Shown here piece by piece: positions 1 through 64,000 of a stretch of 64,000 nucleotides of DNA. Origin of the DNA: a virus; IMG/VR virus record IMGVR_UViG_3300045988_184227; one strand, 5' to 3'. The first letter of the stretch is position 1, and every line of letters starts with the position of its first letter. The notes under the pieces are model-generated. The model searched no databases, was not told the DNA's origin, and was given only the letters and a program-made list of their open reading frames with translations. Position numbers and translations under genes: made by a program.

Positions 1-331
1 TAGTTGCCAACTTTACAAGCAAAGCTTGACGGTAATGGTATCACCGTTGGTTTAACGTTACCTAACGAAACAGTTTAGTTGTCCTATTTAGGACGGTTAA
101 AGGAGCGTACCCTTTAACCCTTACAGTCGCCAACTGTAAATTTTCTCTAAAATGTCTCAACTTCGTTTTACCCAACGAACGTTTTGCTAATAGTGTAATT
201 TCCGTGGAGACTTCGGGTACGTATTACAAAATTAGCACGGCTATTATGTATTTCCCCCGCAATAATAGTTATTAGATTGGTTTAAAACCAATCTCAAATA
301 CCACTTCCTTAACGAATAAGGCTTTGGGCTA

Positions 332-405
332 TCGAAGTTAAAGGATTTGAACCTCTGACCCTCCGCTTATCAAGCGAACGCTCTACCAGACTGAGCTAAA
401 CTTCG
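332..405 (-). tRNA. tRNA-Ile (anticodon GAU)
   Basis: Minus-strand cloverleaf. T-loop GGTTCAAATCC. Acceptor CGAAGTT/AACTTCG. Anticodon loop TTGATAA. Confidence 0.8.
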
Positions 406-450
406 TTTGTTGTTTCGGTTTGAACCGAAACAAATAGTTAATTACTAGGA

Positions 451-714
451 TTAATCATCCCAATAATCGTTCCAGTAATAATCGTCCCAATCATCATCAG
501 AACAGGTGCAACCACAACAGGTGCAACAGCCACAGTCGTAACTATCGCTCCAGTAATCGTCGTCATCATCCTGATCACCATCGTCGTCAGTATCATCATC
601 ATAAATAGGCTCGAAAGTTTCATCGTCCGGATCGAACGAATAATTACAACCACAAAATTCTGATGTACCGCATTCAAGACAAATTTCGTCTTTATCATTT
701 TCAAAATTATTCAA
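451..714 (-). CDS. Small, very acidic Cys/Asp/Trp/Tyr-rich protein of about 87 aa. The tail reads DCGCCTCCGCTCSDDDWDDYYWNDYWDD.
   Basis: GGAGGTGG lies 8 nt upstream of an in-frame TTG. The composition is extreme. The reading frame overlapping a tRNA was trimmed. Confidence 0.35.
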   Translation of the reverse strand: MNNFENDKDEICLECGTSEFCGCNYSFDPDDETFEPIYDDDTDDDGDQDDDDDYWSDSYDCGCCTCCGCTCSDDDWDDYYWNDYWDD

Positions 715-765
715 TATATCCACCTCCAATATATTAACACAATGATGGATATTGAAATATTGAAA

Positions 766-839
766 TCGGGAATGTGGGGTTCGAACCCACAACCTTTTGC
801 GTATGAGGCAAGTGCTCCACCAATTGAGCTAACTCCCAA
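766..839 (-). tRNA. tRNA-Met/fMet/Ile2 (anticodon CAU), copy 1
   Basis: T-loop GGTTCGAACCC. Anticodon loop CTCATAC. 1-72 U.G wobble. Confidence 0.75.
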
Positions 840-1172
840 AGTTGTAGCCGGAAGGTATTGCGCCCCACCTTCACACTTTTCACAGCCGCTCCGCAGCCAT
901 ACTACAATATATTCTTTGATAAACTATTTCTAGCATTACCAAAAAGATAAGCAGACGCCACCCTGCTTCAAGTGGCCGTTCTCTCGGTTATCCAATCCCA
1001 TAAGGATCCGAGCGTCTTGGCATTAGGCGGATTTATTGATTCAAGATTTTCACTTTTGGGCGCCCACAAACGCCCCTCTCTGTCGATCTATGGGCTAGAC
1101 CAGCGACCTTTGTTACAACTCTGGTAGATCGCCTAGAGTTTGTTTTTGGCGTGGAACAAACTTAACCAGAAA

Positions 1173-1247
1173 TCGGAGTTACAGGATTCGAACCTACGAC
1201 CCCTCGCTCCCAAAGCGAGTGCTCTCCCAAACTGAGCTAAACTCCGT
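1173..1247 (-). tRNA. tRNA-Pro (UGG)
   Basis: Acceptor CGGAGTT/AACTCCG. Anticodon loop TTTGGGA. T-loop GGTTCGAATCC. Confidence 0.85.
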
Positions 1248-1268
1248 AAAATTTTTATTGACTATATA

Positions 1269-1700
1269 TCAAAGATCCTTTAAGTCATAAGAAATATTGC
1301 TTCTAAAACCATAAATATATTTTTTGTTATTTTTCCAAAAATTGTTATCGAAACTTTTCTTAATCAGATCATTCAATTTGTAATCAAGATATTCAACAAT
1401 GAGGTTATCTAAGACAGATAATTCATCTGTATATTCGAATTTGCCAATGATTGGTGCAGATCTAAAAATTTTAAATCTATCATAATGACCTTTTGTGCTA
1501 GGGCCGTAAGCCCATACAAGAAACTGATCATCGTAAATTTCTCTTAAAGTTTTGTAAGATAATATATCTTTATCTCGAGATTCCTTCAAAACAAAGTACA
1601 TAACTTTTTGAAGTTTTAAATTATTTATAGATTTTTGATTTTTTTGAGCTACTGATAAAATATGATCAGCTAACAAATTCATTGACATTTTCATAATCAA
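1269..1700 (-). CDS. Panacea/DUF4065-domain protein (GepA/SocA-antitoxin-like)
   Basis: Contains the LKLQKVMYF...WAYGPS motif typical of DUF4065. The CTGAATTTATTTCAG palindrome sits in its leader. It is embedded between tRNA-Pro and tRNA-Ala. Confidence 0.5.
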   Translation of the reverse strand: MIMKMSMNLLADHILSVAQKNQKSINNLKLQKVMYFVLKESRDKDILSYKTLREIYDDQFLVWAYGPSTKGHYDRFKIFRSAPIIGKFEYTDELSVLDNLIVEYLDYKLNDLIKKSFDNNFWKNNKKYIYGFRSNISYDLKDL

Positions 1701-1769
1701 ATAAACCCATTGAAATACTTTCTATCTGAAATAAATTCAGCATTTTTATTTTCTGTTTTTATTTCAGAA

Positions 1770-1843
1770 TGGAGCTTACAGGGTTCGAACCTGCGACCTT
1801 TTGCGTGCAAGGCAAACGCTCTCCCAATTGAGCTAAAGCCCCA
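1770..1843 (-). tRNA. tRNA-Ala (UGC)
   Basis: 5' GGGGCTT with G3.U70. Anticodon loop CTTGCAC. T-loop GGTTCGAACCC. Confidence 0.85.
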
Positions 1844-1998
1844 ACTAGAGTTCACCAAACTCTGCGATCCGACGGATACCTACTAAAAAGTAGGGATTCT
1901 GGTGTTTACACCTATCTTCTATTAGCTCCGGAACAGCTTTGGGCGAATGCCCTGTTATTTTTAAAGAGGATAGAATCCCCGGGTAAATAACTGACCCA

Positions 1999-2072
1999 AT
2001 GGACCTTGCAGGACTTGAACCTACGACCACTCGGTTATGAGCCGAGAGCTCTGACCAACTGAGCTAAAGGTC
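1999..2072 (-). tRNA. tRNA-Met (CAU), copy 2
   Basis: Acceptor GGACCTT/AAGGTCC. Anticodon loop CTCATAA. T-loop GGTTCAAGTCC. Confidence 0.8.
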
Positions 2073-2195
2073 CTTTTATCAGAGGAACGTTTTACTTCGT
2101 TGTAACAAATTTGTGATACGTACTGTTGTTAGGCTTTCTTGCCCGCACCACACAATTTATCTTAACCAACAAAACCATTCCTCTTGTAACATCTT

Positions 2196-2269
2196 ATAGC
2201 CTCTACCGGGTTCGAACCGATGACTTCTTCCTTGTAAGGGAAGCACTCTCCCAACTGAGTTAAGAGGCT
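2196..2269 (-). tRNA. tRNA-Val (UAC)
   Basis: Acceptor AGCCTCT/AGAGGCT. Anticodon loop CTTACAA. T-loop GGTTCGAACCC. Confidence 0.8.
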
Positions 2270-2441
2270 ATTTTTGTATGAATGATACCCCTTTGCAGAC
2301 TAACCAATGTCTGCTAGTTAGGTATCACTCTTACATAAAAGGTTAGCTAATACCGAAGAAGTATTAGTTATGACTTACTACACCTATTCGAAATAGTAAG
2401 CCGAGTTGCATTGAATTATTTCAAATGCAATCTTTTCGACA

Positions 2442-2515
2442 ATGGATCTTGTAGGGCTCGAACCTACGACCCACAGATTAAGAGTCTGTTGCTCTGCCAA
2501 CTGAGCTAAAGATCC
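2442..2515 (-). tRNA. tRNA-Lys (CUU)
   Basis: Acceptor GGATCTT/AAGATCC. Anticodon stem ACAGA/TCTGT with loop CTCTTAA. T-loop GGTTCGAGCCC. Confidence 0.75.
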
Positions 2516-2560
2516 AAATATCAACTTGGTCATTTTAATATTTTTATTTTCAATAAACCT

Positions 2561-2589
2561 ATTATAGCGCATTAATATTCAGATGTCAA
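2561..2589 (-). promoter_or_regulatory. Sigma-70-like promoter (TTGACA, 17 bp, TATAAT) for tRNA transcription, with an upstream A-tract UP-like element
   Basis: Minus-strand reading is TTGACATCTGAATATTAATGCGCTATAAT. It is preceded by AAAAAAATAAAAAAAC and GTTATAATAGTTTA, as in the second copy at 6086-6160. Confidence 0.7.
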
Positions 2590-2645
2590 CTAGTAAATCA
2601 ATGTTTTTTTATTTTTTTATCTATAAACTATTATAACATCAAATT

Positions 2646-2672
2646 CAAATAAAAAAGGGGACGTTAATCCCC
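2646..2672 (-). terminator. Rho-independent terminator after the SPFH gene
   Basis: GGGGATTAACGTCCCC hairpin followed by a T-run on the minus strand. Confidence 0.7.
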
Positions 2673-2678
2673 TTGATA

Positions 2679-3530
2679 TTATTCTTGTTTTGTGATAACA
2701 CCGTTAGCGCCATTAACTGTAACCCAACCGTGTTTTTCACGGGCTTCGGCTTCTTTCATCCGAATAAGGTTATCCGTGATAGAGTCTGACTTAATCTTAT
2801 TAGATTTAGCTTCCCCTTCAGCTTTGATGATTGCTGTATCAGCTTCAGCTTGAGCTTGAACTTTTTTAGTTTCAGCCTCAACCTTAGATTTCTCCTGCTC
2901 TTGTTTAGCAGTGTCGATTTCTTTTTGTTTAACCGACTCATTCTTAATAGCAGCTTCGATTTCATCACCAGCGTCCTGATCCGTAATCGTGAATGATACG
3001 AACTCAAGACTATAAGACTCGAATTTTTCTTTCAAAGCCTTGTCAATTGCCTCGTAAACTTCTGTACGTTTAGCACCGAGGATATCGTAGATATCATAGT
3101 TACCAGTTACAGATTCGATAGCACGTTGAACTGCTGGCGAAATGACATTATTATTAACGTTCTCAAGATCTGTATAGTTTGAGAATACTGTCATAGCTTT
3201 CTCTTTGTTGATCTTGTACTTAACGTCAATGTTAGTGTTAAGCCACTGACCATCCTTAGTTTGAGTGGTCAATTTCTCCATTGTTTTTGTCTGAACTGAC
3301 GTTGGCAATGTATACACCTTGTCGGCGAACGGAACCAAGAAATGATATCCGGTTTGGAGAGTTGTCTCCTGAACGCCACTAAAGGCGCTAACCTTAACTC
3401 CAACTGTGTTAGCCGGGATACGTTTTACAGCTGTAACACGTACAAGCACTGCCCCCAAAAAAGCAAGAAAAAGAATAATGGCGATTTTCACACCTTTGGA
3501 AATTTCGAATTTTTTTAAGTCTTCTACCAT
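2679..3530 (-). CDS. SPFH/band-7 (prohibitin/HflC-like) membrane protein
   Basis: N-terminal TM helix, SPFH-like core and an Ala/Glu/Lys-rich coiled-coil tail. The promoter and GAGTCTTTTGACTC palindrome plus SD lie at 3545-3586. Confidence 0.65.
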   Translation of the reverse strand: MVEDLKKFEISKGVKIAIILFLAFLGAVLVRVTAVKRIPANTVGVKVSAFSGVQETTLQTGYHFLVPFADKVYTLPTSVQTKTMEKLTTQTKDGQWLNTNIDVKYKINKEKAMTVFSNYTDLENVNNNVISPAVQRAIESVTGNYDIYDILGAKRTEVYEAIDKALKEKFESYSLEFVSFTITDQDAGDEIEAAIKNESVKQKEIDTAKQEQEKSKVEAETKKVQAQAEADTAIIKAEGEAKSNKIKSDSITDNLIRMKEAEAREKHGWVTVNGANGVITKQE

Positions 3531-3679
3531 ATAAGACTACCTTCTTTCTATGAGTCTTTTGACTCGATTTTTATTTAAATTATAGTAATTTTTATAAATT
3601 TTGGATAATAAAAAAATAAAAGCGATACTGTTATTTATAATTTTATTGAAAAGTTAAAAAATAAGAAAGAAGGTTAATA

Positions 3680-3997
3680 ATGAAAATTAAAGATTTATTA
3701 AAAGATTATCTTTGTGAAAGTTGTGATATCTTAGTTCAATTTGAAATTTATCAATTTGATGATATTTTTGGTTCCTGGGAAGTAGATTTACAAGAAACGT
3801 ACAAACTATCAGAGCTTTTGGGCGATACTGTTAAAAATAGCTTGATTCGTTCCGAAGTACGTGAAATATTAGACTCTAATATCATAGATTACTTTTCAAA
3901 AGATAACTCTGATGATCTTACGATTTGTATCAATGAGAATTTTGAATATTTTGGAAGAGAAGTTCAAGGGATCAAAATTACAAAATATGATAATTAA
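3680..3997 (+). CDS. Hypothetical protein
   Basis: RBS AGAAAGAAGG. TATAATTTTATTGAAAAG motif upstream. Terminator hairpin at 4027-4060. Confidence 0.5.
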   Translation: MKIKDLLKDYLCESCDILVQFEIYQFDDIFGSWEVDLQETYKLSELLGDTVKNSLIRSEVREILDSNIIDYFSKDNSDDLTICINENFEYFGREVQGIKITKYDN

Positions 3998-4658
3998 AAT
4001 CAATAAATAAGTTTTTAAGATAAAAAAAGAGCCCGAAATTATCGGGCTCTTTTATGTTTTTAAGCTACTTCTTCTTCACTCGAAGGAAAACAAAATTTTT
4101 AAACCAAAAATTTCAAAACCCCAACCTATTCCCGCTAACGGGCTGTCTCAATTCAGGAGGTTACCCCCAGCCTATATTATTCACGTTGGTTATAGGCAAC
4201 CCTACCGTTTCGGCTTTAGGAACGGAAAACCCTAGTCCAGTTTCTCTGGCATATCCATCCACCCAAAAGGTACAATGTAAGCTTTTATTACCTGTCGACT
4301 TCCGACTTGCTAAAAGGCTTTTTGTTACATACATTATATTAATCCTTTTCGTGTTTTTAAAGTACGATGGCAACTTTCAAATACCCCAACCCATTTTAGA
4401 GTAATTGAGTTAAACTTCTATCGAAACTTTCCTTTTGAGATAGCAATACTCGGATTATTACGATTAAAATTTTAACTTGTTTTTGGTTTGAATCAAACCG
4501 GGAAACTCCTTTCGGATAAAGCAAATAGAAATTCCTTCTTTGGATTTTTTTTTGCTTTGGAATCAATTATAGATTCTTTTAAAAATGAAAACAAAAAAAA
4601 TCGAAACAAAGTTCGAAAGTTTTTTCGTATCAACAAACTGAAATAAATACAGGTAAAA

Positions 4659-4733
4659 TAGCTCCTACTGGATTTGAACCAGTGACATCTTCCTTGTAAG
4701 AGAAGCGCTCTACCAACTGAGCTAAGAAACTAA
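4659..4733 (-). tRNA. tRNA-Val (UAC), copy 2
   Basis: Anticodon loop CTTACAA. Acceptor has two G.U pairs. T-loop GGTTCAAATCC. Confidence 0.7.
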
Positions 4734-4781
4734 AAAAATACCCCGATGGTCAAAAGAAGGAAAGAATGACCATCAGGGCGA

Positions 4782-4853
4782 CAGACGATACCGGACTTGA
4801 ACCAGTGACATCGGTTTTGGAGACCGACATTTTGCCAGTTAAACTAATCGCCT
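4782..4853 (-). tRNA. tRNA-Trp (CCA)
   Basis: Anticodon stem TCGGT/ACCGA with loop CTCCAAA. Acceptor AGGCGAT/ATCGTCT. T-loop GGTTCAAGTCC. Confidence 0.75.
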
Positions 4854-4892
4854 ATAAAACGGCTCCCAAAAGAAGGAAAGAATGAGAGCCTA

Positions 4893-4966
4893 AAGGGATG
4901 GTGGGAATTGAACCCGACGAATGTAGGCGTGAAAAGCCTATGCCTTAGCCACTTGGCGACACCCCC
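4893..4966 (-). tRNA. tRNA-Glu (UUC) candidate with a weak T-stem
   Basis: Anticodon stem TAGGC/GCCTA with loop TTTTCAC. Acceptor pairs with two G.U. The T-stem has only 3 clean base pairs. Confidence 0.5.
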
Positions 4967-5268
4967 TTAATAATCTCACCAAATAACTACCATCCGCAAC
5001 AAATCAAGGGCTGATAATTTAAATATATAGTGAGAATTTTAGTTTTTATAGGTTTAAAAAACTAAACATTATAATAATTTTTATATCCCCATTAATAAAC
5101 AGTGAAATGGGGAATCGAACCGTCAGTCAAAAATGCGAAAAATAACACAATTGACATTCCCATCTTGAGCCAAATTTCGCAGAAGCTACTATTTGTTTGA
5201 TATACTCATAAATTTTCAGGGCGTGTAGATTTAAGTGGTTCGGCTTTACGGCTGACCTACCACTAAAA

Positions 5269-5341
5269 CGGTGATACGGAGAATCGAACTCCGGTCTCTC
5301 GGTAGACAGCCGAGCGCACTAACCACTGTACTATACCACCA
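5269..5341 (-). tRNA. tRNA-Asp (GUC)
   Basis: Anticodon stem CTCGG/CCGAG with loop CTGTCTA. Acceptor GGTGGTA/TATCACC. T-loop GAGTTCGATTCTC. Confidence 0.8.
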
Positions 5342-5384
5342 TAAACCCGGCAACCAAAAGAAGGAAAGAATGGCTGCGGGCAAC

Positions 5385-5456
5385 CGGGCGGGTAGGACTT
5401 GAACCTACGACACAGGGATCTTCAATCCCCTGCTCTACCAACTGAGCTACCACCCT
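5385..5456 (-). tRNA. tRNA-Phe (GAA)
   Basis: Anticodon loop TTGAAGA. D-arm AGCTCAGTTGGTAGAGC. T-loop GGTTCAAGTCC. Confidence 0.8.
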
Positions 5457-5987
5457 TGAAACACCAGGATGTTTTTCCTACTCGACTTAGCGCTGCAAAC
5501 TATTAAGGTTACACGCTGACTAGGAATGGCCCCGGTTTGCAACTCCGGTTGACCTAGCCTTTTTAAAGCGTGGGAAGTATCAACAACCCCAACTCAAACA
5601 AGCACCACATAATAGATTTTTTTACCCATACGTAAACGTTATATCCAACGTAGATTTTGCCTGAGTGCCTCCGAAAATCTTATAGTTACGTTACCGCAAC
5701 ATCAACTACAATCGCATTGTTCGACACACAACTTTGGTTCCCTAAGTGTCACCTCAGATTCACTGTTGCGGCCAGCTATAGGACGAATCCCGTTCACTGA
5801 CACTTGTTGCGACGATTCGCAGAGCACCTTGTTTTTCGCACCGTCTCGCAAATTATCTCAGCCTGAACCATTTCACCGGTCTCCACTCTGGAACAATAAT
5901 AGTAAAGGTATCCCTATACCACAATTGCAGGTCTTAACAAGATAACCCAGGCACCACTTGCTAAGTGGAATTATGCCCTTTGGTGTA

Positions 5988-6062
5988 TTCGGGGAGTAGG
6001 ATTCGAACCTACGGCCTTTGGAGAATGAGTCCAACGAGCTGACCAGACTGCTCTATCCCCGG
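5988..6062 (-). tRNA. tRNA-Met (CAU), copy 3. It starts with C1-G72.
   Basis: Acceptor CCGGGGA/TCCCCGG. Anticodon loop CTCATTC. T-loop GGTTCGAATCC. Confidence 0.8.
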
Positions 6063-6085
6063 ATAATATTATAAAACTATCAAAT

Positions 6086-6114
6086 AGTATAAACTATTAT
6101 TTGAAATATGTCAA
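6086..6114 (-). promoter_or_regulatory. Sigma-70-like promoter (TTGACA, 17 bp, TATACT) upstream of tRNA-Met copy 3
   Basis: Minus-strand reading is TTGACATATTTCAAATAATAGTTTATACT. It is preceded by AAAAAAATAAAAAAAC and GTTATAATAGTTGAG. Confidence 0.65.
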
Positions 6115-6182
6115 TAGTTTTTTTATTTTTTTCTACTCAACTATTATAACGTATTTTTCTACAAGAAATAGTTGAGAAAAAG

Positions 6183-6272
6183 GATAGGGTGGGATTCGAA
6201 CCCACGGGTGACTTATTAGGCCACTGAACTGCTTTCAAAACAGCCTGCTTTTGACCGCTTGCATACCTATCC
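6183..6272 (-). tRNA. tRNA-Ser (UGA), long variable arm
   Basis: Anticodon loop TTTGAAA. 90 nt long with a long variable arm. T-loop GGTTCGAATCC. Confidence 0.8.
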
Positions 6273-6484
6273 ATTAACGGTGGTTTTATTTGGGATTCGG
6301 TCTCACTTCTCAACCACCAACCAATTTATTTGGCATATTGCACGGAAAACCCAACTTCCCTGTGCGCCAATTTCAGAACCTATGGGCGAACCATTCAACT
6401 AGTATAGTTCTGAAATTAAGATAGAGGGTGCGAGCCCACGACTTTAATAATTAAAGTCTGTTCTTCTAATCGAACATATCCCAG

Positions 6485-6574
6485 ACGGAGCAAGTAGGAT
6501 TCGAACCTACGCACGACATCTCTGCCGCCTAATTGTTTTCGAAACAAGCCTCTTAACCACTTGAGTATTGCTCC
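6485..6574 (-). tRNA. tRNA-Ser (CGA), long variable arm
   Basis: Acceptor GGAGCAA/TTGCTCC. Anticodon loop TTCGAAA. Near-identical backbone to the tRNA at 7937-8026. Confidence 0.7.
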
Positions 6575-6953
6575 TAACTTAAACTCCTAAAACTTTTAAA
6601 TTGCCACGCCCCTCGGCAATTTGGTCAAACCAATTTCACCGGTTTTTTAACGTGGTTGATGACATCCACAGGGCGTATCGCAGACCTAAATCCACGATGA
6701 TAAGTTGTACGGAGTGAGCGTGATCAGGGCTCACTAGACAAACTCGCTTTCACGAGAAACAACCTTTCATTATTGACGATCTTGGGCACGTAGTCGCAAC
6801 TGAAACAATCACGTAACTTCGGGGTTGATAGTCCCTACTGAAATTATTTCAGCTGAGTTGGAACTTTTACAGTTCCAGTAAAAGGGTGAGGATGATCAGC
6901 TCTCACTAGGAAAACTCGTTTGCACGAGAAACAATAATCGATCATCAATAATG

Positions 6954-7026
6954 AAGCGCAGTACGGGAATCGAACCCGTGTCATCAGTTTGGAAGACTGA
7001 GGTTTTACCATTAAACTAACCACGCA
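6954..7026 (-). tRNA. tRNA-Gly (UCC)
   Basis: Anticodon stem TCAGT/ACTGA with loop CTTCCAA. T-loop GGTTCGATTCC. Confidence 0.8.
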
Positions 7027-7139
7027 GATCGCTGTCGTCACAGCGTTATCAAAATTTTTATACAATCATTAGGATAAAAATTTTCAGCAACTACAACTCT
7101 TTCAAGCTGAGTAGTTAACGTGAGCTGAAACATATCCTA

Positions 7140-7220
7140 TCCCCAGCGCAGGACTTGAACCTGCACGATAAAAATCGCAGAGGCTTAAACTCTGTGTGTC
7201 TGCCATTCCACCAGCCAGGG
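7140..7220 (-). tRNA. tRNA-Leu (UAA), long variable arm
   Basis: Anticodon stem CAGAG/CTCTG with loop TTTAAGC. Variable arm CGAT/ATCG. T-loop GGTTCAAGTCC. Confidence 0.75.
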
Positions 7221-7222
7221 TA

Positions 7223-7297
7223 CTGAGAGAGTGGGACTCGAACCCACAGCCTTCCGGTTAACAGCCGGGCGCTCCACCATTGAGCTATCCCCCATCA
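7223..7297 (-). tRNA. tRNA-Asn (GUU)
   Basis: Anticodon stem CCGG/CCGG with loop CTGTTAA. T-loop GGTTCGAGTCC. Confidence 0.75.
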
Positions 7298-7305
7298 GTA
7301 TGAAA

Positions 7306-7390
7306 ATGGAAGCGGTAGGATTCGAACCTACGAACTCGAAAGAGAGCAGGGTTACAGCCTGCCGTGTTTAACCAGCTTCACTACACTTCC
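7306..7390 (-). tRNA. tRNA-Tyr (GUA), long variable arm
   Basis: Acceptor GGAAGTG/CGCTTCC. Anticodon stem GCAGG/CCTGC with loop CTGTAAC. Confidence 0.8.
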
Positions 7391-7441
7391 AAAATATTCT
7401 TTTACTATTATAGCACTTTTTTTATCAAATGCAAGATAGTA

Positions 7442-7516
7442 ATTCTCAGAACAGGGTTCGAACCTGTGCGTTACTGGATTCAAAGTCCAGTGCCTTACCA
7501 ACTTGGCTATCTGAGA
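7442..7516 (-). tRNA. tRNA-Gln (UUG)
   Basis: U1-A72 acceptor TCTCAGA/TCTGAGA. Anticodon loop CTTTGAA. T-loop GGTTCGAACCC. Confidence 0.85.
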
Positions 7517-7520
7517 TTAA

Positions 7521-7595
7521 ACGCACCCTGAAGGAATTGAACCCACAACCTTTCGGTTCGTAGCCGAACGCTCTATCCTGTTGAGCTAAGAGTGC
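7521..7595 (-). tRNA. tRNA-Arg (ACG)
   Basis: Anticodon stem TTCGG/CCGAA with loop CTACGAA. Acceptor GCACTCT/AGGGTGC. Confidence 0.75.
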
Positions 7596-7634
7596 TTATA
7601 TATTTTATTATACATCTTTTTATAAGAAGAGTAG

Positions 7635-7710
7635 GGCGATCGACAGGACTCGAACCTGCAATAGACGGATTCACAGTCCGTTGCGTTTTTCCGTTTTCGC
7701 CACGAACGCC
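7635..7710 (-). tRNA. tRNA-His (GUG) with genome-encoded G-1
   Basis: Anticodon stem ACGGA/TCCGT with loop CTGTGAA. An extra 5' G pairs with discriminator C73. Confidence 0.75.
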
Positions 7711-7936
7711 AAAATGATTTTGAAATTTGTGTGGAGTACGATTCCACGATGTTCCCGGCGATCACTCTAGTATGATCTCTATCGATTCATCCAAACGGGA
7801 ACTGTCACCAAGTAAGCGAAGATGAATTTCACATACATCTCAACCAAAAATTTCAAAAAATATACGTCGGAGTCCGCAGTTGCAACCGTAAGCGGATACT
7901 CCAGTAACCCCTCGATCACTGTCCACGATTTCGGAC

Positions 7937-8026
7937 TACGGAGAGAATAGGATTCGAACCTACGCACGACATTTCTGCCGCCTATATGTTTTCCAAACAT
8001 ACCTCTTAACCACTTGAGTACCTCTC
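7937..8026 (-). tRNA. tRNA-Ser (GGA), long variable arm
   Basis: Acceptor GGAGAGG/TCTCTCC. Anticodon stem TATGT/ACATA with loop TTGGAAA. Confidence 0.75.
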
Positions 8027-8201
8027 CAAAGTAAAGGTTTGCCACATCACTATATACTATTATATAGCAATATAATCCGTGGCAAACCCTTTAAAATAAT
8101 GCAAGCTATAAAAATTCAAAAATGCAATTATCAATTTGCCGTTTGACAATAACAAGTCTATCACAATATTTTTAGCTTGTCAATACTTTTTTAAAAATTT
8201 T

Positions 8202-11200
8202 TTAATTTTTATCGAAAAGATGTGCTACTGGATCTTTTTCAGATAGAGTTTTGTACTCATCTTCGCTAATTTGAGTCATTAAGAATACTGGTGATACTGG
8301 GCGTGTATTACCATCACGATCCTTATAGTATTTCAATCCAGTTCCATAACCAGCCTGGATGTAGATGTAGCTTCCATCAGGGACAGACTCTTCAAGCAAT
8401 AAATCCGTCAATCTATTTTCGATTTCCGACACAATATTACGTTCAACTGGACGACCACCAAGATCTAAGTTTTGATTTGATAAATACCAAGGGCTTGATA
8501 ACAACCAAGCTACGTCCAATTCTGGTGGTTCAGCTTCACGGAAAACTTCGTGTGTTTTTTCAGAAAAAACTAACTTGATATTTCGTGATTCTTCTAATCG
8601 TTTTGCTAAAGATCTAAGTTTCAAGTTGGCAATCATTTCCAATTGATGACGTTGAAGTTTATAGAATGTGATAATGCCGCTCAAACGGTTTACAAATTCT
8701 GGACGGAATCCCTTACCACCACGTTCGGGGTCGTGGTTTTTTAATTGTGAAACGATTTGTTCCATTATATTTTTAGGTAATTCACCACTTTCTGGATCAC
8801 CGTTACGCAAAATCATTTGCGAAGCAATATTTGAGGTTAGGATGATAATTGTATTTCTGAAGTTTACAACTTCCCCCCGTGCGTCTGCAACCTCACCTTC
8901 ATCTAATACAGAAAGAAGTGTATCCCAAATACCGGGAAATCCCTTTTCACACTCGTCGAATAGTAATACTGAATAAGGATGTTTTTTTACAAACTCAGTC
9001 ATTTCTCCACCAGCGTCAAGATCGTTACTCTCACCTGGAGGTGAACCGATAAGACGTGCAACTGATGATGGAGCTTGTAATTCCCCACAGTCAAAACGTT
9101 TCATCGCACCCTCATCACCGAACATAACTTCAGCAATAGCTTTAACCAACTCTGTATTGTGTGTAACCACATAATTTGTTCCGGCTAGGAATAGGTGTTC
9201 TTCGTTGTCTACAAGAATACAGATAGCTTCCTCTGAATTTAATTCAGGAATAATGCTTGTAATCTCTAGGAATTTAATACTATCCTTATAAGGTGAAATT
9301 CTTGGAATTTTTACAAAAACCTCATCTTTTTTAACCTTTTTGCCAAAAAGATCAAAGACCTGTTCTCTTGACTCGTAAAAGACTTCTAGTGTGAACTTGT
9401 CCAATTGTTTTGTTGAAATTCCCATCGAAAACAACATTTCACGAACATCAGAAACAAGCTGTTCTTTTTCATTTGCTATAAACAATAGCTTCTCTGGATT
9501 GTTTTCATCGAAGGTTCCGTAATGATCAAATGCACCTCGAATAATATCTCTTCGTTGACTAAGATTTGTAGTTTTCAACGCTTTTGTGATATGCTCAGTT
9601 CTACTTCCAATAGCAAAGTATAGAGATTCCACATCTTTCATAGTACCATCATCAAACTCAACCGCACCATTGTTTGGTATAAAGAATTTTGCGTTTGGAT
9701 CTTTATCCTGTTCTTCAAGAATTTCAGCTACGGTTAGATTTTCGATATCGGAATAATCCGAAGAATTTGATCTGACCACACCGAAAATATGTTCTTTATC
9801 GGCAGGAAGCGATCTTCCGTCTGAAATATTTACAGAAAAGAAATTCCGTTGTCCTTGCGGGAATACACCCTCGATAGTTGTAGGTTTACCAGTTCTATCG
9901 AATACACGATCACCAACTTTTAATTTATAAAGTGGAACAAACCCCCTATCTGGTGTTGGAATCAACTCAGAAGCTCTGAGAGCCTTACCCACCCCTGAAG
10001 GCCCAAGGAAAATAAAAGAACCGATAGGTTGTTTTGGATTTGAAATTCCCAAACGGGAACGTTTGATTGCATAAGTAACAGCTTCAATTGCGTGTTTTTG
10101 ACCAATTACACGTTTTGATAGTTTTGAACTCATTGATCGCAACCGCTCAATCTCACTTTTTCCGATTTCTGAAACCGGGATACCGGTTGTTGCTTCAATT
10201 GTTTTTTGAATTTGACCGGAATCAACCACATCCTTAATCATCAAGTTTGGTTGATTGTAGTATGTATCCTTGAATTTCTCTAAATCAACTTCAAATTGGG
10301 CAATACTTTTTGCTAATTTTGATATCCTTGACTGATCAGCGTGCTCTCCTTTACTTTCTTCAGTAGCTAACTGGTTCTCTAATTGTAACAGTTGTGAGCG
10401 TTTTTTTCTTAGGAACTCTAAAGCCTCTTTTTGAACTTCCCAAATTTTCACTTGTTTTTCAAAAAATGGTTTTTTAAAGTTCAGTTCACTCTCTAGTTCA
10501 GAACGGATTTCAGGATCCGTTTCTAACTCATAATCTTTTTCCAATACAAAAATTTCACCCTGCAACAACACCAAATCTTTTGGCATAGCGTCAATTTCCA
10601 AACGTGTCATAGCACAAGCCTTGTCTAGAATATCAATAGACTTATCCGGATTTCGTCTGCTAGGTAAGTATCGAATACCTAAATCAACTGCTGCTTCAAT
10701 TGCTTTATTATCTACAGTAACACCGTGGAAAACTTCCAGGCTACGTTTACGTGATTTTAAAATACGAATTGTAGAATCACGCTTCAATTCATTAACAGTT
10801 ACACGTTGAAAACGGCGAACAAGTGCCTTGTCACGTTCAATATACGTGTGATACTCTATATCTGTCGTAGACCCAATCATTCTAAGTTTACCACGTGCAA
10901 GAGCCGGTTTCAATAAGTCACCAACATCAAGTTCGCTCTTTTTATTCAAAATAACGTGAGTTTCATCTACGAACAGAATAATTTTACCATCATTCTCAAC
11001 TTCTTCGATAATTTTTTTCACTCGATAACGATAACCACCGTCACTTTCGTCCTTACTTGATAAACTAGGAATGTCCAATTCCCACAACGAAAATCCTTTT
11101 AATGATGGAGGTACAATATTTAAGGCAAGAGCCTGTGCGAGCCCTTCTACAATTGCGGTTTTACCGGTTCCGGCTTCACCAACAAGAATACAGTTATTCT

Positions 11201-11396
11201 TGAATTTTTGTACAATAATAGACAACAGATCACGTGTTTCACTGTCACGTTCGAGAATGGGTGAGAAATCATCACTTGCTCTATATCGTGCCGTGATATC
11301 AAAGGCAAATTTGCTAAGAAATTCCTTACCTTTATCTGAATCAACTGCTGTATTATTTTTAGTTATATTTTTCATCTCTTTATTTAATTCAGGCAA
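8202..11396 (-). CDS. clpB: ClpB-like two-domain AAA+ chaperone carrying an intein in NBD2
   Basis: Walker A GEAGTGKTAIVEGLAQ in NBD1. RGKLRMIGSTT and ALVRRFQ motifs. NBD2 reads GPSGVGK-[276 aa]-TELVKAIAE. SVARLIGSPPG, YSVLLFDECEK and GFRPEFVNRL motifs present. Confidence 0.85.
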   Translation of the reverse strand: MPELNKEMKNITKNNTAVDSDKGKEFLSKFAFDITARYRASDDFSPILERDSETRDLLSIIVQKFKNNCILVGEAGTGKTAIVEGLAQALALNIVPPSLKGFSLWELDIPSLSSKDESDGGYRYRVKKIIEEVENDGKIILFVDETHVILNKKSELDVGDLLKPALARGKLRMIGSTTDIEYHTYIERDKALVRRFQRVTVNELKRDSTIRILKSRKRSLEVFHGVTVDNKAIEAAVDLGIRYLPSRRNPDKSIDILDKACAMTRLEIDAMPKDLVLLQGEIFVLEKDYELETDPEIRSELESELNFKKPFFEKQVKIWEVQKEALEFLRKKRSQLLQLENQLATEESKGEHADQSRISKLAKSIAQFEVDLEKFKDTYYNQPNLMIKDVVDSGQIQKTIEATTGIPVSEIGKSEIERLRSMSSKLSKRVIGQKHAIEAVTYAIKRSRLGISNPKQPIGSFIFLGPSGVGKALRASELIPTPDRGFVPLYKLKVGDRVFDRTGKPTTIEGVFPQGQRNFFSVNISDGRSLPADKEHIFGVVRSNSSDYSDIENLTVAEILEEQDKDPNAKFFIPNNGAVEFDDGTMKDVESLYFAIGSRTEHITKALKTTNLSQRRDIIRGAFDHYGTFDENNPEKLLFIANEKEQLVSDVREMLFSMGISTKQLDKFTLEVFYESREQVFDLFGKKVKKDEVFVKIPRISPYKDSIKFLEITSIIPELNSEEAICILVDNEEHLFLAGTNYVVTHNTELVKAIAEVMFGDEGAMKRFDCGELQAPSSVARLIGSPPGESNDLDAGGEMTEFVKKHPYSVLLFDECEKGFPGIWDTLLSVLDEGEVADARGEVVNFRNTIIILTSNIASQMILRNGDPESGELPKNIMEQIVSQLKNHDPERGGKGFRPEFVNRLSGIITFYKLQRHQLEMIANLKLRSLAKRLEESRNIKLVFSEKTHEVFREAEPPELDVAWLLSSPWYLSNQNLDLGGRPVERNIVSEIENRLTDLLLEESVPDGSYIYIQAGYGTGLKYYKDRDGNTRPVSPVFLMTQISEDEYKTLSEKDPVAHLFDKN
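9156..9983 (-). other. Intein of 276 aa (Ala1, C-terminal THN, +1 Thr) splitting the ClpB NBD2 P-loop
   Basis: N-terminal ALRASELIPTPDRGFVPLYKL aligns to Hint block A. C-terminal ICILVDNEEHLFLAGTNYVVTHN followed by T. Excision restores GVGKTELVKAIAE. Confidence 0.7.
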
Positions 11397-11417
11397 AATA
11401 TTCTCCTTTTTATTTTT

Positions 11418-12083
11418 TTAATAAAACTCACCACGTCTAGCGTATTCAATGATGTTATCCACATCTGCGGTATTACCACCAAAAAATAGGTCGTTAGTAT
11501 CAAAAATAATGTGATGATTATAAAAGGTACCGTTTGCTGGCAACATTTCTGGTGCGAGATCAACCGGGTGTAATAACACACCTTCGTTACCCATAACTTC
11601 CGGTCTGAACAAATAAAAATCATTTGTCGTTCTAAAAAGCTGCATTAATTCAATCATACCAGCTAAATATAGGATATAAGACTCACGATCCGGCTTAAAC
11701 AACAAGAATTTCCAATCATCTTGTTCTTTACCCAAGTCGTATAAAACACCAAACCATCTTTCTCCGTTAGAATCAAAGCCAAATTGGTATGGCAATGCAA
11801 GTTCAACCCCGGTTTTATTTTGGCTATGCAATCTAGGTAGGGTTCTCTTTACATAAACACGAGATCTCTGTATATCTGAAAATGTTTTTCCTTGAAATAT
11901 TGCAGAAAAGAAATCATCCCAACTATTCACAATGCGATTCTTTTGCTCTTGAGGAACATTATACCCCGTTCTTCTTACACCACTAACATTATTACGTCTA
12001 CGGAACATATCCTCTGATAAATTTTCCAAAATTAAGACCTCCATTTTGTTTGTATCTCTGTCTATTTTAGAGCAAAAATTCAT
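11418..12083 (-). CDS. Hypothetical protein
   Basis: ORF with SD-like sequence upstream. A 21-bp direct repeat lies in its upstream region. Confidence 0.55.
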   Translation of the reverse strand: MNFCSKIDRDTNKMEVLILENLSEDMFRRRNNVSGVRRTGYNVPQEQKNRIVNSWDDFFSAIFQGKTFSDIQRSRVYVKRTLPRLHSQNKTGVELALPYQFGFDSNGERWFGVLYDLGKEQDDWKFLLFKPDRESYILYLAGMIELMQLFRTTNDFYLFRPEVMGNEGVLLHPVDLAPEMLPANGTFYNHHIIFDTNDLFFGGNTADVDNIIEYARRGEFY

Positions 12084-12109
12084 TTCTAATTTTAGAGAAT
12101 AAGGGCAGA

Positions 12110-12158
12110 ATGTCTATTAGAACGGAAAATTTTAAAAATGTCTGTTACAACGGAAAAT
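12110..12158. repeat. Two 21-bp direct repeats ATGTCT(A/G)TTA(G/C)AACGGAAAAT spaced 28 bp apart
   Basis: Copies at 12110-12130 and 12138-12158 with 18 of 21 positions identical. They lie between the SSB terminator and the start of gene 11418-12083. Confidence 0.6.
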
Positions 12159-12195
12159 AAAAAAAGAACCACGAAGGGTTCTTTTATCTATTTAA

Positions 12196-12696
12196 TTAGA
12201 ATGGAAGGTCATCGTCGGAAATATCCATTGGTTTTCCTTCACTCTTCTTTGCGTCTGATTTGCGTAAAGGAGCTTCAGCACCACCACCGTTGTTCTTAGG
12301 TTCACCGATGTATTCACGTGCACCACGAAGTTCAAGGTAAAGTTTTCCTTCGTACTCACGAGAGTAAAGCACAACAGGAATATCGATATTAGCACCTTTT
12401 GCTGCTTTTGCAAGAACTGACTCTGCTTCTTCTTTTGTGTTGAAGAAAAGAGAAAGGTTTGCAGGTACTGTTCCGTATTCTTCGTTTTCAATAAAGTCAG
12501 TTCCAAGAGCGTCATTGATTGCGTCAACTGAGTTGGCAATATTTACGAAGTTGCGTACAACCCAAGAGTTTTTAGCTTGAGCCATTGTAGTTTCTCCCGC
12601 CAAAAATCCACGGAAGTGTGCACGAACTTCACGTCCACGTTTTGATTCATAAGGTGTCCCAAAGTCTTGAAGTGATACAAATTCTGTTTTAGCCAA
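12196..12696 (-). CDS. ssb: SSB-like protein with acidic C-terminal tail DDDLPF (TTG start)
   Basis: C-terminal DISDDDLPF matches the SSB protein-interaction tail. The Gly-rich linker precedes it. Terminator hairpin at 12150-12182. Confidence 0.5.
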   Translation of the reverse strand: MAKTEFVSLQDFGTPYESKRGREVRAHFRGFLAGETTMAQAKNSWVVRNFVNIANSVDAINDALGTDFIENEEYGTVPANLSLFFNTKEEAESVLAKAAKGANIDIPVVLYSREYEGKLYLELRGAREYIGEPKNNGGGAEAPLRKSDAKKSEGKPMDISDDDLPF

Positions 12697-12823
12697 ATTA
12701 ATAATCCTCGTTTCTTAATTATTTTTTAATATTTTGTAGTCCTTTACTTGTCTACTCTCTAATTATAACTCTTTTTAGTTTTTAAGTCAAGAGTTTTTAA
12801 ATAAAAAACTTTATTTTTTTCTA

Positions 12824-12979
12824 TTATTTTTCGCCACGTTCTTTACGACATTTAGAGCAGTGGCAGGCGTAACCGCCCCAAATATCAATAGCTGCTTCGA
12901 AGCCATTCATCTTATCCGGTCTCTTGATCTTATCCTTTTGACATTCTGATTCTGGGAAGCCAATAAGTCCTTCCATCAT
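12824..12979 (-). CDS. 51-aa zinc-ribbon-like protein (C-x21-CHCSKC)
   Basis: Not in the ORF track. Hand translation is MMEGLIGFPESECQKDK...GGYACHCSKCRKERGEK. It has its own TTGACA-17-TAATAT promoter at 13013-13041. Confidence 0.45.
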   Translation of the reverse strand: MMEGLIGFPESECQKDKIKRPDKMNGFEAAIDIWGGYACHCSKCRKERGEK

Positions 12980-13096
12980 ATTGCTTACGTTCCTTTCTAT
13001 CTTTATAAGAATATATTACCAAAATTTTATACCCGTGTCAAGCAAAAACAAAAATAAAAAAACGCATTAAAGCGTTTTTATTTAATAACCCAAAGA

Positions 13097-13417
13097 TTAT
13101 TTACTATCACTTTTATTTGTGACATCTTCTTCAGCAAAAACGTCAGCTTCTTTAACTTTTTCAGGATCAATCTTGTCCTCTTCTTTTACAATTTCAGCGT
13201 CTTTATTGTTATCCGTATTAGGAATATCTTGATTCATAACAGCTATAACAATTGCCAAGAAAATGTATAGAAGTAGAGAACCACTCGCACTATAAAAGAA
13301 TGAACATATAAATCCTAGTCTGACGATATCGACATTCCAATCAAAAGTTTCTGCTATTGAAGAGCAAACTCCAAGAAGTTTAGAATCTTTTTGGTTTGGT
13401 TTTTTAAAATGAATCAT
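13097..13417 (-). CDS. PspC-domain membrane protein
   Basis: KLLGVCSSIAETFDWNVDIVRLGFI followed by a TM helix matches the PspC domain. Acidic tail. Confidence 0.6.
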   Translation of the reverse strand: MIHFKKPNQKDSKLLGVCSSIAETFDWNVDIVRLGFICSFFYSASGSLLLYIFLAIVIAVMNQDIPNTDNNKDAEIVKEEDKIDPEKVKEADVFAEEDVTNKSDSK

Positions 13418-13433
13418 CTAAATTTGTCTCCAA

Positions 13434-13796
13434 TTAATATAAAATATATTGAATAGATTTGAATAAAATCACCCCTATCGTTATTGTTAAAAGTATAGTT
13501 TCCAGATATTTACTAATTGAAATTTTTTCGATTTTGACATCCTCTATAAATACCAAAATAAAATATAGAAATATCACCAAGAAAATCAGAATCTCAATAT
13601 ACAATATTGTTTTACTTTCATACTTAGATAAAAGCAAAAAGAATATTGACAAACCAATAAAAACCCCGGTTATGACTCTATTCAAATTAACTAGAAGGGA
13701 AAATTCCCTGTCTCCGGTAACAAAAAGAACTCTCAACAAGGAATAGAGGCACGAAACTGTGCCTCCTAATAAACCCCAAAATGCAAAATTTAACAT
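13434..13796 (-). CDS. Small multi-pass membrane protein
   Basis: Three to four hydrophobic helices. Confidence 0.5.
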   Translation of the reverse strand: MLNFAFWGLLGGTVSCLYSLLRVLFVTGDREFSLLVNLNRVITGVFIGLSIFFLLLSKYESKTILYIEILIFLVIFLYFILVFIEDVKIEKISISKYLETILLTITIGVILFKSIQYILY

Positions 13797-13815
13797 CAGG
13801 ACTCACCCCTCGTCT

Positions 13816-14061
13816 TTATTCTTTATCTGAAAATAGCTCCGGATGATCCTCGTGGTATTGTAAAAGTCCTAACGCTGTAGTAAAAGATAAATTTTCTAAT
13901 TTAGATCTACGCTCAGATACGTTCTGGACGCTCATCACATTAACGCCGGTTTCAATACCAACTCGATAGGCTGTAATTTTGCCTTTTTGTATAGCTAAAA
14001 TTACTTCCTTTGCTTTTTTAAACAAATGTTCTTGATTTAAAATCTTACCGTCTTTCTTCAC
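13816..14061 (-). CDS. Hypothetical protein
   Basis: ORF in an operon-like minus-strand block. Confidence 0.5.
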   Translation of the reverse strand: MKKDGKILNQEHLFKKAKEVILAIQKGKITAYRVGIETGVNVMSVQNVSERRSKLENLSFTTALGLLQYHEDHPELFSDKE

Positions 14062-14078
14062 ATTAACTCCTAACGTTA

Positions 14079-15215
14079 TTAATTAACATATTCTCTGAAT
14101 GTATTCCAGTTTATATCCTTTTCTGTTGCACTTCCAGTGTCGATACCTGCCTTACGCATTTCACGAACTGGTCTAACACGCTGATCTTCTGCAAAAATTT
14201 CAGTGTAGTACAACCCGTAAATTGACAATCGACCATTTTGGTCTTCTGTTACAACTCCCAATACATCACGATCGTTACTCAAATCCTTCAAATAAACTTC
14301 GTAAACTGAATTTATATTTTTGATTGAGTTCCAAGCGTCTAAAGTTGCATTTTTATAAGTTGTTTCGATATTGATTTTTTTTGAATTTTGAACAACATCA
14401 TCGTAATTCTTGAATTGTTTGGATCCTATAAATTGAGCTTGACCAACTATTGCAGTCGAAATATCATCCTCAACTAGAGCTTCCAAACCGGATGTCGAAA
14501 GATTACTTGCGATAGCGATACCGGAATATGGTGTTGCAACACGCCCTTTAAACTTACTTGCAAAACGTCTTTCTAACTCCAATCGTCCAGAAGTGGAAGT
14601 ATCTTCAGTATCTTTTAGATAGTTGTAAAACAATGTTGCGTCACGACCGATACCGACTGCAATTATATTATCATCAGTTGTAAATTTATAGTTCGACGCA
14701 TTTCTCGCATAAAGAGCGGCCGCTGAGTTTACATCACCTACATCTTTCGTTGTTAATAATGTTATCATATTTTTGATGAAATTGGAAGACCCAATGAACT
14801 CATCTTTATTTTTTTGTTCAAAGGCCTCGATTCCTGTTGCAATTGGAGACTCAAATAGATACTTAAATCCACGGTCATTAGATTTGCTTCCGTCTGCCTG
14901 AACCGCCAGAACATCCTTCGCTCTTACATCACGACCACGTTTATCTTTTGCATTATCCTGGCTGGTTACAACAGTATCACCGTTACCAATTGGCTTTGTA
15001 TTTTCATAGTGGTTATAAAAGAAAATACCACCTAAAATAACACTCGCTATACCAACTCCGTAAACAATCTTCCCCTTTGTGGTTTTAAGAAATTTAACAC
15101 TTTTTTCCTTTAACTGTTTAAGGGTTGATGTTTCTTCTGTGTTATTCTTAACGTCATCATTCTGATTAACAAAGTTAACAACGTTTTTATCTTTTATATC
15201 TTCGTTTTTTTTCAT
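14079..15215 (-). CDS. Membrane-anchored hypothetical protein
   Basis: Single N-terminal TM helix (IVYGVGIASVILGGIFFY). ATGA overlap with the upstream gene. Confidence 0.55.
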   Translation of the reverse strand: MKKNEDIKDKNVVNFVNQNDDVKNNTEETSTLKQLKEKSVKFLKTTKGKIVYGVGIASVILGGIFFYNHYENTKPIGNGDTVVTSQDNAKDKRGRDVRAKDVLAVQADGSKSNDRGFKYLFESPIATGIEAFEQKNKDEFIGSSNFIKNMITLLTTKDVGDVNSAAALYARNASNYKFTTDDNIIAVGIGRDATLFYNYLKDTEDTSTSGRLELERRFASKFKGRVATPYSGIAIASNLSTSGLEALVEDDISTAIVGQAQFIGSKQFKNYDDVVQNSKKINIETTYKNATLDAWNSIKNINSVYEVYLKDLSNDRDVLGVVTEDQNGRLSIYGLYYTEIFAEDQRVRPVREMRKAGIDTGSATEKDINWNTFREYVN

Positions 15216-15634
15216 TTACCCCCATCCTTATCCGGGAGAGTGTATTCCCCCAAACCCAACTGTCCTTTGAGAGCTTCATAAACATCCTTAAAAGTATAGT
15301 CCGATTGCATAATTTGTTGAGCAATACTCCAAACCTGATCATCTGATAATTCAATCACATTCTCAGGTGGTCTAGGTGAATATTTTCGCCCACCAAACAT
15401 TTTTTTCTTTGTTCTAAATACATACCAGAGCTTATTATTTCTAACATTAGTAGGGACCGATACGCAATGGAAATCGGAATTAACCAAATACCAAAGATTT
15501 GTGTATTTATCGTAAAGGAATGTAATATTACCGATTTCTTTTATAAAACCACGACTAATTAATAACTTGAAATTATCTGGATGTAAAACTAATATATTAA
15601 ATCGGTCATTTCCCCTTTCTTTTAATTCTTGCAA
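15212..15634 (-). CDS. Hypothetical protein
   Basis: ORF translationally coupled to 14079-15215. Confidence 0.5.
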   Translation of the reverse strand: MQELKERGNDRFNILVLHPDNFKLLISRGFIKEIGNITFLYDKYTNLWYLVNSDFHCVSVPTNVRNNKLWYVFRTKKKMFGGRKYSPRPPENVIELSDDQVWSIAQQIMQSDYTFKDVYEALKGQLGLGEYTLPDKDGGK

Positions 15635-15733
15635 TTTATCTCTCCTTTTAGACTTTTTCTCTTATTTTAGTATATTATAGACTTGTAAAAAGTCAAGAAA
15701 AAGCACTCATCATTTTGAGTGCCTTATTTCATC

Positions 15734-16708
15734 TTATAAAAGAATTTTATTTTCAGCAATTCCAACTTGAACGTTTTTAATACCCAAATTAGGATCTTCG
15801 TTAGTTCGAATTACAAACAATCGACTTCCAGCAAAGCCTTTTGCAACTAGCTCATCGTATCCGATAATGATACACTGAGTTCCCGCATAGTCTGTTGTTC
15901 TACCAACAACTTCTGCTGTACGCTTGATGTGTGCAGTATCAGTTGACGTTTGCGCAATAACCATCAAGATTGGTAATGTTTGTTGGCCTAGTGGGTAGTA
16001 CTTAAGACCCGCTTTTGTTTCGTTGAATACACTATTAACTTTGCGTAGACGATCTGATAAATTAAGATCTTCGTATCCATTTTCAGAAATGAATCCAATA
16101 AAGTTAAGAGGTAAACTTCCCTCGTCTGGTTGAGCTAAAGAGAAACTAAAGTCTGTATCAACTTCAGTCTGACCGATACGAAATTCCGGATTTTCTTTGT
16201 ATTCACGAATACGAAGTTGTCTAAGATTACGAAACGCAATAACAACTTCACCTTGAACCAAGTTATTACGAACCACACGTGAAGATTTGAAGTAATCTGT
16301 GTATCTCCAGTTAGAAGTATCAACACCCTCGTAGTTCAATACGTAAATCCCAGCAAAATCAAGAACATAAATTTTCAGATCACTTTCTTTTGCAGAATAG
16401 TGTTCTTCCTGAAATTCTCCCAGTGTAAATACATTAAGATATTTCAATCTAACGAGTTCATCAATTGTTTTGTCAGAAACTTCCTTACCAATTCCACGAG
16501 AAATTTGATCGTGTGTTGCGAATCGAACCTGAAATACAAATTTAATCAACTCAACAACGTCACGACTGATTTTTCCGTCTTGCATTTTTCTTGCAATATC
16601 CACGTTTGCAACAGAACGGAATGAAAATCCTGGATTTTTAAATGTTTGAAATAGATTATCTTTGATTTTGAAATAATCAAGATTAATCTCAGATGTTTTA
16701 ATAGCCAA
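15734..16708 (-). CDS. Hypothetical protein
   Basis: Long ORF, no recognisable motif. Confidence 0.55.
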   Translation of the reverse strand: MAIKTSEINLDYFKIKDNLFQTFKNPGFSFRSVANVDIARKMQDGKISRDVVELIKFVFQVRFATHDQISRGIGKEVSDKTIDELVRLKYLNVFTLGEFQEEHYSAKESDLKIYVLDFAGIYVLNYEGVDTSNWRYTDYFKSSRVVRNNLVQGEVVIAFRNLRQLRIREYKENPEFRIGQTEVDTDFSFSLAQPDEGSLPLNFIGFISENGYEDLNLSDRLRKVNSVFNETKAGLKYYPLGQQTLPILMVIAQTSTDTAHIKRTAEVVGRTTDYAGTQCIIIGYDELVAKGFAGSRLFVIRTNEDPNLGIKNVQVGIAENKILL

Positions 16709-16709
16709 A

Positions 16710-17726
16710 TTATGCCTCCCCTTCTAACTCAATTTGTTCTTTTTCTAAAGCCTGAAGTCTATTCAATTCATATTCAACATCTGAGCGGAATTGAATAATA
16801 GCGTCATCGATGTAGTGAGAAAATACTGAAACGATATATCCAGTGATAATAACCTTATTCTTTTTCTCATTCTTAAATACTTTTTTAATCTTAACCCTAA
16901 CAATCTGATCTTCGAAAACTTGATCCTTGATGGCAGGATGTGGAAACTTCGATTTAACGATAATTTCATATTTACTTCTACCATCTTCACCAGAGTTTCT
17001 GCCGATTTTGATTTTAATTTCTTGTTCGTTACGTTCTGTAACTACACCAGTAAACTCATCGTCTTCTTTAATTTCAGATTCGTTAAATTCTTTTGTATAA
17101 ACAGGATCGTTCAGCTTATTAACAGCTACAACTTGAATAAGTTTTCCATTTTTGGCAACTTTCTTTAATCTAACTGGTAATTTATCACCAGTTTGAATTA
17201 AGAGATTTACATTAATAGTATTACCTTTACCAACAATGTCCTTATTGAATAATTCAAATCGAATACCTTTCCAAAAAAGAATTACAGAGTAGTCCGTAAA
17301 GCCAATCACTTCTGCAACAACTGTATCTTTTTCTTTTAACTCTTCGATAAGCTTTTCTCTGGATCGTTTTTCATACTCTTTTGTACTAAAAACTGCAATT
17401 TTTTCAGTTGTACCATCTTCGTATTCCACAGGAATGATTTCTTTTAAGTATCCTGACAAAACCTTTCCTAGAATACGATGATTCAATTTCTTCACAACAG
17501 AAAATTCTTTTGCTGGAACAATAGCTTGCCCACCATCTGTATCAATAACAGCTACAACTTCACCCTCTTCAACAATTCCAGGGATTGAAAAATTCATTGT
17601 TACGATATCTTGAAATAATAGTTTAAAATAATAATCTTCCTTTCTGTGTTCATTCTTTTCAATTAACCAAAAAGGAAGGGTTTTTGATAGTCCTTCTCTA
17701 TTTCCCTTAGCTGTCAAAAAGACCAC
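16710..17726 (-). CDS. Hypothetical protein
   Basis: Long ORF immediately upstream of 15734-16708. Confidence 0.55.
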   Translation of the reverse strand: MVFLTAKGNREGLSKTLPFWLIEKNEHRKEDYYFKLLFQDIVTMNFSIPGIVEEGEVVAVIDTDGGQAIVPAKEFSVVKKLNHRILGKVLSGYLKEIIPVEYEDGTTEKIAVFSTKEYEKRSREKLIEELKEKDTVVAEVIGFTDYSVILFWKGIRFELFNKDIVGKGNTINVNLLIQTGDKLPVRLKKVAKNGKLIQVVAVNKLNDPVYTKEFNESEIKEDDEFTGVVTERNEQEIKIKIGRNSGEDGRSKYEIIVKSKFPHPAIKDQVFEDQIVRVKIKKVFKNEKKNKVIITGYIVSVFSHYIDDAIIQFRSDVEYELNRLQALEKEQIELEGEA

Positions 17727-17731
17727 CTCCT

Positions 17732-18886
17732 TTAGTTAGTGCGGAACATTGAAGGAATGCTATCCTCGAATGTTGGAAAATCATCTTCATTTGAACCTGT
17801 GTTGTTGCTTGATTCAGAATCAATATCTACAAATGTTGGAAGTTCATCTTCTTGTTTTGAATCTGTTTTTTCTGGCGTAGTCACATCAACAAATGTTGGA
17901 AAATCGTTAGATTGCTCTTGTTCTGAAGAATTGATTGTTTCATCCACAAAAGTTGGGGCTTCTTCAGCAATGTCTTTGGGTTTTTCCTCTTTTGCGATTG
18001 AAGCGCCTAGTCTATTTGTTCCAATTTTTGTTGCTTTCACAGGTTTACTTGTGTTTTGCTTAACTGTAGCCTTTTTTTCACTCTTTGTAGCTGCTGGGCG
18101 AAGCATATCTTTTTCGAAATATTTTTGATTTGGTGGTGTCATACGATCCTTTTCCTCGGAAACGATATATTTCGCAGGAACTGGTTCCTTAACAACTGTA
18201 AATGTATCACGAAGAACTTTACGTCCAGTTTCAACACCATCAGTATAAGTGATTTCGACTTTACGAACAGCCTTACCAGGAATACCTTCAGAAAGAAGTT
18301 GTTCTTGTACACCTTCCAATTCAGTATCTACAAGATGTTTTCTTTTTGGCTTAATAACCACTTCTTCTTCAATAGTTTCTTTTTTAATTTCTGGCTCTTT
18401 TTTAGTCGGAATATCTTTTTCTACCTTTTTTACAGGATCTTTTTTTGCAACAGGTTTAGATTTCACTTTTTTGTTGTTTTCTTCAATAGTTACATTTTTA
18501 TTTTCTGTAATATTAACAGCAGAAGCCGAAGGAACTTCACCTTTGTTCCCAGAACCAACAAAAGCGGCATTTAAGAGGTTACTTTGGTCGTGTAAATAAG
18601 CACCCAAACGAGGTCGACCTAGAACCTTAATGAATAAGTATGCAAGATCTAAATTTTCAACACCACCATTTTTACCAAGATCAATTAGAGTTGTTTGTTC
18701 AGGGAATTTTTTTCTAACGTTTGAATTTACAGTTTCTCCATTAGCAAGAAGAACTACATCTTCTGACTGGACAATTCTGTAATCCGTTAATTCCTTAACA
18801 CTTCTTGAATAAACAATTGAAAGTTCATCAACGAATGGTAGGGTTTTATTTAAAATATCTTTATTTTCTGTAATAATAAAAAGCAC
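17732..18886 (-). CDS. Hypothetical Lys/Glu-rich protein with an acidic tail carrying four copies of a (F/L/A)PTF(V/E)D motif
   Basis: The C-terminus contains APTFVDE, FPTFVDV, LPTFVDI and FPTFEDS. Confidence 0.55.
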   Translation of the reverse strand: MLFIITENKDILNKTLPFVDELSIVYSRSVKELTDYRIVQSEDVVLLANGETVNSNVRKKFPEQTTLIDLGKNGGVENLDLAYLFIKVLGRPRLGAYLHDQSNLLNAAFVGSGNKGEVPSASAVNITENKNVTIEENNKKVKSKPVAKKDPVKKVEKDIPTKKEPEIKKETIEEEVVIKPKRKHLVDTELEGVQEQLLSEGIPGKAVRKVEITYTDGVETGRKVLRDTFTVVKEPVPAKYIVSEEKDRMTPPNQKYFEKDMLRPAATKSEKKATVKQNTSKPVKATKIGTNRLGASIAKEEKPKDIAEEAPTFVDETINSSEQEQSNDFPTFVDVTTPEKTDSKQEDELPTFVDIDSESSNNTGSNEDDFPTFEDSIPSMFRTN

Positions 18887-18948
18887 TTAATTTTCTCCTT
18901 GTTTTTGGATTTTATTCTCTGATTCTATTGTACGTTATTTTTAAAAAA

Positions 18949-20919
18949 TTATTGATATAACTTTTCATCAAAGAAGATAGCTTGTCTATCATCTGTACGA
19001 GAACCCATCATTTTTTCAACGATATCATAACATTCTTCGATGTTATCATCATCTATCTGGAACTGAATCAGTCTTCTTGTCGCTGGATTTAAGATAGCAG
19101 AATCAACTTCTTCATCAAATAGTTCTCCAAGCCCCTTGTTTCGGCTTGTACCAACAACATTTTTCTTGTTTTTAGCTTTAGATAAGAACTCTTCTTGTTC
19201 TTTATTTGAGTAAGTGTAGTGAACATCACCGTTTTTAAGTTTATTAACAAAAAGTGGTGTGAGAACTCGATAAACGTGCCCTTGTTTGATTAATTCCGGA
19301 GTAAATTTCAATATTAATGAAAGGATTAAGCAACTGATCGCAGCACCGTCTGCGTCCTGGTCAGTTGCAATAATGATTCTATCATAATTTAACTTCTTAA
19401 TGTCAAATTTAGCATTAATCCCACAACCCAGAGCTTTGAAAATTGCTGCAAACTCGTTGTTAGCGAAAACTTTTTCCGGTGTTGCCTTGATAACATTGAT
19501 AATCTTGCCACGAATAGGCAGCATTGCCTGAAAAGTTGGATCCTTACGTTCTTTTATAGATCCTCCAGCAGAGTCTCCTTCAACTATAAAAAATTCAGAA
19601 TTTTTTCCGTAACCCTTAACATCACAATCGGAAAGTTTCTTCAAAACCATTCGATTTACTTCTTTACCTTTAAGCTCGTAGTTATCTTCCTGAAGTCTCT
19701 TTCGCTCATTTGCTCTCTTCAAAGCTAAAGTTGCAACATCACGAATACCATCAATATTTCTATCTATAACCGCTTGAGAATCAACAAAAACGATTGAAGA
19801 CAAGGCAGTAAGTGCGTCACTCGATGTGATTTCCTTTTTGGCTTGACCGTCAAATTTGGGTGATGGGTGTGTCAATGAGATAACAAGAACCAATCCCGGA
19901 ATAACATCACGTCCCTCAAGATTTTCTTTTGTAATATTCAAATCATTTGCATATTTATTAATCAAATTAACAAAACCTTTGTGTGCACCAACAATCGGTG
20001 TTCCACCAAGAGGGTTTGGAACGTTGTTTGTAAATAACAAATCATTCTTAATAGTATTGTCACTCCAAGCAAAGGCCACTTCCGCCTTAATAACAGACTC
20101 AGTTTTTTTCTTACCATTTGATTGAGAGACATACATTCCTTTAAAAAGATAAACCGGTGTAATCAAATTAGAGTCTGCGCTCTTAGCCAAATCTTCTACT
20201 AAAGATGTAATACCACCCAGTTCAAGATAATCCTTCTTGGAATCCCGATCTTCGTCAACAACAGTTAGTTTTAATCCCGGATTTAAATATGCAAGTCGGT
20301 GCGCAAGTTCTTCAACCCGCTTTTTATTAACAGATATTTTATCGAACACTTCTAGAGAAGGTTTCCATCTAACGATTGTTCCGTGTTCTGGCTCTCCTTT
20401 CTGAATTTTTTTCAGAGGAAGTGAGCCATTTTTGTTTAGTTTTATAACTGGAACTCCTGGATTATCTCCTTGCAGCTCGTAACGATCAATTGCGGTTTTA
20501 CCTTTTCTGAAAGATTGCACTTCAAACCAATCTGAGGTTGCAACAACCGCCTTCATACCAACACCGTGCTGGGATGATCCGTCATTGTGCCCAGCGAACG
20601 CCTTACCTGTATTTGGTAAAGTAAAAAGCGCTCGCATTGTTGGTTGCTTATATTTTTCAGAATATTCGTATGGGATACCACGCCCATCATCTTGAACTGA
20701 AAACGAATCGTCCGAGTGGAATGTAATGATAATGTGTTCAGCAACACCAATTTTTGCCTCATCGATAGAGTTCATCAATGCTTCCTCAATTGTGTGTTGA
20801 GGAGTCTCTGTGCTTCCCAAATACATTGTCGGTTTATAAAAAATGTGTTTTAGGGGCTCTAAGTGATTCGTGTCCTTATCTGAATAGGAATTAATAAGCT
20901 CCTGTTTTGTTTTTTTCAT
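18949..20919 (-). CDS. Type II topoisomerase ATPase+Toprim subunit (GyrB/ParE/T4 gp39-like)
   Basis: GHKL ATPase motifs (IDEAKIG, DDGRGIP, SQHGVGMKAV). Toprim motifs FIVEGDSAGGS and IIIATDQDADG. Confidence 0.85.
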   Translation of the reverse strand: MKKTKQELINSYSDKDTNHLEPLKHIFYKPTMYLGSTETPQHTIEEALMNSIDEAKIGVAEHIIITFHSDDSFSVQDDGRGIPYEYSEKYKQPTMRALFTLPNTGKAFAGHNDGSSQHGVGMKAVVATSDWFEVQSFRKGKTAIDRYELQGDNPGVPVIKLNKNGSLPLKKIQKGEPEHGTIVRWKPSLEVFDKISVNKKRVEELAHRLAYLNPGLKLTVVDEDRDSKKDYLELGGITSLVEDLAKSADSNLITPVYLFKGMYVSQSNGKKKTESVIKAEVAFAWSDNTIKNDLLFTNNVPNPLGGTPIVGAHKGFVNLINKYANDLNITKENLEGRDVIPGLVLVISLTHPSPKFDGQAKKEITSSDALTALSSIVFVDSQAVIDRNIDGIRDVATLALKRANERKRLQEDNYELKGKEVNRMVLKKLSDCDVKGYGKNSEFFIVEGDSAGGSIKERKDPTFQAMLPIRGKIINVIKATPEKVFANNEFAAIFKALGCGINAKFDIKKLNYDRIIIATDQDADGAAISCLILSLILKFTPELIKQGHVYRVLTPLFVNKLKNGDVHYTYSNKEQEEFLSKAKNKKNVVGTSRNKGLGELFDEEVDSAILNPATRRLIQFQIDDDNIEECYDIVEKMMGSRTDDRQAIFFDEKLYQ

Positions 20920-21028
20920 CTATTAGATTCTCCTTGAGTAAAAAAGAATAAGTTTTCTAACTAATTTTATTGCAAAAAAGAAAAGGGAGTCCCTTTTCTT
21001 TAATTCTATATATTTATATTTTTCTAGT

Positions 21029-21766
21029 TTATTCTTTATTGATCCACATAATAGTCTCAATTTCTTTTATCTGATCAACTGTCAATTCACCATCATTTTC
21101 TCTGTTGGCAAAAGTATTTTTATATCTTTCCAAATTAGCTTTTAGATAACTTTGAGCAACCTGACCGTATGCAATCGGATCTGAAAACATTTTTTCACCA
21201 ACATTGTCTTGAATATATTGACCCAACGCACCTTTTTTAGCTTGTTCTTGGGTCAATTCCTCAATCGAGTAATTCAGTTTTTCTAGAAGTGCATAGTATT
21301 TTTCTAAAGCGACAAGAACGTTAGCGTCGTTTGCGTTCGGCTCTTTGTCAACTGGTAAATAACCTTCTCGTGCCGATTTAACTTGTTTCATCAAACTTGA
21401 AGTGTAGTTTTGAAGATCGCCTTTACGCTCAGAAAAAATGTAATAACTAGAATAATCTTTTTGAACAACAATACCAAATTCTTGGATCATATCAGGCAAA
21501 TATTTTTTAGGATAATCCCTCTGAATAGCTCTTGTATATTCTTCTGGATTTTCCTTTTCTTTTGGATAACTAGAGTACAAAGTGTCATTAGCTTTTTCCA
21601 AAGCGTCGTATGCCTTGGCCCAAGAATAATATCTTTCAATTGTATAAGGTGCAACTTGACTATCTAAAATTTGTTGGTGCTCAATAATTTTAGGAGCTGC
21701 AATTGCTAAAGCAGATCCTCCTAGAACACCAAGGATGACGAGAATTGTTATAAATACTTTTTTCAA
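21029..21766 (-). CDS. Secreted hypothetical protein (signal peptide)
   Basis: N-terminal MKKVFITILVILGVLGGSALAIA. Terminator at 20975-20998. Confidence 0.5.
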   Translation of the reverse strand: MKKVFITILVILGVLGGSALAIAAPKIIEHQQILDSQVAPYTIERYYSWAKAYDALEKANDTLYSSYPKEKENPEEYTRAIQRDYPKKYLPDMIQEFGIVVQKDYSSYYIFSERKGDLQNYTSSLMKQVKSAREGYLPVDKEPNANDANVLVALEKYYALLEKLNYSIEELTQEQAKKGALGQYIQDNVGEKMFSDPIAYGQVAQSYLKANLERYKNTFANRENDGELTVDQIKEIETIMWINKE

Positions 21767-22777
21767 TTATTCGCCCCCCTTGATATTAAACTCTTTCTTA
21801 AGTTGTTCTTTTTGAAAGTTTTCACCGGCTTTGAGATCCTCTTGTTCTTGGAAGTTACGGTTAACAACTTTCGCAATTGGAGCAATCAATTTATCTTGAA
21901 CATCATTATACTTTTCATTTAAGTTATTTGCTAAAACTGCGGTGTTGATTTGCACATCTCGTCCCTGACGAACACCAGCAGAATAAAGTCTGATTGTATT
22001 CAAAGTATCAATGATCTCAGAATAATAACTCAAAGTCGAATTAATAGCAGCGTCTTTATCGTATGCTGCTAACAATTGTAAATAACTGTATTTGTTATAG
22101 GAAAATGGCAAAGATACAGTCTTAACAGCATTCATAGCAGAAAAACTCTTCTCTGTATTTCCGTAATAAAGCAATTCTATACCAGCCATCAAATCATTTT
22201 CTACCTCTGTCAATTTTTTTTCCTTGACGGCAGTTGAATAAGATGGATTTTCTTTTATAGAATTGATTAGATCCACATAATCAAAAAAGTTAAGTTTGTC
22301 CTTTTCTGTAAATTCTTTGATATCACCTTGAGCAGGATCGATCTTCTGATATTTCAATCCGTTAGTGAAGAAAAACTGGTAATATCGAACTTGTTCGGCT
22401 AATTCGATTTTACTAGGCTCTGTAATAGGTTTTTTGATAGAGTTTACATCAATCTTACCATCTTCATTGATTCCCTCTTTGTTATCTTTGTTAACTGATG
22501 GGTAACCCACATCTGCGTAATTTTTGTGAAGTTTTTCTGCAATCTCAGTCTTTTTGTAAACTTCGTTAGTTAGAGGCAACAAACCATCCAACTGTTTAGC
22601 AACCGCTCTGATAATAGCGTCTTTTTTGGAACTGTCATCAACCTTGCTTGTTTCAAATGCAGGGCTCGGTCCGATGGCGTAAGCTGTTTGCACCGTTGAA
22701 TTACAATGCTGAAGCAATATCAGAGAAGATCCCAAGACTCCAATTATTCTAGCAAGATTCTTTTTATTCTTTTTCAA
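21767..22777 (-). CDS. Secreted hypothetical protein (signal peptide)
   Basis: N-terminal hydrophobic signal-like segment. Confidence 0.5.
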   Translation of the reverse strand: MKKNKKNLARIIGVLGSSLILLQHCNSTVQTAYAIGPSPAFETSKVDDSSKKDAIIRAVAKQLDGLLPLTNEVYKKTEIAEKLHKNYADVGYPSVNKDNKEGINEDGKIDVNSIKKPITEPSKIELAEQVRYYQFFFTNGLKYQKIDPAQGDIKEFTEKDKLNFFDYVDLINSIKENPSYSTAVKEKKLTEVENDLMAGIELLYYGNTEKSFSAMNAVKTVSLPFSYNKYSYLQLLAAYDKDAAINSTLSYYSEIIDTLNTIRLYSAGVRQGRDVQINTAVLANNLNEKYNDVQDKLIAPIAKVVNRNFQEQEDLKAGENFQKEQLKKEFNIKGGE

Positions 22778-23182
22778 TTTCAGGCTGAATACCCCCTTTT
22801 ATTTTTCTGCGTCATTCTTTCTTTATTTTACCATCTTTATTTTTAAAAATTTTGAGTTGAATTTTCCAAAAAACAAAGGTCAAAAATGCAAATATATTAA
22901 AGTGGATGGTTACAAATGAGTCTTTGAGCTCATTGTATTAAAACACGAATGTATTTTACAGTGCACATCATAAATGTTCGACTTTATTTAATTATTTGGG
23001 TTATTGTTGAGTTTTTATAATTCGATCCGGTTAAGGGGAATGTTACTACTAAAAAAATGTAATTATTTTATTCGAGATATTAATATACATATCGCTAAAA
23101 GTCTTGATACACAAGGGTTTCAGCGTTGTGTTTTTAGCTAGAATTTATTTCAAAAAAGGATGTTATAATAGTTACGTGATAA

Positions 23183-23622
23183 AAAATCTTTGAGTTTTTT
23201 AAACCAAGATTTTTATGTTTTTCAAATATTCTAGACTTTGATTATATTTCAAAGTCTATTAGAAATAGATATTAAAGTGCACATTGAAAATTGAATATGG
23301 TTTTAGATCAACAACAAGAATACTTAAAATATTTTTTTATACAAAATAATAATATTAAGAAAGTATTTGGATGAATGGTTTGCTTACACAAACCATTGCG
23401 AATTATCGAAGATAATTCGCAGTTTGATAAGGTTTTTGGAGTTTATATTTGGATTTTTAAAAAAACTAAAAATATTATTATCAGACTGATCCAAAAATAA
23501 TCTAGTTCTTAAAAGTTTTATAAAAAAAATTAAGATATTAATTTTAAAACACGTCCTAAAAAGTGTTATTTCGCAAACTATTTGGATGATTTTTTAAACC
23601 GAGATTTTTGAGAAAAATCTCA
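23183..23622. repeat. Two copies of a TTTTTTAAACC(A/G)AGATTTTT element, each inside a 9-bp-arm inverted repeat (AAAAATCT/AGATTTTT)
   Basis: Copies at 23192-23217 and 23588-23613. Palindrome GAGATTTTTGAGAAAAATCTC at 23601-23621. Confidence 0.55.
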
Positions 23623-23995
23623 GTTTTTGATAAAAAACAAAGTATTGATTACTTATTTTCGCATTAAGTTCGGAAAATGCGAACAATGTACCAGAGTAAG
23701 TGAACCTATCTGTCGAAAAAATAAAGGAGCCGAAGGCGACTTCCAACAAGGCGAAGCCGATTATTCTAGAGCGACCGAAGGGAGCCTTCTCTATTACAGT
23801 AAAAGTAATCTAATACTATTATTATTACAGTATATATAATATTCTTTAATTAATTAAGGGTATATATTATTCTTTAATTATTTAAGTATATATAATATAT
23901 AACTATATTTATTACAGAGTAATAATATATATAACTATTTGTTTATTTAAAGTACCTATATGTAGTACTGATGTGAAGGGGGTTGTTTTTATTTA

Positions 23996-24024
23996 TTGAC
24001 TTAGTTGTTTTGTTGTGGTATAAT
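23996..24024 (+). promoter_or_regulatory. Sigma-70 promoter (TTGACT, 17 bp, TGgTATAAT) for the helicase gene
   Basis: TTGACT at 23996-24001 and TATAAT at 24019-24024 with an extended -10 TG. Confidence 0.7.
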
Positions 24025-24117
24025 GATTGCTGATAACAAATAACGACAATATTTGCGTCATTTTACGTTGTTTTTTTGTTTTAGCTAAAATACTTGTAAA
24101 AGAAGGTGGTGAAGTAA

Positions 24118-26493
24118 TTGAAAAAGGGTACTGTTTACAGTAATAAAGCGATTTTCGTTGAAGATTTTGATAGACATCAAAAAATTGAATTGAAATTTAA
24201 AATTGAAAAGGTCTTGTTCCAAAAAGACACTTTCGCAATTGTTAACGTTGATGTTACCTGGAATGATAAACGTGTTCTCTTTCCTCAAAACAGAACCACC
24301 ATTTTGGGTTCGTTCTTGGATCCACGTATTGGAGATGTGTTTACAGGAACTGGAATTATTCAGCACGATAAGCGTTACGGTTATTCTGTAAAACTAAAAA
24401 CAACACCTCAAGTCTACACTCCAAGGACAAAGGTTGAAATCGTCGATTTTCTCAGTTCTCAAATTGATGGAATCGGAAAGATTAAGGCCGAAAGGATTTT
24501 TGATTATTTTGGTGAGGATACAATTCAAATTCTCCAAGGAAATCCTGAGTTAGTCAAAAAAGTTGGAGTTCCTATCACAAGCAAAACGATGGAATGTATA
24601 AAGTCTAGACTTGTAGATGGTGGAGTTCTAAACAAGATATTCACAGTTCTTAATTTAATGCAGCTTCGGGAAAATTTGGCTATTAAAATTTACGACAAAT
24701 ACGGTGCTAAATCATACGATGAACTATTAGCAAATCCGTATATTATTGCAGAGGTTAGTCCGTTACATTGGAGAGCGGCGGATGAATTTTACTATCGTCA
24801 ATTAAAAGAAAACAAGGATTTACCAAGCTTGTTAGATTTTTCTGCAAACCCACTACGATTTCGTACAGCAATCAAGTACTTCCTAAAGTTAAAAGTTGAA
24901 TTATCGGGGTCTCTAGCATACCCTCTGAAAGAATTACAGGATAATTTTTTAGATACAAAATTCTGGGAACGAATGTCAAGGTTCGGATCTCAGGGTGCTA
25001 GATTGACCAAGACCCAATTAACAATTTTATTAGGGGAATTGGAAAAAGAGGGCGAAATCTATCAAACAAAATCAAAAACAAGTGGTGAATATTATCTATA
25101 TTTGCAAAATTCATTTTTGGCAGAAACAAATATCGTTCAGTTAATTAAATCGTTTAATCGAAATAGTTACTCAAAATCTTCTGAGGATGATGTTCACGAA
25201 TTTATCGAGGAATATCAGAAAAAGTATGGATTTAAACTAGCAGATAATCAAAAACAAGCTGTGGATTTATTGGCAAACAATAAGATTTCTATTTTGACAG
25301 GTGGTCCTGGATCCGGAAAGACAACAACCGTTAAGGCCGTGAAAGAGTTTATCGATTTCCTTTCTGAAAAAGGTAAAATTAATGACTCGAGTGTTGTGTT
25401 GTTGGCCCCTACAGGTAAAGCCGCTAAACGTCTCGCTGAGGTTTTAGGATTCCCCGCTTCCACAATTCACCGAAAACTACATCTTCAGGGGTTTGGTAGA
25501 GAAGAAAATATTAAGAAAATCGAGGAGCATTTTGTAATTGTAGATGAATCCTCAATGATTGATGTTTACTTATTTTCTCAACTTTTAAGCGCATTGTCGC
25601 CAAATTCAAACCTTTTGCTTGTTGGTGATGAGAACCAATTACCTTCCGTTGGGGCAGGTTTAATTCTGAGAGATTTGATTGAATCTAAAAAAGTAGAAAC
25701 TGTTATCTTAAACAAAGTTTTTCGTCAAGCTGACGGTTCAAGATTGGTTAGCAATGCGCACCTTATGAAATCTGGTGTCGGTTACAACAAGGGAAACCCA
25801 AACGGGCTTGTTTTTAACGAAAAGAGAAGTGATGGTGGACTTTCAGACTCTTACTTTATCAATACACAAAATACACAAGAGGGTATTGACGCACTGATTA
25901 AATCGTACAAACGATTTTTAAAACTTGGATTTGAACATAGTGATATTTTAATCCTATCAGCTCAAAAGAAAGGCGAATTGGGAACTTTGAATATCAATCG
26001 TGAAATCCAGAGGACGTTTGAACACCCCGAAGATGAGCCGGTTATTATTCGTAAGGAAGACAATTCTGCGTTTTATGTTGGAGATCCAATTATTCAAATG
26101 GTGAACGACTATGATAATTTTGTCTTTAATGGAGAAACCGGGATTGTGACTGACATTATTATTAGAGATAATGAAAAAAAGGTTTTAGAAGTAACATTCG
26201 AGGGTGATACTGTCGACGAAAATAGGGTTGTTGAGTATTCCGGATACAGTATTTACGATATCAATATTGCATACGCAATAACTTGCCATAAATCGCAAGG
26301 TAGCGAGGCTAAGGTTGTTATTCAGATTGTAGACAAGACACAACGAAGAACTTTGAACAGATCGCTTGTTTACACTGGATATACAAGGACACGAGAAGTT
26401 AATGTTATCATCGGTCAAGTAGAAACTCTTAATGAGGCACTATCAGACGTGTCTAATCTGGAACGAGTTAGTTTGATTAAAGAGCGTCTGTAA
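24118..26493 (+). CDS. RecD2/Dda-like SF1 helicase (TTG start)
   Basis: Walker A ILTGGPGSGKTTT. Motifs VVLLAPTGKAAKRL, VIVDESSMID, LLLVGDENQLPSVGAG and ITCHKSQGSE. Confidence 0.8.
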   Translation: MKKGTVYSNKAIFVEDFDRHQKIELKFKIEKVLFQKDTFAIVNVDVTWNDKRVLFPQNRTTILGSFLDPRIGDVFTGTGIIQHDKRYGYSVKLKTTPQVYTPRTKVEIVDFLSSQIDGIGKIKAERIFDYFGEDTIQILQGNPELVKKVGVPITSKTMECIKSRLVDGGVLNKIFTVLNLMQLRENLAIKIYDKYGAKSYDELLANPYIIAEVSPLHWRAADEFYYRQLKENKDLPSLLDFSANPLRFRTAIKYFLKLKVELSGSLAYPLKELQDNFLDTKFWERMSRFGSQGARLTKTQLTILLGELEKEGEIYQTKSKTSGEYYLYLQNSFLAETNIVQLIKSFNRNSYSKSSEDDVHEFIEEYQKKYGFKLADNQKQAVDLLANNKISILTGGPGSGKTTTVKAVKEFIDFLSEKGKINDSSVVLLAPTGKAAKRLAEVLGFPASTIHRKLHLQGFGREENIKKIEEHFVIVDESSMIDVYLFSQLLSALSPNSNLLLVGDENQLPSVGAGLILRDLIESKKVETVILNKVFRQADGSRLVSNAHLMKSGVGYNKGNPNGLVFNEKRSDGGLSDSYFINTQNTQEGIDALIKSYKRFLKLGFEHSDILILSAQKKGELGTLNINREIQRTFEHPEDEPVIIRKEDNSAFYVGDPIIQMVNDYDNFVFNGETGIVTDIIIRDNEKKVLEVTFEGDTVDENRVVEYSGYSIYDINIAYAITCHKSQGSEAKVVIQIVDKTQRRTLNRSLVYTGYTRTREVNVIIGQVETLNEALSDVSNLERVSLIKERL

Positions 26494-26515
26494 TTAAGAA
26501 AGGATAATTTTAAAA

Positions 26516-27466
26516 ATGGTATTGACAAAAGAATTGGCTATTTACTTGGATAAATTGTTAAAAATTAATGATATTTATAGTTCCAAACTAAAGGAAAATC
26601 ATAGTAATGTTGGGGCTCAGTTTTCAACTGGGGAGACAAATATTTTTATTAACATTTCTGATGGTAAAGTGAAATTAGAGCTTGAGGATAGTGGATCTAC
26701 AATTTCAACGGCACCGGGAAATCGTATGAAAGTCTTAAAAGACAACGAAGGCGATACTTTATTAAATCAAGAAAAAATCCCTTCTACTGAGCTTTATTTC
26801 AATCAAGCACAGAAACTTTCTGAATTTATTTCAGTAGAAGAGTATGAAGTTGTTATTAGTAAATTGGTCGATTTTGCAAACGATTCAACAAAGTCCAGAA
26901 TTGCAGATAACAATTTTGTAGATATTGAAAAGATTGACAACGTTTTTGATCCAAAACTGGAAGAGGTTTTAAAAAATCTTTCCTGGTACAAAGGTTATGA
27001 TCTCGAGTCTTACTTAACCTTGTTGGATAAGCGTTCTTGGGAGATTAATTTCTTCAAGCACGCAAAAGAAAAAATGTTTTTCCCGGTTATACCAACACCC
27101 TTTGCGGTTGTTTTTGGGATCGGTATTGGAATTATTATGCTATCCGAAGAAATGTTCTTCTATTATGGTTTAGGTAGTATATCTTTCTTTTTGATTTATG
27201 AGTTTTTCTTATTTAAGAAATGTAAATTTTGCAGAAAAGTTTCAGAAATGTCTGAAGAACAAGGTTTTTCTGTTAGGTCTGTAAAAGACATTTTATCTAT
27301 TAATGAAATTAAGATTGGTGGGTTAACGAACCTTATTTTTTCAGATTATCTTTTGGAGAAGATGAAATTCTGGATTAATGATAGAAAGTATAAATACAAA
27401 TGGTCAGCCTTTAGTGGCGATTATAAACCAAGTTACGAAAGTTTACAAGAATATTATTCACTGTAA
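26516..27466 (+). CDS. Hypothetical membrane protein
   Basis: Two hydrophobic helices near residues 205-235. Terminator at 27476-27504. Confidence 0.5.
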   Translation: MVLTKELAIYLDKLLKINDIYSSKLKENHSNVGAQFSTGETNIFINISDGKVKLELEDSGSTISTAPGNRMKVLKDNEGDTLLNQEKIPSTELYFNQAQKLSEFISVEEYEVVISKLVDFANDSTKSRIADNNFVDIEKIDNVFDPKLEEVLKNLSWYKGYDLESYLTLLDKRSWEINFFKHAKEKMFFPVIPTPFAVVFGIGIGIIMLSEEMFFYYGLGSISFFLIYEFFLFKKCKFCRKVSEMSEEQGFSVRSVKDILSINEIKIGGLTNLIFSDYLLEKMKFWINDRKYKYKWSAFSGDYKPSYESLQEYYSL

Positions 27467-27527
27467 TAAAATATAGGAATATCAAGTTTGATATTCCTTT
27501 TTTAAATTTGATATATAGGCTTATTTC

Positions 27528-27582
27528 TGATATAATATAAGAAAGAATTAAATGCTGAATTAAATTCAGTTGAAAGAAAGGA
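27528..27582 (+). promoter_or_regulatory. Cassette leader: TGaTATAATATAAGAAAG promoter, CTGAATTAAATTCAG palindrome, SD
   Basis: TATAAT at 27531-27536. Palindrome at 27554-27568. GAAAGAAAGGA at 27572-27582. ATG at 27593. Confidence 0.6.
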
Positions 27583-27592
27583 ATTTAAAATA

Positions 27593-28597
27593 ATGGTTAA
27601 AAAGTCTAATGAAATTAAGGATCCTAAAATTGATGTTTTTAAACAATTGCAAACTTTTTCAAAAAAATCTGTTAGTGATGTGGCAACAATTTTGGAAAAC
27701 GACGAATCTTTTATGGGGGCGTTAAATACCTTAATTAAAAATTGTTCTTATTTTTTAAATCTCAAAAACGTTGATACTCAAGAAGGAAAATTGCTTGTTG
27801 AAAATTTAAATTTAGTTCCTGAACTAGAAAAAGCAATTGGTGAAATTACAATTTCATTTGATGAGCGGTTTGTGACAAGAAATAATTTTTACGTTCACGA
27901 AATTAAAAATTTAAAAATCAACATTCCCCAAAATACAAATCCCAATATCAAAACAATAATTACTGAAAGATTTTCAAAAGTAAAAGGTGATCTCTTAGAA
28001 ATTAATGTTTACGATATAAAAAAAAGCCCTTCACAACGAGCAAAAAAAAGTGAAATTGAAAATTTTTTACTTAAGAAAATTAAAAGAGGATTATATCCTT
28101 TTAATATTATTTTCCGTGATAAGTGGATTGAAACAACCACAAAACTTATTCCACTTTTGATTGACAATGATGGACAGCTTTACACAGATAAGAGTTATAA
28201 ATTTCAAAAGGAATGTATTAAATTCGGAAATTTACAAATTGGACTAAATACTTTAGGAACTTACTCTTCAAAATCAAACGGGCTGTTCTTTAATTATTTA
28301 TGTAATAATCTTGATCTTAATAAAAAACTCTTATTAGAATTTTATGCCGAAAAGATAATCAAATACGCAGTTAAAAAAGCCTCGGAAGTTTTAATTTTGA
28401 ACGATCCCTTTACAATTGATGATGTTCGAAAGGGTAACGCTAAACTTGAATTGATTTCTGATGAGAAAATAAAAGAGCGTCTTAAATTTAATCATAACGT
28501 ATTAGGTCTCAAAGATTTCATCAAAAATGAAAAAGATCCAAAACAAATCGAACGATTTGCTGAAATTATTGCAGAGTTGTTAAAGGGTAACGCCTAA
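27593..28597 (+). CDS. Paralog family A member 1 (unknown function)
   Basis: Shares NTNP, YPFNIIF, LLIDNDGQL and C-terminal DPKQIERFAEIIAELL motifs with 29921, 30878, 31944 and 33028. Confidence 0.6.
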   Translation: MVKKSNEIKDPKIDVFKQLQTFSKKSVSDVATILENDESFMGALNTLIKNCSYFLNLKNVDTQEGKLLVENLNLVPELEKAIGEITISFDERFVTRNNFYVHEIKNLKINIPQNTNPNIKTIITERFSKVKGDLLEINVYDIKKSPSQRAKKSEIENFLLKKIKRGLYPFNIIFRDKWIETTTKLIPLLIDNDGQLYTDKSYKFQKECIKFGNLQIGLNTLGTYSSKSNGLFFNYLCNNLDLNKKLLLEFYAEKIIKYAVKKASEVLILNDPFTIDDVRKGNAKLELISDEKIKERLKFNHNVLGLKDFIKNEKDPKQIERFAEIIAELLKGNA

Positions 28598-28680
28598 GAA
28601 AACTGAATTAATTCAGTTTTCTTTTTTTATAATTTTAAAAATAAATTACTGAGCAAGCTCAGAGAAAGAAGGAACCAACA

Positions 28681-29226
28681 ATGACAAAACAATTTAAAGC
28701 TCAAAAGAAATCTATCGAAACATTCGCTCTCCAATATGATGGTCATAACACTGAATTGGTATTGGATTTGTTAAATAAAAACAAATCAGAACCGGCTATT
28801 CTCGAAGAAAAATCAAAAACCATTTTGATTACTAAAACTTTTGGGGATAAAAAACAACCAATTTCATTACCGGTGAATAATTGGATTTTATTAGATGTTG
28901 ACGGAGTATCTTACTGGTCTGTCGATCCTGAAATTTTCTCTAAAACATACGAAAAAGTTGAGGGAGATACTTACAAAAAAGTACCAATTCAGATCGATGT
29001 GATTGAATTTTCTTCTTTAAAAGATGAAGACATCCAGGATGTTCTGAATTTCATTGGAGAAGCAACTCAAACGACTGAATCAGTCAAAGAAGTGGGGTAT
29101 ATTTCAATTGACACTCTAGAAGGCAAGGAAAATATGTTTCAAACAGATATTCTTGCTCGTGGGGTAAAGGGCGAACTTTACCCAATTAAAAAAGAAAACT
29201 TCGATATCATTTTTGAAGTTTTGTAA
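28681..29226 (+). CDS. Hypothetical protein
   Basis: Own leader with CTGAGCAAGCTCAG palindrome plus SD. Terminator at 29238-29268. Confidence 0.5.
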   Translation: MTKQFKAQKKSIETFALQYDGHNTELVLDLLNKNKSEPAILEEKSKTILITKTFGDKKQPISLPVNNWILLDVDGVSYWSVDPEIFSKTYEKVEGDTYKKVPIQIDVIEFSSLKDEDIQDVLNFIGEATQTTESVKEVGYISIDTLEGKENMFQTDILARGVKGELYPIKKENFDIIFEVL

Positions 29227-29328
29227 ATAAAATTGAAGGGCACACGAGTGTCCTTTTATTTTTATTCTATAATTAATTCAGAATTAAAATAAATCCGATC
29301 AACTTAATCGGGGAAAGAAGGAAATAAT

Positions 29329-29826
29329 ATGACAAATTTTGACAAAAAAGCAGCTGTTGATATGCTAAAAAAATCAACATCAGTTCGCAAGTCTATTATG
29401 GCTATGCGTAACCGTGTGGTAAACATCACTAATGATTTTAATAAATCGAAAGTGGTGAAAAATCACACAAACTCACCAATGTTTATCGTCGGTTCTGCCG
29501 CAACCGACACTAATTTTAACATTGGTGAAGATCTTTTAGCAAAAGCGCTAAAAGACTCCAAAGGTTCTCTTGGAACTACAAAGACATTATTTTTAATGTC
29601 TGTTAATGGAGTGATTAAACCAATCACAAATCCATTCTTTGGAGTGGTTCGTGATGGCGATGTTGTTAACCGCCTTCACCCACTACTCGGATCTATTGTT
29701 GTCGACTTCGATAACAAAGATCATTCAAAATTGTTCATCGATTTTGCGTTCAACAAAAACGGAGTTGGTTTCAACGATGTTATTGACGCATTGGCTGACG
29801 ATGTTGTCAAGTTGATGAATAAATAA
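29329..29826 (+). CDS. Hypothetical protein
   Basis: Leader CCGATCAACTTAATCGG palindrome plus SD. Terminator at 29829-29856. Confidence 0.5.
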   Translation: MTNFDKKAAVDMLKKSTSVRKSIMAMRNRVVNITNDFNKSKVVKNHTNSPMFIVGSAATDTNFNIGEDLLAKALKDSKGSLGTTKTLFLMSVNGVIKPITNPFFGVVRDGDVVNRLHPLLGSIVVDFDNKDHSKLFIDFAFNKNGVGFNDVIDALADDVVKLMNK

Positions 29827-29920
29827 AAAACGAGGGGCGGCACCCTCTTTTTTTATTGAAAAAAAGTACGAATTTTGATATAATAAATTAAAAGAATAAA
29901 AAAAGAAAGAAGGTTTTACA

Positions 29921-30787
29921 ATGACAGCAAAACTTAATAAAAAGCTAGAATTTTTACGTAGCGGAAGCGAGCAGGATCTCCTGAAAGAGTTCAAGAAGAA
30001 CAAAGCTCTTATCAAACGCTTGGGTACTGTTAGACAAAAATTCGATGAGGTTTTTGAAGAGGCTAAAGAGCGTGCCCGGTTAGATAACAGTCGAAAGGGA
30101 GATAATGGAATTATTATGTTCCACGACAATCCGGAATTGATTTTTGAATTTCTTGAAACTATCCAAAAAATGAAAATTGAAGTTGATTACCAAAAGGACG
30201 AATTGGTTCTTGGTATGTTTGATACATTCGGATTTAAATCAGAACCAAAAACAAAACACACATCAAACGATTTTGAAATGGAATTTCCCGGATATAGAAT
30301 CAAAAACATAATGATTACATTCCCTGAAAACACAAATCCGAAAATTTCTGACTACATCATCAATATTTCAAAAAATCTTGATGATATTGAAGAAAATTTC
30401 ATTATGGAAGATCGAACTTTTTATTATTCTCCTTTTGAGAAGGATGAAAAAAAACGGGTTTGTGATTCTATTCGATCAATGATTAACAATCAGGGTAATA
30501 TAACATCTTTACTTTACAAATATCGTCCAAGTATTGTAACAGTTAGAATTACTTTATCTGTAGATAAAGATGGTAAATTATTTGTTACAAATAATAAAAA
30601 TCGAACTACTATTTTGGATTTTAATTTGTTTGTCGTGAGTAACGCACCTCATTTTATAGTAAATGCAATCGACCCAGATATCAACAATGATTTCTTTGAC
30701 TATACTTTTAGAAAAATTTCAGAAGATGATTTCTTGTTGAAGTTAATAAAAATCTTCAAAAAAGAAGCTAAAAAAGCTCTCTTCTAA
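29921..30787 (+). CDS. Paralog family A member 2 (divergent, shorter)
   Basis: DNPELIFEFLETIQKMKIEVDY and FPENTNPKISD motifs align to the other family A members. Confidence 0.55.
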   Translation: MTAKLNKKLEFLRSGSEQDLLKEFKKNKALIKRLGTVRQKFDEVFEEAKERARLDNSRKGDNGIIMFHDNPELIFEFLETIQKMKIEVDYQKDELVLGMFDTFGFKSEPKTKHTSNDFEMEFPGYRIKNIMITFPENTNPKISDYIINISKNLDDIEENFIMEDRTFYYSPFEKDEKKRVCDSIRSMINNQGNITSLLYKYRPSIVTVRITLSVDKDGKLFVTNNKNRTTILDFNLFVVSNAPHFIVNAIDPDINNDFFDYTFRKISEDDFLLKLIKIFKKEAKKALF

Positions 30788-30877
30788 GAAGTAGACGCAG
30801 AGATTGAGAGAGTTGATTTTTGTAATCAATTCTCTTTTATAATTAAAGAAAAATATATAGAGAAAGAAGGTGCTCGA

Positions 30878-31837
30878 ATGAAAAGTTCGAAAGATAATAA
30901 CAATGAAGTTTTAGATTTATCTTTGTCACTTAAGAATATTGCAAAAATGAGTGATGAGGATATTTTATCAAAAATAGGTGAGGCTAAAATTGTAAAAGAA
31001 ATCTATGATGAATTTGCAGATTTGTACGCACGATTGAATTACACTGATGATTTTGCAAAGATGTTTGCTGAAAAACCGGAATTAATCTTTGAGTATGAGA
31101 AAGCGATTAAGGATTTAAAATTTGATTTTAATATCGTCGAAAACTCAAGCAATACTTTTGAAGTTGGCAAGTATGTTTCTGTAATATTTCCAGAAAAGAT
31201 TCGTAGAGAATTTAAGGATAAAATTAATACTAAAGTTAAGGAAATTTCCAATGGTTTTAGTTGGGAACATTTTACAGTTTCATTTCGTGTGAACTCGAAA
31301 TATGACTCTGAAGATAAAGTCGTAACCTCTTTATCTAAGTATTTGAAAGAAAAATTATCCTTTACTAACCACATCTATCATTCTGAAAAATCGTCACATC
31401 ACTATCTTAAAACAACTACTGTTTATCTTGATAAAAATAAAATTTTATCTTTGGACTTCAAACATCATCTTATTGTTTTATTAAATTTGAAGATTGGCGT
31501 TAACGATAAAAACAATTTTTTATCTCGTGATAATAAGTTATTTTTAAAAGCGTTTATTAACGATGAAGATGATGGAATTTTATTAAAAGATTATTGTGAT
31601 AAAGTTAGAAAAAAGGCTCTAGAATTAAGCGCAAAATTTTTAATTGAAGAGGATATCTTTTCCTTTAAAGATTTAGAAGCTAGAACAGCCTCATTAGACT
31701 ATTTCACTGATAAAAAAATAAAAAGCGAATTGCGTTACAATAATAACTTCTGTGCTATTAAAGAACTTTTGTATAACGAATCAAAAGAAAATAAAAAACG
31801 TTTCGCTGATATTATTACAGAATTATTGTTAGAATAG
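30878..31837 (+). CDS. Paralog family A member 3
   Basis: EKPELIFEYEKAIKDLKFDF and C-terminal KKRFADIITELLLE. Terminator at 31860-31890. Confidence 0.6.
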   Translation: MKSSKDNNNEVLDLSLSLKNIAKMSDEDILSKIGEAKIVKEIYDEFADLYARLNYTDDFAKMFAEKPELIFEYEKAIKDLKFDFNIVENSSNTFEVGKYVSVIFPEKIRREFKDKINTKVKEISNGFSWEHFTVSFRVNSKYDSEDKVVTSLSKYLKEKLSFTNHIYHSEKSSHHYLKTTTVYLDKNKILSLDFKHHLIVLLNLKIGVNDKNNFLSRDNKLFLKAFINDEDDGILLKDYCDKVRKKALELSAKFLIEEDIFSFKDLEARTASLDYFTDKKIKSELRYNNNFCAIKELLYNESKENKKRFADIITELLLE

Positions 31838-31886
31838 CTGTATTACTTTAAGTTTTTAACAGACCGACATTAATGTCGGTCTGTTC

Positions 31887-31935
31887 TGTTATAATTTAAG
31901 AAATATTTGAAAACTGTAATAGTTTTAGAAAGAAG
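31887..31935 (+). promoter_or_regulatory. Cassette leader: TGtTATAATTTAAGAAAT promoter, AAAACTGTAATAGTTTT palindrome, AGAAAGAAGG SD
   Basis: TATAAT at 31890-31895 with an extended TG. Palindrome at 31909-31925. SD at 31926-31935. ATG at 31944. Confidence 0.6.
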
Positions 31936-31943
31936 GTGAAAAA

Positions 31944-32963
31944 ATGGTAAAGACTACCAAAGATGAAACAAACTTTATCAATTTAGTTAATAGGATGAAG
32001 GTTCTTGCTAATAAGAGTGTTGAAGAAATTTACGAAGACTTACTTGATAACGATCCGTTCAACAATGCTATTGATTATATTTTGACTTGTTTGCGCTCAT
32101 CTTTAAAATCAAATTCAAAAGATAGGGATATTCGTTTATTAGCTAACAATCCTCATCTTATATTAGAATATGACAAGATTGTAAGTGAACTTGAAATTTC
32201 TTGTGATTTTGAAGACGGGCCTTATTCTATCATATCATCTCCCTGGAGTAATGATACTTACGAGACAATTTTAATTAAAAATCTTTTAGTAAGTGATATT
32301 CCATCTGATATCAATAAGAAGATGAGTTTATCGCTAGAAAAACGGATTCAAATTGCAAAGAGAAAGGTTTCTCTTATAAAGAAAATAGATCTCAACATTG
32401 ATCCATATAATAGTGAGACTCCAGAAGAAGTAACCCACAATGACGTTATTTCTAAGGTATCAAAAATGATGAAGGAAGAGTTATCTCCATTCAATATATT
32501 TCTCGGTATTGAAAGGTTTTCTAAACATATTTCTTTATTTGTTGATAGTGATGGCAATTTAGGCAATGTTTTCGAATCCAACACACAAGATTACACAAGG
32601 TTTTGTGATGTTGATGTCTATTTATACCCAAGAAGTCCAGATCTTTTAAAAACATCTTACATCAAAATGTTGGAAGATAGATATGGAGATTCTTATGATG
32701 ACATTGTTATATATTATGCAAAAATAATCAAACTAGAAGCTGAGATGTACCTATCCAAACTTTTGCTTGGTGGTAATAAATTTACTCTTGACAATGTTAA
32801 AACCGGGCAGTACGGGCTTGGTATTCTAAGCGAAGGAAGAATTGAGGATGAGATTCGCAATCGTGTTGCATTTAAACAGCTAAAATCTCTAATCCAGTAC
32901 GAAAATGATCCTGAACAGAGAAAAAGATTTGCAGAGGCTGTCTCCAGATTATTACAAGAATAG
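31944..32963 (+). CDS. Paralog family A member 4
   Basis: NNPHLILEYDKIV, SPFNIFLGI, LFVDSDGNL and DPEQRKRFAEAVSRLLQE. Confidence 0.6.
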   Translation: MVKTTKDETNFINLVNRMKVLANKSVEEIYEDLLDNDPFNNAIDYILTCLRSSLKSNSKDRDIRLLANNPHLILEYDKIVSELEISCDFEDGPYSIISSPWSNDTYETILIKNLLVSDIPSDINKKMSLSLEKRIQIAKRKVSLIKKIDLNIDPYNSETPEEVTHNDVISKVSKMMKEELSPFNIFLGIERFSKHISLFVDSDGNLGNVFESNTQDYTRFCDVDVYLYPRSPDLLKTSYIKMLEDRYGDSYDDIVIYYAKIIKLEAEMYLSKLLLGGNKFTLDNVKTGQYGLGILSEGRIEDEIRNRVAFKQLKSLIQYENDPEQRKRFAEAVSRLLQE

Positions 32964-33027
32964 AGAGGTACCTCTCTATTCTTTTCTTATAATTTAAAAA
33001 AATAAAAATTTTAGAAAGAAGGAAAAA

Positions 33028-34071
33028 ATGGTAATTAAAACAAAAGAAGATGATGATAATCAATTTATTAATCTAATGAATGCTGCAAAAAATCTAGCAA
33101 AAATAGATACATCTGAAATTGTTAAAGTTTTAAGGAAAAATAGAGCATTTAACTTAAAAATGGAAGATATTTTATGCAAAATTAAATCAAATTTCAAAAC
33201 TAATAGTAATGATCGAGATATTCGTTTGTTCGCAAACAATCCTCATCTCATCATTCAGCACGATGAAATAGTAGAAAATTTAGTTTTTGATATTGATTAT
33301 AGATTCTTTGATTCAAAGACAAATTTCAAACCTGGCGGTAAACTTGGTAGAGATCATAGATATCTATTGGAAATTACAAAATTAAATATTACAGGAGTTC
33401 CTGATGATATTAATAAAAAAATGTATCTTTTTTTAACAAAAAACATTAAGAAGCTTGAGGTTGAGACGGCATATATTTTTAATAATCTTATTAACACCAG
33501 AAATCCTAGTGTTGAACTTGATAGAGAAGAAACTATAAATAGAATTTCAAAATATCTTGCAAAAAAACTATCAGTTTTCAATCAATTTAATTTTGATTCA
33601 AATTTAGGTTCTTATACAATAGAATTTTATATTGATTCAAATGGTGAACTATCACTCTATCATACAACTGACTCCTCCAAAGTTGGTCATCACAAAATAA
33701 AGTTATCAACTAAGGATTTTTCAACAAGCTGGATGAATAAAAATTTAATTCAGATGTTAATCGACCCTCGTGGTGAAGGTTATGAAAATATTTTAGAATA
33801 TTATGCGAAAAAAGCAAAGGAAGATTTTGAGGATTATTATAAAAAAATTCTACTTTCCGAAGATTGTTTTGAATTTAAAGACTTTCTATCCCAAAAGCAG
33901 CCGATTTGGCTTATAAGTGATGAGGAATTAAAATCTGGATTGATAGATAATGATTCGATGATGAAATTAATAAATATGTTTCAATTCAAATGTGATCCTG
34001 AACAAAAGAAGAGGGTTATTCGGATTGTCTCTGAAATTTTAGAAGATATGGATAGTATTCTTCCGTTTTAA
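33028..34071 (+). CDS. Paralog family A member 5
   Basis: NNPHLIIQHDEIV, FYIDSNGEL and DPEQKKRVIRIVSEILE. Confidence 0.6.
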   Translation: MVIKTKEDDDNQFINLMNAAKNLAKIDTSEIVKVLRKNRAFNLKMEDILCKIKSNFKTNSNDRDIRLFANNPHLIIQHDEIVENLVFDIDYRFFDSKTNFKPGGKLGRDHRYLLEITKLNITGVPDDINKKMYLFLTKNIKKLEVETAYIFNNLINTRNPSVELDREETINRISKYLAKKLSVFNQFNFDSNLGSYTIEFYIDSNGELSLYHTTDSSKVGHHKIKLSTKDFSTSWMNKNLIQMLIDPRGEGYENILEYYAKKAKEDFEDYYKKILLSEDCFEFKDFLSQKQPIWLISDEELKSGLIDNDSMMKLINMFQFKCDPEQKKRVIRIVSEILEDMDSILPF

Positions 34072-34167
34072 AAGAGAATAGAGAGTTATACCTCTATTCT
34101 TTTTATTTTTCTTATAATTTAATAAAAAATTCCTAGCAAAGCTAGAGATAGAAAGAAGGTAGCTATT

Positions 34168-36162
34168 ATGGCTAAAGATATTAACAAACCAATTGTTTTT
34201 GTAGATATCATTCTACTGAAACATCATACAGTCGCAACATTTTCTGAACTTGATTCAGATGAGAAGTATGTGTCTGTAATTGGTGGAAAAATTAAACAAG
34301 CGGAGATTTACAAGAACGGAGCTAAATATTTAGATTCCAAAGCCTTGTACAATTACCTGTACAACAAACGTGTAATTTTTTGGAACGGTAAGTTTCTAGA
34401 TTCTTACATTTTACCACTTGTTTCTCAAGGGAAAAATCAAAGTGATATTGATTGGTTGCACGAACAGCTTACTGTTAAACGTGTAAAACCTTGGAAACTA
34501 ACACCAGCTCCAAAACAAACATACGGCTTCTTTGATATTGCAAACTTATTGCAACAAGGAACAACCTTAGAGGAAGTTGCCGGACGTATGGGCTTATCAA
34601 TTTCTGAGCCGGATGTGTATTTAAAAACAAAGAAAAAGTTGAGTGAAGAAAAACTTTTGAAAGTTGTTATTTATTCAATGAATCGTTCTTCAAATATGAA
34701 GGTTGTGTTTAAACATCCTTATATTACGGCTGGTTACAAACAACATCTTGCAATGATTGATCGATATCTTGACGGGAAAGAACATCTCTTTTCCAAAACA
34801 GGTGCGCAATTAGCAACTGATGGTATCACACGCAACGGGCAATTCAAAAACCACAAGGATAAAAAGTTCGACTGGAAATTTAATGGTCGTAACGTATTGG
34901 ATTTTATTCCTGACGGGTGGAAAGAAGAACTGAAACGTTATCAGGCTGAAATGGAAGCTGCGATGGATAAGTACTTGGAAATTATTGCTTCAGGCGGTCA
35001 TATCTTTGAAGCCGAAAAGGTGTTCAAAGAAGTTTCTTTCCCAAGCTATAAATTTACAATTGATAATAAATTGGAAATTTCATCCTCTGGTGGTGGTTTG
35101 CATACTAAACGACTAGATACGGTTTGTGTCCGGAAAGAAAATGTTCACCACGATGATGTGGAAGGTGCTTACACTGAAATTATTCTAGCGAAGGACATCT
35201 TTAGTCCCGAAATCGCCGGAATTTACCGTGGGTACAAAGAGGACAAGTTTGCTTACAAAAAAGCAAAGAAACTTATCGAAAAAGCAAACAATGAAGGTTT
35301 CCTTGATTTGTTTGAGCTTAAAGAGCAGATCAAAGAGTTTGGAATTGATATCGATGATGAAGTCAAATCTATTTCAGATCTTGTGACTGTAATTACGGAA
35401 GGTGTTGAGGCTAGTAAATTAGCGACTAATGAACCTACCGGGAATGCAGACCGGAACGGAACACCAATCTACAACCCAATTGGTATGATCCAAGGCCGTA
35501 TCATCCTTCAAATTCTTCTATTCAACCTTGTTACACGTATCTTGCGTGCAGGTGGTGAAGTTTGGAGTGCAAATACTGATGGAGTGTTTTGGACTTCAGA
35601 TAAGGACATCACAAGTGTTGTTCGTGAATGGGAAGAGTTCTGGGGTATGAAAATCGGATCTGAGATGATTGATTTGTATATTGCAAAATCAGATAACGAT
35701 CGTATCCTAGTAAATGACGGTGTATTAGTTGAGGCTAAAGGTGATGATCTCGTTCACCATCAACTTTCAAACCTCAAAAAGCTCGGAACAAAACCTCGAG
35801 TTGTTGATAAAGTTATTTTACAAAAACTTTTGAATCCGGAGGAAGAATTGCTTGATTTGTTAGATAAAGAAATCAAATCTGGAAATGTTTCAGAGTTTGC
35901 ATTTGTATCAAAAGCACAACGAGAAACAAGAACTGTTTTTGATTTGAAGTTAGCTCCTCGTATCAATCGATTCTTGCTGACCGAATCCGGAGAGCGTGTT
36001 CAGAGTTACAGTATGAAAACTGGTCAACTTGGCAAGGTAACAAACGTACCTGAATCTCCGGTTACACTCTATAACGATAAACTTCCAGAAGAACTACCAA
36101 AGAATCTCAACAAACAGGCTTACCTGGATTTGATTAAGAATGTATATTCTCACTGGATTTAA
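34168..36162 (+). CDS. Putative primase-polymerase / replication protein (AEP-like motifs)
   Basis: SSGGGLHTKRL resembles AEP motif II (sGxGxH). SANTDGVFW resembles a catalytic D motif. It sits in the replication-gene neighbourhood. Assignment is tentative. Confidence 0.4.
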   Translation: MAKDINKPIVFVDIILLKHHTVATFSELDSDEKYVSVIGGKIKQAEIYKNGAKYLDSKALYNYLYNKRVIFWNGKFLDSYILPLVSQGKNQSDIDWLHEQLTVKRVKPWKLTPAPKQTYGFFDIANLLQQGTTLEEVAGRMGLSISEPDVYLKTKKKLSEEKLLKVVIYSMNRSSNMKVVFKHPYITAGYKQHLAMIDRYLDGKEHLFSKTGAQLATDGITRNGQFKNHKDKKFDWKFNGRNVLDFIPDGWKEELKRYQAEMEAAMDKYLEIIASGGHIFEAEKVFKEVSFPSYKFTIDNKLEISSSGGGLHTKRLDTVCVRKENVHHDDVEGAYTEIILAKDIFSPEIAGIYRGYKEDKFAYKKAKKLIEKANNEGFLDLFELKEQIKEFGIDIDDEVKSISDLVTVITEGVEASKLATNEPTGNADRNGTPIYNPIGMIQGRIILQILLFNLVTRILRAGGEVWSANTDGVFWTSDKDITSVVREWEEFWGMKIGSEMIDLYIAKSDNDRILVNDGVLVEAKGDDLVHHQLSNLKKLGTKPRVVDKVILQKLLNPEEELLDLLDKEIKSGNVSEFAFVSKAQRETRTVFDLKLAPRINRFLLTESGERVQSYSMKTGQLGKVTNVPESPVTLYNDKLPEELPKNLNKQAYLDLIKNVYSHWI

Positions 36163-36171
36163 TAAAGAAAA

Positions 36172-36205
36172 AGGGGTTCTAAAACTCCTTTTTTATTTTC
36201 AATAA
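36172..36205 (+). terminator. Rho-independent terminator after the primase-polymerase candidate
   Basis: GGGGTTCTAAAACTCC hairpin followed by TTTTTTATTTT. Confidence 0.6.
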
Positions 36206-36265
36206 AAGTAAAAAAATAACCCCTAACCCAGGGATTATTTTTTGATCTTGCAAGATTTAGTAATC

Positions 36266-36640
36266 TTATGAGAAGATTACTTGTGGGAAGTAGTCCCCAG
36301 TGGCACGATCAAAGTGCCACAATGTAAGGGGAATCCCTTTGTGTGCAGCAAGTTTGATTACTGCCGCAGTCAAGGAAGTCAAACCTGTAACGTACAGGTC
36401 GATTCCCTTGTCGGACTCCCAAACAACTTGGTCGCCCATTGATAGTTCTGCATTAGCCAATGTAGTTTTTGCTACTCGTTCAAAACTGAGTAGTGGCAAG
36501 ATGGCCTCTGCTGCCATCTTATCCATAGCTTTGACGTCTGTTACGTCGTTTATGTTAGATGGAAATACAAATCCATCCATCGCAGGCATTCCTTCTCCTG
36601 CGTGACGGTCTGTAAGACCGAGTTTGATAAATTGTTTCAT
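36266..36640 (-). CDS. Hypothetical protein, GC-rich relative to its surroundings
   Basis: About 48% GC locally versus about 33% in flanking sequence. No confident motif. Confidence 0.5.
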   Translation of the reverse strand: MKQFIKLGLTDRHAGEGMPAMDGFVFPSNINDVTDVKAMDKMAAEAILPLLSFERVAKTTLANAELSMGDQVVWESDKGIDLYVTGLTSLTAAVIKLAAHKGIPLTLWHFDRATGDYFPQVIFS

Positions 36641-36759
36641 TTTATTTCTCCTTCTTTACCAGACTTGTCTGGATTTTTTTTAATTATTTGTAAAAATTAT
36701 AGAATCTAAAAGTTAGAGAAAAAAATAAAAAGAGGATCAAACCTCTTTTTATGCTTTCA

Positions 36760-38208
36760 TCAACTTTCAAGCCTTGAAATCTCATCTCGAAGATCATCAA
36801 TTTCTTGGTTCAAAGAATCAATCTCATCATCTTTGTATTGAATTGTGCGTTCAAGATCTTCACGTTCTAAAGAAAAATCTTTTTCTAAATCCTCTCGCAA
36901 GTCAGACTTAGCTTCCTCGATAATTCCATCGATCGTATCTCTAAGAGAATTATGATCATACTTATAAAGGAAAAAGTCAATATCTTCATTAGAAATCAAT
37001 TTGTAATATTTCATTAAGACGTCCGAAAATTTAGCTCCTTCACCCTTGAGTTTTGATAAAATTTTCTCCTTAAGATATACTTCAGCAAGAGCCCCGCTTT
37101 CGTTTAACAGATTTCCATCTTCATAATCAAAGGTTACACTAAAAATCTTTTTCTTGTGTAATTCAAGGAGTGATAATGATTTATTTTCTTTGCTGAAATA
37201 ATCATAACATCTAATACTGCGAGTTTTTCCCAAAATTTTCTTTTCCTCCTTGAAGAACTTATAGAAAATATCCGGTAACTCATCTCTCTTATTAAACATT
37301 GTGTAAATATCACTGCGACAGAATGGTGATTCTTTCAAAAAGTTATAATCCATCAACTCGTATCTCTCAACTGTACTGATATACTTGGTAGCTTTCTCTA
37401 TTGAGATAATACGTTCCGGATTATTAGAAAAATATTTCTTCTTCAAATATCCAAGTCGTGCCATCTCCTTCAAGATAAAGTGAAGGAGAATATCGATACC
37501 AAACCAATCGCTTTCCAAAAGTGTTTTGATACCGGATTTCTCAACAAACTCAGCTACTTCGTCTGACAAATTACCATTCATAATATCATCAATCTCAAAC
37601 AAAATTAAGATAGATGGAAAAAAGAATTTATTATCTAAAGGATTTTCTTTTAAATAATCAAATTGTTCTAGAGTAACTTTTTGTAAATATTTCATAAAGT
37701 TCTCACTTTTTCGAACATCTTTTGCTTTCAATCCGAGTTCTAATAAGAACAAAATTGACTTGTATCCCTCATCACCTTTAATATTTATTGATTTTAGGTA
37801 ATTTTTTACAAAAGGAACAAAGTCGTCCTTTTTTAAATTATCAGATAAGGTTGAATCTTCAAAATCTTTTCTAATAGAATCAAACAGTAATCGTTTTAAT
37901 TCATCCTCATTTTGATTAATCTTAACTGAAGCAGTTACAGGAATTAGATTGTAAATATTCAGTGGTTTTTCAATTTTTTCTTTCATCATCTTTATAGTAA
38001 TTAGATTGATTCCACCATCGGATGATTCGATTAAGTAAATTGTTTTTGTGGTATCATCGTAATAAGCGATACGAGAATTGAATAAAGATCCACCTAAATC
38101 AACAACCGAGATATCTTCCGGCTTTTCAGATAAAAGTTTAGCTACTGTTTTTAAATAAAACTTACCTTCCAAAGATTTGCTCTTTGTTGGCTCATCAGTT
38201 CTTTTCAT
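36760..38208 (-). CDS. Hypothetical protein with an N-terminal VVDLGGSLFNS...LIESSDGG segment and a C-terminal coiled coil
   Basis: The N-terminal motifs are reminiscent of actin/ParM/Hsp70 phosphate loops. The C-terminal heptad-rich tail is acidic. Confidence 0.45.
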   Translation of the reverse strand: MKRTDEPTKSKSLEGKFYLKTVAKLLSEKPEDISVVDLGGSLFNSRIAYYDDTTKTIYLIESSDGGINLITIKMMKEKIEKPLNIYNLIPVTASVKINQNEDELKRLLFDSIRKDFEDSTLSDNLKKDDFVPFVKNYLKSINIKGDEGYKSILFLLELGLKAKDVRKSENFMKYLQKVTLEQFDYLKENPLDNKFFFPSILILFEIDDIMNGNLSDEVAEFVEKSGIKTLLESDWFGIDILLHFILKEMARLGYLKKKYFSNNPERIISIEKATKYISTVERYELMDYNFLKESPFCRSDIYTMFNKRDELPDIFYKFFKEEKKILGKTRSIRCYDYFSKENKSLSLLELHKKKIFSVTFDYEDGNLLNESGALAEVYLKEKILSKLKGEGAKFSDVLMKYYKLISNEDIDFFLYKYDHNSLRDTIDGIIEEAKSDLREDLEKDFSLEREDLERTIQYKDDEIDSLNQEIDDLRDEISRLES

Positions 38209-38298
38209 TATAAAAATCCTTCTTTTCTAACTGAAATTAATTCAGTAAAATATTTTTCTTAAATTATAAAAGAAGAGTGAATATCTCACTCTTCTTTT

Positions 38299-38925
38299 TT
38301 AGATATTGTACGTTTCATCCAAAAATTCAACAAATCGTTCAACGTTGCCTTCAAGTGACACGTCAGGAAGAACGTTGAAAACTGGCAAACAGAACAAATC
38401 TTGAATAGTTGATACACGTTCTTGTTCGAGTTGAACTCGATCGATACGTCCGTTGATTTGTTCTTCGTCACCACCACGAGATTTGATACGCTCGATAGCA
38501 ACATCAATAGGTAGATTCAAAATCACAGGATATACCTTTACACGTAAACCACCATACTCGTAATACAGGTCACCCTGATCTTGGAATACGTGTGAGTAGA
38601 AGTTCGTATCTGCAACTAATACAGCGTGATTGGTGAAATTATCAGTTTTCGAGACAACCTCATCTTTCGTAACGCCGTAAAGATTTTCTTGGAATTTTGT
38701 TTCCTCAAAAACTGAGTTTGATTCGGACAATTCATTGGCTTGTGCCTCTGAAAGAAAATAATAATCAACTCCATCTACCTCCCCAGGCCGTGGGGGTCGT
38801 GTGGTATACGAAATCAATGTGTGCTCATCGTCGAAAATTTTAGATAGAGTTGTTTTCCCAGAACCTGAAATTCCGGTAATCACCACAATACCAGCTTGAC
38901 GCTTTTCTTGGTTTTCGATAATCAT
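38299..38925 (-). CDS. gmk: Guanylate kinase
   Basis: P-loop ITGISGSGKTTL. YTTRPPRPGEVDGVDYYF matches the GMP-binding signature. Confidence 0.8.
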   Translation of the reverse strand: MIIENQEKRQAGIVVITGISGSGKTTLSKIFDDEHTLISYTTRPPRPGEVDGVDYYFLSEAQANELSESNSVFEETKFQENLYGVTKDEVVSKTDNFTNHAVLVADTNFYSHVFQDQGDLYYEYGGLRVKVYPVILNLPIDVAIERIKSRGGDEEQINGRIDRVQLEQERVSTIQDLFCLPVFNVLPDVSLEGNVERFVEFLDETYNI

Positions 38926-38967
38926 AATTTGATTACCTCCCTTCTTTCTATATTATTTTTACTTTCC

Positions 38968-39525
38968 TTAATTATAAGGAATATATTTCTTCAAAATATC
39001 TTTTGAATTGTTTGAGTTCTTCGGATCTAAGTAATCTTCTGACAATTCATCAAAAATGTTATCCATTCTCATTTTAACAAATTTCTTTAAAGAGTCCAAC
39101 TGATAAATGGTCATAATTGGATAATTTTTATCTGATAACGGGAGATGTACTGGGCAAACCCCAAGAACGATCTCGTTAGAAGAACTCTTCAATTTTGATA
39201 CTGTTAATTTTAGTCCATAAGTTGATGATAAAAGCCCATTGTGAAAGAATGGCTTTAATTCAACTCTTAATTTTTGTTTATTCTTTGGGTGATATGTAAA
39301 TAAAAAAATAAACATAGATAAGTCTTCTCTTTGAGCATTCTTCATCATTTTTTTATTTTCTTCCATCAGATTCTTTGCAATCTTTTCCCAAGTGGAATAA
39401 CGTCGATTAAAATTCTGAATTAAATTCAGGATATCATCTTTCTGAGATAATTCCAGAAGTTCTTTCAGACGTTCTTTAAAAACAACATCTTTTTCTTGAG
39501 ATAAAATCTCAGACTTTAAAACCAT
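38968..39525 (-). CDS. Hypothetical protein
   Basis: ORF with promoter-SD leader at 39526-39600. Confidence 0.5.
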   Translation of the reverse strand: MVLKSEILSQEKDVVFKERLKELLELSQKDDILNLIQNFNRRYSTWEKIAKNLMEENKKMMKNAQREDLSMFIFLFTYHPKNKQKLRVELKPFFHNGLLSSTYGLKLTVSKLKSSSNEIVLGVCPVHLPLSDKNYPIMTIYQLDSLKKFVKMRMDNIFDELSEDYLDPKNSNNSKDILKKYIPYN

Positions 39526-39589
39526 TTTAATTCCTTCTTTCTATATTTTTGTTTCTTATATTATATCAAAAATGTCAGTTTTCTGCAAC

Positions 39590-41160
39590 AAAAAAGAGGG
39601 TTTTAAATCCCTCCAAACCGGTTTTCCCCTACGAGGTGTTCACCGGAAACTATTATAAGACTGGTGGGGTATTCTTCGGGCGATACCTCACATCAACGCC
39701 TAAATATAGGTTTAAATGGTTTATACAAATGTATCATTTGTTATCATTTGTATCATTTAATTTTTAACATTCCACAATGACTTTTAACTCATCGTTTATG
39801 TTAAAGGCAACCTACATCACCTCTATAAGCCCTCTTTGGTGAATACCAAATACGGGTTTACGTGTATTTTTCTATTAACTTTTTATTAGACAATATATTA
39901 TAACCAGTCAAACTTCTTGTATGAAATGATACATTATTTCTGTTGAGACAAATACCAAATTTACTCAAACCCTTACTCAGGATGTTATATGATCCATTAA
40001 TATCAGCATTAATAAGTTTTCCGTTCTTAGATTTATACAAACCTCTTTTTACACGTTTTCCAGAAAATGTATATTTTTTACCATCGTTTTTCCAAACCGG
40101 AATTACATCAGAGTCTATAAAGCTAGCTTTTGATGTGTAAGATTCTTCCTGCTCTACAACTTCTATTCCTCGTAACTGACATTTGTACTTTAGCTGAGAA
40201 ATAAATTTATTATAGGGAATTTGAACAAAATTTTGATTCCCCTTTTTACCAATAGAAATACCAGACTTTAAACCAACATTTTTACCAATAAAAACCTTTT
40301 CAAGTGCCATCTCGTCGAAAAATTCTGCTAAAAATCCTGTGATTTTATGAAATTCTGATTGCAATTTCATCTCACGATTTCTAAAAAGACGGTGGATGTG
40401 CTTACTTGTTTTTTGATTATTTGGTAATTTAGATTGATATTTAGATATCAGGCGATTATACCCTTGATTGATATATTTAACATTCAACCCCTTAATCAAA
40501 AGCGGGTTCGTTCCATCAGAAAATGTAACCGCAGCCAAATTATCAACGCCGAGGTCAATTGAAGCGTATTTATGAGTTTTTCTTAAAGGTTTTTCTTTAA
40601 CCTCGTAAATAACATCAATAAAAAAATAACCATTTCTTGGAATTATCTTGACACATTTTGGGTTGTCAACTTTTGTTGGAATTGAGATCCTCAGATCTTT
40701 TGGGCATAAGATAAGTTCGTTATTTCCCCCACGCTTTTTAGCGAAAGTTTGGTTTGTGAACTCAACCGCATACCTACCTTCTGTCTTGTGTAGATATCCT
40801 GGGATCTTTGGTTTGTTAGTTATTTTCTTATTTGACTTGTCATTGTAACCTTTTAAAACCTGATAATATGAACTGATATTACCACCCAACATTTTTATGA
40901 TATTGGTTGAAACCTTAGATGGCAATGCTTTCATATCGTTCTGGTCTTGTTTCCTAAATTCAGAAACTAATTGTGACCAGCTTAGTACTGGTTTTTTATT
41001 TTCTTTATCAGACTTTTCTCGTTCAAATATTGATTGACGGATTTGATACAATCCAGCATTATAAAGATTCTTAGATTTAAATGTTAAATCATCACAAATT
41101 TTGTATAAATCATTGCTAGGTTTGATTAGATGTCTTTCTACTTGTCTCACTACTGCCTCC
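39590..41160 (-). mobile_element. IS605/IS1341-type element remnant: tnpB-like gene plus downstream structured non-coding right-end region. No tnpA.
   Basis: TnpB RuvC motifs. GC-rich 270-nt non-coding tail with hairpins at 39590-39857. Confidence 0.55.
39858..41150 (-). CDS. tnpB: TnpB-like RuvC nuclease lacking the CxxC...CxxC zinc finger
   Basis: RuvC-I IDLGVDNLAAVTFSDG. RuvC-II EESYTSK. RuvC-III INADINGSYNIL. No Cys between RuvC-II and RuvC-III. Confidence 0.75.
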   Translation of the reverse strand: MRQVERHLIKPSNDLYKICDDLTFKSKNLYNAGLYQIRQSIFEREKSDKENKKPVLSWSQLVSEFRKQDQNDMKALPSKVSTNIIKMLGGNISSYYQVLKGYNDKSNKKITNKPKIPGYLHKTEGRYAVEFTNQTFAKKRGGNNELILCPKDLRISIPTKVDNPKCVKIIPRNGYFFIDVIYEVKEKPLRKTHKYASIDLGVDNLAAVTFSDGTNPLLIKGLNVKYINQGYNRLISKYQSKLPNNQKTSKHIHRLFRNREMKLQSEFHKITGFLAEFFDEMALEKVFIGKNVGLKSGISIGKKGNQNFVQIPYNKFISQLKYKCQLRGIEVVEQEESYTSKASFIDSDVIPVWKNDGKKYTFSGKRVKRGLYKSKNGKLINADINGSYNILSKGLSKFGICLNRNNVSFHTRSLTGYNILSNKKLIEKYT

Positions 41161-41444
41161 TTTTCTAAAATTTTTTATCAACTTATTATATCATAAAATA
41201 TTTAAAATAACAAATTCAATTCAAAATTGAATCAAAAAATATACAAAAATAAATAAAAATATAAATAACGAATTAACCTTAAATAATACTCTGAAATAAT
41301 TCCGTGATAACATTTTTGATAAATATATAACTCATCAAATCTATTTTAGCTTATTTATTATCAATAAAAAGTTATTAACTTTTTATTAATTGGAAATGTT
41401 ATATAATAGTTAAAGAAATAATAAAAAAAGGAATGGTATAGATT

Positions 41445-43271
41445 TTGAATAAAAAATTATCATCAATCATTGCTTCCGGAGCTATTTTGTTAACAGTTGC
41501 ACCAGCAGTTGGTACACTTGTTCAAGTTGGAAGCAACGTTGTTCACGCAGAAGCGTTTAAAGCTGGAGCTCAAGCAACCCGAACATTAAAATTTAATGTA
41601 AAAGCTGATGAAAAAATTAATACAAAAACTGAAACCGTTGGGGAACCTGTTGACTTAATTATGATTGTTGACGGTTCAGGATCTCAAATCGAACAATTTA
41701 ATAGTGGTGACAACCCAAGTCGACGTAAAGTTAACGTTGCGCTTGGTGACGCATTAAAACTTGTAGAATCACTCCCTGAAGGATCACAGGTTATGATTGC
41801 TTCTTATGACACTAACACAGTTGATTCTTATGCCAAAAAAGGAATTACAAAATTAATTCCTAAAGCAGACGCAATTAAAGTATTGAATGATGTTAAAGAC
41901 TCATCACCAGAATCAAAATACCAATTGGAATGGTATCGTGTTTGGGAGAAATACCTAAATAACGCTGGAGATAAAATCTACGATAAGTCATCAACAGACA
42001 GACCATTTGAAGAAGCTTATGAAAAAGATCCTGCTAAGAAAAACAAATACGTATCTGTAATTCAATTTACGGATGAGTGGGTCCAAGATGAGGCAATTGA
42101 CAGCTCATTTGCAGACTGGTCAAAAGCTAAAGCTAAAACATTTATGAGTGTTCTTTATCCTAAAGCAGATGGAAACCTTCGTTCTGAAACAATGATGAAG
42201 GCGGTTGGACACCCTAACATCTACAATTCTCGTGGAAAGAGTGACGCTGCTCGTCAAAAGGATATCATCGAAAAATTCAAAGAAACAGCAATCAAGACAA
42301 CAACTACAAAAACTCGAGTTTCACCAGAGGGAACTGTAACTGTTTCAGCAGAGAAAGATGTAAATCTTTCAGAAGTTGAGTTGATTTCACCAAAGGGTAC
42401 TAAAACAAAACTTGAAGTCAAAGATGGAAAGGCTACTTGGTCTGGAAAATTTGATGAAGACGGCGAATACAAAGTGAATTACAAATTTACTGGAACACCT
42501 TCTGAAATTAAAAAAGTAACCGGTGATGTTCAAGTTTCAGGCAAATCAGTAGTTAACGCTGTTGATACGATTGAGCCAAACAAATCTTCTGCTGTTGATA
42601 CAGCCAAAGAGGACATCCCTTTCAAAACCATTGAAGAAAAGGATCCAACACTTCCATTTGGTGAACGTAAGGTTAAGGTTAAAGGGGTTCTTGGTGAACG
42701 CACAATTACAAAAACATACGATGTTCTTAATGGTAAACGTGTAGGAGAACCTAAAGTTGATACAAAAGTTACAAAAGAACCGGTTGATGAAGTGGTCCTA
42801 GTTGGTACTAAAGTAGACGAAAAAGTAACTTACAAGACAATCCACAAAGGTGACGATGGTAAGGTTCTTAAAGAGGAAAATACCGCAGCTGAAAAGTCAG
42901 AGTTTGATGGTTACAAATACGTTAAAACCGAAGCTGATAATTCTGACAAACTAAACGTAGTGACAACCCATTACTACCATAAACTTATTACAACCTATAA
43001 AGGTGTAGACGCAAACGGTAAAGAAGTTGTACTAGAAAAAGTTGACGGAACTAAGAACAAGAAAGACTTTAAGGGTTACATCTTCGAGAAAACAGAAAAA
43101 TTAGATAACGGTGACGTGGTTCATCACTACAAAGCTAAAAAGGCTGATGAAAAGAAAAAACCAGTAGAGACCGGAGCTAATGCTTCTTCTGCTATTATGC
43201 CATTAATTGGTATTTCTAGTGGGCTTGGAGTTCTAGGTGCTGCTGCATACATCGTTAAACGTAAAAAATAA
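41445..43271 (+). CDS. VWA-domain plus G5-like-domain surface protein with C-terminal PVETG-hydrophobic-KRKK anchor (TTG start)
   Basis: Signal peptide. MIDAS motif DLIMIVDGSGS. G5-like GERKVKVKGVLGERTITKTY...VDEVVLVGTK. C-terminal KKPVETGA, a hydrophobic segment, then KRKK. Confidence 0.7.
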   Translation: MNKKLSSIIASGAILLTVAPAVGTLVQVGSNVVHAEAFKAGAQATRTLKFNVKADEKINTKTETVGEPVDLIMIVDGSGSQIEQFNSGDNPSRRKVNVALGDALKLVESLPEGSQVMIASYDTNTVDSYAKKGITKLIPKADAIKVLNDVKDSSPESKYQLEWYRVWEKYLNNAGDKIYDKSSTDRPFEEAYEKDPAKKNKYVSVIQFTDEWVQDEAIDSSFADWSKAKAKTFMSVLYPKADGNLRSETMMKAVGHPNIYNSRGKSDAARQKDIIEKFKETAIKTTTTKTRVSPEGTVTVSAEKDVNLSEVELISPKGTKTKLEVKDGKATWSGKFDEDGEYKVNYKFTGTPSEIKKVTGDVQVSGKSVVNAVDTIEPNKSSAVDTAKEDIPFKTIEEKDPTLPFGERKVKVKGVLGERTITKTYDVLNGKRVGEPKVDTKVTKEPVDEVVLVGTKVDEKVTYKTIHKGDDGKVLKEENTAAEKSEFDGYKYVKTEADNSDKLNVVTTHYYHKLITTYKGVDANGKEVVLEKVDGTKNKKDFKGYIFEKTEKLDNGDVVHHYKAKKADEKKKPVETGANASSAIMPLIGISSGLGVLGAAAYIVKRKK

Positions 43272-43366
43272 AATATTTTTATAAAGTCGGGTGGGTGATT
43301 CCCATCCGCTTTTATAATTTTAGAAAAAAAACAAACTTTAACAGTTTTAGAAAGAGGGTGCTTGTT

Positions 43367-44149
43367 TTGATTACAACAAACCAAAATCACAATTTGCTTT
43401 TAGAATTAGAAAAACACATTCTTAAGGTTCTAGATCAATATTCAAAATCTGGAGACCAATTTCTTAATTTTCCAGAAAAGGGTGTATTCCCCCCTAATAA
43501 AATGAGAATCGGGGTTGGACATAGAAGCTCCAAAATTGTATTCTGCATTTTTAATGATAAGTTCTACTGTGTAAACTCGGGAGAAATGTTGCCAATTGAT
43601 CAGTTTGTAACGCTTTACGATTCTAGCATTGACTTTCAAAAAGAGATGACAGATATCGTAGTAAACGCCGATGAGTTTGCAAAGATTCTTGTTAATCGTG
43701 TGGCAAATTACAATTTTAATACATTTTATTACGACAAAATATATGGATTTCTTTATGAATATATGATTAAAGGAGAAGCCTCCAAGCGTGAGGCACGTGA
43801 ATTTCTGTATAGATTTTACGAACTTTCAAACGAAGACAGTGCTTACAAACATAGCTTGCAAGATTTCGTCTATAACCTACTTTTCAAAGGATCTGATAGC
43901 CTTGCTGTAAAACATCTGAAATCTAAGCCATACTCTCAGACTTTGAATAAAAATTCAAACTCTGATTTTTCAAAAGTCTTATCTGATTTTGTTACAGATG
44001 AAAATAAACTCCTGGAATTTCTTCAGAGTTTAGGTAAGTCAACTTTTGGGGATTGGGCCTTTGATTACCTGGAAAAAGAATGGGACAATCTATTTGATTT
44101 TGATAAAGAAAAATTCAAAAAATTATTGTCAGATAACAATATCGAATAA
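43367..44149 (+). CDS. Paralog family B member 1 (TTG start)
   Basis: LLLELEKHILKVL...IVFCIFNDKFYCVNSGEMLPIDQFVTLYD aligns with 44245 and 51762. Confidence 0.55.
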   Translation: MITTNQNHNLLLELEKHILKVLDQYSKSGDQFLNFPEKGVFPPNKMRIGVGHRSSKIVFCIFNDKFYCVNSGEMLPIDQFVTLYDSSIDFQKEMTDIVVNADEFAKILVNRVANYNFNTFYYDKIYGFLYEYMIKGEASKREAREFLYRFYELSNEDSAYKHSLQDFVYNLLFKGSDSLAVKHLKSKPYSQTLNKNSNSDFSKVLSDFVTDENKLLEFLQSLGKSTFGDWAFDYLEKEWDNLFDFDKEKFKKLLSDNNIE

Positions 44150-44244
44150 TTCTTTGCGAGAAAATTGGAGGTTTCTTGAAACTTCCAATTTTTATTTTTT
44201 GTGGTATAATTTTTAAAAAAAGAATAAAGAAAGAAGGATTGTTT

Positions 44245-45492
44245 ATGATTCAAACTAATAGTGGTGGTCTTCTGCTGAGATTAGAACAGAAGATTTTGGA
44301 GTCAATTAATCTATACGTCGATTCTGGAGAACAGTTTTTAAATATTCCTGATCGTGAAGTATTCGATGATGAATTTATCAAATTTAAAGCAAAGAATATT
44401 AAAAAAGTAGTATTCTGCTTAGACAACAATAAATTTTATCTTTTATCAAATGGAGGAGCTCTTCCGAGGGATAAGTTTGTTGTGCTTTTTGATGAGGAGA
44501 AATACGGATATGAGATTCCGGACACATTAACCTCAGAACTAATGAAAAATATTTTATTAACGAGATTCTCAAAAGGAAAATTCGGAATTTTTTCTTGTGA
44601 TGATTTTTATCAGTTGCTTTTCAAATATCACAAGTATTGTGATTCGAAGAACTCTGATTTAGATTTGGATGAAAGCAACTTTAGGACAGCTTTGAGACGA
44701 TATAAGTTTTCAAACACAAATAGTGACTTTGAGGTTGAACTCAAGGATTTTGTTTTTGATGTATTTTTTAAAAGTGAAAATAAGTATGCAATTGTCTCTT
44801 TTGAAAAGGGTTATTTGACCACTCAGTTAGAAGATTTTTTCTTCAATTTTATAAATAGTGAAGATAAGTTGTTATTTTTCTTCAAGAATTTAACAAAACC
44901 ACTTGGTAGATCTGAAAAGAAACTTCTATTTTCAATTTCAAAGAAAATTCCTGATTTTAGTTTGTTAAACTTTTACAAAAACTTATTATTAGACTACAAC
45001 GAAATATCTGTTGCGGATTTAATTTCAATTGCTAATGAATTGTGTGATGATTTTTTTAAGTTATTCGAAGATTCAAACTTAAATATTAAGGTAACACCGA
45101 GATTTAACGAGGCTTATTTTGAAAATAATAAGGATGAAAGTTTCGAAATTAATTTTGGGAAACTTGTGGAAGATAAAAGGATTCAGATGATTGGCCTTGA
45201 AAGTTTAGTGAGTAAAATAGAGGATCGATCTAAATATTTAAAAGAATACAGAGATTCTTTACAAAAAAGATTAGATAGAGGTAATCTTGATACATCGAAA
45301 TTTAAGGATGATTTTTCTAGATTTAATACAGAATACATTGAATTTAATGTTGGGTTAAAAACTTTAATTCTATTTAAGAAGCAATTATCCGACAAGGAAA
45401 GTGAATCTTTAGTTGAATCGTTAAAAAAAATTAGTGTGAATCTGGCTGGAACTGGGTTTTCAGGCCAATTTGCTCAAATTCACGAAAATTAA
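44245..45492 (+). CDS. Paralog family B member 2
   Basis: LLLRLEQKILESI...VVFCLDNNKFYLLSNGGALPRDKFVVLFDEE. RBS AGAAAGAAGG. Start refined from the ORF track. Confidence 0.6.
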   Translation: MIQTNSGGLLLRLEQKILESINLYVDSGEQFLNIPDREVFDDEFIKFKAKNIKKVVFCLDNNKFYLLSNGGALPRDKFVVLFDEEKYGYEIPDTLTSELMKNILLTRFSKGKFGIFSCDDFYQLLFKYHKYCDSKNSDLDLDESNFRTALRRYKFSNTNSDFEVELKDFVFDVFFKSENKYAIVSFEKGYLTTQLEDFFFNFINSEDKLLFFFKNLTKPLGRSEKKLLFSISKKIPDFSLLNFYKNLLLDYNEISVADLISIANELCDDFFKLFEDSNLNIKVTPRFNEAYFENNKDESFEINFGKLVEDKRIQMIGLESLVSKIEDRSKYLKEYRDSLQKRLDRGNLDTSKFKDDFSRFNTEYIEFNVGLKTLILFKKQLSDKESESLVESLKKISVNLAGTGFSGQFAQIHEN

Positions 45493-45493
45493 A

Positions 45494-45521
45494 AAAGAGG
45501 TTTTAAAGCCTCTTTTTTGTT
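45494..45521. terminator. Bidirectional terminator between convergent genes
   Basis: AAAAGAGGTTTTAAAGCCTCTTTT palindromic hairpin with A/T runs on both sides. Confidence 0.65.
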
Positions 45522-47258
45522 TTAGATTTTTGCAAGATAGATTTTTAGGATTGTCTTCAAAACTGAAATTGATTCAAACTCGTCGTACAGACCAGACTCG
45601 ATACTTTCGCTGAATAAGCCAATCTTCTTCTTAAATTGTTCAGCTGTCTCACCGTCTGGAATTAGAACAGTCAGATCATCCTTGTATTGATTCAGAAAAT
45701 GTTCGAATAGTTTAACACGATCATCGGTTTCGTCGACTTTTACAGTGATTAGATTTATCAAATCTTCAAATTTGAATCCAAAAACTACAGGTTCTGAGAA
45801 AGACAATTCCTTGCCGAAATTAATCATCTGAAGTATGCGTTTTTCATAATCATCAAATTTCTTGATAAGAATTGTTGATTCGTACTTCAAATTTTTTTCA
45901 ACCTTAAATCTGCTCACAACCTTCAAAGACTCGTCCTTGTATCTTGATTTGATTTTGATAACAAATAAATCACCGAGATCAACACTTTTAGAACTGTAGT
46001 AGTAGTATCGTTCTTTTTCTTTAGTGGCTGAACCTTCCTCAAACGCAATATATTCTGATAGAAGATCATCACGATTGTCAATTTTCGATTCAATGAAATC
46101 TAGTACGTGATTAGAAATCTTGTTGAATGATGATTTTAGTAATGATTCTGGACCAACAGTACAATAAAAACTTCTAGATTTTTTAGATGTGTGATTCGAT
46201 AGATGATGATAACCATTGTCAAGGATATACAATAAAAACTTCATACCGTACCCAGGACTACGTTTTGACAGTTCCTTGAATAAATACAGAATGAAATTAT
46301 CAGTATCTTCCAACACCTCTTCAAATTGCATACCGAGAGATTCCAGTTTTTGATTTAACTTTTCTTCATCATCAAAGCTGTCGTAAAGATCTTGTTTTGT
46401 ATACAAACTATACAAATATTTAGAAATATAGTTCAATCTCAACTTTGAGTTGTTATATTTATCTTTGGAATCGATTTCAGGAATCAAATTATCAATAAAG
46501 TTATCCCGTTCGTTCTTTACGAAAGATTTTACGTACTCTTCAAAAGGTTTTGTGTAAGAGAGAAGATTCTGATTCATTATTTCAAAACCATCTACTGATA
46601 ATTTTAAAGCGTGTGTCCACTCTTCTGAAGTAGATTCAGTGAAAATTAGAGTTTTAAGGGCCTCATCACGCTCACTTTCGCTAAGAATGCAAAGCGGAAC
46701 TGGGAATCTACCTGAACGAACCCAGTGTTCAGTTGGTTTATCTAAGAAATTATTAGAATAGGTAGACTCGTACTCTAGTAATTGTTGGTAAAGTTCTTTT
46801 AGGTTTTTTACCACAAATTTTTTAGCCGCACTCTCAACAAACTTTTTCAATGCGTCCTTATCATCAATCTTTGGCTCAATATATCCAAAATTATTTTTGT
46901 ATAAAGACAAACCAAAAGCGTCTTTCAATAAGGATGAACCTTTATTTTTGTTGAAGTTTATAGTACCAATCAGAATAGCTTGTTGCTCTAACTTACAACG
47001 TGAAATACCATTCATCCTAAATATAAATTTTTCCGTATCAAACAAGTACCAAACGTCGATCTTTTTGAACATTAACGTTTTCAAAGATCCTTCTTCCTTG
47101 TTAAGATAGTTACCCTCATCTTTGAAATTGTAGATTGCAAAGCATAGATCATCTACATTTTCTTTGCTAAATTTGAAGTCAGATTTTGATACACGCTCAA
47201 AAGCACTCTTAATCTTTTTAATAGTCTCCATCTTGCTGGATCCTGATGTTTTAATCAT
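45522..47258 (-). CDS. Paralog family C member 1
   Basis: VWYLFDTEKF near the N-terminus. C-terminal IESGLYDEFESIS. CTATTTAAATAG palindrome plus SD leader. Confidence 0.6.
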   Translation of the reverse strand: MIKTSGSSKMETIKKIKSAFERVSKSDFKFSKENVDDLCFAIYNFKDEGNYLNKEEGSLKTLMFKKIDVWYLFDTEKFIFRMNGISRCKLEQQAILIGTINFNKNKGSSLLKDAFGLSLYKNNFGYIEPKIDDKDALKKFVESAAKKFVVKNLKELYQQLLEYESTYSNNFLDKPTEHWVRSGRFPVPLCILSESERDEALKTLIFTESTSEEWTHALKLSVDGFEIMNQNLLSYTKPFEEYVKSFVKNERDNFIDNLIPEIDSKDKYNNSKLRLNYISKYLYSLYTKQDLYDSFDDEEKLNQKLESLGMQFEEVLEDTDNFILYLFKELSKRSPGYGMKFLLYILDNGYHHLSNHTSKKSRSFYCTVGPESLLKSSFNKISNHVLDFIESKIDNRDDLLSEYIAFEEGSATKEKERYYYYSSKSVDLGDLFVIKIKSRYKDESLKVVSRFKVEKNLKYESTILIKKFDDYEKRILQMINFGKELSFSEPVVFGFKFEDLINLITVKVDETDDRVKLFEHFLNQYKDDLTVLIPDGETAEQFKKKIGLFSESIESGLYDEFESISVLKTILKIYLAKI

Positions 47259-47369
47259 TTTATTTTCCTTCTTTCTATTTAAATAGTTTTATTTTTATTC
47301 TCTTAAATTATAACAGATTAGATAATAAAATCTTTAATAAAAAAAGAAGAGTTTGAACTCTCCCTTTTA

Positions 47370-47900
47370 CTATCGAGTAATAATATTTGGAAACTCACCG
47401 TTATTCAAAAAATTCTGATAAATTGACAACAACTTTTTCTTAATAAAACTTTTAAACTTGTAATTTATAAATCTATCAAGATAATAATCGTTAACTTCCA
47501 ACTTTCGATTTTCTGATCCGCTTAACAGGCTTTTTCCAAAAATCGCTCTAAACTGTCGAGTTTCACGACTTGAATTTAAGTGCAACTCACCCAATAAAAT
47601 AGGTTGACTCACACACAAATCTTCAGTAAATTTTGGAAGATAATCAATATCGTATTTGGAGAAGATTTCAAATGTGTTTGTTTCACAGAAGTAATAAATA
47701 AGAAAAACAGGAAGCTTCAATTCACTTACAGATCCAGCAGTAACACATACATAAGGATATTGATTTAGCTTCTTAATAGATAATCTAACAACATCCATAA
47801 ATTGTTCTGAAAGTGGATATTCTCCTTTTTGGATAATATCTTTTATTTGCTTCATCTGTTCAAACTGAGAAGATTCTTCTGTTTTTGTGTTTAAAACCAT
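47370..47900 (-). CDS. Hypothetical protein
   Basis: Leader CTGAATTTATTTCAG plus SD at 47901-47930. Confidence 0.5.
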   Translation of the reverse strand: MVLNTKTEESSQFEQMKQIKDIIQKGEYPLSEQFMDVVRLSIKKLNQYPYVCVTAGSVSELKLPVFLIYYFCETNTFEIFSKYDIDYLPKFTEDLCVSQPILLGELHLNSSRETRQFRAIFGKSLLSGSENRKLEVNDYYLDRFINYKFKSFIKKKLLSIYQNFLNNGEFPNIITR

Positions 47901-47975
47901 ATTTCCCTCTTTCTACTGAAATAAATTCAGATTTTTTAATTTCTTAAATTATAAAAGAGGAGGGAGGATACCCCC

Positions 47976-49781
47976 TCAGTTTTTCATCAATTCTAAAACA
48001 AGGTTTACAAATTCAAGTAAAATTTTAGGTTTTTCAAACTCGTCATAAATTCCATTCTCGATTCCGATCCTCAAATAATCAATCTGTTTTGAAAACAATT
48101 CTGGTTCTGAATTTTCAAGAATAACTTTCACTTTTCCAGGATTATTATCTTTAATTTCTTTGATTATTTTGATGTGATCCATAGTAGATTGATAATTAAA
48201 ATCAACTTCGTCAATTAACAACTTAAGGATTGTTTCAAACTCAAGTCTTATAAAAAGAGAACCACCTATCTTAACCGGAATATTATTGGATATGGATTTT
48301 AAAATCGCAAGATCCACGGTTGAGTGACCAAACGTAATAGAATTATTTTTACTTGTAAGGTTATACACCAAATCAATGTCAAGGTTAAATTCGCTTAATT
48401 TATCTAGCTCTTTATCCTTGATAAATAAGTCCAGCTCTTCCAAAATCAACTTTTTATTGTATGCGTCGCCAAGAAATACAGAACCTCTCCCAACCTTACC
48501 AATAGTAAGCCCATTTTGAAAATCATAAACTAAACGTTCAAGTTCTTTTTTGTTGAAATCTTTTGTTGCGGATTCAAGTAGCTTACTGAATAAAAGCTGA
48601 ACAAATTTTCCTTTCGTTCCTGTAGAGAAAAAGAATGATGTTGACAAATTTAAAGTACTCATTGTCGAGTTCATAAATCGTCCACCTGCAAGTTCACCTG
48701 TAATTTCCGCCAATCCTAAAACAACATTTTCTGCATTACTATTGAATGAAGATCTAGCTATCTCTCCTAATAATTCAATAAAAGCAGTTTGATTAGAATA
48801 ATACTTGCTATCTTCAAAATAAAGATTTTCACAACATACACTAGAACCTTTTAGGTAGAAAACACCAGCTTTTTCAGTAAAGAAATATTTTCTAAACCAA
48901 TTACAGATAAGTCCTAGAAGTTCACTTCGTGTAGACATAGTTTTTAAGCCGGTGTAACTATTTGCTTGAACAAACATATTAACGATATCAGTTTTAATAT
49001 CCGATAAATATTGGTTAAATTCTTCACGAAAAGTTGAGAGATAATCCCAAGACTCAAATTCAACAACCTTTACTTCTCCGTCATAGTCAGATGTTGATTT
49101 CAACGGGTCTGCTGTTTCAAAAAATAAATATCTATACATCCACTCTCGTTCGTTCTTTTTTAGCAACGATAATGGTGTATTAAAAATAAATTTAATATCT
49201 CTTTTAGGTGATGTAAGTAAACCTTCAGTACCTAGAACACCACTATGAAGAAAAGTTTCATCTTCTAAAACCAGTCGTTCGCAAACTAATTTAAGTTTTT
49301 CACGAACTCTTTTTGTCAAATATTCAACTATAAATTTCTTAGCTGAATCCTCATCGGTTAATTGAAGACCCTTCTTTTTCATACCCCAAGAATCATTGTA
49401 TTCGATTAATGAATAGCACTCTATAAGTTTTTTAGATTTTCTAGATTGATTTAGATTGAAAGTACCTAAATATAGGACATCTTTATCTAAAATGTTCTGA
49501 TGTTTAATATCATCCAACCTTTCACCTTTGATTAAAATGATCTTATCTTCTAAGAAACTATACCAAATTTGAAATTTGCTAAAATTAACTCCATCTAGTG
49601 AATTTTCGCTTGGATACCAAGGGGAAGTGAATCCTTTTAGTAATTTAAGTGAAAAATCTATATTATCTTCAGATACTGTAATGTTTTTGCCCTTAATCAA
49701 GGATTTGATTTTATCAATTCTTTCCCAACGAACCGGTTCCAATTCTCGTTCTGTTGAAATCGAATTACTTTTTACTACCAT
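47976..49781 (-). CDS. Paralog family C member 2
   Basis: IWYSFLEDKI. C-terminal IGIENGIYDEFEKPK. Leader CTGAATTTAATTCAG plus SD at 49782-49815. Confidence 0.6.
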   Translation of the reverse strand: MVVKSNSISTERELEPVRWERIDKIKSLIKGKNITVSEDNIDFSLKLLKGFTSPWYPSENSLDGVNFSKFQIWYSFLEDKIILIKGERLDDIKHQNILDKDVLYLGTFNLNQSRKSKKLIECYSLIEYNDSWGMKKKGLQLTDEDSAKKFIVEYLTKRVREKLKLVCERLVLEDETFLHSGVLGTEGLLTSPKRDIKFIFNTPLSLLKKNEREWMYRYLFFETADPLKSTSDYDGEVKVVEFESWDYLSTFREEFNQYLSDIKTDIVNMFVQANSYTGLKTMSTRSELLGLICNWFRKYFFTEKAGVFYLKGSSVCCENLYFEDSKYYSNQTAFIELLGEIARSSFNSNAENVVLGLAEITGELAGGRFMNSTMSTLNLSTSFFFSTGTKGKFVQLLFSKLLESATKDFNKKELERLVYDFQNGLTIGKVGRGSVFLGDAYNKKLILEELDLFIKDKELDKLSEFNLDIDLVYNLTSKNNSITFGHSTVDLAILKSISNNIPVKIGGSLFIRLEFETILKLLIDEVDFNYQSTMDHIKIIKEIKDNNPGKVKVILENSEPELFSKQIDYLRIGIENGIYDEFEKPKILLEFVNLVLELMKN

Positions 49782-49885
49782 TATTTTTCCTTCTTTCTAA
49801 CTGAATTAAATTCAGAATTATTATTTCTTAAATTATAATAGCAAGAAGTTGTCTCCTGAAATAAAAAAAGTAAAAGGAAAACCTT

Positions 49886-51631
49886 TTACTTTTTAAGATG
49901 ATCCGCCATTTTGACGATGAAATTGGAAAGGTATTTTGCATTAGGAAAGTTAGATAATGCTCCATTTTCAATACCGTATTTAAAAAACTCAAATACTTTT
50001 TGATAATCACCATCCTCTTCTTCTGTGAAGTTGATATCTAGATCATCAAAATTGTTTTTTGTTACTGCCGCAAAAGTTTCTAAACATTTTTGGCTCTGTC
50101 TAAAACGAAAATCTGATGTATCAAATAAAATAGATGTAAAACCAGATATGGATAAAGAAACCTTCTGTTTTTCTTTGAATTTGATATTCTGCCCCAACTC
50201 TTTTGCAAAACAAATTGCCCACTCATCGATTCTAGAAGATAAACTACTCACATTAAGAAATTCAAATTCAATCACGCCAATGTAATTTAAGGCTTTTAGA
50301 GGTAAACCGACCCTTTTGTGAAGAGTCCCCTTAATCATTTTGAACGTTTCAATATTTCTATTGACATAAAAACCAAATGATGTGCTCTCTTTATCAAAAA
50401 TGCAAATCTCATTCAAAAATTCTTCTTTATTAGATTCAATTAATTTTCCAAAAAACAAATCTATAAAATGTTCTGTTATAAACATTTTAAGTTTTTCTCG
50501 AATAGATTCCATCTCGGAGGTTAAATTATTAGCCTTAATATCCAATATTTTTGAAGCAAGCACATTCATCGTAGATTCATCAAAATTCTCGGATAAGAAT
50601 TTCATTAACGTATATAACAACGTTCCCCGATTTTTATCGAAATTGTGTGATCCAATCTGTTTCAAAAAATCAGTAAACAATAACAACTGATCAGAAAGAT
50701 GTTCATCTTTAATATCGTTCTTAATTTTAAAAACGGAATCATCCTGACAATATTCCATTACTTTAGAATTTAAAAATAATTCTTCGTAAGTATTAAAGAT
50801 AAAGTCTTTTGTTATTTTTAACAAAGAAAATTTGTCATTATACCCTTTACCATCATCAACAAAAGAATCAATCATTGTTGAACGAATAGTTTCTAAGAAA
50901 GTATCAACTTCTTCCTGAAATGAAGAGGTGTAATTTCTGTCTTCTGTATAGGATAAACTAAATTTTCCGCCAAACTGCAATTTATTAATATTTTTCCTTA
51001 TTAATAAATTGTAAACAGATTCACGTTCTTCCTTAGTCATTAAAATTAGTGGAGTATTATATAAATAATAGACGCTGGTGCCACCCAAGTTGTATATTTC
51101 TTTTAAAGGAACTAGCGTTCTTTCCTCATTCAATTCGGAATAGAATGTTGAGTTCTCCAATAATAACTTTTGAGACAAATCTTTCAACTGTTTTGTTGTA
51201 AAAGTAATAAGAAGTTTTTGTACATACTTCTCAACTAGCTCTTCATCTTTAACAAATAAAGTGTAGTCTTTAATTTCATAAAGTTCAACGAAACCCTTAT
51301 TGTTTCTTTTGCCATCGATTTCTAATTTCCCAATCATTAAAAGATCCAAAGATAAATACTTAGGGTCGGGATAAGAATAACCGTAACAATCCTCTGCGAA
51401 AACAAAAAACTTCTTCTCCTTAAAAGAGTACCAAACGTAATGAGTTTTAAATCTAATATTCCGGCACGGGTAAGTATAAGGTCCACTAGATACCTTTTGA
51501 TTAAACCGTTTAACCAAATTTTCGACACATTCCTGGTCAAAATTGTAATTCTTATCTTTAAGCAATTTAGACAACTCTTTAATCGCAAGAACACGGCGAT
51601 CATCTTTGATTAAAGTTGAATTTACTACCAT
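49886..51631 (-). CDS. Paralog family C member 3
   Basis: VWYSFKEKKF. C-terminal YGIENGALSNF. Confidence 0.6.
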   Translation of the reverse strand: MVVNSTLIKDDRRVLAIKELSKLLKDKNYNFDQECVENLVKRFNQKVSSGPYTYPCRNIRFKTHYVWYSFKEKKFFVFAEDCYGYSYPDPKYLSLDLLMIGKLEIDGKRNNKGFVELYEIKDYTLFVKDEELVEKYVQKLLITFTTKQLKDLSQKLLLENSTFYSELNEERTLVPLKEIYNLGGTSVYYLYNTPLILMTKEERESVYNLLIRKNINKLQFGGKFSLSYTEDRNYTSSFQEEVDTFLETIRSTMIDSFVDDGKGYNDKFSLLKITKDFIFNTYEELFLNSKVMEYCQDDSVFKIKNDIKDEHLSDQLLLFTDFLKQIGSHNFDKNRGTLLYTLMKFLSENFDESTMNVLASKILDIKANNLTSEMESIREKLKMFITEHFIDLFFGKLIESNKEEFLNEICIFDKESTSFGFYVNRNIETFKMIKGTLHKRVGLPLKALNYIGVIEFEFLNVSSLSSRIDEWAICFAKELGQNIKFKEKQKVSLSISGFTSILFDTSDFRFRQSQKCLETFAAVTKNNFDDLDINFTEEEDGDYQKVFEFFKYGIENGALSNFPNAKYLSNFIVKMADHLKK

Positions 51632-51761
51632 TTTTTCCTTCTTTCTAGCTGTAATAATAACAGCGAAATATTATTTCTTTAATTATAACAGACTTGAATT
51701 TGCTTTTATAATTAAAGAAATAATAAATCTGAATTTATTTCAGTAGAAAGAAGGTATTAAA

Positions 51762-53057
51762 ATGAAAGAAACAGGAAATTTACTGTTGGAAATAGACAAG
51801 ATGGTTCTTGACGCTGTTAACAATGGCGCAAAACTATTGCTACCAACAGAAAATCTCTTTCCAAAATCAATAGTAGAGGCTGGCGTTGGCGGAAATTCAA
51901 CAATTATTTTATTTTGTTTTGTAGACAATAATTTCTATCTAACATCAAGTAGTTTTGATTATCCGCTTGATAGATTCGTTGCGGTTGCCTACGGTAACAG
52001 TGTTGATGATGTACTATATAATAGCACACACGTATCCATCGAAACTCTTCGTGTTGAATTGAATTATCGAGCTACATCCTTGGATTCTGTTGTAGACGAA
52101 CACGCCTTTAATCTTATGAACATTTTTAAAAACTCACCTCAAAGTGATGAGGGTAATAAAAAGCGCATTAAGATTCTGGAGATAATTCCCTTATCCGACG
52201 AAGAAAATTATAAATATCCATACAATAAGGATATTCGTAAAAAATTCGTAGATCATTTTACAAAATTTTTCTTGGATGAATGCGCAGACGAATTTTACGG
52301 AGCTCTCAGCTGGTATTATAACAATGCAGAAACCAAAAACTTTTCTTTGACAGGTTTAACATTGGAATTGTTGCAAAATGAAAAAAATTGGGATTCGTTT
52401 TTCTGTAAAATTGGATATCCAATCGATGATCTTGTTATTGAGGGAATATTGATGAATTTATTTGAAACAAGAGATGATGTTTGCAATTTTTTAAATAAAT
52501 TTATTGATTACCACAAAAGAAAGGGTTTTACTCCAACATTCAACGCATTCAATTTCTCTCTTTTTGTTGATTATCTATCTGTTTATTTTTCAGATGATAA
52601 ATACTATCTGGATTTGTTTAAGAAAAATAGTTTTAAACTCATTCTAGACTTTGTTTTGAAGAATCATTACGACAAAAATAATGATTTTATTTACGAAAAA
52701 ATAACTGAATATAACAAAAATATTGATGTGAGCCTTTGGACTGAATTTATTGAAGAAGGTATCCTGGAAATAAAAGGTCTTTCGGAAGAACTGGCTTATT
52801 TATCAGATAGAAAAATAGAAGATTTTTATGTTAAAATTTTTGGAAAGGTTGATAAAGTACTCTGTTCAAAAGAACTTTTGAATTATTATATTTTTCTAAA
52901 AATTTACAAAGGTATCAACGATTTAGTTGATAAAGACAAATCAATAGAACAACAAATCAAGGACAAGAAAAATAGAGCTATTTTGAGTAAAAAAATAAAA
53001 TCTATTAACGACATTCTTGCCGGCTTGAAATTCTTGGAAAAGAAAAATTTTATCTAA
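51762..53057 (+). CDS. Paralog family B member 3
   Basis: LLLEIDKMVLDAV...IILFCFVDNNFYLTSSSFDYPLDRFVAVAYG. Leader CTGAATTTATTTCAG plus SD at 51729-51752. Confidence 0.6.
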   Translation: MKETGNLLLEIDKMVLDAVNNGAKLLLPTENLFPKSIVEAGVGGNSTIILFCFVDNNFYLTSSSFDYPLDRFVAVAYGNSVDDVLYNSTHVSIETLRVELNYRATSLDSVVDEHAFNLMNIFKNSPQSDEGNKKRIKILEIIPLSDEENYKYPYNKDIRKKFVDHFTKFFLDECADEFYGALSWYYNNAETKNFSLTGLTLELLQNEKNWDSFFCKIGYPIDDLVIEGILMNLFETRDDVCNFLNKFIDYHKRKGFTPTFNAFNFSLFVDYLSVYFSDDKYYLDLFKKNSFKLILDFVLKNHYDKNNDFIYEKITEYNKNIDVSLWTEFIEEGILEIKGLSEELAYLSDRKIEDFYVKIFGKVDKVLCSKELLNYYIFLKIYKGINDLVDKDKSIEQQIKDKKNRAILSKKIKSINDILAGLKFLEKKNFI

Positions 53058-53059
53058 AT

Positions 53060-53090
53060 AAAAAACAGCTTAAAAGCTGTTTTTTTGTTT
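53060..53090. terminator. Bidirectional terminator between convergent genes
   Basis: AAACAGCTTAAAAGCTGTTT hairpin flanked by A and T runs. Confidence 0.65.
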
Positions 53091-54649
53091 TAAAAGGTGA
53101 TTTTATTGAATGTCGACTCTTCCTTAACCATCCAATAATCATCATCCCAGTCAAGATCATCCTCATTCAAAGAGAAACCTGAATCATCTAAAACCTTAGA
53201 AAATTCAATTTTTGGTTCTAACTTTCCATAATCAGATTTCGCCATAAGTTCCATCTTTTTAATTAGAAATTCAATATCCATTTTGTATATTTGGAGATCG
53301 ATAGAATCTTCTGAAACTAATTGAGAAAATAACTCACAAGACTTTTGATGTTCAAGTAAGAAATTCTTTGCTGTTTCTGATTCAGAATAGAAACGGAGCT
53401 CATTATTGATTTTTGATAATCCCTCTTCTCCACTTCGACCAAAAGTTTTAAGAGTGAAAACATCGACTAACGAAAAGTTCTTATAAGCAAATTTAACATC
53501 ATCCTTGATTTCAAGGAGTTTTTCTAAAAATTTATTATAAATCTTTAGACTGACAAGTGTTTTTCTTAAATCATCAAGAGTCGAGCTTGAATGATAACCT
53601 GTAAACTTATGAGCCCAATCCTTCGACAATTCCCCAGAAAAATCCTGGAACAAACAGATAGGTTTATTCTTTTCGCTGAGAACTTTTTTAAGCGCAATAA
53701 CTAGTCTGCTGATCAAATCATCCAAAAAGTCTTCGTCCACCCCATACGTTGAATTTGGTTTAAATTCAACAAAATTCAACAATCTAATTAATTCTGCATT
53801 AAAGCGGAGATATTTATCATCTTCGATGTTTGAATCTGATATTAGAGAGTTTGCGTATTTATAAAAGCAAAAGTCTAAAAGTTCTTCAAATTCATCTTGG
53901 TGATTCTTTTTAAATTGACAAAAAGATTTGATATATTTTAATATATAAACAATATCACTATCTCTGTAACGAACGTCTTCGACAAAATCGATTTTGACAT
54001 ATTCACGTATAGAGTCGATAATCGTATCCTTTCCAAAGAAAGATAGTAGAACCTTAGAGCTGTAATTAATTTCGTGCTCATTTTTTTGATTTTTTAAAAT
54101 ATTAGACCAAGAGGCGGCTGGAGATGAAACCAAAACACTCTTTAGCTTGTCTACTAGGATTTTTTCAAGCCCTGAAGTATCATCAGAATTGATAATTGAA
54201 TCAATTGATTGAAATTTAGTAACATAATCAATATAGTTAATTTCATTGCTGATCGTGCTATACTGCTTATTCAATCCTTCATTGTTAAATTTAGTACCAT
54301 CATCATAAACATTTGATAACTCCTCAATCAAAATGCTCTTTAATTTTGAAATCCGATTTTCCTTATTGTTATTACCGGATAAATCAGCGATGACACTTAG
54401 ACCAGTAGATATAGATTCTAAACCATCAGGTCTATACTTTGTATTGTAAAAATTATTTTGTTGGGCGTTTGCGATTTCAATTTTTTTTGATTTTTCATTA
54501 ATGAAATACAACTTTTTCTTGTTGCCATCATCAATAACATCGATATCGCCAATGACAAACTCCCAATCGCTAGGATTACCTAACATCACAACCAAATCTC
54601 TAATATGCTGGAGATATAGAGATAAAACGCTGTTTTTACTTTGTTTCAT
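53090..54649 (-). CDS. Paralog family D member 1
   Basis: WEFVIGDIDVIDDGNKKKLYF aligns with CKFIFGDLEILKDGGGEDLISV of 56706-57968. Confidence 0.55.
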   Translation of the reverse strand: MKQSKNSVLSLYLQHIRDLVVMLGNPSDWEFVIGDIDVIDDGNKKKLYFINEKSKKIEIANAQQNNFYNTKYRPDGLESISTGLSVIADLSGNNNKENRISKLKSILIEELSNVYDDGTKFNNEGLNKQYSTISNEINYIDYVTKFQSIDSIINSDDTSGLEKILVDKLKSVLVSSPAASWSNILKNQKNEHEINYSSKVLLSFFGKDTIIDSIREYVKIDFVEDVRYRDSDIVYILKYIKSFCQFKKNHQDEFEELLDFCFYKYANSLISDSNIEDDKYLRFNAELIRLLNFVEFKPNSTYGVDEDFLDDLISRLVIALKKVLSEKNKPICLFQDFSGELSKDWAHKFTGYHSSSTLDDLRKTLVSLKIYNKFLEKLLEIKDDVKFAYKNFSLVDVFTLKTFGRSGEEGLSKINNELRFYSESETAKNFLLEHQKSCELFSQLVSEDSIDLQIYKMDIEFLIKKMELMAKSDYGKLEPKIEFSKVLDDSGFSLNEDDLDWDDDYWMVKEESTFNKITF

Positions 54650-54777
54650 TATTACCTTCTTTCTGTAACTTTTAAAGTTACTATTTTTTCTTTAATTATA
54701 ACAGTCTTGTTTATTCTTCTATAATTTTAAAAATATTGATATTGAGTGTATACCGCACTCTAGAAAGAGGGAATGAA

Positions 54778-55767
54778 ATGGTAAAAACAAAGAAAGTATT
54801 TTCAAAAACGTTAGCTGCACTTGACATCCTTGGAGTTCCTTATATTGTAAAAGGACGAAATGCTCAGTTAGTTGATCACGATTCGCTTCAAATTACCCTT
54901 GAGGGTGAATACAAAGACGCTTGGTTCCGATGGTCAACAAAAGAAGGTGGCCGTGGGGTCGATACTCTTGTAACCTATTTGATGAAACAGGGGATCGTTG
55001 ACAAAAAAGCAGCGCTTAATTTCTTAGGCGGAAAGACCAACGGAAAGTCTTACAAACTTAAAGAGGTTGATCTAAAAATTGCAGAAGATTCCAACTTCGA
55101 CGAGATTGTGTATGACCCGAACGCTTGGCAAACTAAAGAGTATCTGATTGATGAACGCAAACTAAATGAAATGTTAGTAGATGTTGTATTCAAACGAGGA
55201 CTTATTTTAGAAAACGCCTCTGGAAACTTAGTCTTTTTGCAGCTGGATAAGGACGGAAATCGTATCGGAGCTGAGGTTATCGGGACACATCCTGACAAAG
55301 ATGGTAATCGTATTCGATTAAATATGCCAGGATCTAAAGGGTTCTTTTATATCCTTGGAAAGGACTGTGATTCTCTTAAAGATGTAGAACGGATTGTCTT
55401 TTGCGAGGGTGTTATCGACCTCTTATCATACGTGGAACTAATCGGTTATTCTGATTCTGTACGAGATAAGATTCCTTACAGCATTCCAAAATCAGAATCT
55501 AAGACTATGTATGTTGCAATTGGTGGATCATTAACAAAGGTTGAGCGAATCATCGAACAACTAACTACTGGATTTGGTTTGAATCTCAAGGAGTTACACC
55601 TTATCATTGCAACTGACAACGATGAGGCAGGAAATAAAGCTTATGACTTATTTAAGGAACATTTTCCTAACTCTATCAGAGAAAAACCGGATTCACGGAC
55701 TGTACCTGTAAAAGATTGGAATGATTTGCTTAAACTGATTAAGAAGGGAAGTGATTCTGATGAGTAA
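54778..55767 (+). CDS. Toprim-domain protein (DnaG/TraC-like primase fold). Start refined to the MVKTKK Met.
   Basis: IVFCEGVIDLLSY (Toprim Glu) and IIATDNDEAGNKA (DxD). Leader GAGTGTATACCGCACTC palindrome plus SD. Confidence 0.6.
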   Translation: MVKTKKVFSKTLAALDILGVPYIVKGRNAQLVDHDSLQITLEGEYKDAWFRWSTKEGGRGVDTLVTYLMKQGIVDKKAALNFLGGKTNGKSYKLKEVDLKIAEDSNFDEIVYDPNAWQTKEYLIDERKLNEMLVDVVFKRGLILENASGNLVFLQLDKDGNRIGAEVIGTHPDKDGNRIRLNMPGSKGFFYILGKDCDSLKDVERIVFCEGVIDLLSYVELIGYSDSVRDKIPYSIPKSESKTMYVAIGGSLTKVERIIEQLTTGFGLNLKELHLIIATDNDEAGNKAYDLFKEHFPNSIREKPDSRTVPVKDWNDLLKLIKKGSDSDE

Positions 55768-56665
55768 AACAGAAGAGAAGAAACTATCCCAGAACATTAA
55801 GAAAGAAATCAATCGATACACGGTTAAAAAGATTTTTACAACTGAAACTGCAAAGGATTTGGCTGAAAAGTTGTTTATTCTTGCGGGTGGCGATCAGGAA
55901 CCTTACAAACTTAAAACTGGAAAGAATAAAGGTTTGTTCCGGATTCCAAAGGCTCAAGCATACGATATCATTATCGAATATTGGGATTATAACATTGCAC
56001 TCCAGTTTGCACGAAATGAACTGATGACAGTATTACCTAACGGTAAGTATAAGTACGATAAGTACAATCAGTATCGAACGGCGGAGCGCAATTATCGTCT
56101 AGAATCACAACAGGAAAATTTCTGGGCCAATCGTCAAGGTAACTTAGACCAAACCATTCAACAAATTAACCGTCGCTACTGTATCTCACGTCGAACACGT
56201 GAGAAACTGGTAGTAGAGATGGCGCTTAATCAACTTAGCGTGACACACTTCAATGCACTACGAAATGATTTTATCGAGTATGAGATTTTTAAAAACAATT
56301 CGGAAGTGTTCCCAACGTTGAAACATAGTGCCGGTTTGGACTATTTTGTTGATGGCGTACCATACGATCAGAAAGTTTCTCGTAGCCTCGGTGCTATGTT
56401 TGAAAAGGATTACGATTCGCACGATGAGGCAGTAAAAGCAGCTCGAAATAATCCTAGCAAACTTGCACAAAGTCTATTTGAAAATCAGGATGTTTACCGA
56501 CTTGAAAAGGGTGATATCTGTAACCGACTTTACGTTGTTTACTTGGATGAGAGTAGCTTTGAAAACATCAAGTTTAGCACACGAAGGATTACAAACAAGG
56601 AGGTGACAATGGTTCACTTCCCGGACAAACCGGATTGCTACAAGGCAATGGTGGTTTTCGTCTAA
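55760..56665 (+). CDS. Hypothetical protein
   Basis: Overlaps the stop of the upstream gene. Start ambiguous between 55751 and 55760. Confidence 0.5.
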   Translation: MSKTEEKKLSQNIKKEINRYTVKKIFTTETAKDLAEKLFILAGGDQEPYKLKTGKNKGLFRIPKAQAYDIIIEYWDYNIALQFARNELMTVLPNGKYKYDKYNQYRTAERNYRLESQQENFWANRQGNLDQTIQQINRRYCISRRTREKLVVEMALNQLSVTHFNALRNDFIEYEIFKNNSEVFPTLKHSAGLDYFVDGVPYDQKVSRSLGAMFEKDYDSHDEAVKAARNNPSKLAQSLFENQDVYRLEKGDICNRLYVVYLDESSFENIKFSTRRITNKEVTMVHFPDKPDCYKAMVVFV

Positions 56666-56705
56666 AACACAAAAAAGAAAAGAGGTTTTGCCCCTTTTCT
56701 TTTTT

Positions 56706-57968
56706 TTATTTTAATTTTAATAAAGCCTCGATTGCGTTGATAATCTTATCGTAATTCTCATCTTTAACAATTAAAGAATCATAATCAATAATTGCTGTAT
56801 AAAATTCAGATAGGAAATCAAACAAGCGGTTCGTCCCTTCAATCAAATCAAAGAACTTTTTACTTTCGAGTTGAATCAACGTATCTGTTGCTTTTACCAA
56901 TCCAATCATAAATTTAGTTCTACTATTTTTTGATTTTGCTTTGGATAATTCTCTAAACTCTACGGTATCAAGATCAACTTGCTTTTTAACTCCAAATTCG
57001 TTTTCAATATCGATAATCAAATAAACGAAATCATCTTTATTTTCAGAATTTGCATAGTAGAAGTCGTGAATAAAAGAGTGTTGTCGTTTCATTTGGAATT
57101 TTTTCCAAAACTCATCGGTGGCACATTCAAATCCGTGATACTTATATATCAACTGAACTAATCCGTAATCCAATTGAAGCTTGGAAGCATATTCAGGCTT
57201 TAGAATATTATCTCGAATATAATCTTTGGGTAGATTTTTGATTCCATTTTCGTAATCCATCCAATCAGTCGGATAGTAAGATTGTGGAGTAATAATCGTT
57301 TTAGAAATTTCGTACTCAAAATTCTTAATCGAATTATTTTTAACCCAATCAAGATAGTCTGTATCAATAAATAGATTGTTTTTTTCAAAACGTTCAGATT
57401 TTGATAGTAGACTTAAATAGCTGGATAATTTATAGTGTTTACTATCACTAAGACCCCTTAACCATTCCAAAAAACGACTGTTCGCTTTTAAAATTTCATC
57501 TACAAACTCATCATCCTCAAGCTCCACCGACCTATCTGTTCGCTTTTGAATAACGAATTGTAAATCATCCTTGTCCGCTTCAAGAAAGATGGTATCAATA
57601 ACATCCTTTGTTAATTGATTTAAGGTGAAATATTTCAAGGTTTTCTTTAAATAGTTATTTAGAATCTCCTTTTTCTTATCAATAGGATGATTGACATAAA
57701 ACTCGATATCTAAATATAAACCCAAAGGTGTACAATCCGAATTTAATCTGTTGATATATTTATCAATCGGATCACTGCTATTTTTATATCCGTTTTCGTT
57801 TTTAAACAAATAAGAGTTTAAAACTCGAGAGTAGTGGACGGAAATGAGATCTTCGCCACCGCCGTCTTTCAAAATCTCTAAATCGCCAAAAATAAATTTG
57901 CAATCATCAATGGCTTTTTCAGCTTGATTTAGGATAAAGAAATTATTATCCTTCGTGTTTTTTACCAT
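56706..57968 (-). CDS. Paralog family D member 2. Start refined to MVKNTKD.
   Basis: RBS AGAAAGAAGG 8 nt upstream of the Met at 57968. N-terminal FGDLEILKDGGG motif. Confidence 0.55.
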   Translation of the reverse strand: MVKNTKDNNFFILNQAEKAIDDCKFIFGDLEILKDGGGEDLISVHYSRVLNSYLFKNENGYKNSSDPIDKYINRLNSDCTPLGLYLDIEFYVNHPIDKKKEILNNYLKKTLKYFTLNQLTKDVIDTIFLEADKDDLQFVIQKRTDRSVELEDDEFVDEILKANSRFLEWLRGLSDSKHYKLSSYLSLLSKSERFEKNNLFIDTDYLDWVKNNSIKNFEYEISKTIITPQSYYPTDWMDYENGIKNLPKDYIRDNILKPEYASKLQLDYGLVQLIYKYHGFECATDEFWKKFQMKRQHSFIHDFYYANSENKDDFVYLIIDIENEFGVKKQVDLDTVEFRELSKAKSKNSRTKFMIGLVKATDTLIQLESKKFFDLIEGTNRLFDFLSEFYTAIIDYDSLIVKDENYDKIINAIEALLKLK

Positions 57969-58020
57969 TATTTTCCTTCTTTCTAAAAGTATTAAACTTA
58001 TTTTCTTCAATTATAAGAGA

Positions 58021-58050
58021 AAAAAAGAGAACCCGTTTGGATTCTCTTAA
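58021..58050 (-). terminator. Rho-independent terminator downstream of the flotillin-like gene
   Basis: AAGAGAATCCAAACGGGTTCTCTT hairpin followed by a T-run on the minus strand. Confidence 0.65.
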
Positions 58051-58055
58051 TTCTA

Positions 58056-59540
58056 CTATTCTGAAATAACTTCAGGAGTTGCTGGAACTTCTTCAACTGT
58101 TGCAAATTTGATTTGTCGTCCAATCGCATTTCCAGTGATATTAGCTCCAACCAATCCACTTAGAAGTTGGCGGATGTCCATTCCAGAACCTTCGTTGATT
58201 GTGCTGATACTTGTCATAATATCACCAATCATCTTAGAGTTGTTACCATCTCCGTACATTGTGATACTATCAACATTAGCAAGTGGTTGAGTTGCTGCCG
58301 CAACAACTTGAGGTAGAACCTCAAAGTACATTTGAGCGATACCAGCTTGATCCATTTTAGCAAGGGCTTCTGCTTTCTTCTCCAAACCTTCAGCTTCAGC
58401 TTCTAGGCGAAGACGAATTGCTTCCGCTTCTGCACGTCCTTTAGCTTCGATACCCTTAGCTTCTTCTTCTGCTTGACGGCGGTTAGATTCAGCACGGCGT
58501 TCTTGAGCTTCAGATTCTTTTTGTACACGGTACAATTCAGCTTCAGCTTCACGTTGGCTAAGTGTAAGTTGGGCTTCAGCTTCACGTTCTTTCTTGTATT
58601 TTTCTGCGTCAGCTTTAGCTTTGATCTCAGCAGCCAAACGTTGACGTTGAACTTCAACGCCTTTTTCAGCGATAAGTGCTTCTTGTTCTTGTTTCGTGAT
58701 ATCAGCTTGCGAACGCTCAAACTCGATAGTTTTACGTTGACGCTCTGTCTCAATTTCAAGAACAGCTCCGCTCTTAGCAATTTCAGCGTCTGATTTGGCT
58801 TGAAGTTCGGCTTGTTTAATGGTCAATTCAGTCTGACGTTGTGAAATTTCAAGGTCAGCAGCTACACGAGCTTCGTTAGCGAGACGATCTTGTTCAGCTT
58901 TAGTTTCTTTTTCTTCACGTTCTGCAATAGCACGAGCGATTGCAGCGTCTTTCTTGATCGCAACAATATTATCAACACCGAGGTCGAGAATTACGTTATT
59001 TTGATCTTCGAAACTTTGAACCGTGAAGGCGATAACTTCGATACCCATCTTAGCAAGGTCGGGACTAACGTTTTCTTGTACTTTACCAGCAAATTCTTGA
59101 CGGTTGTTTACCATTTCACGCAAGTTCATCTGACCGATGATCTCACGAAGATTACCTTCAAGAACGTCTGTTACTTGTGCAGAGATATCATCTGTGTTCC
59201 AGTTCAAGAAGTTTTCAGCAGCTGCGGCAAGCATTTCTTTTGATGTTCCGATTTTAAGAGTTACAGCAGCGTCAGCTTTAACGTTGATGAAATCTTTCGT
59301 AGGAACAAAGTTTGACGTTTTTACATCAGTTTTGAATTGCTCTACCGAGATGTAATTTCGTGTAGAGAGAAATGGAATCATCCATCCTGCTTCACCAAGT
59401 AGTACTCGCTGTTTTCCTCCACCGGTAATAACAACGGCTTGGTTAGGTGGCGCAATTACGTACCCTGCGTAAAACAATGATAAGAGCACAAGGAATCCAA
59501 CTAATCCCCCAACAATCCAAAAAATAATACCTAAGTCCAA
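58056..59540 (-). CDS. Flotillin-like SPFH protein (FloA/YqiK family), TTG start
   Basis: N-terminal TM helix. SPFH core. Long Ala/Glu/Arg/Lys coiled-coil repeats (EAEAQ, EAEAE). TGATATAAT extended -10 upstream. Confidence 0.7.
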   Translation of the reverse strand: MDLGIIFWIVGGLVGFLVLLSLFYAGYVIAPPNQAVVITGGGKQRVLLGEAGWMIPFLSTRNYISVEQFKTDVKTSNFVPTKDFINVKADAAVTLKIGTSKEMLAAAAENFLNWNTDDISAQVTDVLEGNLREIIGQMNLREMVNNRQEFAGKVQENVSPDLAKMGIEVIAFTVQSFEDQNNVILDLGVDNIVAIKKDAAIARAIAEREEKETKAEQDRLANEARVAADLEISQRQTELTIKQAELQAKSDAEIAKSGAVLEIETERQRKTIEFERSQADITKQEQEALIAEKGVEVQRQRLAAEIKAKADAEKYKKEREAEAQLTLSQREAEAELYRVQKESEAQERRAESNRRQAEEEAKGIEAKGRAEAEAIRLRLEAEAEGLEKKAEALAKMDQAGIAQMYFEVLPQVVAAATQPLANVDSITMYGDGNNSKMIGDIMTSISTINEGSGMDIRQLLSGLVGANITGNAIGRQIKFATVEEVPATPEVISE

Positions 59541-59656
59541 ATATGACTTCCTCCTATATTTGTGATAGGAACATTATATCAAATAAAATAATTAAAAGCA
59601 ATAGTTTTTTTATAAAAAAAGAAGATTTTTTTAATCCTCTTTTTAAATATTTTTAT

Positions 59657-60271
59657 TTAAGAAAATCTATCATCATAGTAAACTTTATCGACTTTTTTAA
59701 GCAAATCAAATACCTCATCTTCGCCACAATATTCAAAGCAACATTCCATCGCCCTATGGTTATTAGACCAATATTTCAGATCTACGAGTATATCTAGAGT
59801 TTCGATTACATCTGTGTTTTTCATCCACTTCAACCACAAATAAAAAATTGGATAATCATCGTCTTCATCCTTTACAAATAGAATATTTTTATCATTTTCT
59901 TTAACTGCTTTTTCATAAAGATGGAGTGATTCCTCATTATCACATTCAACTACAAAATTCTTTAAAAACTCATCACGGTCAAAAGGCTCAATACCAGACA
60001 ACCTCATTTCATCAAAATCAAAAATAATTTCTTCTCCATTGGTAAAGAAAAAAATATTGTCGCACAATTCAAATAAACCAATTAACCCATCAACACCCTC
60101 TTCTTCATAAACTTCCAGCGCTTCTTCTTCACTAAATGCAGGACAACAAGAAGGATCAAACTTTCCAGAATTAAATTCTCTTAAGAAATCTAAAGCGTCA
60201 TTTTCTTCACCAAACAATAAAACAGAACCTGTAAGCTCGTCCCAATAAACATCAAGATTTTTGTATTTCAC
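59657..60271 (-). CDS. Hypothetical acidic protein (GTG start)
   Basis: AGAAAGAAGG lies 8 nt upstream of GTG. Confidence 0.5.
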   Translation of the reverse strand: MKYKNLDVYWDELTGSVLLFGEENDALDFLREFNSGKFDPSCCPAFSEEEALEVYEEEGVDGLIGLFELCDNIFFFTNGEEIIFDFDEMRLSGIEPFDRDEFLKNFVVECDNEESLHLYEKAVKENDKNILFVKDEDDDYPIFYLWLKWMKNTDVIETLDILVDLKYWSNNHRAMECCFEYCGEDEVFDLLKKVDKVYYDDRFS

Positions 60272-60399
60272 GGTTAAAACCTTCTTTCTTTTTTATATCT
60301 TATATTAAATATTATAACAAATAAAAGCGTTTTTGTCAAAGTTAAACAGAATATAAACAAAAAAGCACTGCAATCATTTCAGCGGTGCTTTTTCTGTTT

Positions 60400-61008
60400 T
60401 TAATTCAGCAATTCAAGAATCTTCTCTGCATTAACTTCAGGATCGTCAAATCCGGAAAGGATCAGGAAGTCACAAGGGAAGTCTTCCGAGAGATTCAAGA
60501 ACTCATCTCGAATTTGATAATGAAACTCAAGTGGTTTCGAATCAATAGCGTCACACTCCCGGCCATTTTCAGCTAGTCGTTCTTGAACAGCACGAGGATC
60601 AGCGTCGATCAATACACACAAATCCGGTAGTGCCATATTCTCATCTTCTTGCAAATTGATATCGATGATTTCATTACGAGTTAGATGTGTTCCTGTCAGT
60701 TGATAAACCAAGTTCGAAATGATAGAACGGTCAAAAATGACAATTTTTCCATCATTGATTGCCGGAATAACAACCTGATTGTTTAGCTCCGCACGTGATT
60801 TTGCCATAAGTTCAGTCTGTTCAATCTCATCCAAATCCAATTCACCTTTCCGCCAACGAATGATGTCACCAGCGACTGAGGACTTCTCGTAAGGTTCCTT
60901 CACAAATAGAGTCGTTTCCGGATCAAGATTTTTCTTGAGGATGTTTAAGACCGTTGATTTACCAACGCCTTCTCCCCCTTCAATTGCAATACGATTGTAT
61001 TTTTTCAT
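60400..61008 (-). CDS. tmk: Thymidylate kinase
   Basis: P-loop IAIEGGEGVGKST. DRS..SNLVYQ motif. Typical length of about 200 aa. Confidence 0.75.
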   Translation of the reverse strand: MKKYNRIAIEGGEGVGKSTVLNILKKNLDPETTLFVKEPYEKSSVAGDIIRWRKGELDLDEIEQTELMAKSRAELNNQVVIPAINDGKIVIFDRSIISNLVYQLTGTHLTRNEIIDINLQEDENMALPDLCVLIDADPRAVQERLAENGRECDAIDSKPLEFHYQIRDEFLNLSEDFPCDFLILSGFDDPEVNAEKILELLN

Positions 61009-61135
61009 TAATATAATACCTTCTTTCTTAATATAAAATATCTTTCTAAAATTATAAAAGAAAATAAAAAATTCTGTTATAATTTTAGAGAAGACAAAAA
61101 CTAAATGAATTTAAGAAGGGGAAAGAAGGAGAAAA

Positions 61136-61696
61136 ATGATTAAACTTGCAAACAATTCTAATGAATTTATTGGTTTAGAATCACTATTAAAAGATATTGA
61201 TTCTATTTCAGAAGAGACTATTTTTAGTATTGATTCGGATGAATCATCGTTTTTGTATTATGATTCGTCAAGTAACATTAATGGAATCGAAAACTTAAAA
61301 CTTCCAGCTGATGACAAACTGGATCTTTATTACATCCCGAGCAAAAGGTGCTTCGTCATCAAGAATAAATATTCTGTTTTAGAAACTGAGAGTTCTGATT
61401 TATTGTTTAGAACTGGTATCTCTTTTTCTGTACCAGGATTTGATTCCGGGGATAATTCCTTACTTTTTAGAAATATGAGAGTTGCCTCACAAATCTTGAT
61501 AAAGAAATTTATTAAGGGAGATTTATCTAAGGCAGATGTTGAAACTGTGCGAACTTTGATGTTTGTGATCAACTACGATGAATGTGGAGTTATCAACAAT
61601 ACGATCTCTAATACAAAAATTCTATTTGATGAATTTCAAGCTGAATTATTTATAGATCAAATGAAATCTTATTGTTTGACACAAAACCAAATTTAG
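61136..61696 (+). CDS. Hypothetical protein
   Basis: RBS GGGGAAAGAAGGAG. Terminator at 61700-61730. Confidence 0.5.
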   Translation: MIKLANNSNEFIGLESLLKDIDSISEETIFSIDSDESSFLYYDSSSNINGIENLKLPADDKLDLYYIPSKRCFVIKNKYSVLETESSDLLFRTGISFSVPGFDSGDNSLLFRNMRVASQILIKKFIKGDLSKADVETVRTLMFVINYDECGVINNTISNTKILFDEFQAELFIDQMKSYCLTQNQI

Positions 61697-61975
61697 ATAA
61701 CAAAAAGACCTATTGGGTCTTTTTTATTTATGTTGAAAATTTTTTGTTCGTTTAAGAATCATTAATTGATAATATTTTAGACGTTATTGAAATAAAAAAA
61801 GAGGCTGCATAACAACCTCTTTAATATAAATGTAAGAGACGTAGTGATGTATGGTAGTCATCACAACTTTACTAGAAAAAACCCTCTTTGAATTTTTTGT
61901 AGCGAAGGGCGTTTTATCGCTACTATTAGTTTATCAAATTTTTATTCGTTCGTCAATTACTTTTTTTAGAAATAA

Positions 61976-63802
61976 TTATTTTCTTTTAGATTTAAACTTA
62001 GCAACTCCTAGAAGAGCAACGGAAGCCCCGAGTGCTCCGATTGGAAGTAACATTGATCCAGCTGAAGCTCCAGTTTCTACTGGTTTTTTCTTCTCATCAG
62101 CTTTTTTAGCCTTGTAGTGATGAACAACATCACCGTTATCTAATTTTTCTGTCTTTTCGAAGATGTAACCCTTAAAGTCTTTCTTGTCCTTAGTTCCGTC
62201 AACTTTTTCTAAAACAACTTCCTTACCGTTTTCATCCACACCCTTATAGGTAGTGATGAGCTTATGGTAGTAGTGAGTTGTCACAACGTTCAACTTATCT
62301 GAATTATCAGATTCTGTTTTAACGTACTTGTATCCTTCGAACTCGGATTTTTCAGCAGCAGTATTTTCTTCCTTGAGAACCTTACCATCATCACCTTTGT
62401 GGATTGTCTTGTAAGTTACTTTCTCTTCTACCTTAGTACCAACGAGAACAACCTCATCAACTGGTTCTTTTGTAACTTTGGTATCAACTTTAGGTTCACC
62501 CACACGTTTTCCATTTATCATATTGTAAGTTTTAGTGGTAGATTTCTTACCTAGCTCACCCTTAACTTTAACCTTACGTTCTCCTAACGGAAGTGTAGGA
62601 TCCTTTTCTTCAATTGTTTTGAAAGGAATATCCTCTTCTGATGTATCTACAGAACTTGACTTATTAGGCTCGATTGTATCAACTGCTTTTGCAACTTCTT
62701 TATTTGATACTTGAATAGTACCTGTAATTGTTTTAGTCTCTGAAGGAGTTCCCGTAAACTTGTAGTTTAGAGTGTATTCACCATCCTCCTCAAATTTACC
62801 CTTCCAAGACCAAAATGTTGCTTCACCGGAGTTTTTTTCTAGTTTTTTCTTCACTCCAGTAGGAGATACTAGCTCAACTTCAGTTAAATCTACACCATCT
62901 TCTGCTTTAACAGACACAACCCCGTCAGGAGAAATACGATCCTTAGTAACAGTTGTTTTTAAGCCAGAGCTTTTGAATTTTTCAATAATATCTTTTTGTC
63001 GTACTGCGTCAGTTTTTCCACGAGCGTTGTAAATGTTAGGATGTCCGATTTTTTTCATCTGCTCTTCAGACTTTGTAGTTCCACTGATTTTTGTGTAAAT
63101 CACACTCATAAATGTTTTAGCATTCTTCTTAGACCACTCAGCAAAAGAAGTGTCGATGTCTTCGTTCTGAATCCACTCATCCGTGAATTGAACAACAGAT
63201 ACGTATTTGTTCTTTTTAGCTATGCTCTTTTCGTATGCTTCTTCGTATGGAAGAGTTTCAGAATTTTTATTGTAAATTTTTGAATCTACAGTCTTAAGAT
63301 AATTTTCCCAAGTTGTATACCAGTCAAAATCAGACAGTTTTGATTTATCCTTAACATCATTAAGGACTTTAATAGCGTCAGCCTTTGGAATCAAATTACT
63401 AACGCCTTTTGCAGCATAAGAATCTGTTGTGTTCCAAGTGTAAGAGGCAATCATAACTTGCGATCCTTCAGGAAGAGATTCTACAAGCTTCAAAGCGTCA
63501 CTTAATGCAACGTTTACTTTTTGTCTATGTGGATTATCTCCACTGTCGAAAGGAACAACAAAAGACCCTGATCCGTCGATAATCATAATTAAATCAACTG
63601 GTTCAGCTACAGTCTCAGTTTTCGTATTCACCTTTTCTTCAGCCTTAACATTAAATTTTAGCGTTCTTGATCCAGTAGATCCAGCTTTAAAGGCTTCTGC
63701 GTGTACGATATTACCGCCAACCTGAACAAAAGTCCCAAGTGCTGGTGATACAGTAACCATCAATGCACCAGTAGCCAAGATAGATGATAATTTTTTATTC
63801 AA
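61976..63802 (-). CDS. VWA plus G5-like anchored surface protein, paralog 2. TTG start aligned to paralog 1.
   Basis: MIDAS DLIMIIDGSGS. The C-terminal half is over 90% identical to 41445-43271, including KKPVETGA, a hydrophobic segment, then KRK. Confidence 0.7.
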   Translation of the reverse strand: MNKKLSSILATGALMVTVSPALGTFVQVGGNIVHAEAFKAGSTGSRTLKFNVKAEEKVNTKTETVAEPVDLIMIIDGSGSFVVPFDSGDNPHRQKVNVALSDALKLVESLPEGSQVMIASYTWNTTDSYAAKGVSNLIPKADAIKVLNDVKDKSKLSDFDWYTTWENYLKTVDSKIYNKNSETLPYEEAYEKSIAKKNKYVSVVQFTDEWIQNEDIDTSFAEWSKKNAKTFMSVIYTKISGTTKSEEQMKKIGHPNIYNARGKTDAVRQKDIIEKFKSSGLKTTVTKDRISPDGVVSVKAEDGVDLTEVELVSPTGVKKKLEKNSGEATFWSWKGKFEEDGEYTLNYKFTGTPSETKTITGTIQVSNKEVAKAVDTIEPNKSSSVDTSEEDIPFKTIEEKDPTLPLGERKVKVKGELGKKSTTKTYNMINGKRVGEPKVDTKVTKEPVDEVVLVGTKVEEKVTYKTIHKGDDGKVLKEENTAAEKSEFEGYKYVKTESDNSDKLNVVTTHYYHKLITTYKGVDENGKEVVLEKVDGTKDKKDFKGYIFEKTEKLDNGDVVHHYKAKKADEKKKPVETGASAGSMLLPIGALGASVALLGVAKFKSKRK

Positions 63803-63928
63803 AATAAGTACCAATCCTTTTTTATTTCTTTATCTATTATAGGTTAACGTATCAAGATATTTTGGGCGATTTTGAAAATTAAAAAAGATATCCAACTTGG
63901 ATACCTTTTCATAACTTAAACTTAGTTT

Positions 63929-64000
63929 TTATTTTCTTTTAGATTTAAACTTAGCGATACCAACAAGAGCAACGGAAGCCCCGAGTGCTCCGATTGGAAG
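63929..64000 (-). CDS. Third VWA/G5 anchored-protein paralog, C-terminal end only (truncated by the window edge)
   Basis: 63941-64000 is near-identical to 61990-62050. Translation is LPIGALGASVALVGIAKFKSKRK followed by a stop. Confidence 0.6.
   Translation of the reverse strand, partial: LPIGALGASVALVGIAKFKSKRK

Follow-up and report, generated by a model that had tools for sequence, protein, structure and literature searches.

A recombining family of putative surface adhesins encoded by a giant phage-like element of the human oral cavity

Among mobile elements, ICEs, plasmids and a few prophages are known to supply Gram-positive bacteria with new surface adhesins. Towards the end of the window (the whole stretch of 64,000 nt analysed here), two related genes for predicted surface proteins stand in opposite orientation around 18.7 kb of other DNA, and a third copy begins shortly before the window ends. 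We were interested what these proteins are, whether and how they might be held at a cell surface, what kind of element carries them, and whether their inverted arrangement could work as a switch between adhesin variants. The explanation that we consider rather probable as a whole is that they are adhesins displayed on the carrier cell and that their family resides on a giant phage-like oral element of roughly 380 kb.

Paralogous genes, domains and known relatives

The first gene, A1 (41445-43271, plus strand), encodes a predicted exported surface protein of 608 aa, and its paralog A2 (61976-63814, minus strand) is an ORF of 612 aa, the probable start of which is the conserved TTG at 63802 that it has in common with A1. 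The two genes lie on opposite strands with a gap of 18,704 nt between them. A3 follows in tandem with A2, and its 3' end (63929-64000, minus strand; the last 23 codons and the stop), where the window edge cuts the gene, forms a direct repeat (D2) that is 93% identical to the A2 tail; its counterpart in the related locus L004 (8069-9886) is full-length with 605 aa. ORFs and translations agreed in this respect with an earlier sequence-only reading, which had described three paralogs, two of them inverted. The same reading had described a shared C-terminal half with diverged N-terminal halves, but homology runs through the whole gene, with 73% nucleotide and 74-75% amino acid identity between A1 and A2, and A1, A2 and A3 are true paralogs. 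An ortholog of A2 (P0012; 98% identical) was found on a contig of 378,990 bp. Further anchored proteins are encoded just past the window end (A3 and three more, of 705, 667 and 705 aa) and just before the window start (647 aa), so that the adhesin-like gene family on this element has at least seven members.

In A1, a signal peptide (about aa 1-36), read from the sequence, and a beta-sandwich (aa 37-64) precede the VWA/MIDAS head (aa 65-284, nt 41637-42296), followed by an Ig-like domain (aa 285-377), a G5 domain (aa 380-456, nt 42582-42812), two SSSPR-51 repeats (aa 464-565) and a sorting signal (aa 573-608, nt 43161-43268) composed of PVETG, a hydrophobic segment and KRKK. A2 has the same architecture, and its tail reads PVETGASAGSMLLPIGALGASVALLGVAKFKSKRK. 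The module previously called G5-like is a true Pfam G5 (PF07501; E 1e-18), scoring 67.7 bits in A1 and 68.0 bits in A2 and thus above the gathering score (cut-off 23). A stretch taken for a Lys-rich stalk turned out to consist of two SSSPR-51 repeats, recognised by Pfam PF18877 (33.5 and 39.5 bits; cut-off 27) and by NCBIfam TIGR04308 (43.8 and 46.8 bits, two stretches each; cut-off 35), and what is left of the original description is a short K-rich linker.

Pfam reported no VWA family in A1 or A2 at E ≤ 0.01, and a profile search of PDB sequences for VWA gave a marginal Mfa5 match alone (E 0.88). The proposed VWA/MIDAS head was supported at the level of the predicted structure and of conserved metal-site residues. 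An AlphaFold model of A1, with pLDDT mostly >85 for residues 64-456, had as its top Foldseek matches among PDB entries the VWA protein 4fx5 (E 3e-11), PitA (7w6b) and SpaC (6m48), besides I-like domains of integrin beta. The MIDAS residues are present as D76-G-S78-G-S80 and T209-D210, with D76, S80, T209 and D210 at least 90% conserved across 45 homologs, and residues 65-284 of A1 form, according to the model, a VWA alpha/beta fold. The description as anchored VWA and G5-like proteins thus stands for the G5 domain, the VWA head and the C-terminal anchor, but not for a canonical sortase motif. As a measure of selection, the dN/dS of A1 against A2 came to 0.07 for the VWA head and to 0.013 for the stalk.

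Upstream of A1, a promoter/leader-like motif TATAAT-AGT-TAAAGAAATAA was found at 41402-41421 (plus strand), and the same kind of motif precedes A2 at 63822-63841 (minus strand). The pattern occurs four times in the window, where 0.01 occurrences are expected by chance, its sites being those upstream of A1 and of A2 and the divergent intergenic region 51671-51723. A terminator-like hairpin with a subsequent T-run (43288-43308, plus strand) lies directly after the A1 stop, and a second terminator-like hairpin after the A3 stop (63882-63910, minus strand) separates A3 from the A2 promoter, indicating separate transcription units.

LPXTG proteins of streptococcal ICEs (P0048 and P0053, S. pneumoniae), annotated as 'G5 domain-containing protein' or 'putative IgA-specific zinc metalloproteinase', are homologous to the A proteins over head, Ig-like domain and G5 (36% identity, E 3e-57). 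A signal peptide and a sorting signal at the C-terminus are present in them too, but they contain five to six G5 domains, no SSSPR-51 and LPNTG, whereas the A genes encode one G5, two SSSPR-51 and P[VI]ETG and occur in several copies on a phage-like element of 350-386 kb instead of on an ICE. The gene for P0053, itself a protein with LPNTG, is located between an antigen I/II adhesin gene and T4SS genes on a conjugative element. Such genes are present as well on distantly related giant elements from the mouth (L030, L032 and L038), in L032 and L038 as arrays. The pilus-tip adhesins PitA (S. oralis, 7w6b), SpaC (L. rhamnosus, 6m48), RrgA and GBS104 of Gram-positive bacteria resemble the prediction for the A proteins in that a stalk presents a VWA head with a MIDAS at its tip. 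Their sequence identity to the A proteins is only 10-11%, however, and the A locus is without a pilin operon, a pilin-specific sortase or an isopeptide pilin domain, the A proteins appearing as monomeric, stalked proteins with an anchor of their own. For the G5 domain, a profile search against PDB sequences (E 1.5e-26) and Foldseek led to the 'periscope' proteins Aap (S. epidermidis) and SasG (S. aureus), which are stalked surface proteins as well. The A proteins have a single G5 in place of the long G5-E array of Aap and SasG, which makes aggregation by a Zn-dependent zipper unlikely; in addition, the head of Aap is lectin-like and that of the A proteins VWA.

Surface-protein genes of Gram-positive type on phage genomes have a precedent in SasX/SesI on phiSPbeta-like prophages. 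The sasX gene is reportedly small, occurs alone on a temperate phage and encodes a canonical LPXTG; on the giant element, in contrast, at least seven genes form a recombining family, and their motif is non-canonical. The best viral structural match was an 'LPXTG cell wall anchor motif domain protein' of the metagenomic Siphoviridae sp. ctHip2 (A0A8S5RVA4; E 1.6e-28 over 562 columns), an unstudied protein with only 22% identity.

A sorting signal other than LPXTG

The tails follow the motif K-P-[VI]-x-T-G-A, with KPVETG in both A1 and A2. The A1 tail, AIMPLIGISSGLGVLGAAAYIV-KRKK, and the A2 tail, MLLPIGALGASVALLGVA-KFKSKRK, each contain a hydrophobic segment and then a basic end, and the KPVETGA, hydrophobic segment and KRKK noted earlier are indeed present in A1 (as KKKPVETGA). 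Relatives have P-I-[EK]-T-G or A-V-K-T-G, and the sister genes AVKTGA. The Leu-Pro positions of an LPXTG pentapeptide are unmatched in the tails. Of the 'sortase-type' anchor, the hydrophobic segment and basic tail were therefore retained, but the motif is P[VI]xTG or AVKTG instead of LPXTG, and sortase processing is for this reason only putative. When isolated tails were scored with the LPXTG_anchor HMM (TIGR01167; also PF00746), 19.4 bits were obtained for A1, 14.5 for A2, 19.3 for the 705-aa type and 22.8 for P0021 (curated cut-off 15.9 bits), with alignments that begin only at model position 4-5; for whole proteins, no match was reported at E ≤ 0.01. P[VI]xTG is invariant in 28/29 protein clusters of the phage lineage, and the exception (P0027) appears to be C-terminally truncated.

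This motif raises the question which enzyme, if any, anchors the A proteins. A sortase gene was found neither among the scanned window ORFs of at least roughly 120 aa nor in the flanks. The only xVxTG signal that has been tested biochemically, NVQTG of C. difficile CbpA, was not cleaved in vitro by the sortase of that organism (PMC4155245, PMC4371152), so that the A proteins may be membrane-tethered rather than wall-linked. Cluster look-ups showed that proteins with an xVxTG anchor are almost all metagenomic, with one named example from Anaerococcus vaginalis. Proteins with an AVKTGA-type signal were detected in metagenomes only, with no NCBI record in a search of 1.84 billion representative proteins, and the loci inspected were on giant phage-like elements in all three cases. 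We tentatively put forward, as a rather doubtful possibility, that a clade of giant oral elements (contigs of 180-386 kb, probably jumbo phages) has its own type of sorting signal for the cell envelope, [A/P/S]-[V/I]-x-T-G-A-[S/N]-A. If true, a signal class of its own would point to a dedicated anchoring route, by an element-encoded sortase or an unrecognised host enzyme, through which the element would re-dress the host surface with a recombining adhesin repertoire.

The carrier element and the proposed role of the adhesins

Orthologous genes are located on contigs of 385,559, 379,165, 378,990 and 348,613 bp, which exceed the >200 kb of a jumbo phage genome, and related contigs of 349-386 kb recur across human oral metagenome cohorts. 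The window contains 23 tRNA genes, a topoisomerase II gene, a DNA polymerase gene and a helicase gene with matches to the exonuclease V and Dda-like helicase phage families; a sigma-like factor gene is encoded in the flank, and the relative L030 has a T4 Rnl1 ligase. Within the ~81 kb covered (the 64-kb window and about 17 kb of flanks, about one fifth of the genome), no genes for major capsid, portal, terminase or tail proteins were detected, nor any for Rep, Par, relaxase or T4SS, and Pfam and PHROG searches of about 50 window ORFs gave no virion, plasmid, sortase or recombinase genes. We refer to the element of roughly 350-386 kb as phage-like, its identity as a phage being putative.

No match to GenBank phages was obtained for 41-64 kb by megablast. 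Comparison of A1 with phages and plasmids by tblastn led to isolated G5-domain matches only, and neither A1 nor the DNA polymerase, used as queries against IMG/VR, revealed a close relative; a profile scan of IMG/VR yielded distant adhesin homologs only, on otherwise unrelated contigs. Relatives of the TnpB insertion among 185,579 species genomes were only 29-34% identical, so that no host was found by this route. A 1064-aa ORF considered as a phage marker proved to be ClpB-like and uninformative.

Megaplasmids of >300 kb with sortases and giant anchored proteins have initially been binned as huge phages (PMC12934698), and the element might likewise be a giant plasmid or conjugative element, similar to the gut 'Hodor' megaplasmids or Finegoldia pPEP1, with adhesins for mating-pair formation or aggregation, like the aggregation substances of ICEs and plasmids. 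In line with this, the closest bacterial homolog is located in a conjugative element beside VirB4/VirD4-like genes, the block between A1 and A2 includes a Toprim/DUF3991 primase-like gene, and faint DUF3945 and Toprim_Crpt matches were obtained for a topoisomerase I/III gene of a relative; neither a capsid, terminase or portal gene in the about 81 kb nor a close relative among GenBank phages or in IMG/VR was detected, which fits as well. However, Rep, Par, relaxase and T4SS genes were not seen in the same 81 kb either, and the 23-tRNA array, T4-type topoisomerase II, Dda-like helicase, sigma-like factor and L030 Rnl1 ligase are typical of jumbo phages. The element is also oral with about 33% GC, whereas Hodors are from the gut and have 44-47% GC. 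We therefore give a plasmid a minor but real chance.

As adhesins of a phage-like element, A1, A2 and A3 would be part of the family of at least seven members carried extrachromosomally, on 350-386 kb, by an oral Gram-positive bacterium. Each gene would form its own transcription unit with a promoter/leader motif as in neighbouring genes of the element, and the N-terminal signal peptide would direct Sec export. K-P-[VI]-x-T-G-A, hydrophobic helix and basic tail would then hold the protein on the carrier or infected cell, where a metal-dependent, ligand-binding VWA/MIDAS head would be presented on the Ig-like/G5/SSSPR-51 stalk. The proteins may serve to alter the adhesion of the carrier cell to oral surfaces, mucins or other bacteria, as suggested by analogy to the streptococcal homolog encoded beside the antigen I/II adhesin on a conjugative element, and possible benefits for the element would be biofilm retention, nearness to new hosts or the exclusion of competitors. 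In the literature searched, a recombining adhesin family on such elements of 350-386 kb, which are frequent in the oral cavity, is not described; should the proteins be displayed, host adhesion, co-aggregation and placement in the biofilm would be altered directly by huge phages or elements of the mouth.

Surface and exclusion genes are commonly carried by mobile elements, and several paralogs with diverged heads (64-76% identity) could cover several receptors. Nevertheless, proteins acting chiefly in superinfection exclusion or receptor masking, with adhesion as an incidental property, appear unlikely, as none of the known exclusion proteins came up as a homolog in the searches made and stalked VWA/MIDAS heads are classic ligand-binding adhesins. 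We consider it still less probable, to the point of being very unlikely, that the proteins are virion components for decoration or receptor binding: Ig-like and adhesin domains are frequent on phage capsids and fibres, and G5 is thought to bind polymers containing N-acetylglucosamine, but every copy has the Sec-type signal peptide, C-terminal hydrophobic helix and basic tail that are a hallmark of the Gram-positive envelope, the nearest homologs are LPXTG wall proteins, and the genes lie amid replication and nucleotide-metabolism genes and not among structural genes.

Inverted arms, the bracketed block and recombination between copies

The C-terminal halves of A1 and A2 form an inverted repeat with a left arm at 42436-43178 (plus strand) and a right arm at 62066-62808 (minus strand). 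Over 743 ungapped nt the arms are 82% identical (62-90% in windows of 100 nt), with 32 nt as the longest exact match. More than 90% nucleotide identity had been claimed for this half, but 83.5% was measured for codons 370-580, where the figure of 90.5% applies to the amino acids; for codons 465-580, identity is 87.5% at the nucleotide and 96.5% at the amino acid level. For A1 and A2, dS is about 1.1.

The sequence-only reading had regarded this repeat as a substrate for homologous inversion of the 18.7-kb block, or for gene conversion or tropism-like switching between adhesin variants. An inversion switch of this kind is extremely improbable: although A1 and A2 are inverted with a common arm of 743 nt, and recombination between paralogs does occur at the population level, the arms are just 82-84% identical with short exact matches, the dS value is high and no conversion tract stands out (P = 0.25), all nine related assemblies keep the orientation of the window at both junctions, no recombinase gene was found among the ORFs scanned in and beside the block, and recombination in the conserved 3' halves would not part the variable heads from their promoters. 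The orientation check comprised assemblies L001-L005, L025, L026, L036 and L037 from oral metagenome contigs of 349-386 kb, and the opposite orientation was seen in none of these nine or in the window. A Pfam search of ORFs of at least 176 aa at 39.8-63.8 kb revealed no invertase or recombinase, the sole nuclease being a TnpB in an IS insertion. A1 and A2 have the 3' stalk and anchor in common and differ in their 5' heads, each with its own promoter; crossover would swap near-identical stalks while the heads stay put, and therefore no switch of phenotype would result.

The comparison with known inversion systems leads to the same result. In Mu Gin, P1 Cin and shufflons, inverted repeats within paired adhesin-like genes also flank a segment, as at the A1/A2 locus, but these systems depend on a site-specific recombinase of their own that acts at short crossover sites, join alternative 3' ends to an unchanging 5' end and occur in both orientations. 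None of these three features was found for the A1/A2 block in the sequences compared. Tempting as the inference from inverted paralogs is, it has to be corrected here, and the inverted position of A1 with respect to A2 and A3 is probably a legacy of duplication and not a programmed switch, for which we see hardly any room.

Nevertheless, the paralog family diversifies by recombination between copies at the population level. Evidence for conversion was drawn from comparisons of paralogs within a genome only; ortholog comparisons were not accepted as such evidence, since the overall divergence of related genomes is 7-10% and these genomes are mosaic in any case. The tandem A2 and A3 of L004 share an identical tract of 122 nt (P < 5e-5), a table of module identities showed reassortment of the VWA, Ig and G5 modules among the copies, and L036 and L037 have one hybrid gene where the lineage of the window has two. 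The gene conversion between variants suggested earlier was thus borne out for the population, but not for the A1/A2 pair of the window, in which a recent conversion tract was not detected (P = 0.25). Diversification would proceed by homologous recombination, with module reassortment, short conversion tracts and unequal crossing-over of tandem copies. The bracketed block itself (43272-61975, 18.7 kb) is not part of the adhesin system and contains, besides the Toprim/DUF3991 primase-like gene, genes for a flotillin/SPFH protein and a dTMP kinase as well as cytoplasmic paralog families of unknown function.

Domain structure and divergence of the paralogs

The genes A1 (41445-43271, plus strand; 608 aa) and A2 (61976-63814, minus strand; 612 aa, conserved TTG start codon at 63802) are full-length paralogous ORFs in mutually inverted orientation, and the final 72 nt of a third copy, A3 (63929-64000, minus strand), stand in tandem with A2. 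End-to-end alignment of A1 and A2 led to identities of 74% at the amino acid and 73% at the nucleotide level. The sequence-only reading had assigned more than 90% nucleotide identity to their C-terminal halves, a value that has to be lowered: the inverted repeat extends over 743 nt without gaps and is 82% identical, and nucleotide identity reaches 83.5% for codons 370-580 (amino acids 90.5%) and 87.5% for codons 465-580 (amino acids 96.5%). As dS is ~1.1 in the best-conserved part and dN/dS is 0.013-0.05, the protein-level similarity there reflects purifying selection on a stalk module and not recent homogenisation.

A single G5 domain (E 1e-18) was identified with Pfam, as were SSSPR-51 repeats, for which NCBIfam gave two stretches; a VWA domain was not detected by Pfam. 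In an AlphaFold model with 45 homologs as input, most pLDDT values between residues 64 and 456 exceeded 85; the model showed a small beta-sandwich followed by an alpha/beta domain (65-284), an Ig-like sandwich (285-377) and the G5 domain (380-456). Foldseek comparison of the head with the PDB led to a bacterial VWA protein, the pilus-tip VWA adhesins PitA and SpaC, and integrin beta I-like domains; the G5 domain matched Aap and SasG. Because of these head matches and the conserved MIDAS residues D76-x-S78-x-S80 and T209-D210, the modelled structure supports the VWA/MIDAS head proposed earlier. The N-terminus reads as a predicted Sec signal peptide (KK n-region, hydrophobic core of ~20 residues, VHA-EA), and the C-terminus consists of KKKPVETGA, a hydrophobic segment of 21-22 residues and KRKK.

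Anchor signal, homologs and family size

LPXTG is absent from the anchor, and the motif K-P-[VI]-[EK]-T-G-[AS] was present in 28 of 29 phage-lineage protein clusters, the sole exception, P0027, appearing to be C-terminally truncated. Sister genes carry [DE]-A-V-K-T-G-A. The LPXTG_anchor HMM aligned with isolated tails from model position 4-5 onward only, with scores of 14.5 to 22.8 bits that straddle the cut-off of 15.9 bits. When the SSSPR-51-plus-anchor region was used as query against 1.84 billion representative proteins, an xVxTG[A/V] signal class was found beside canonical LPNTG and LPKTG signals; proteins of the AVKTGA type came solely from metagenomes (0 from NCBI), with longest contigs of ~295-316 kb. 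The anchored proteins may be wall-linked or simply membrane-tethered, since NVQTG of C. difficile CbpA, the one xVxTG motif with biochemical testing, was not cleaved by SrtB (PMC4155245, PMC4371152). A sortase gene turned up neither among the ORFs scanned in the window nor in the flanks. Behind the TG, A1 (43161-43268) has one type of transmembrane segment and tail, and A2 (61979-62080) and A3 share another; the types are ~33% identical (dN/dS 0.69), and the conservation of each type across its orthologs indicates that two distinct anchor variants exist side by side.

Among named bacterial proteins, the best matches were Streptococcus LPNTG proteins (mostly S. pneumoniae; ~855 aa, 36% identical), which have the head and Ig-like domain in common with the A1/A2 family but contain several G5 repeats instead of one. 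One streptococcal homolog gene sits in a conjugative element, with an antigen I/II adhesin gene on one side and VirB4-like, CHAP hydrolase and VirD4-like genes on the other. The best viral structural match was an 'LPXTG cell wall anchor motif domain protein' of the metagenomic Siphoviridae sp. ctHip2, and in a relative encoded on a 315-kb IMG/VR contig, a YSIRK-like signal peptide is combined with the canonical LPKTG motif. Judged by these homologs, the family has the appearance of an adhesin carried by mobile elements of oral Gram-positive bacteria.

In the related oral metagenome locus L004, the array extends past the window end with A3 (605 aa) and proteins of 705, 667 and 705 aa, which have another head, SSSPR-51-like repeats, a Pro/Lys-rich spacer and an AVKTGA anchor. 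A 647-aa anchored protein is encoded ~5 kb beyond the window start; the anchored family numbers more than three. Distant giant oral elements contain one homolog of 1004 aa (L030, 266-kb contig), three in tandem (L032, 295 kb) and four (L038, 183-kb contig). L030 and L032 have homologs of other genes in common with the window, and in L038 an SSSPR-51 gene is paired with one for topoisomerase I/III, an arrangement also seen in the upstream flank of the window. We regard these mobile-element-encoded, predicted exported and C-terminally anchored VWA/G5/SSSPR-51 proteins as putative adhesins that form a real gene family on a giant oral phage-like element.

Block orientation and recombination among paralogs

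An inversion of the 18.7-kb block between A1 and A2 (43272-61975), possibly as a tropism-like switch, had also been proposed and is not supported. Gene order and orientation were as in the window in each of the nine related assemblies that include one or the other junction (A1 side: L001-L003, L025, L026; A2 side: L004, L005, L036, L037), and no recombinase gene was found among the scanned ORFs of at least 176 aa in or beside the block, whose genes belong to cytoplasmic paralog families or are of housekeeping type. The geometry likewise speaks against a switch: A1 and A2 both read into the block and share the 3' stalk and anchor, so a crossover would swap near-identical stalks and each variable head would keep its own promoter.

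The left half of the block (43295-54649) contains two multi-copy cytoplasmic families of unknown function (284, 438 and 431 aa; 578, 176, 601 and 581 aa); an additional 519-aa ORF of unknown function is located at the right end, and all of them are without Pfam or PHROGs match. In the more divergent 348,613-bp relative L026 (9769-13068), the A1 ortholog is broken into two ORFs (85 and 474 aa), whether by frameshift or through faulty assembly, and a 505-aa G5 protein takes the place of the two genes after A1 in the window.

Recombination or gene conversion between the copies was borne out at the population level. In L004, the G5 domain of A3 shows 97% identity with that of A1 and 82% with that of its neighbour A2. 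P0015 and P0017 carry an A3-type VWA head (98-99%) on Ig and G5 modules of the A2 type (98% and 94%), and in P0003-P0009 an A1-type VWA head (93-94%) is joined to an Ig module that is novel, with 49-59% identity to the three reference types; these combinations indicate reassortment of VWA, Ig and G5 modules. Within the window, no unusual identical tract was found between A1 and A2 (longest exact match 32 nt, shuffle P = 0.25). The tandem A2/A3 of L004 share an identical tract of 122 nt in an 87% identical background, a length reached by 0 of 20,000 shuffles. In two independent assemblies (L036, L037), a single hybrid gene with A3 head and A2 body was detected where the window lineage has two genes, as would be expected for a product of unequal crossing-over. 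At third codon positions, identity was 0.61-0.73 in the C-terminal half as against 0.48-0.51 in the N-terminal half, a difference that fits an intermittent homogenisation of the stalk. The adhesin family diversifies via inter-paralog recombination.

Transcription signals and carrier element

The promoter/leader-like motif TATAAT-N0-4-TAAAGAAATAA occurs at four sites (0.01 expected), at 41402 (A1), 63841 (A2) and 51671 and 51707 (between two neighbouring divergent genes), and the motif CTGTTATAATT, similar to an extended -10 element, at six (0.87 expected; 47306, 49831, 51681, 54694, 61084 and 31896). Most examined sites of both are intergenic and just upstream of genes, and the two motifs probably reflect an element-specific promoter class. 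Each adhesin gene has its own predicted terminator, and the adhesin genes would be part of the element's own transcription programme.

Orthologs of 90-93% nucleotide identity were found on 349-386 kb contigs from several human oral metagenome cohorts, and no close relative among GenBank phages or in IMG/VR. The window has a GC content of ~33%, 23 tRNA genes in 8 kb, an array typical of jumbo phages, and genes for a T4-type topoisomerase II, a DNA polymerase, a helicase matching exonuclease V and Dda-like helicase phage families, and nucleotide kinases, beside numerous ORFs without family match; a sigma-like factor gene and the topoisomerase I/III gene lie just upstream. As the ~81 kb inspected showed neither virion nor plasmid hallmarks, 'jumbo phage' is the likelier label but unproven. 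The plasmid reading stays alive because of gut megaplasmids >300 kb that had initially been assigned to huge phages; they code for sortases and for giant anchored proteins (PMC12934698, preprint).

The tRNA array (332-8028, minus strand) covers most amino acids, with small ORFs interspersed, and is adjoined by a gene for a ClpB-like double-AAA chaperone (8202-11396, minus strand; 1064 aa, ~37% identity to ClpB of Bacilli). Two SPFH/flotillin genes (2679-3530, 58056-59540) and a PspC-domain ORF (13097-13417), all on the minus strand, are joined in relatives by LemA and TPM-phosphatase genes, which suggests a membrane organisation or stress module; an SPFH protein of 283 aa is 82% identical to one in L030. 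An IS605-family TnpB-only element of ~1.58 kb (39709-41285; TnpB ORF 39858-41150, minus strand) sits ~120 bp upstream of the A1 promoter motif. None of the related contigs (L001-L003, L025, L026) contains it, so its insertion is recent, and no close copy was found in 185,579 species genomes. A further G5-domain ORF (17732-18886, minus strand; 384 aa, G5 E 2.5e-7) is outside the anchored family; it is without signal peptide and has an acidic C-terminus with repeated [DE]-x-PTF-[VE]-D motifs.
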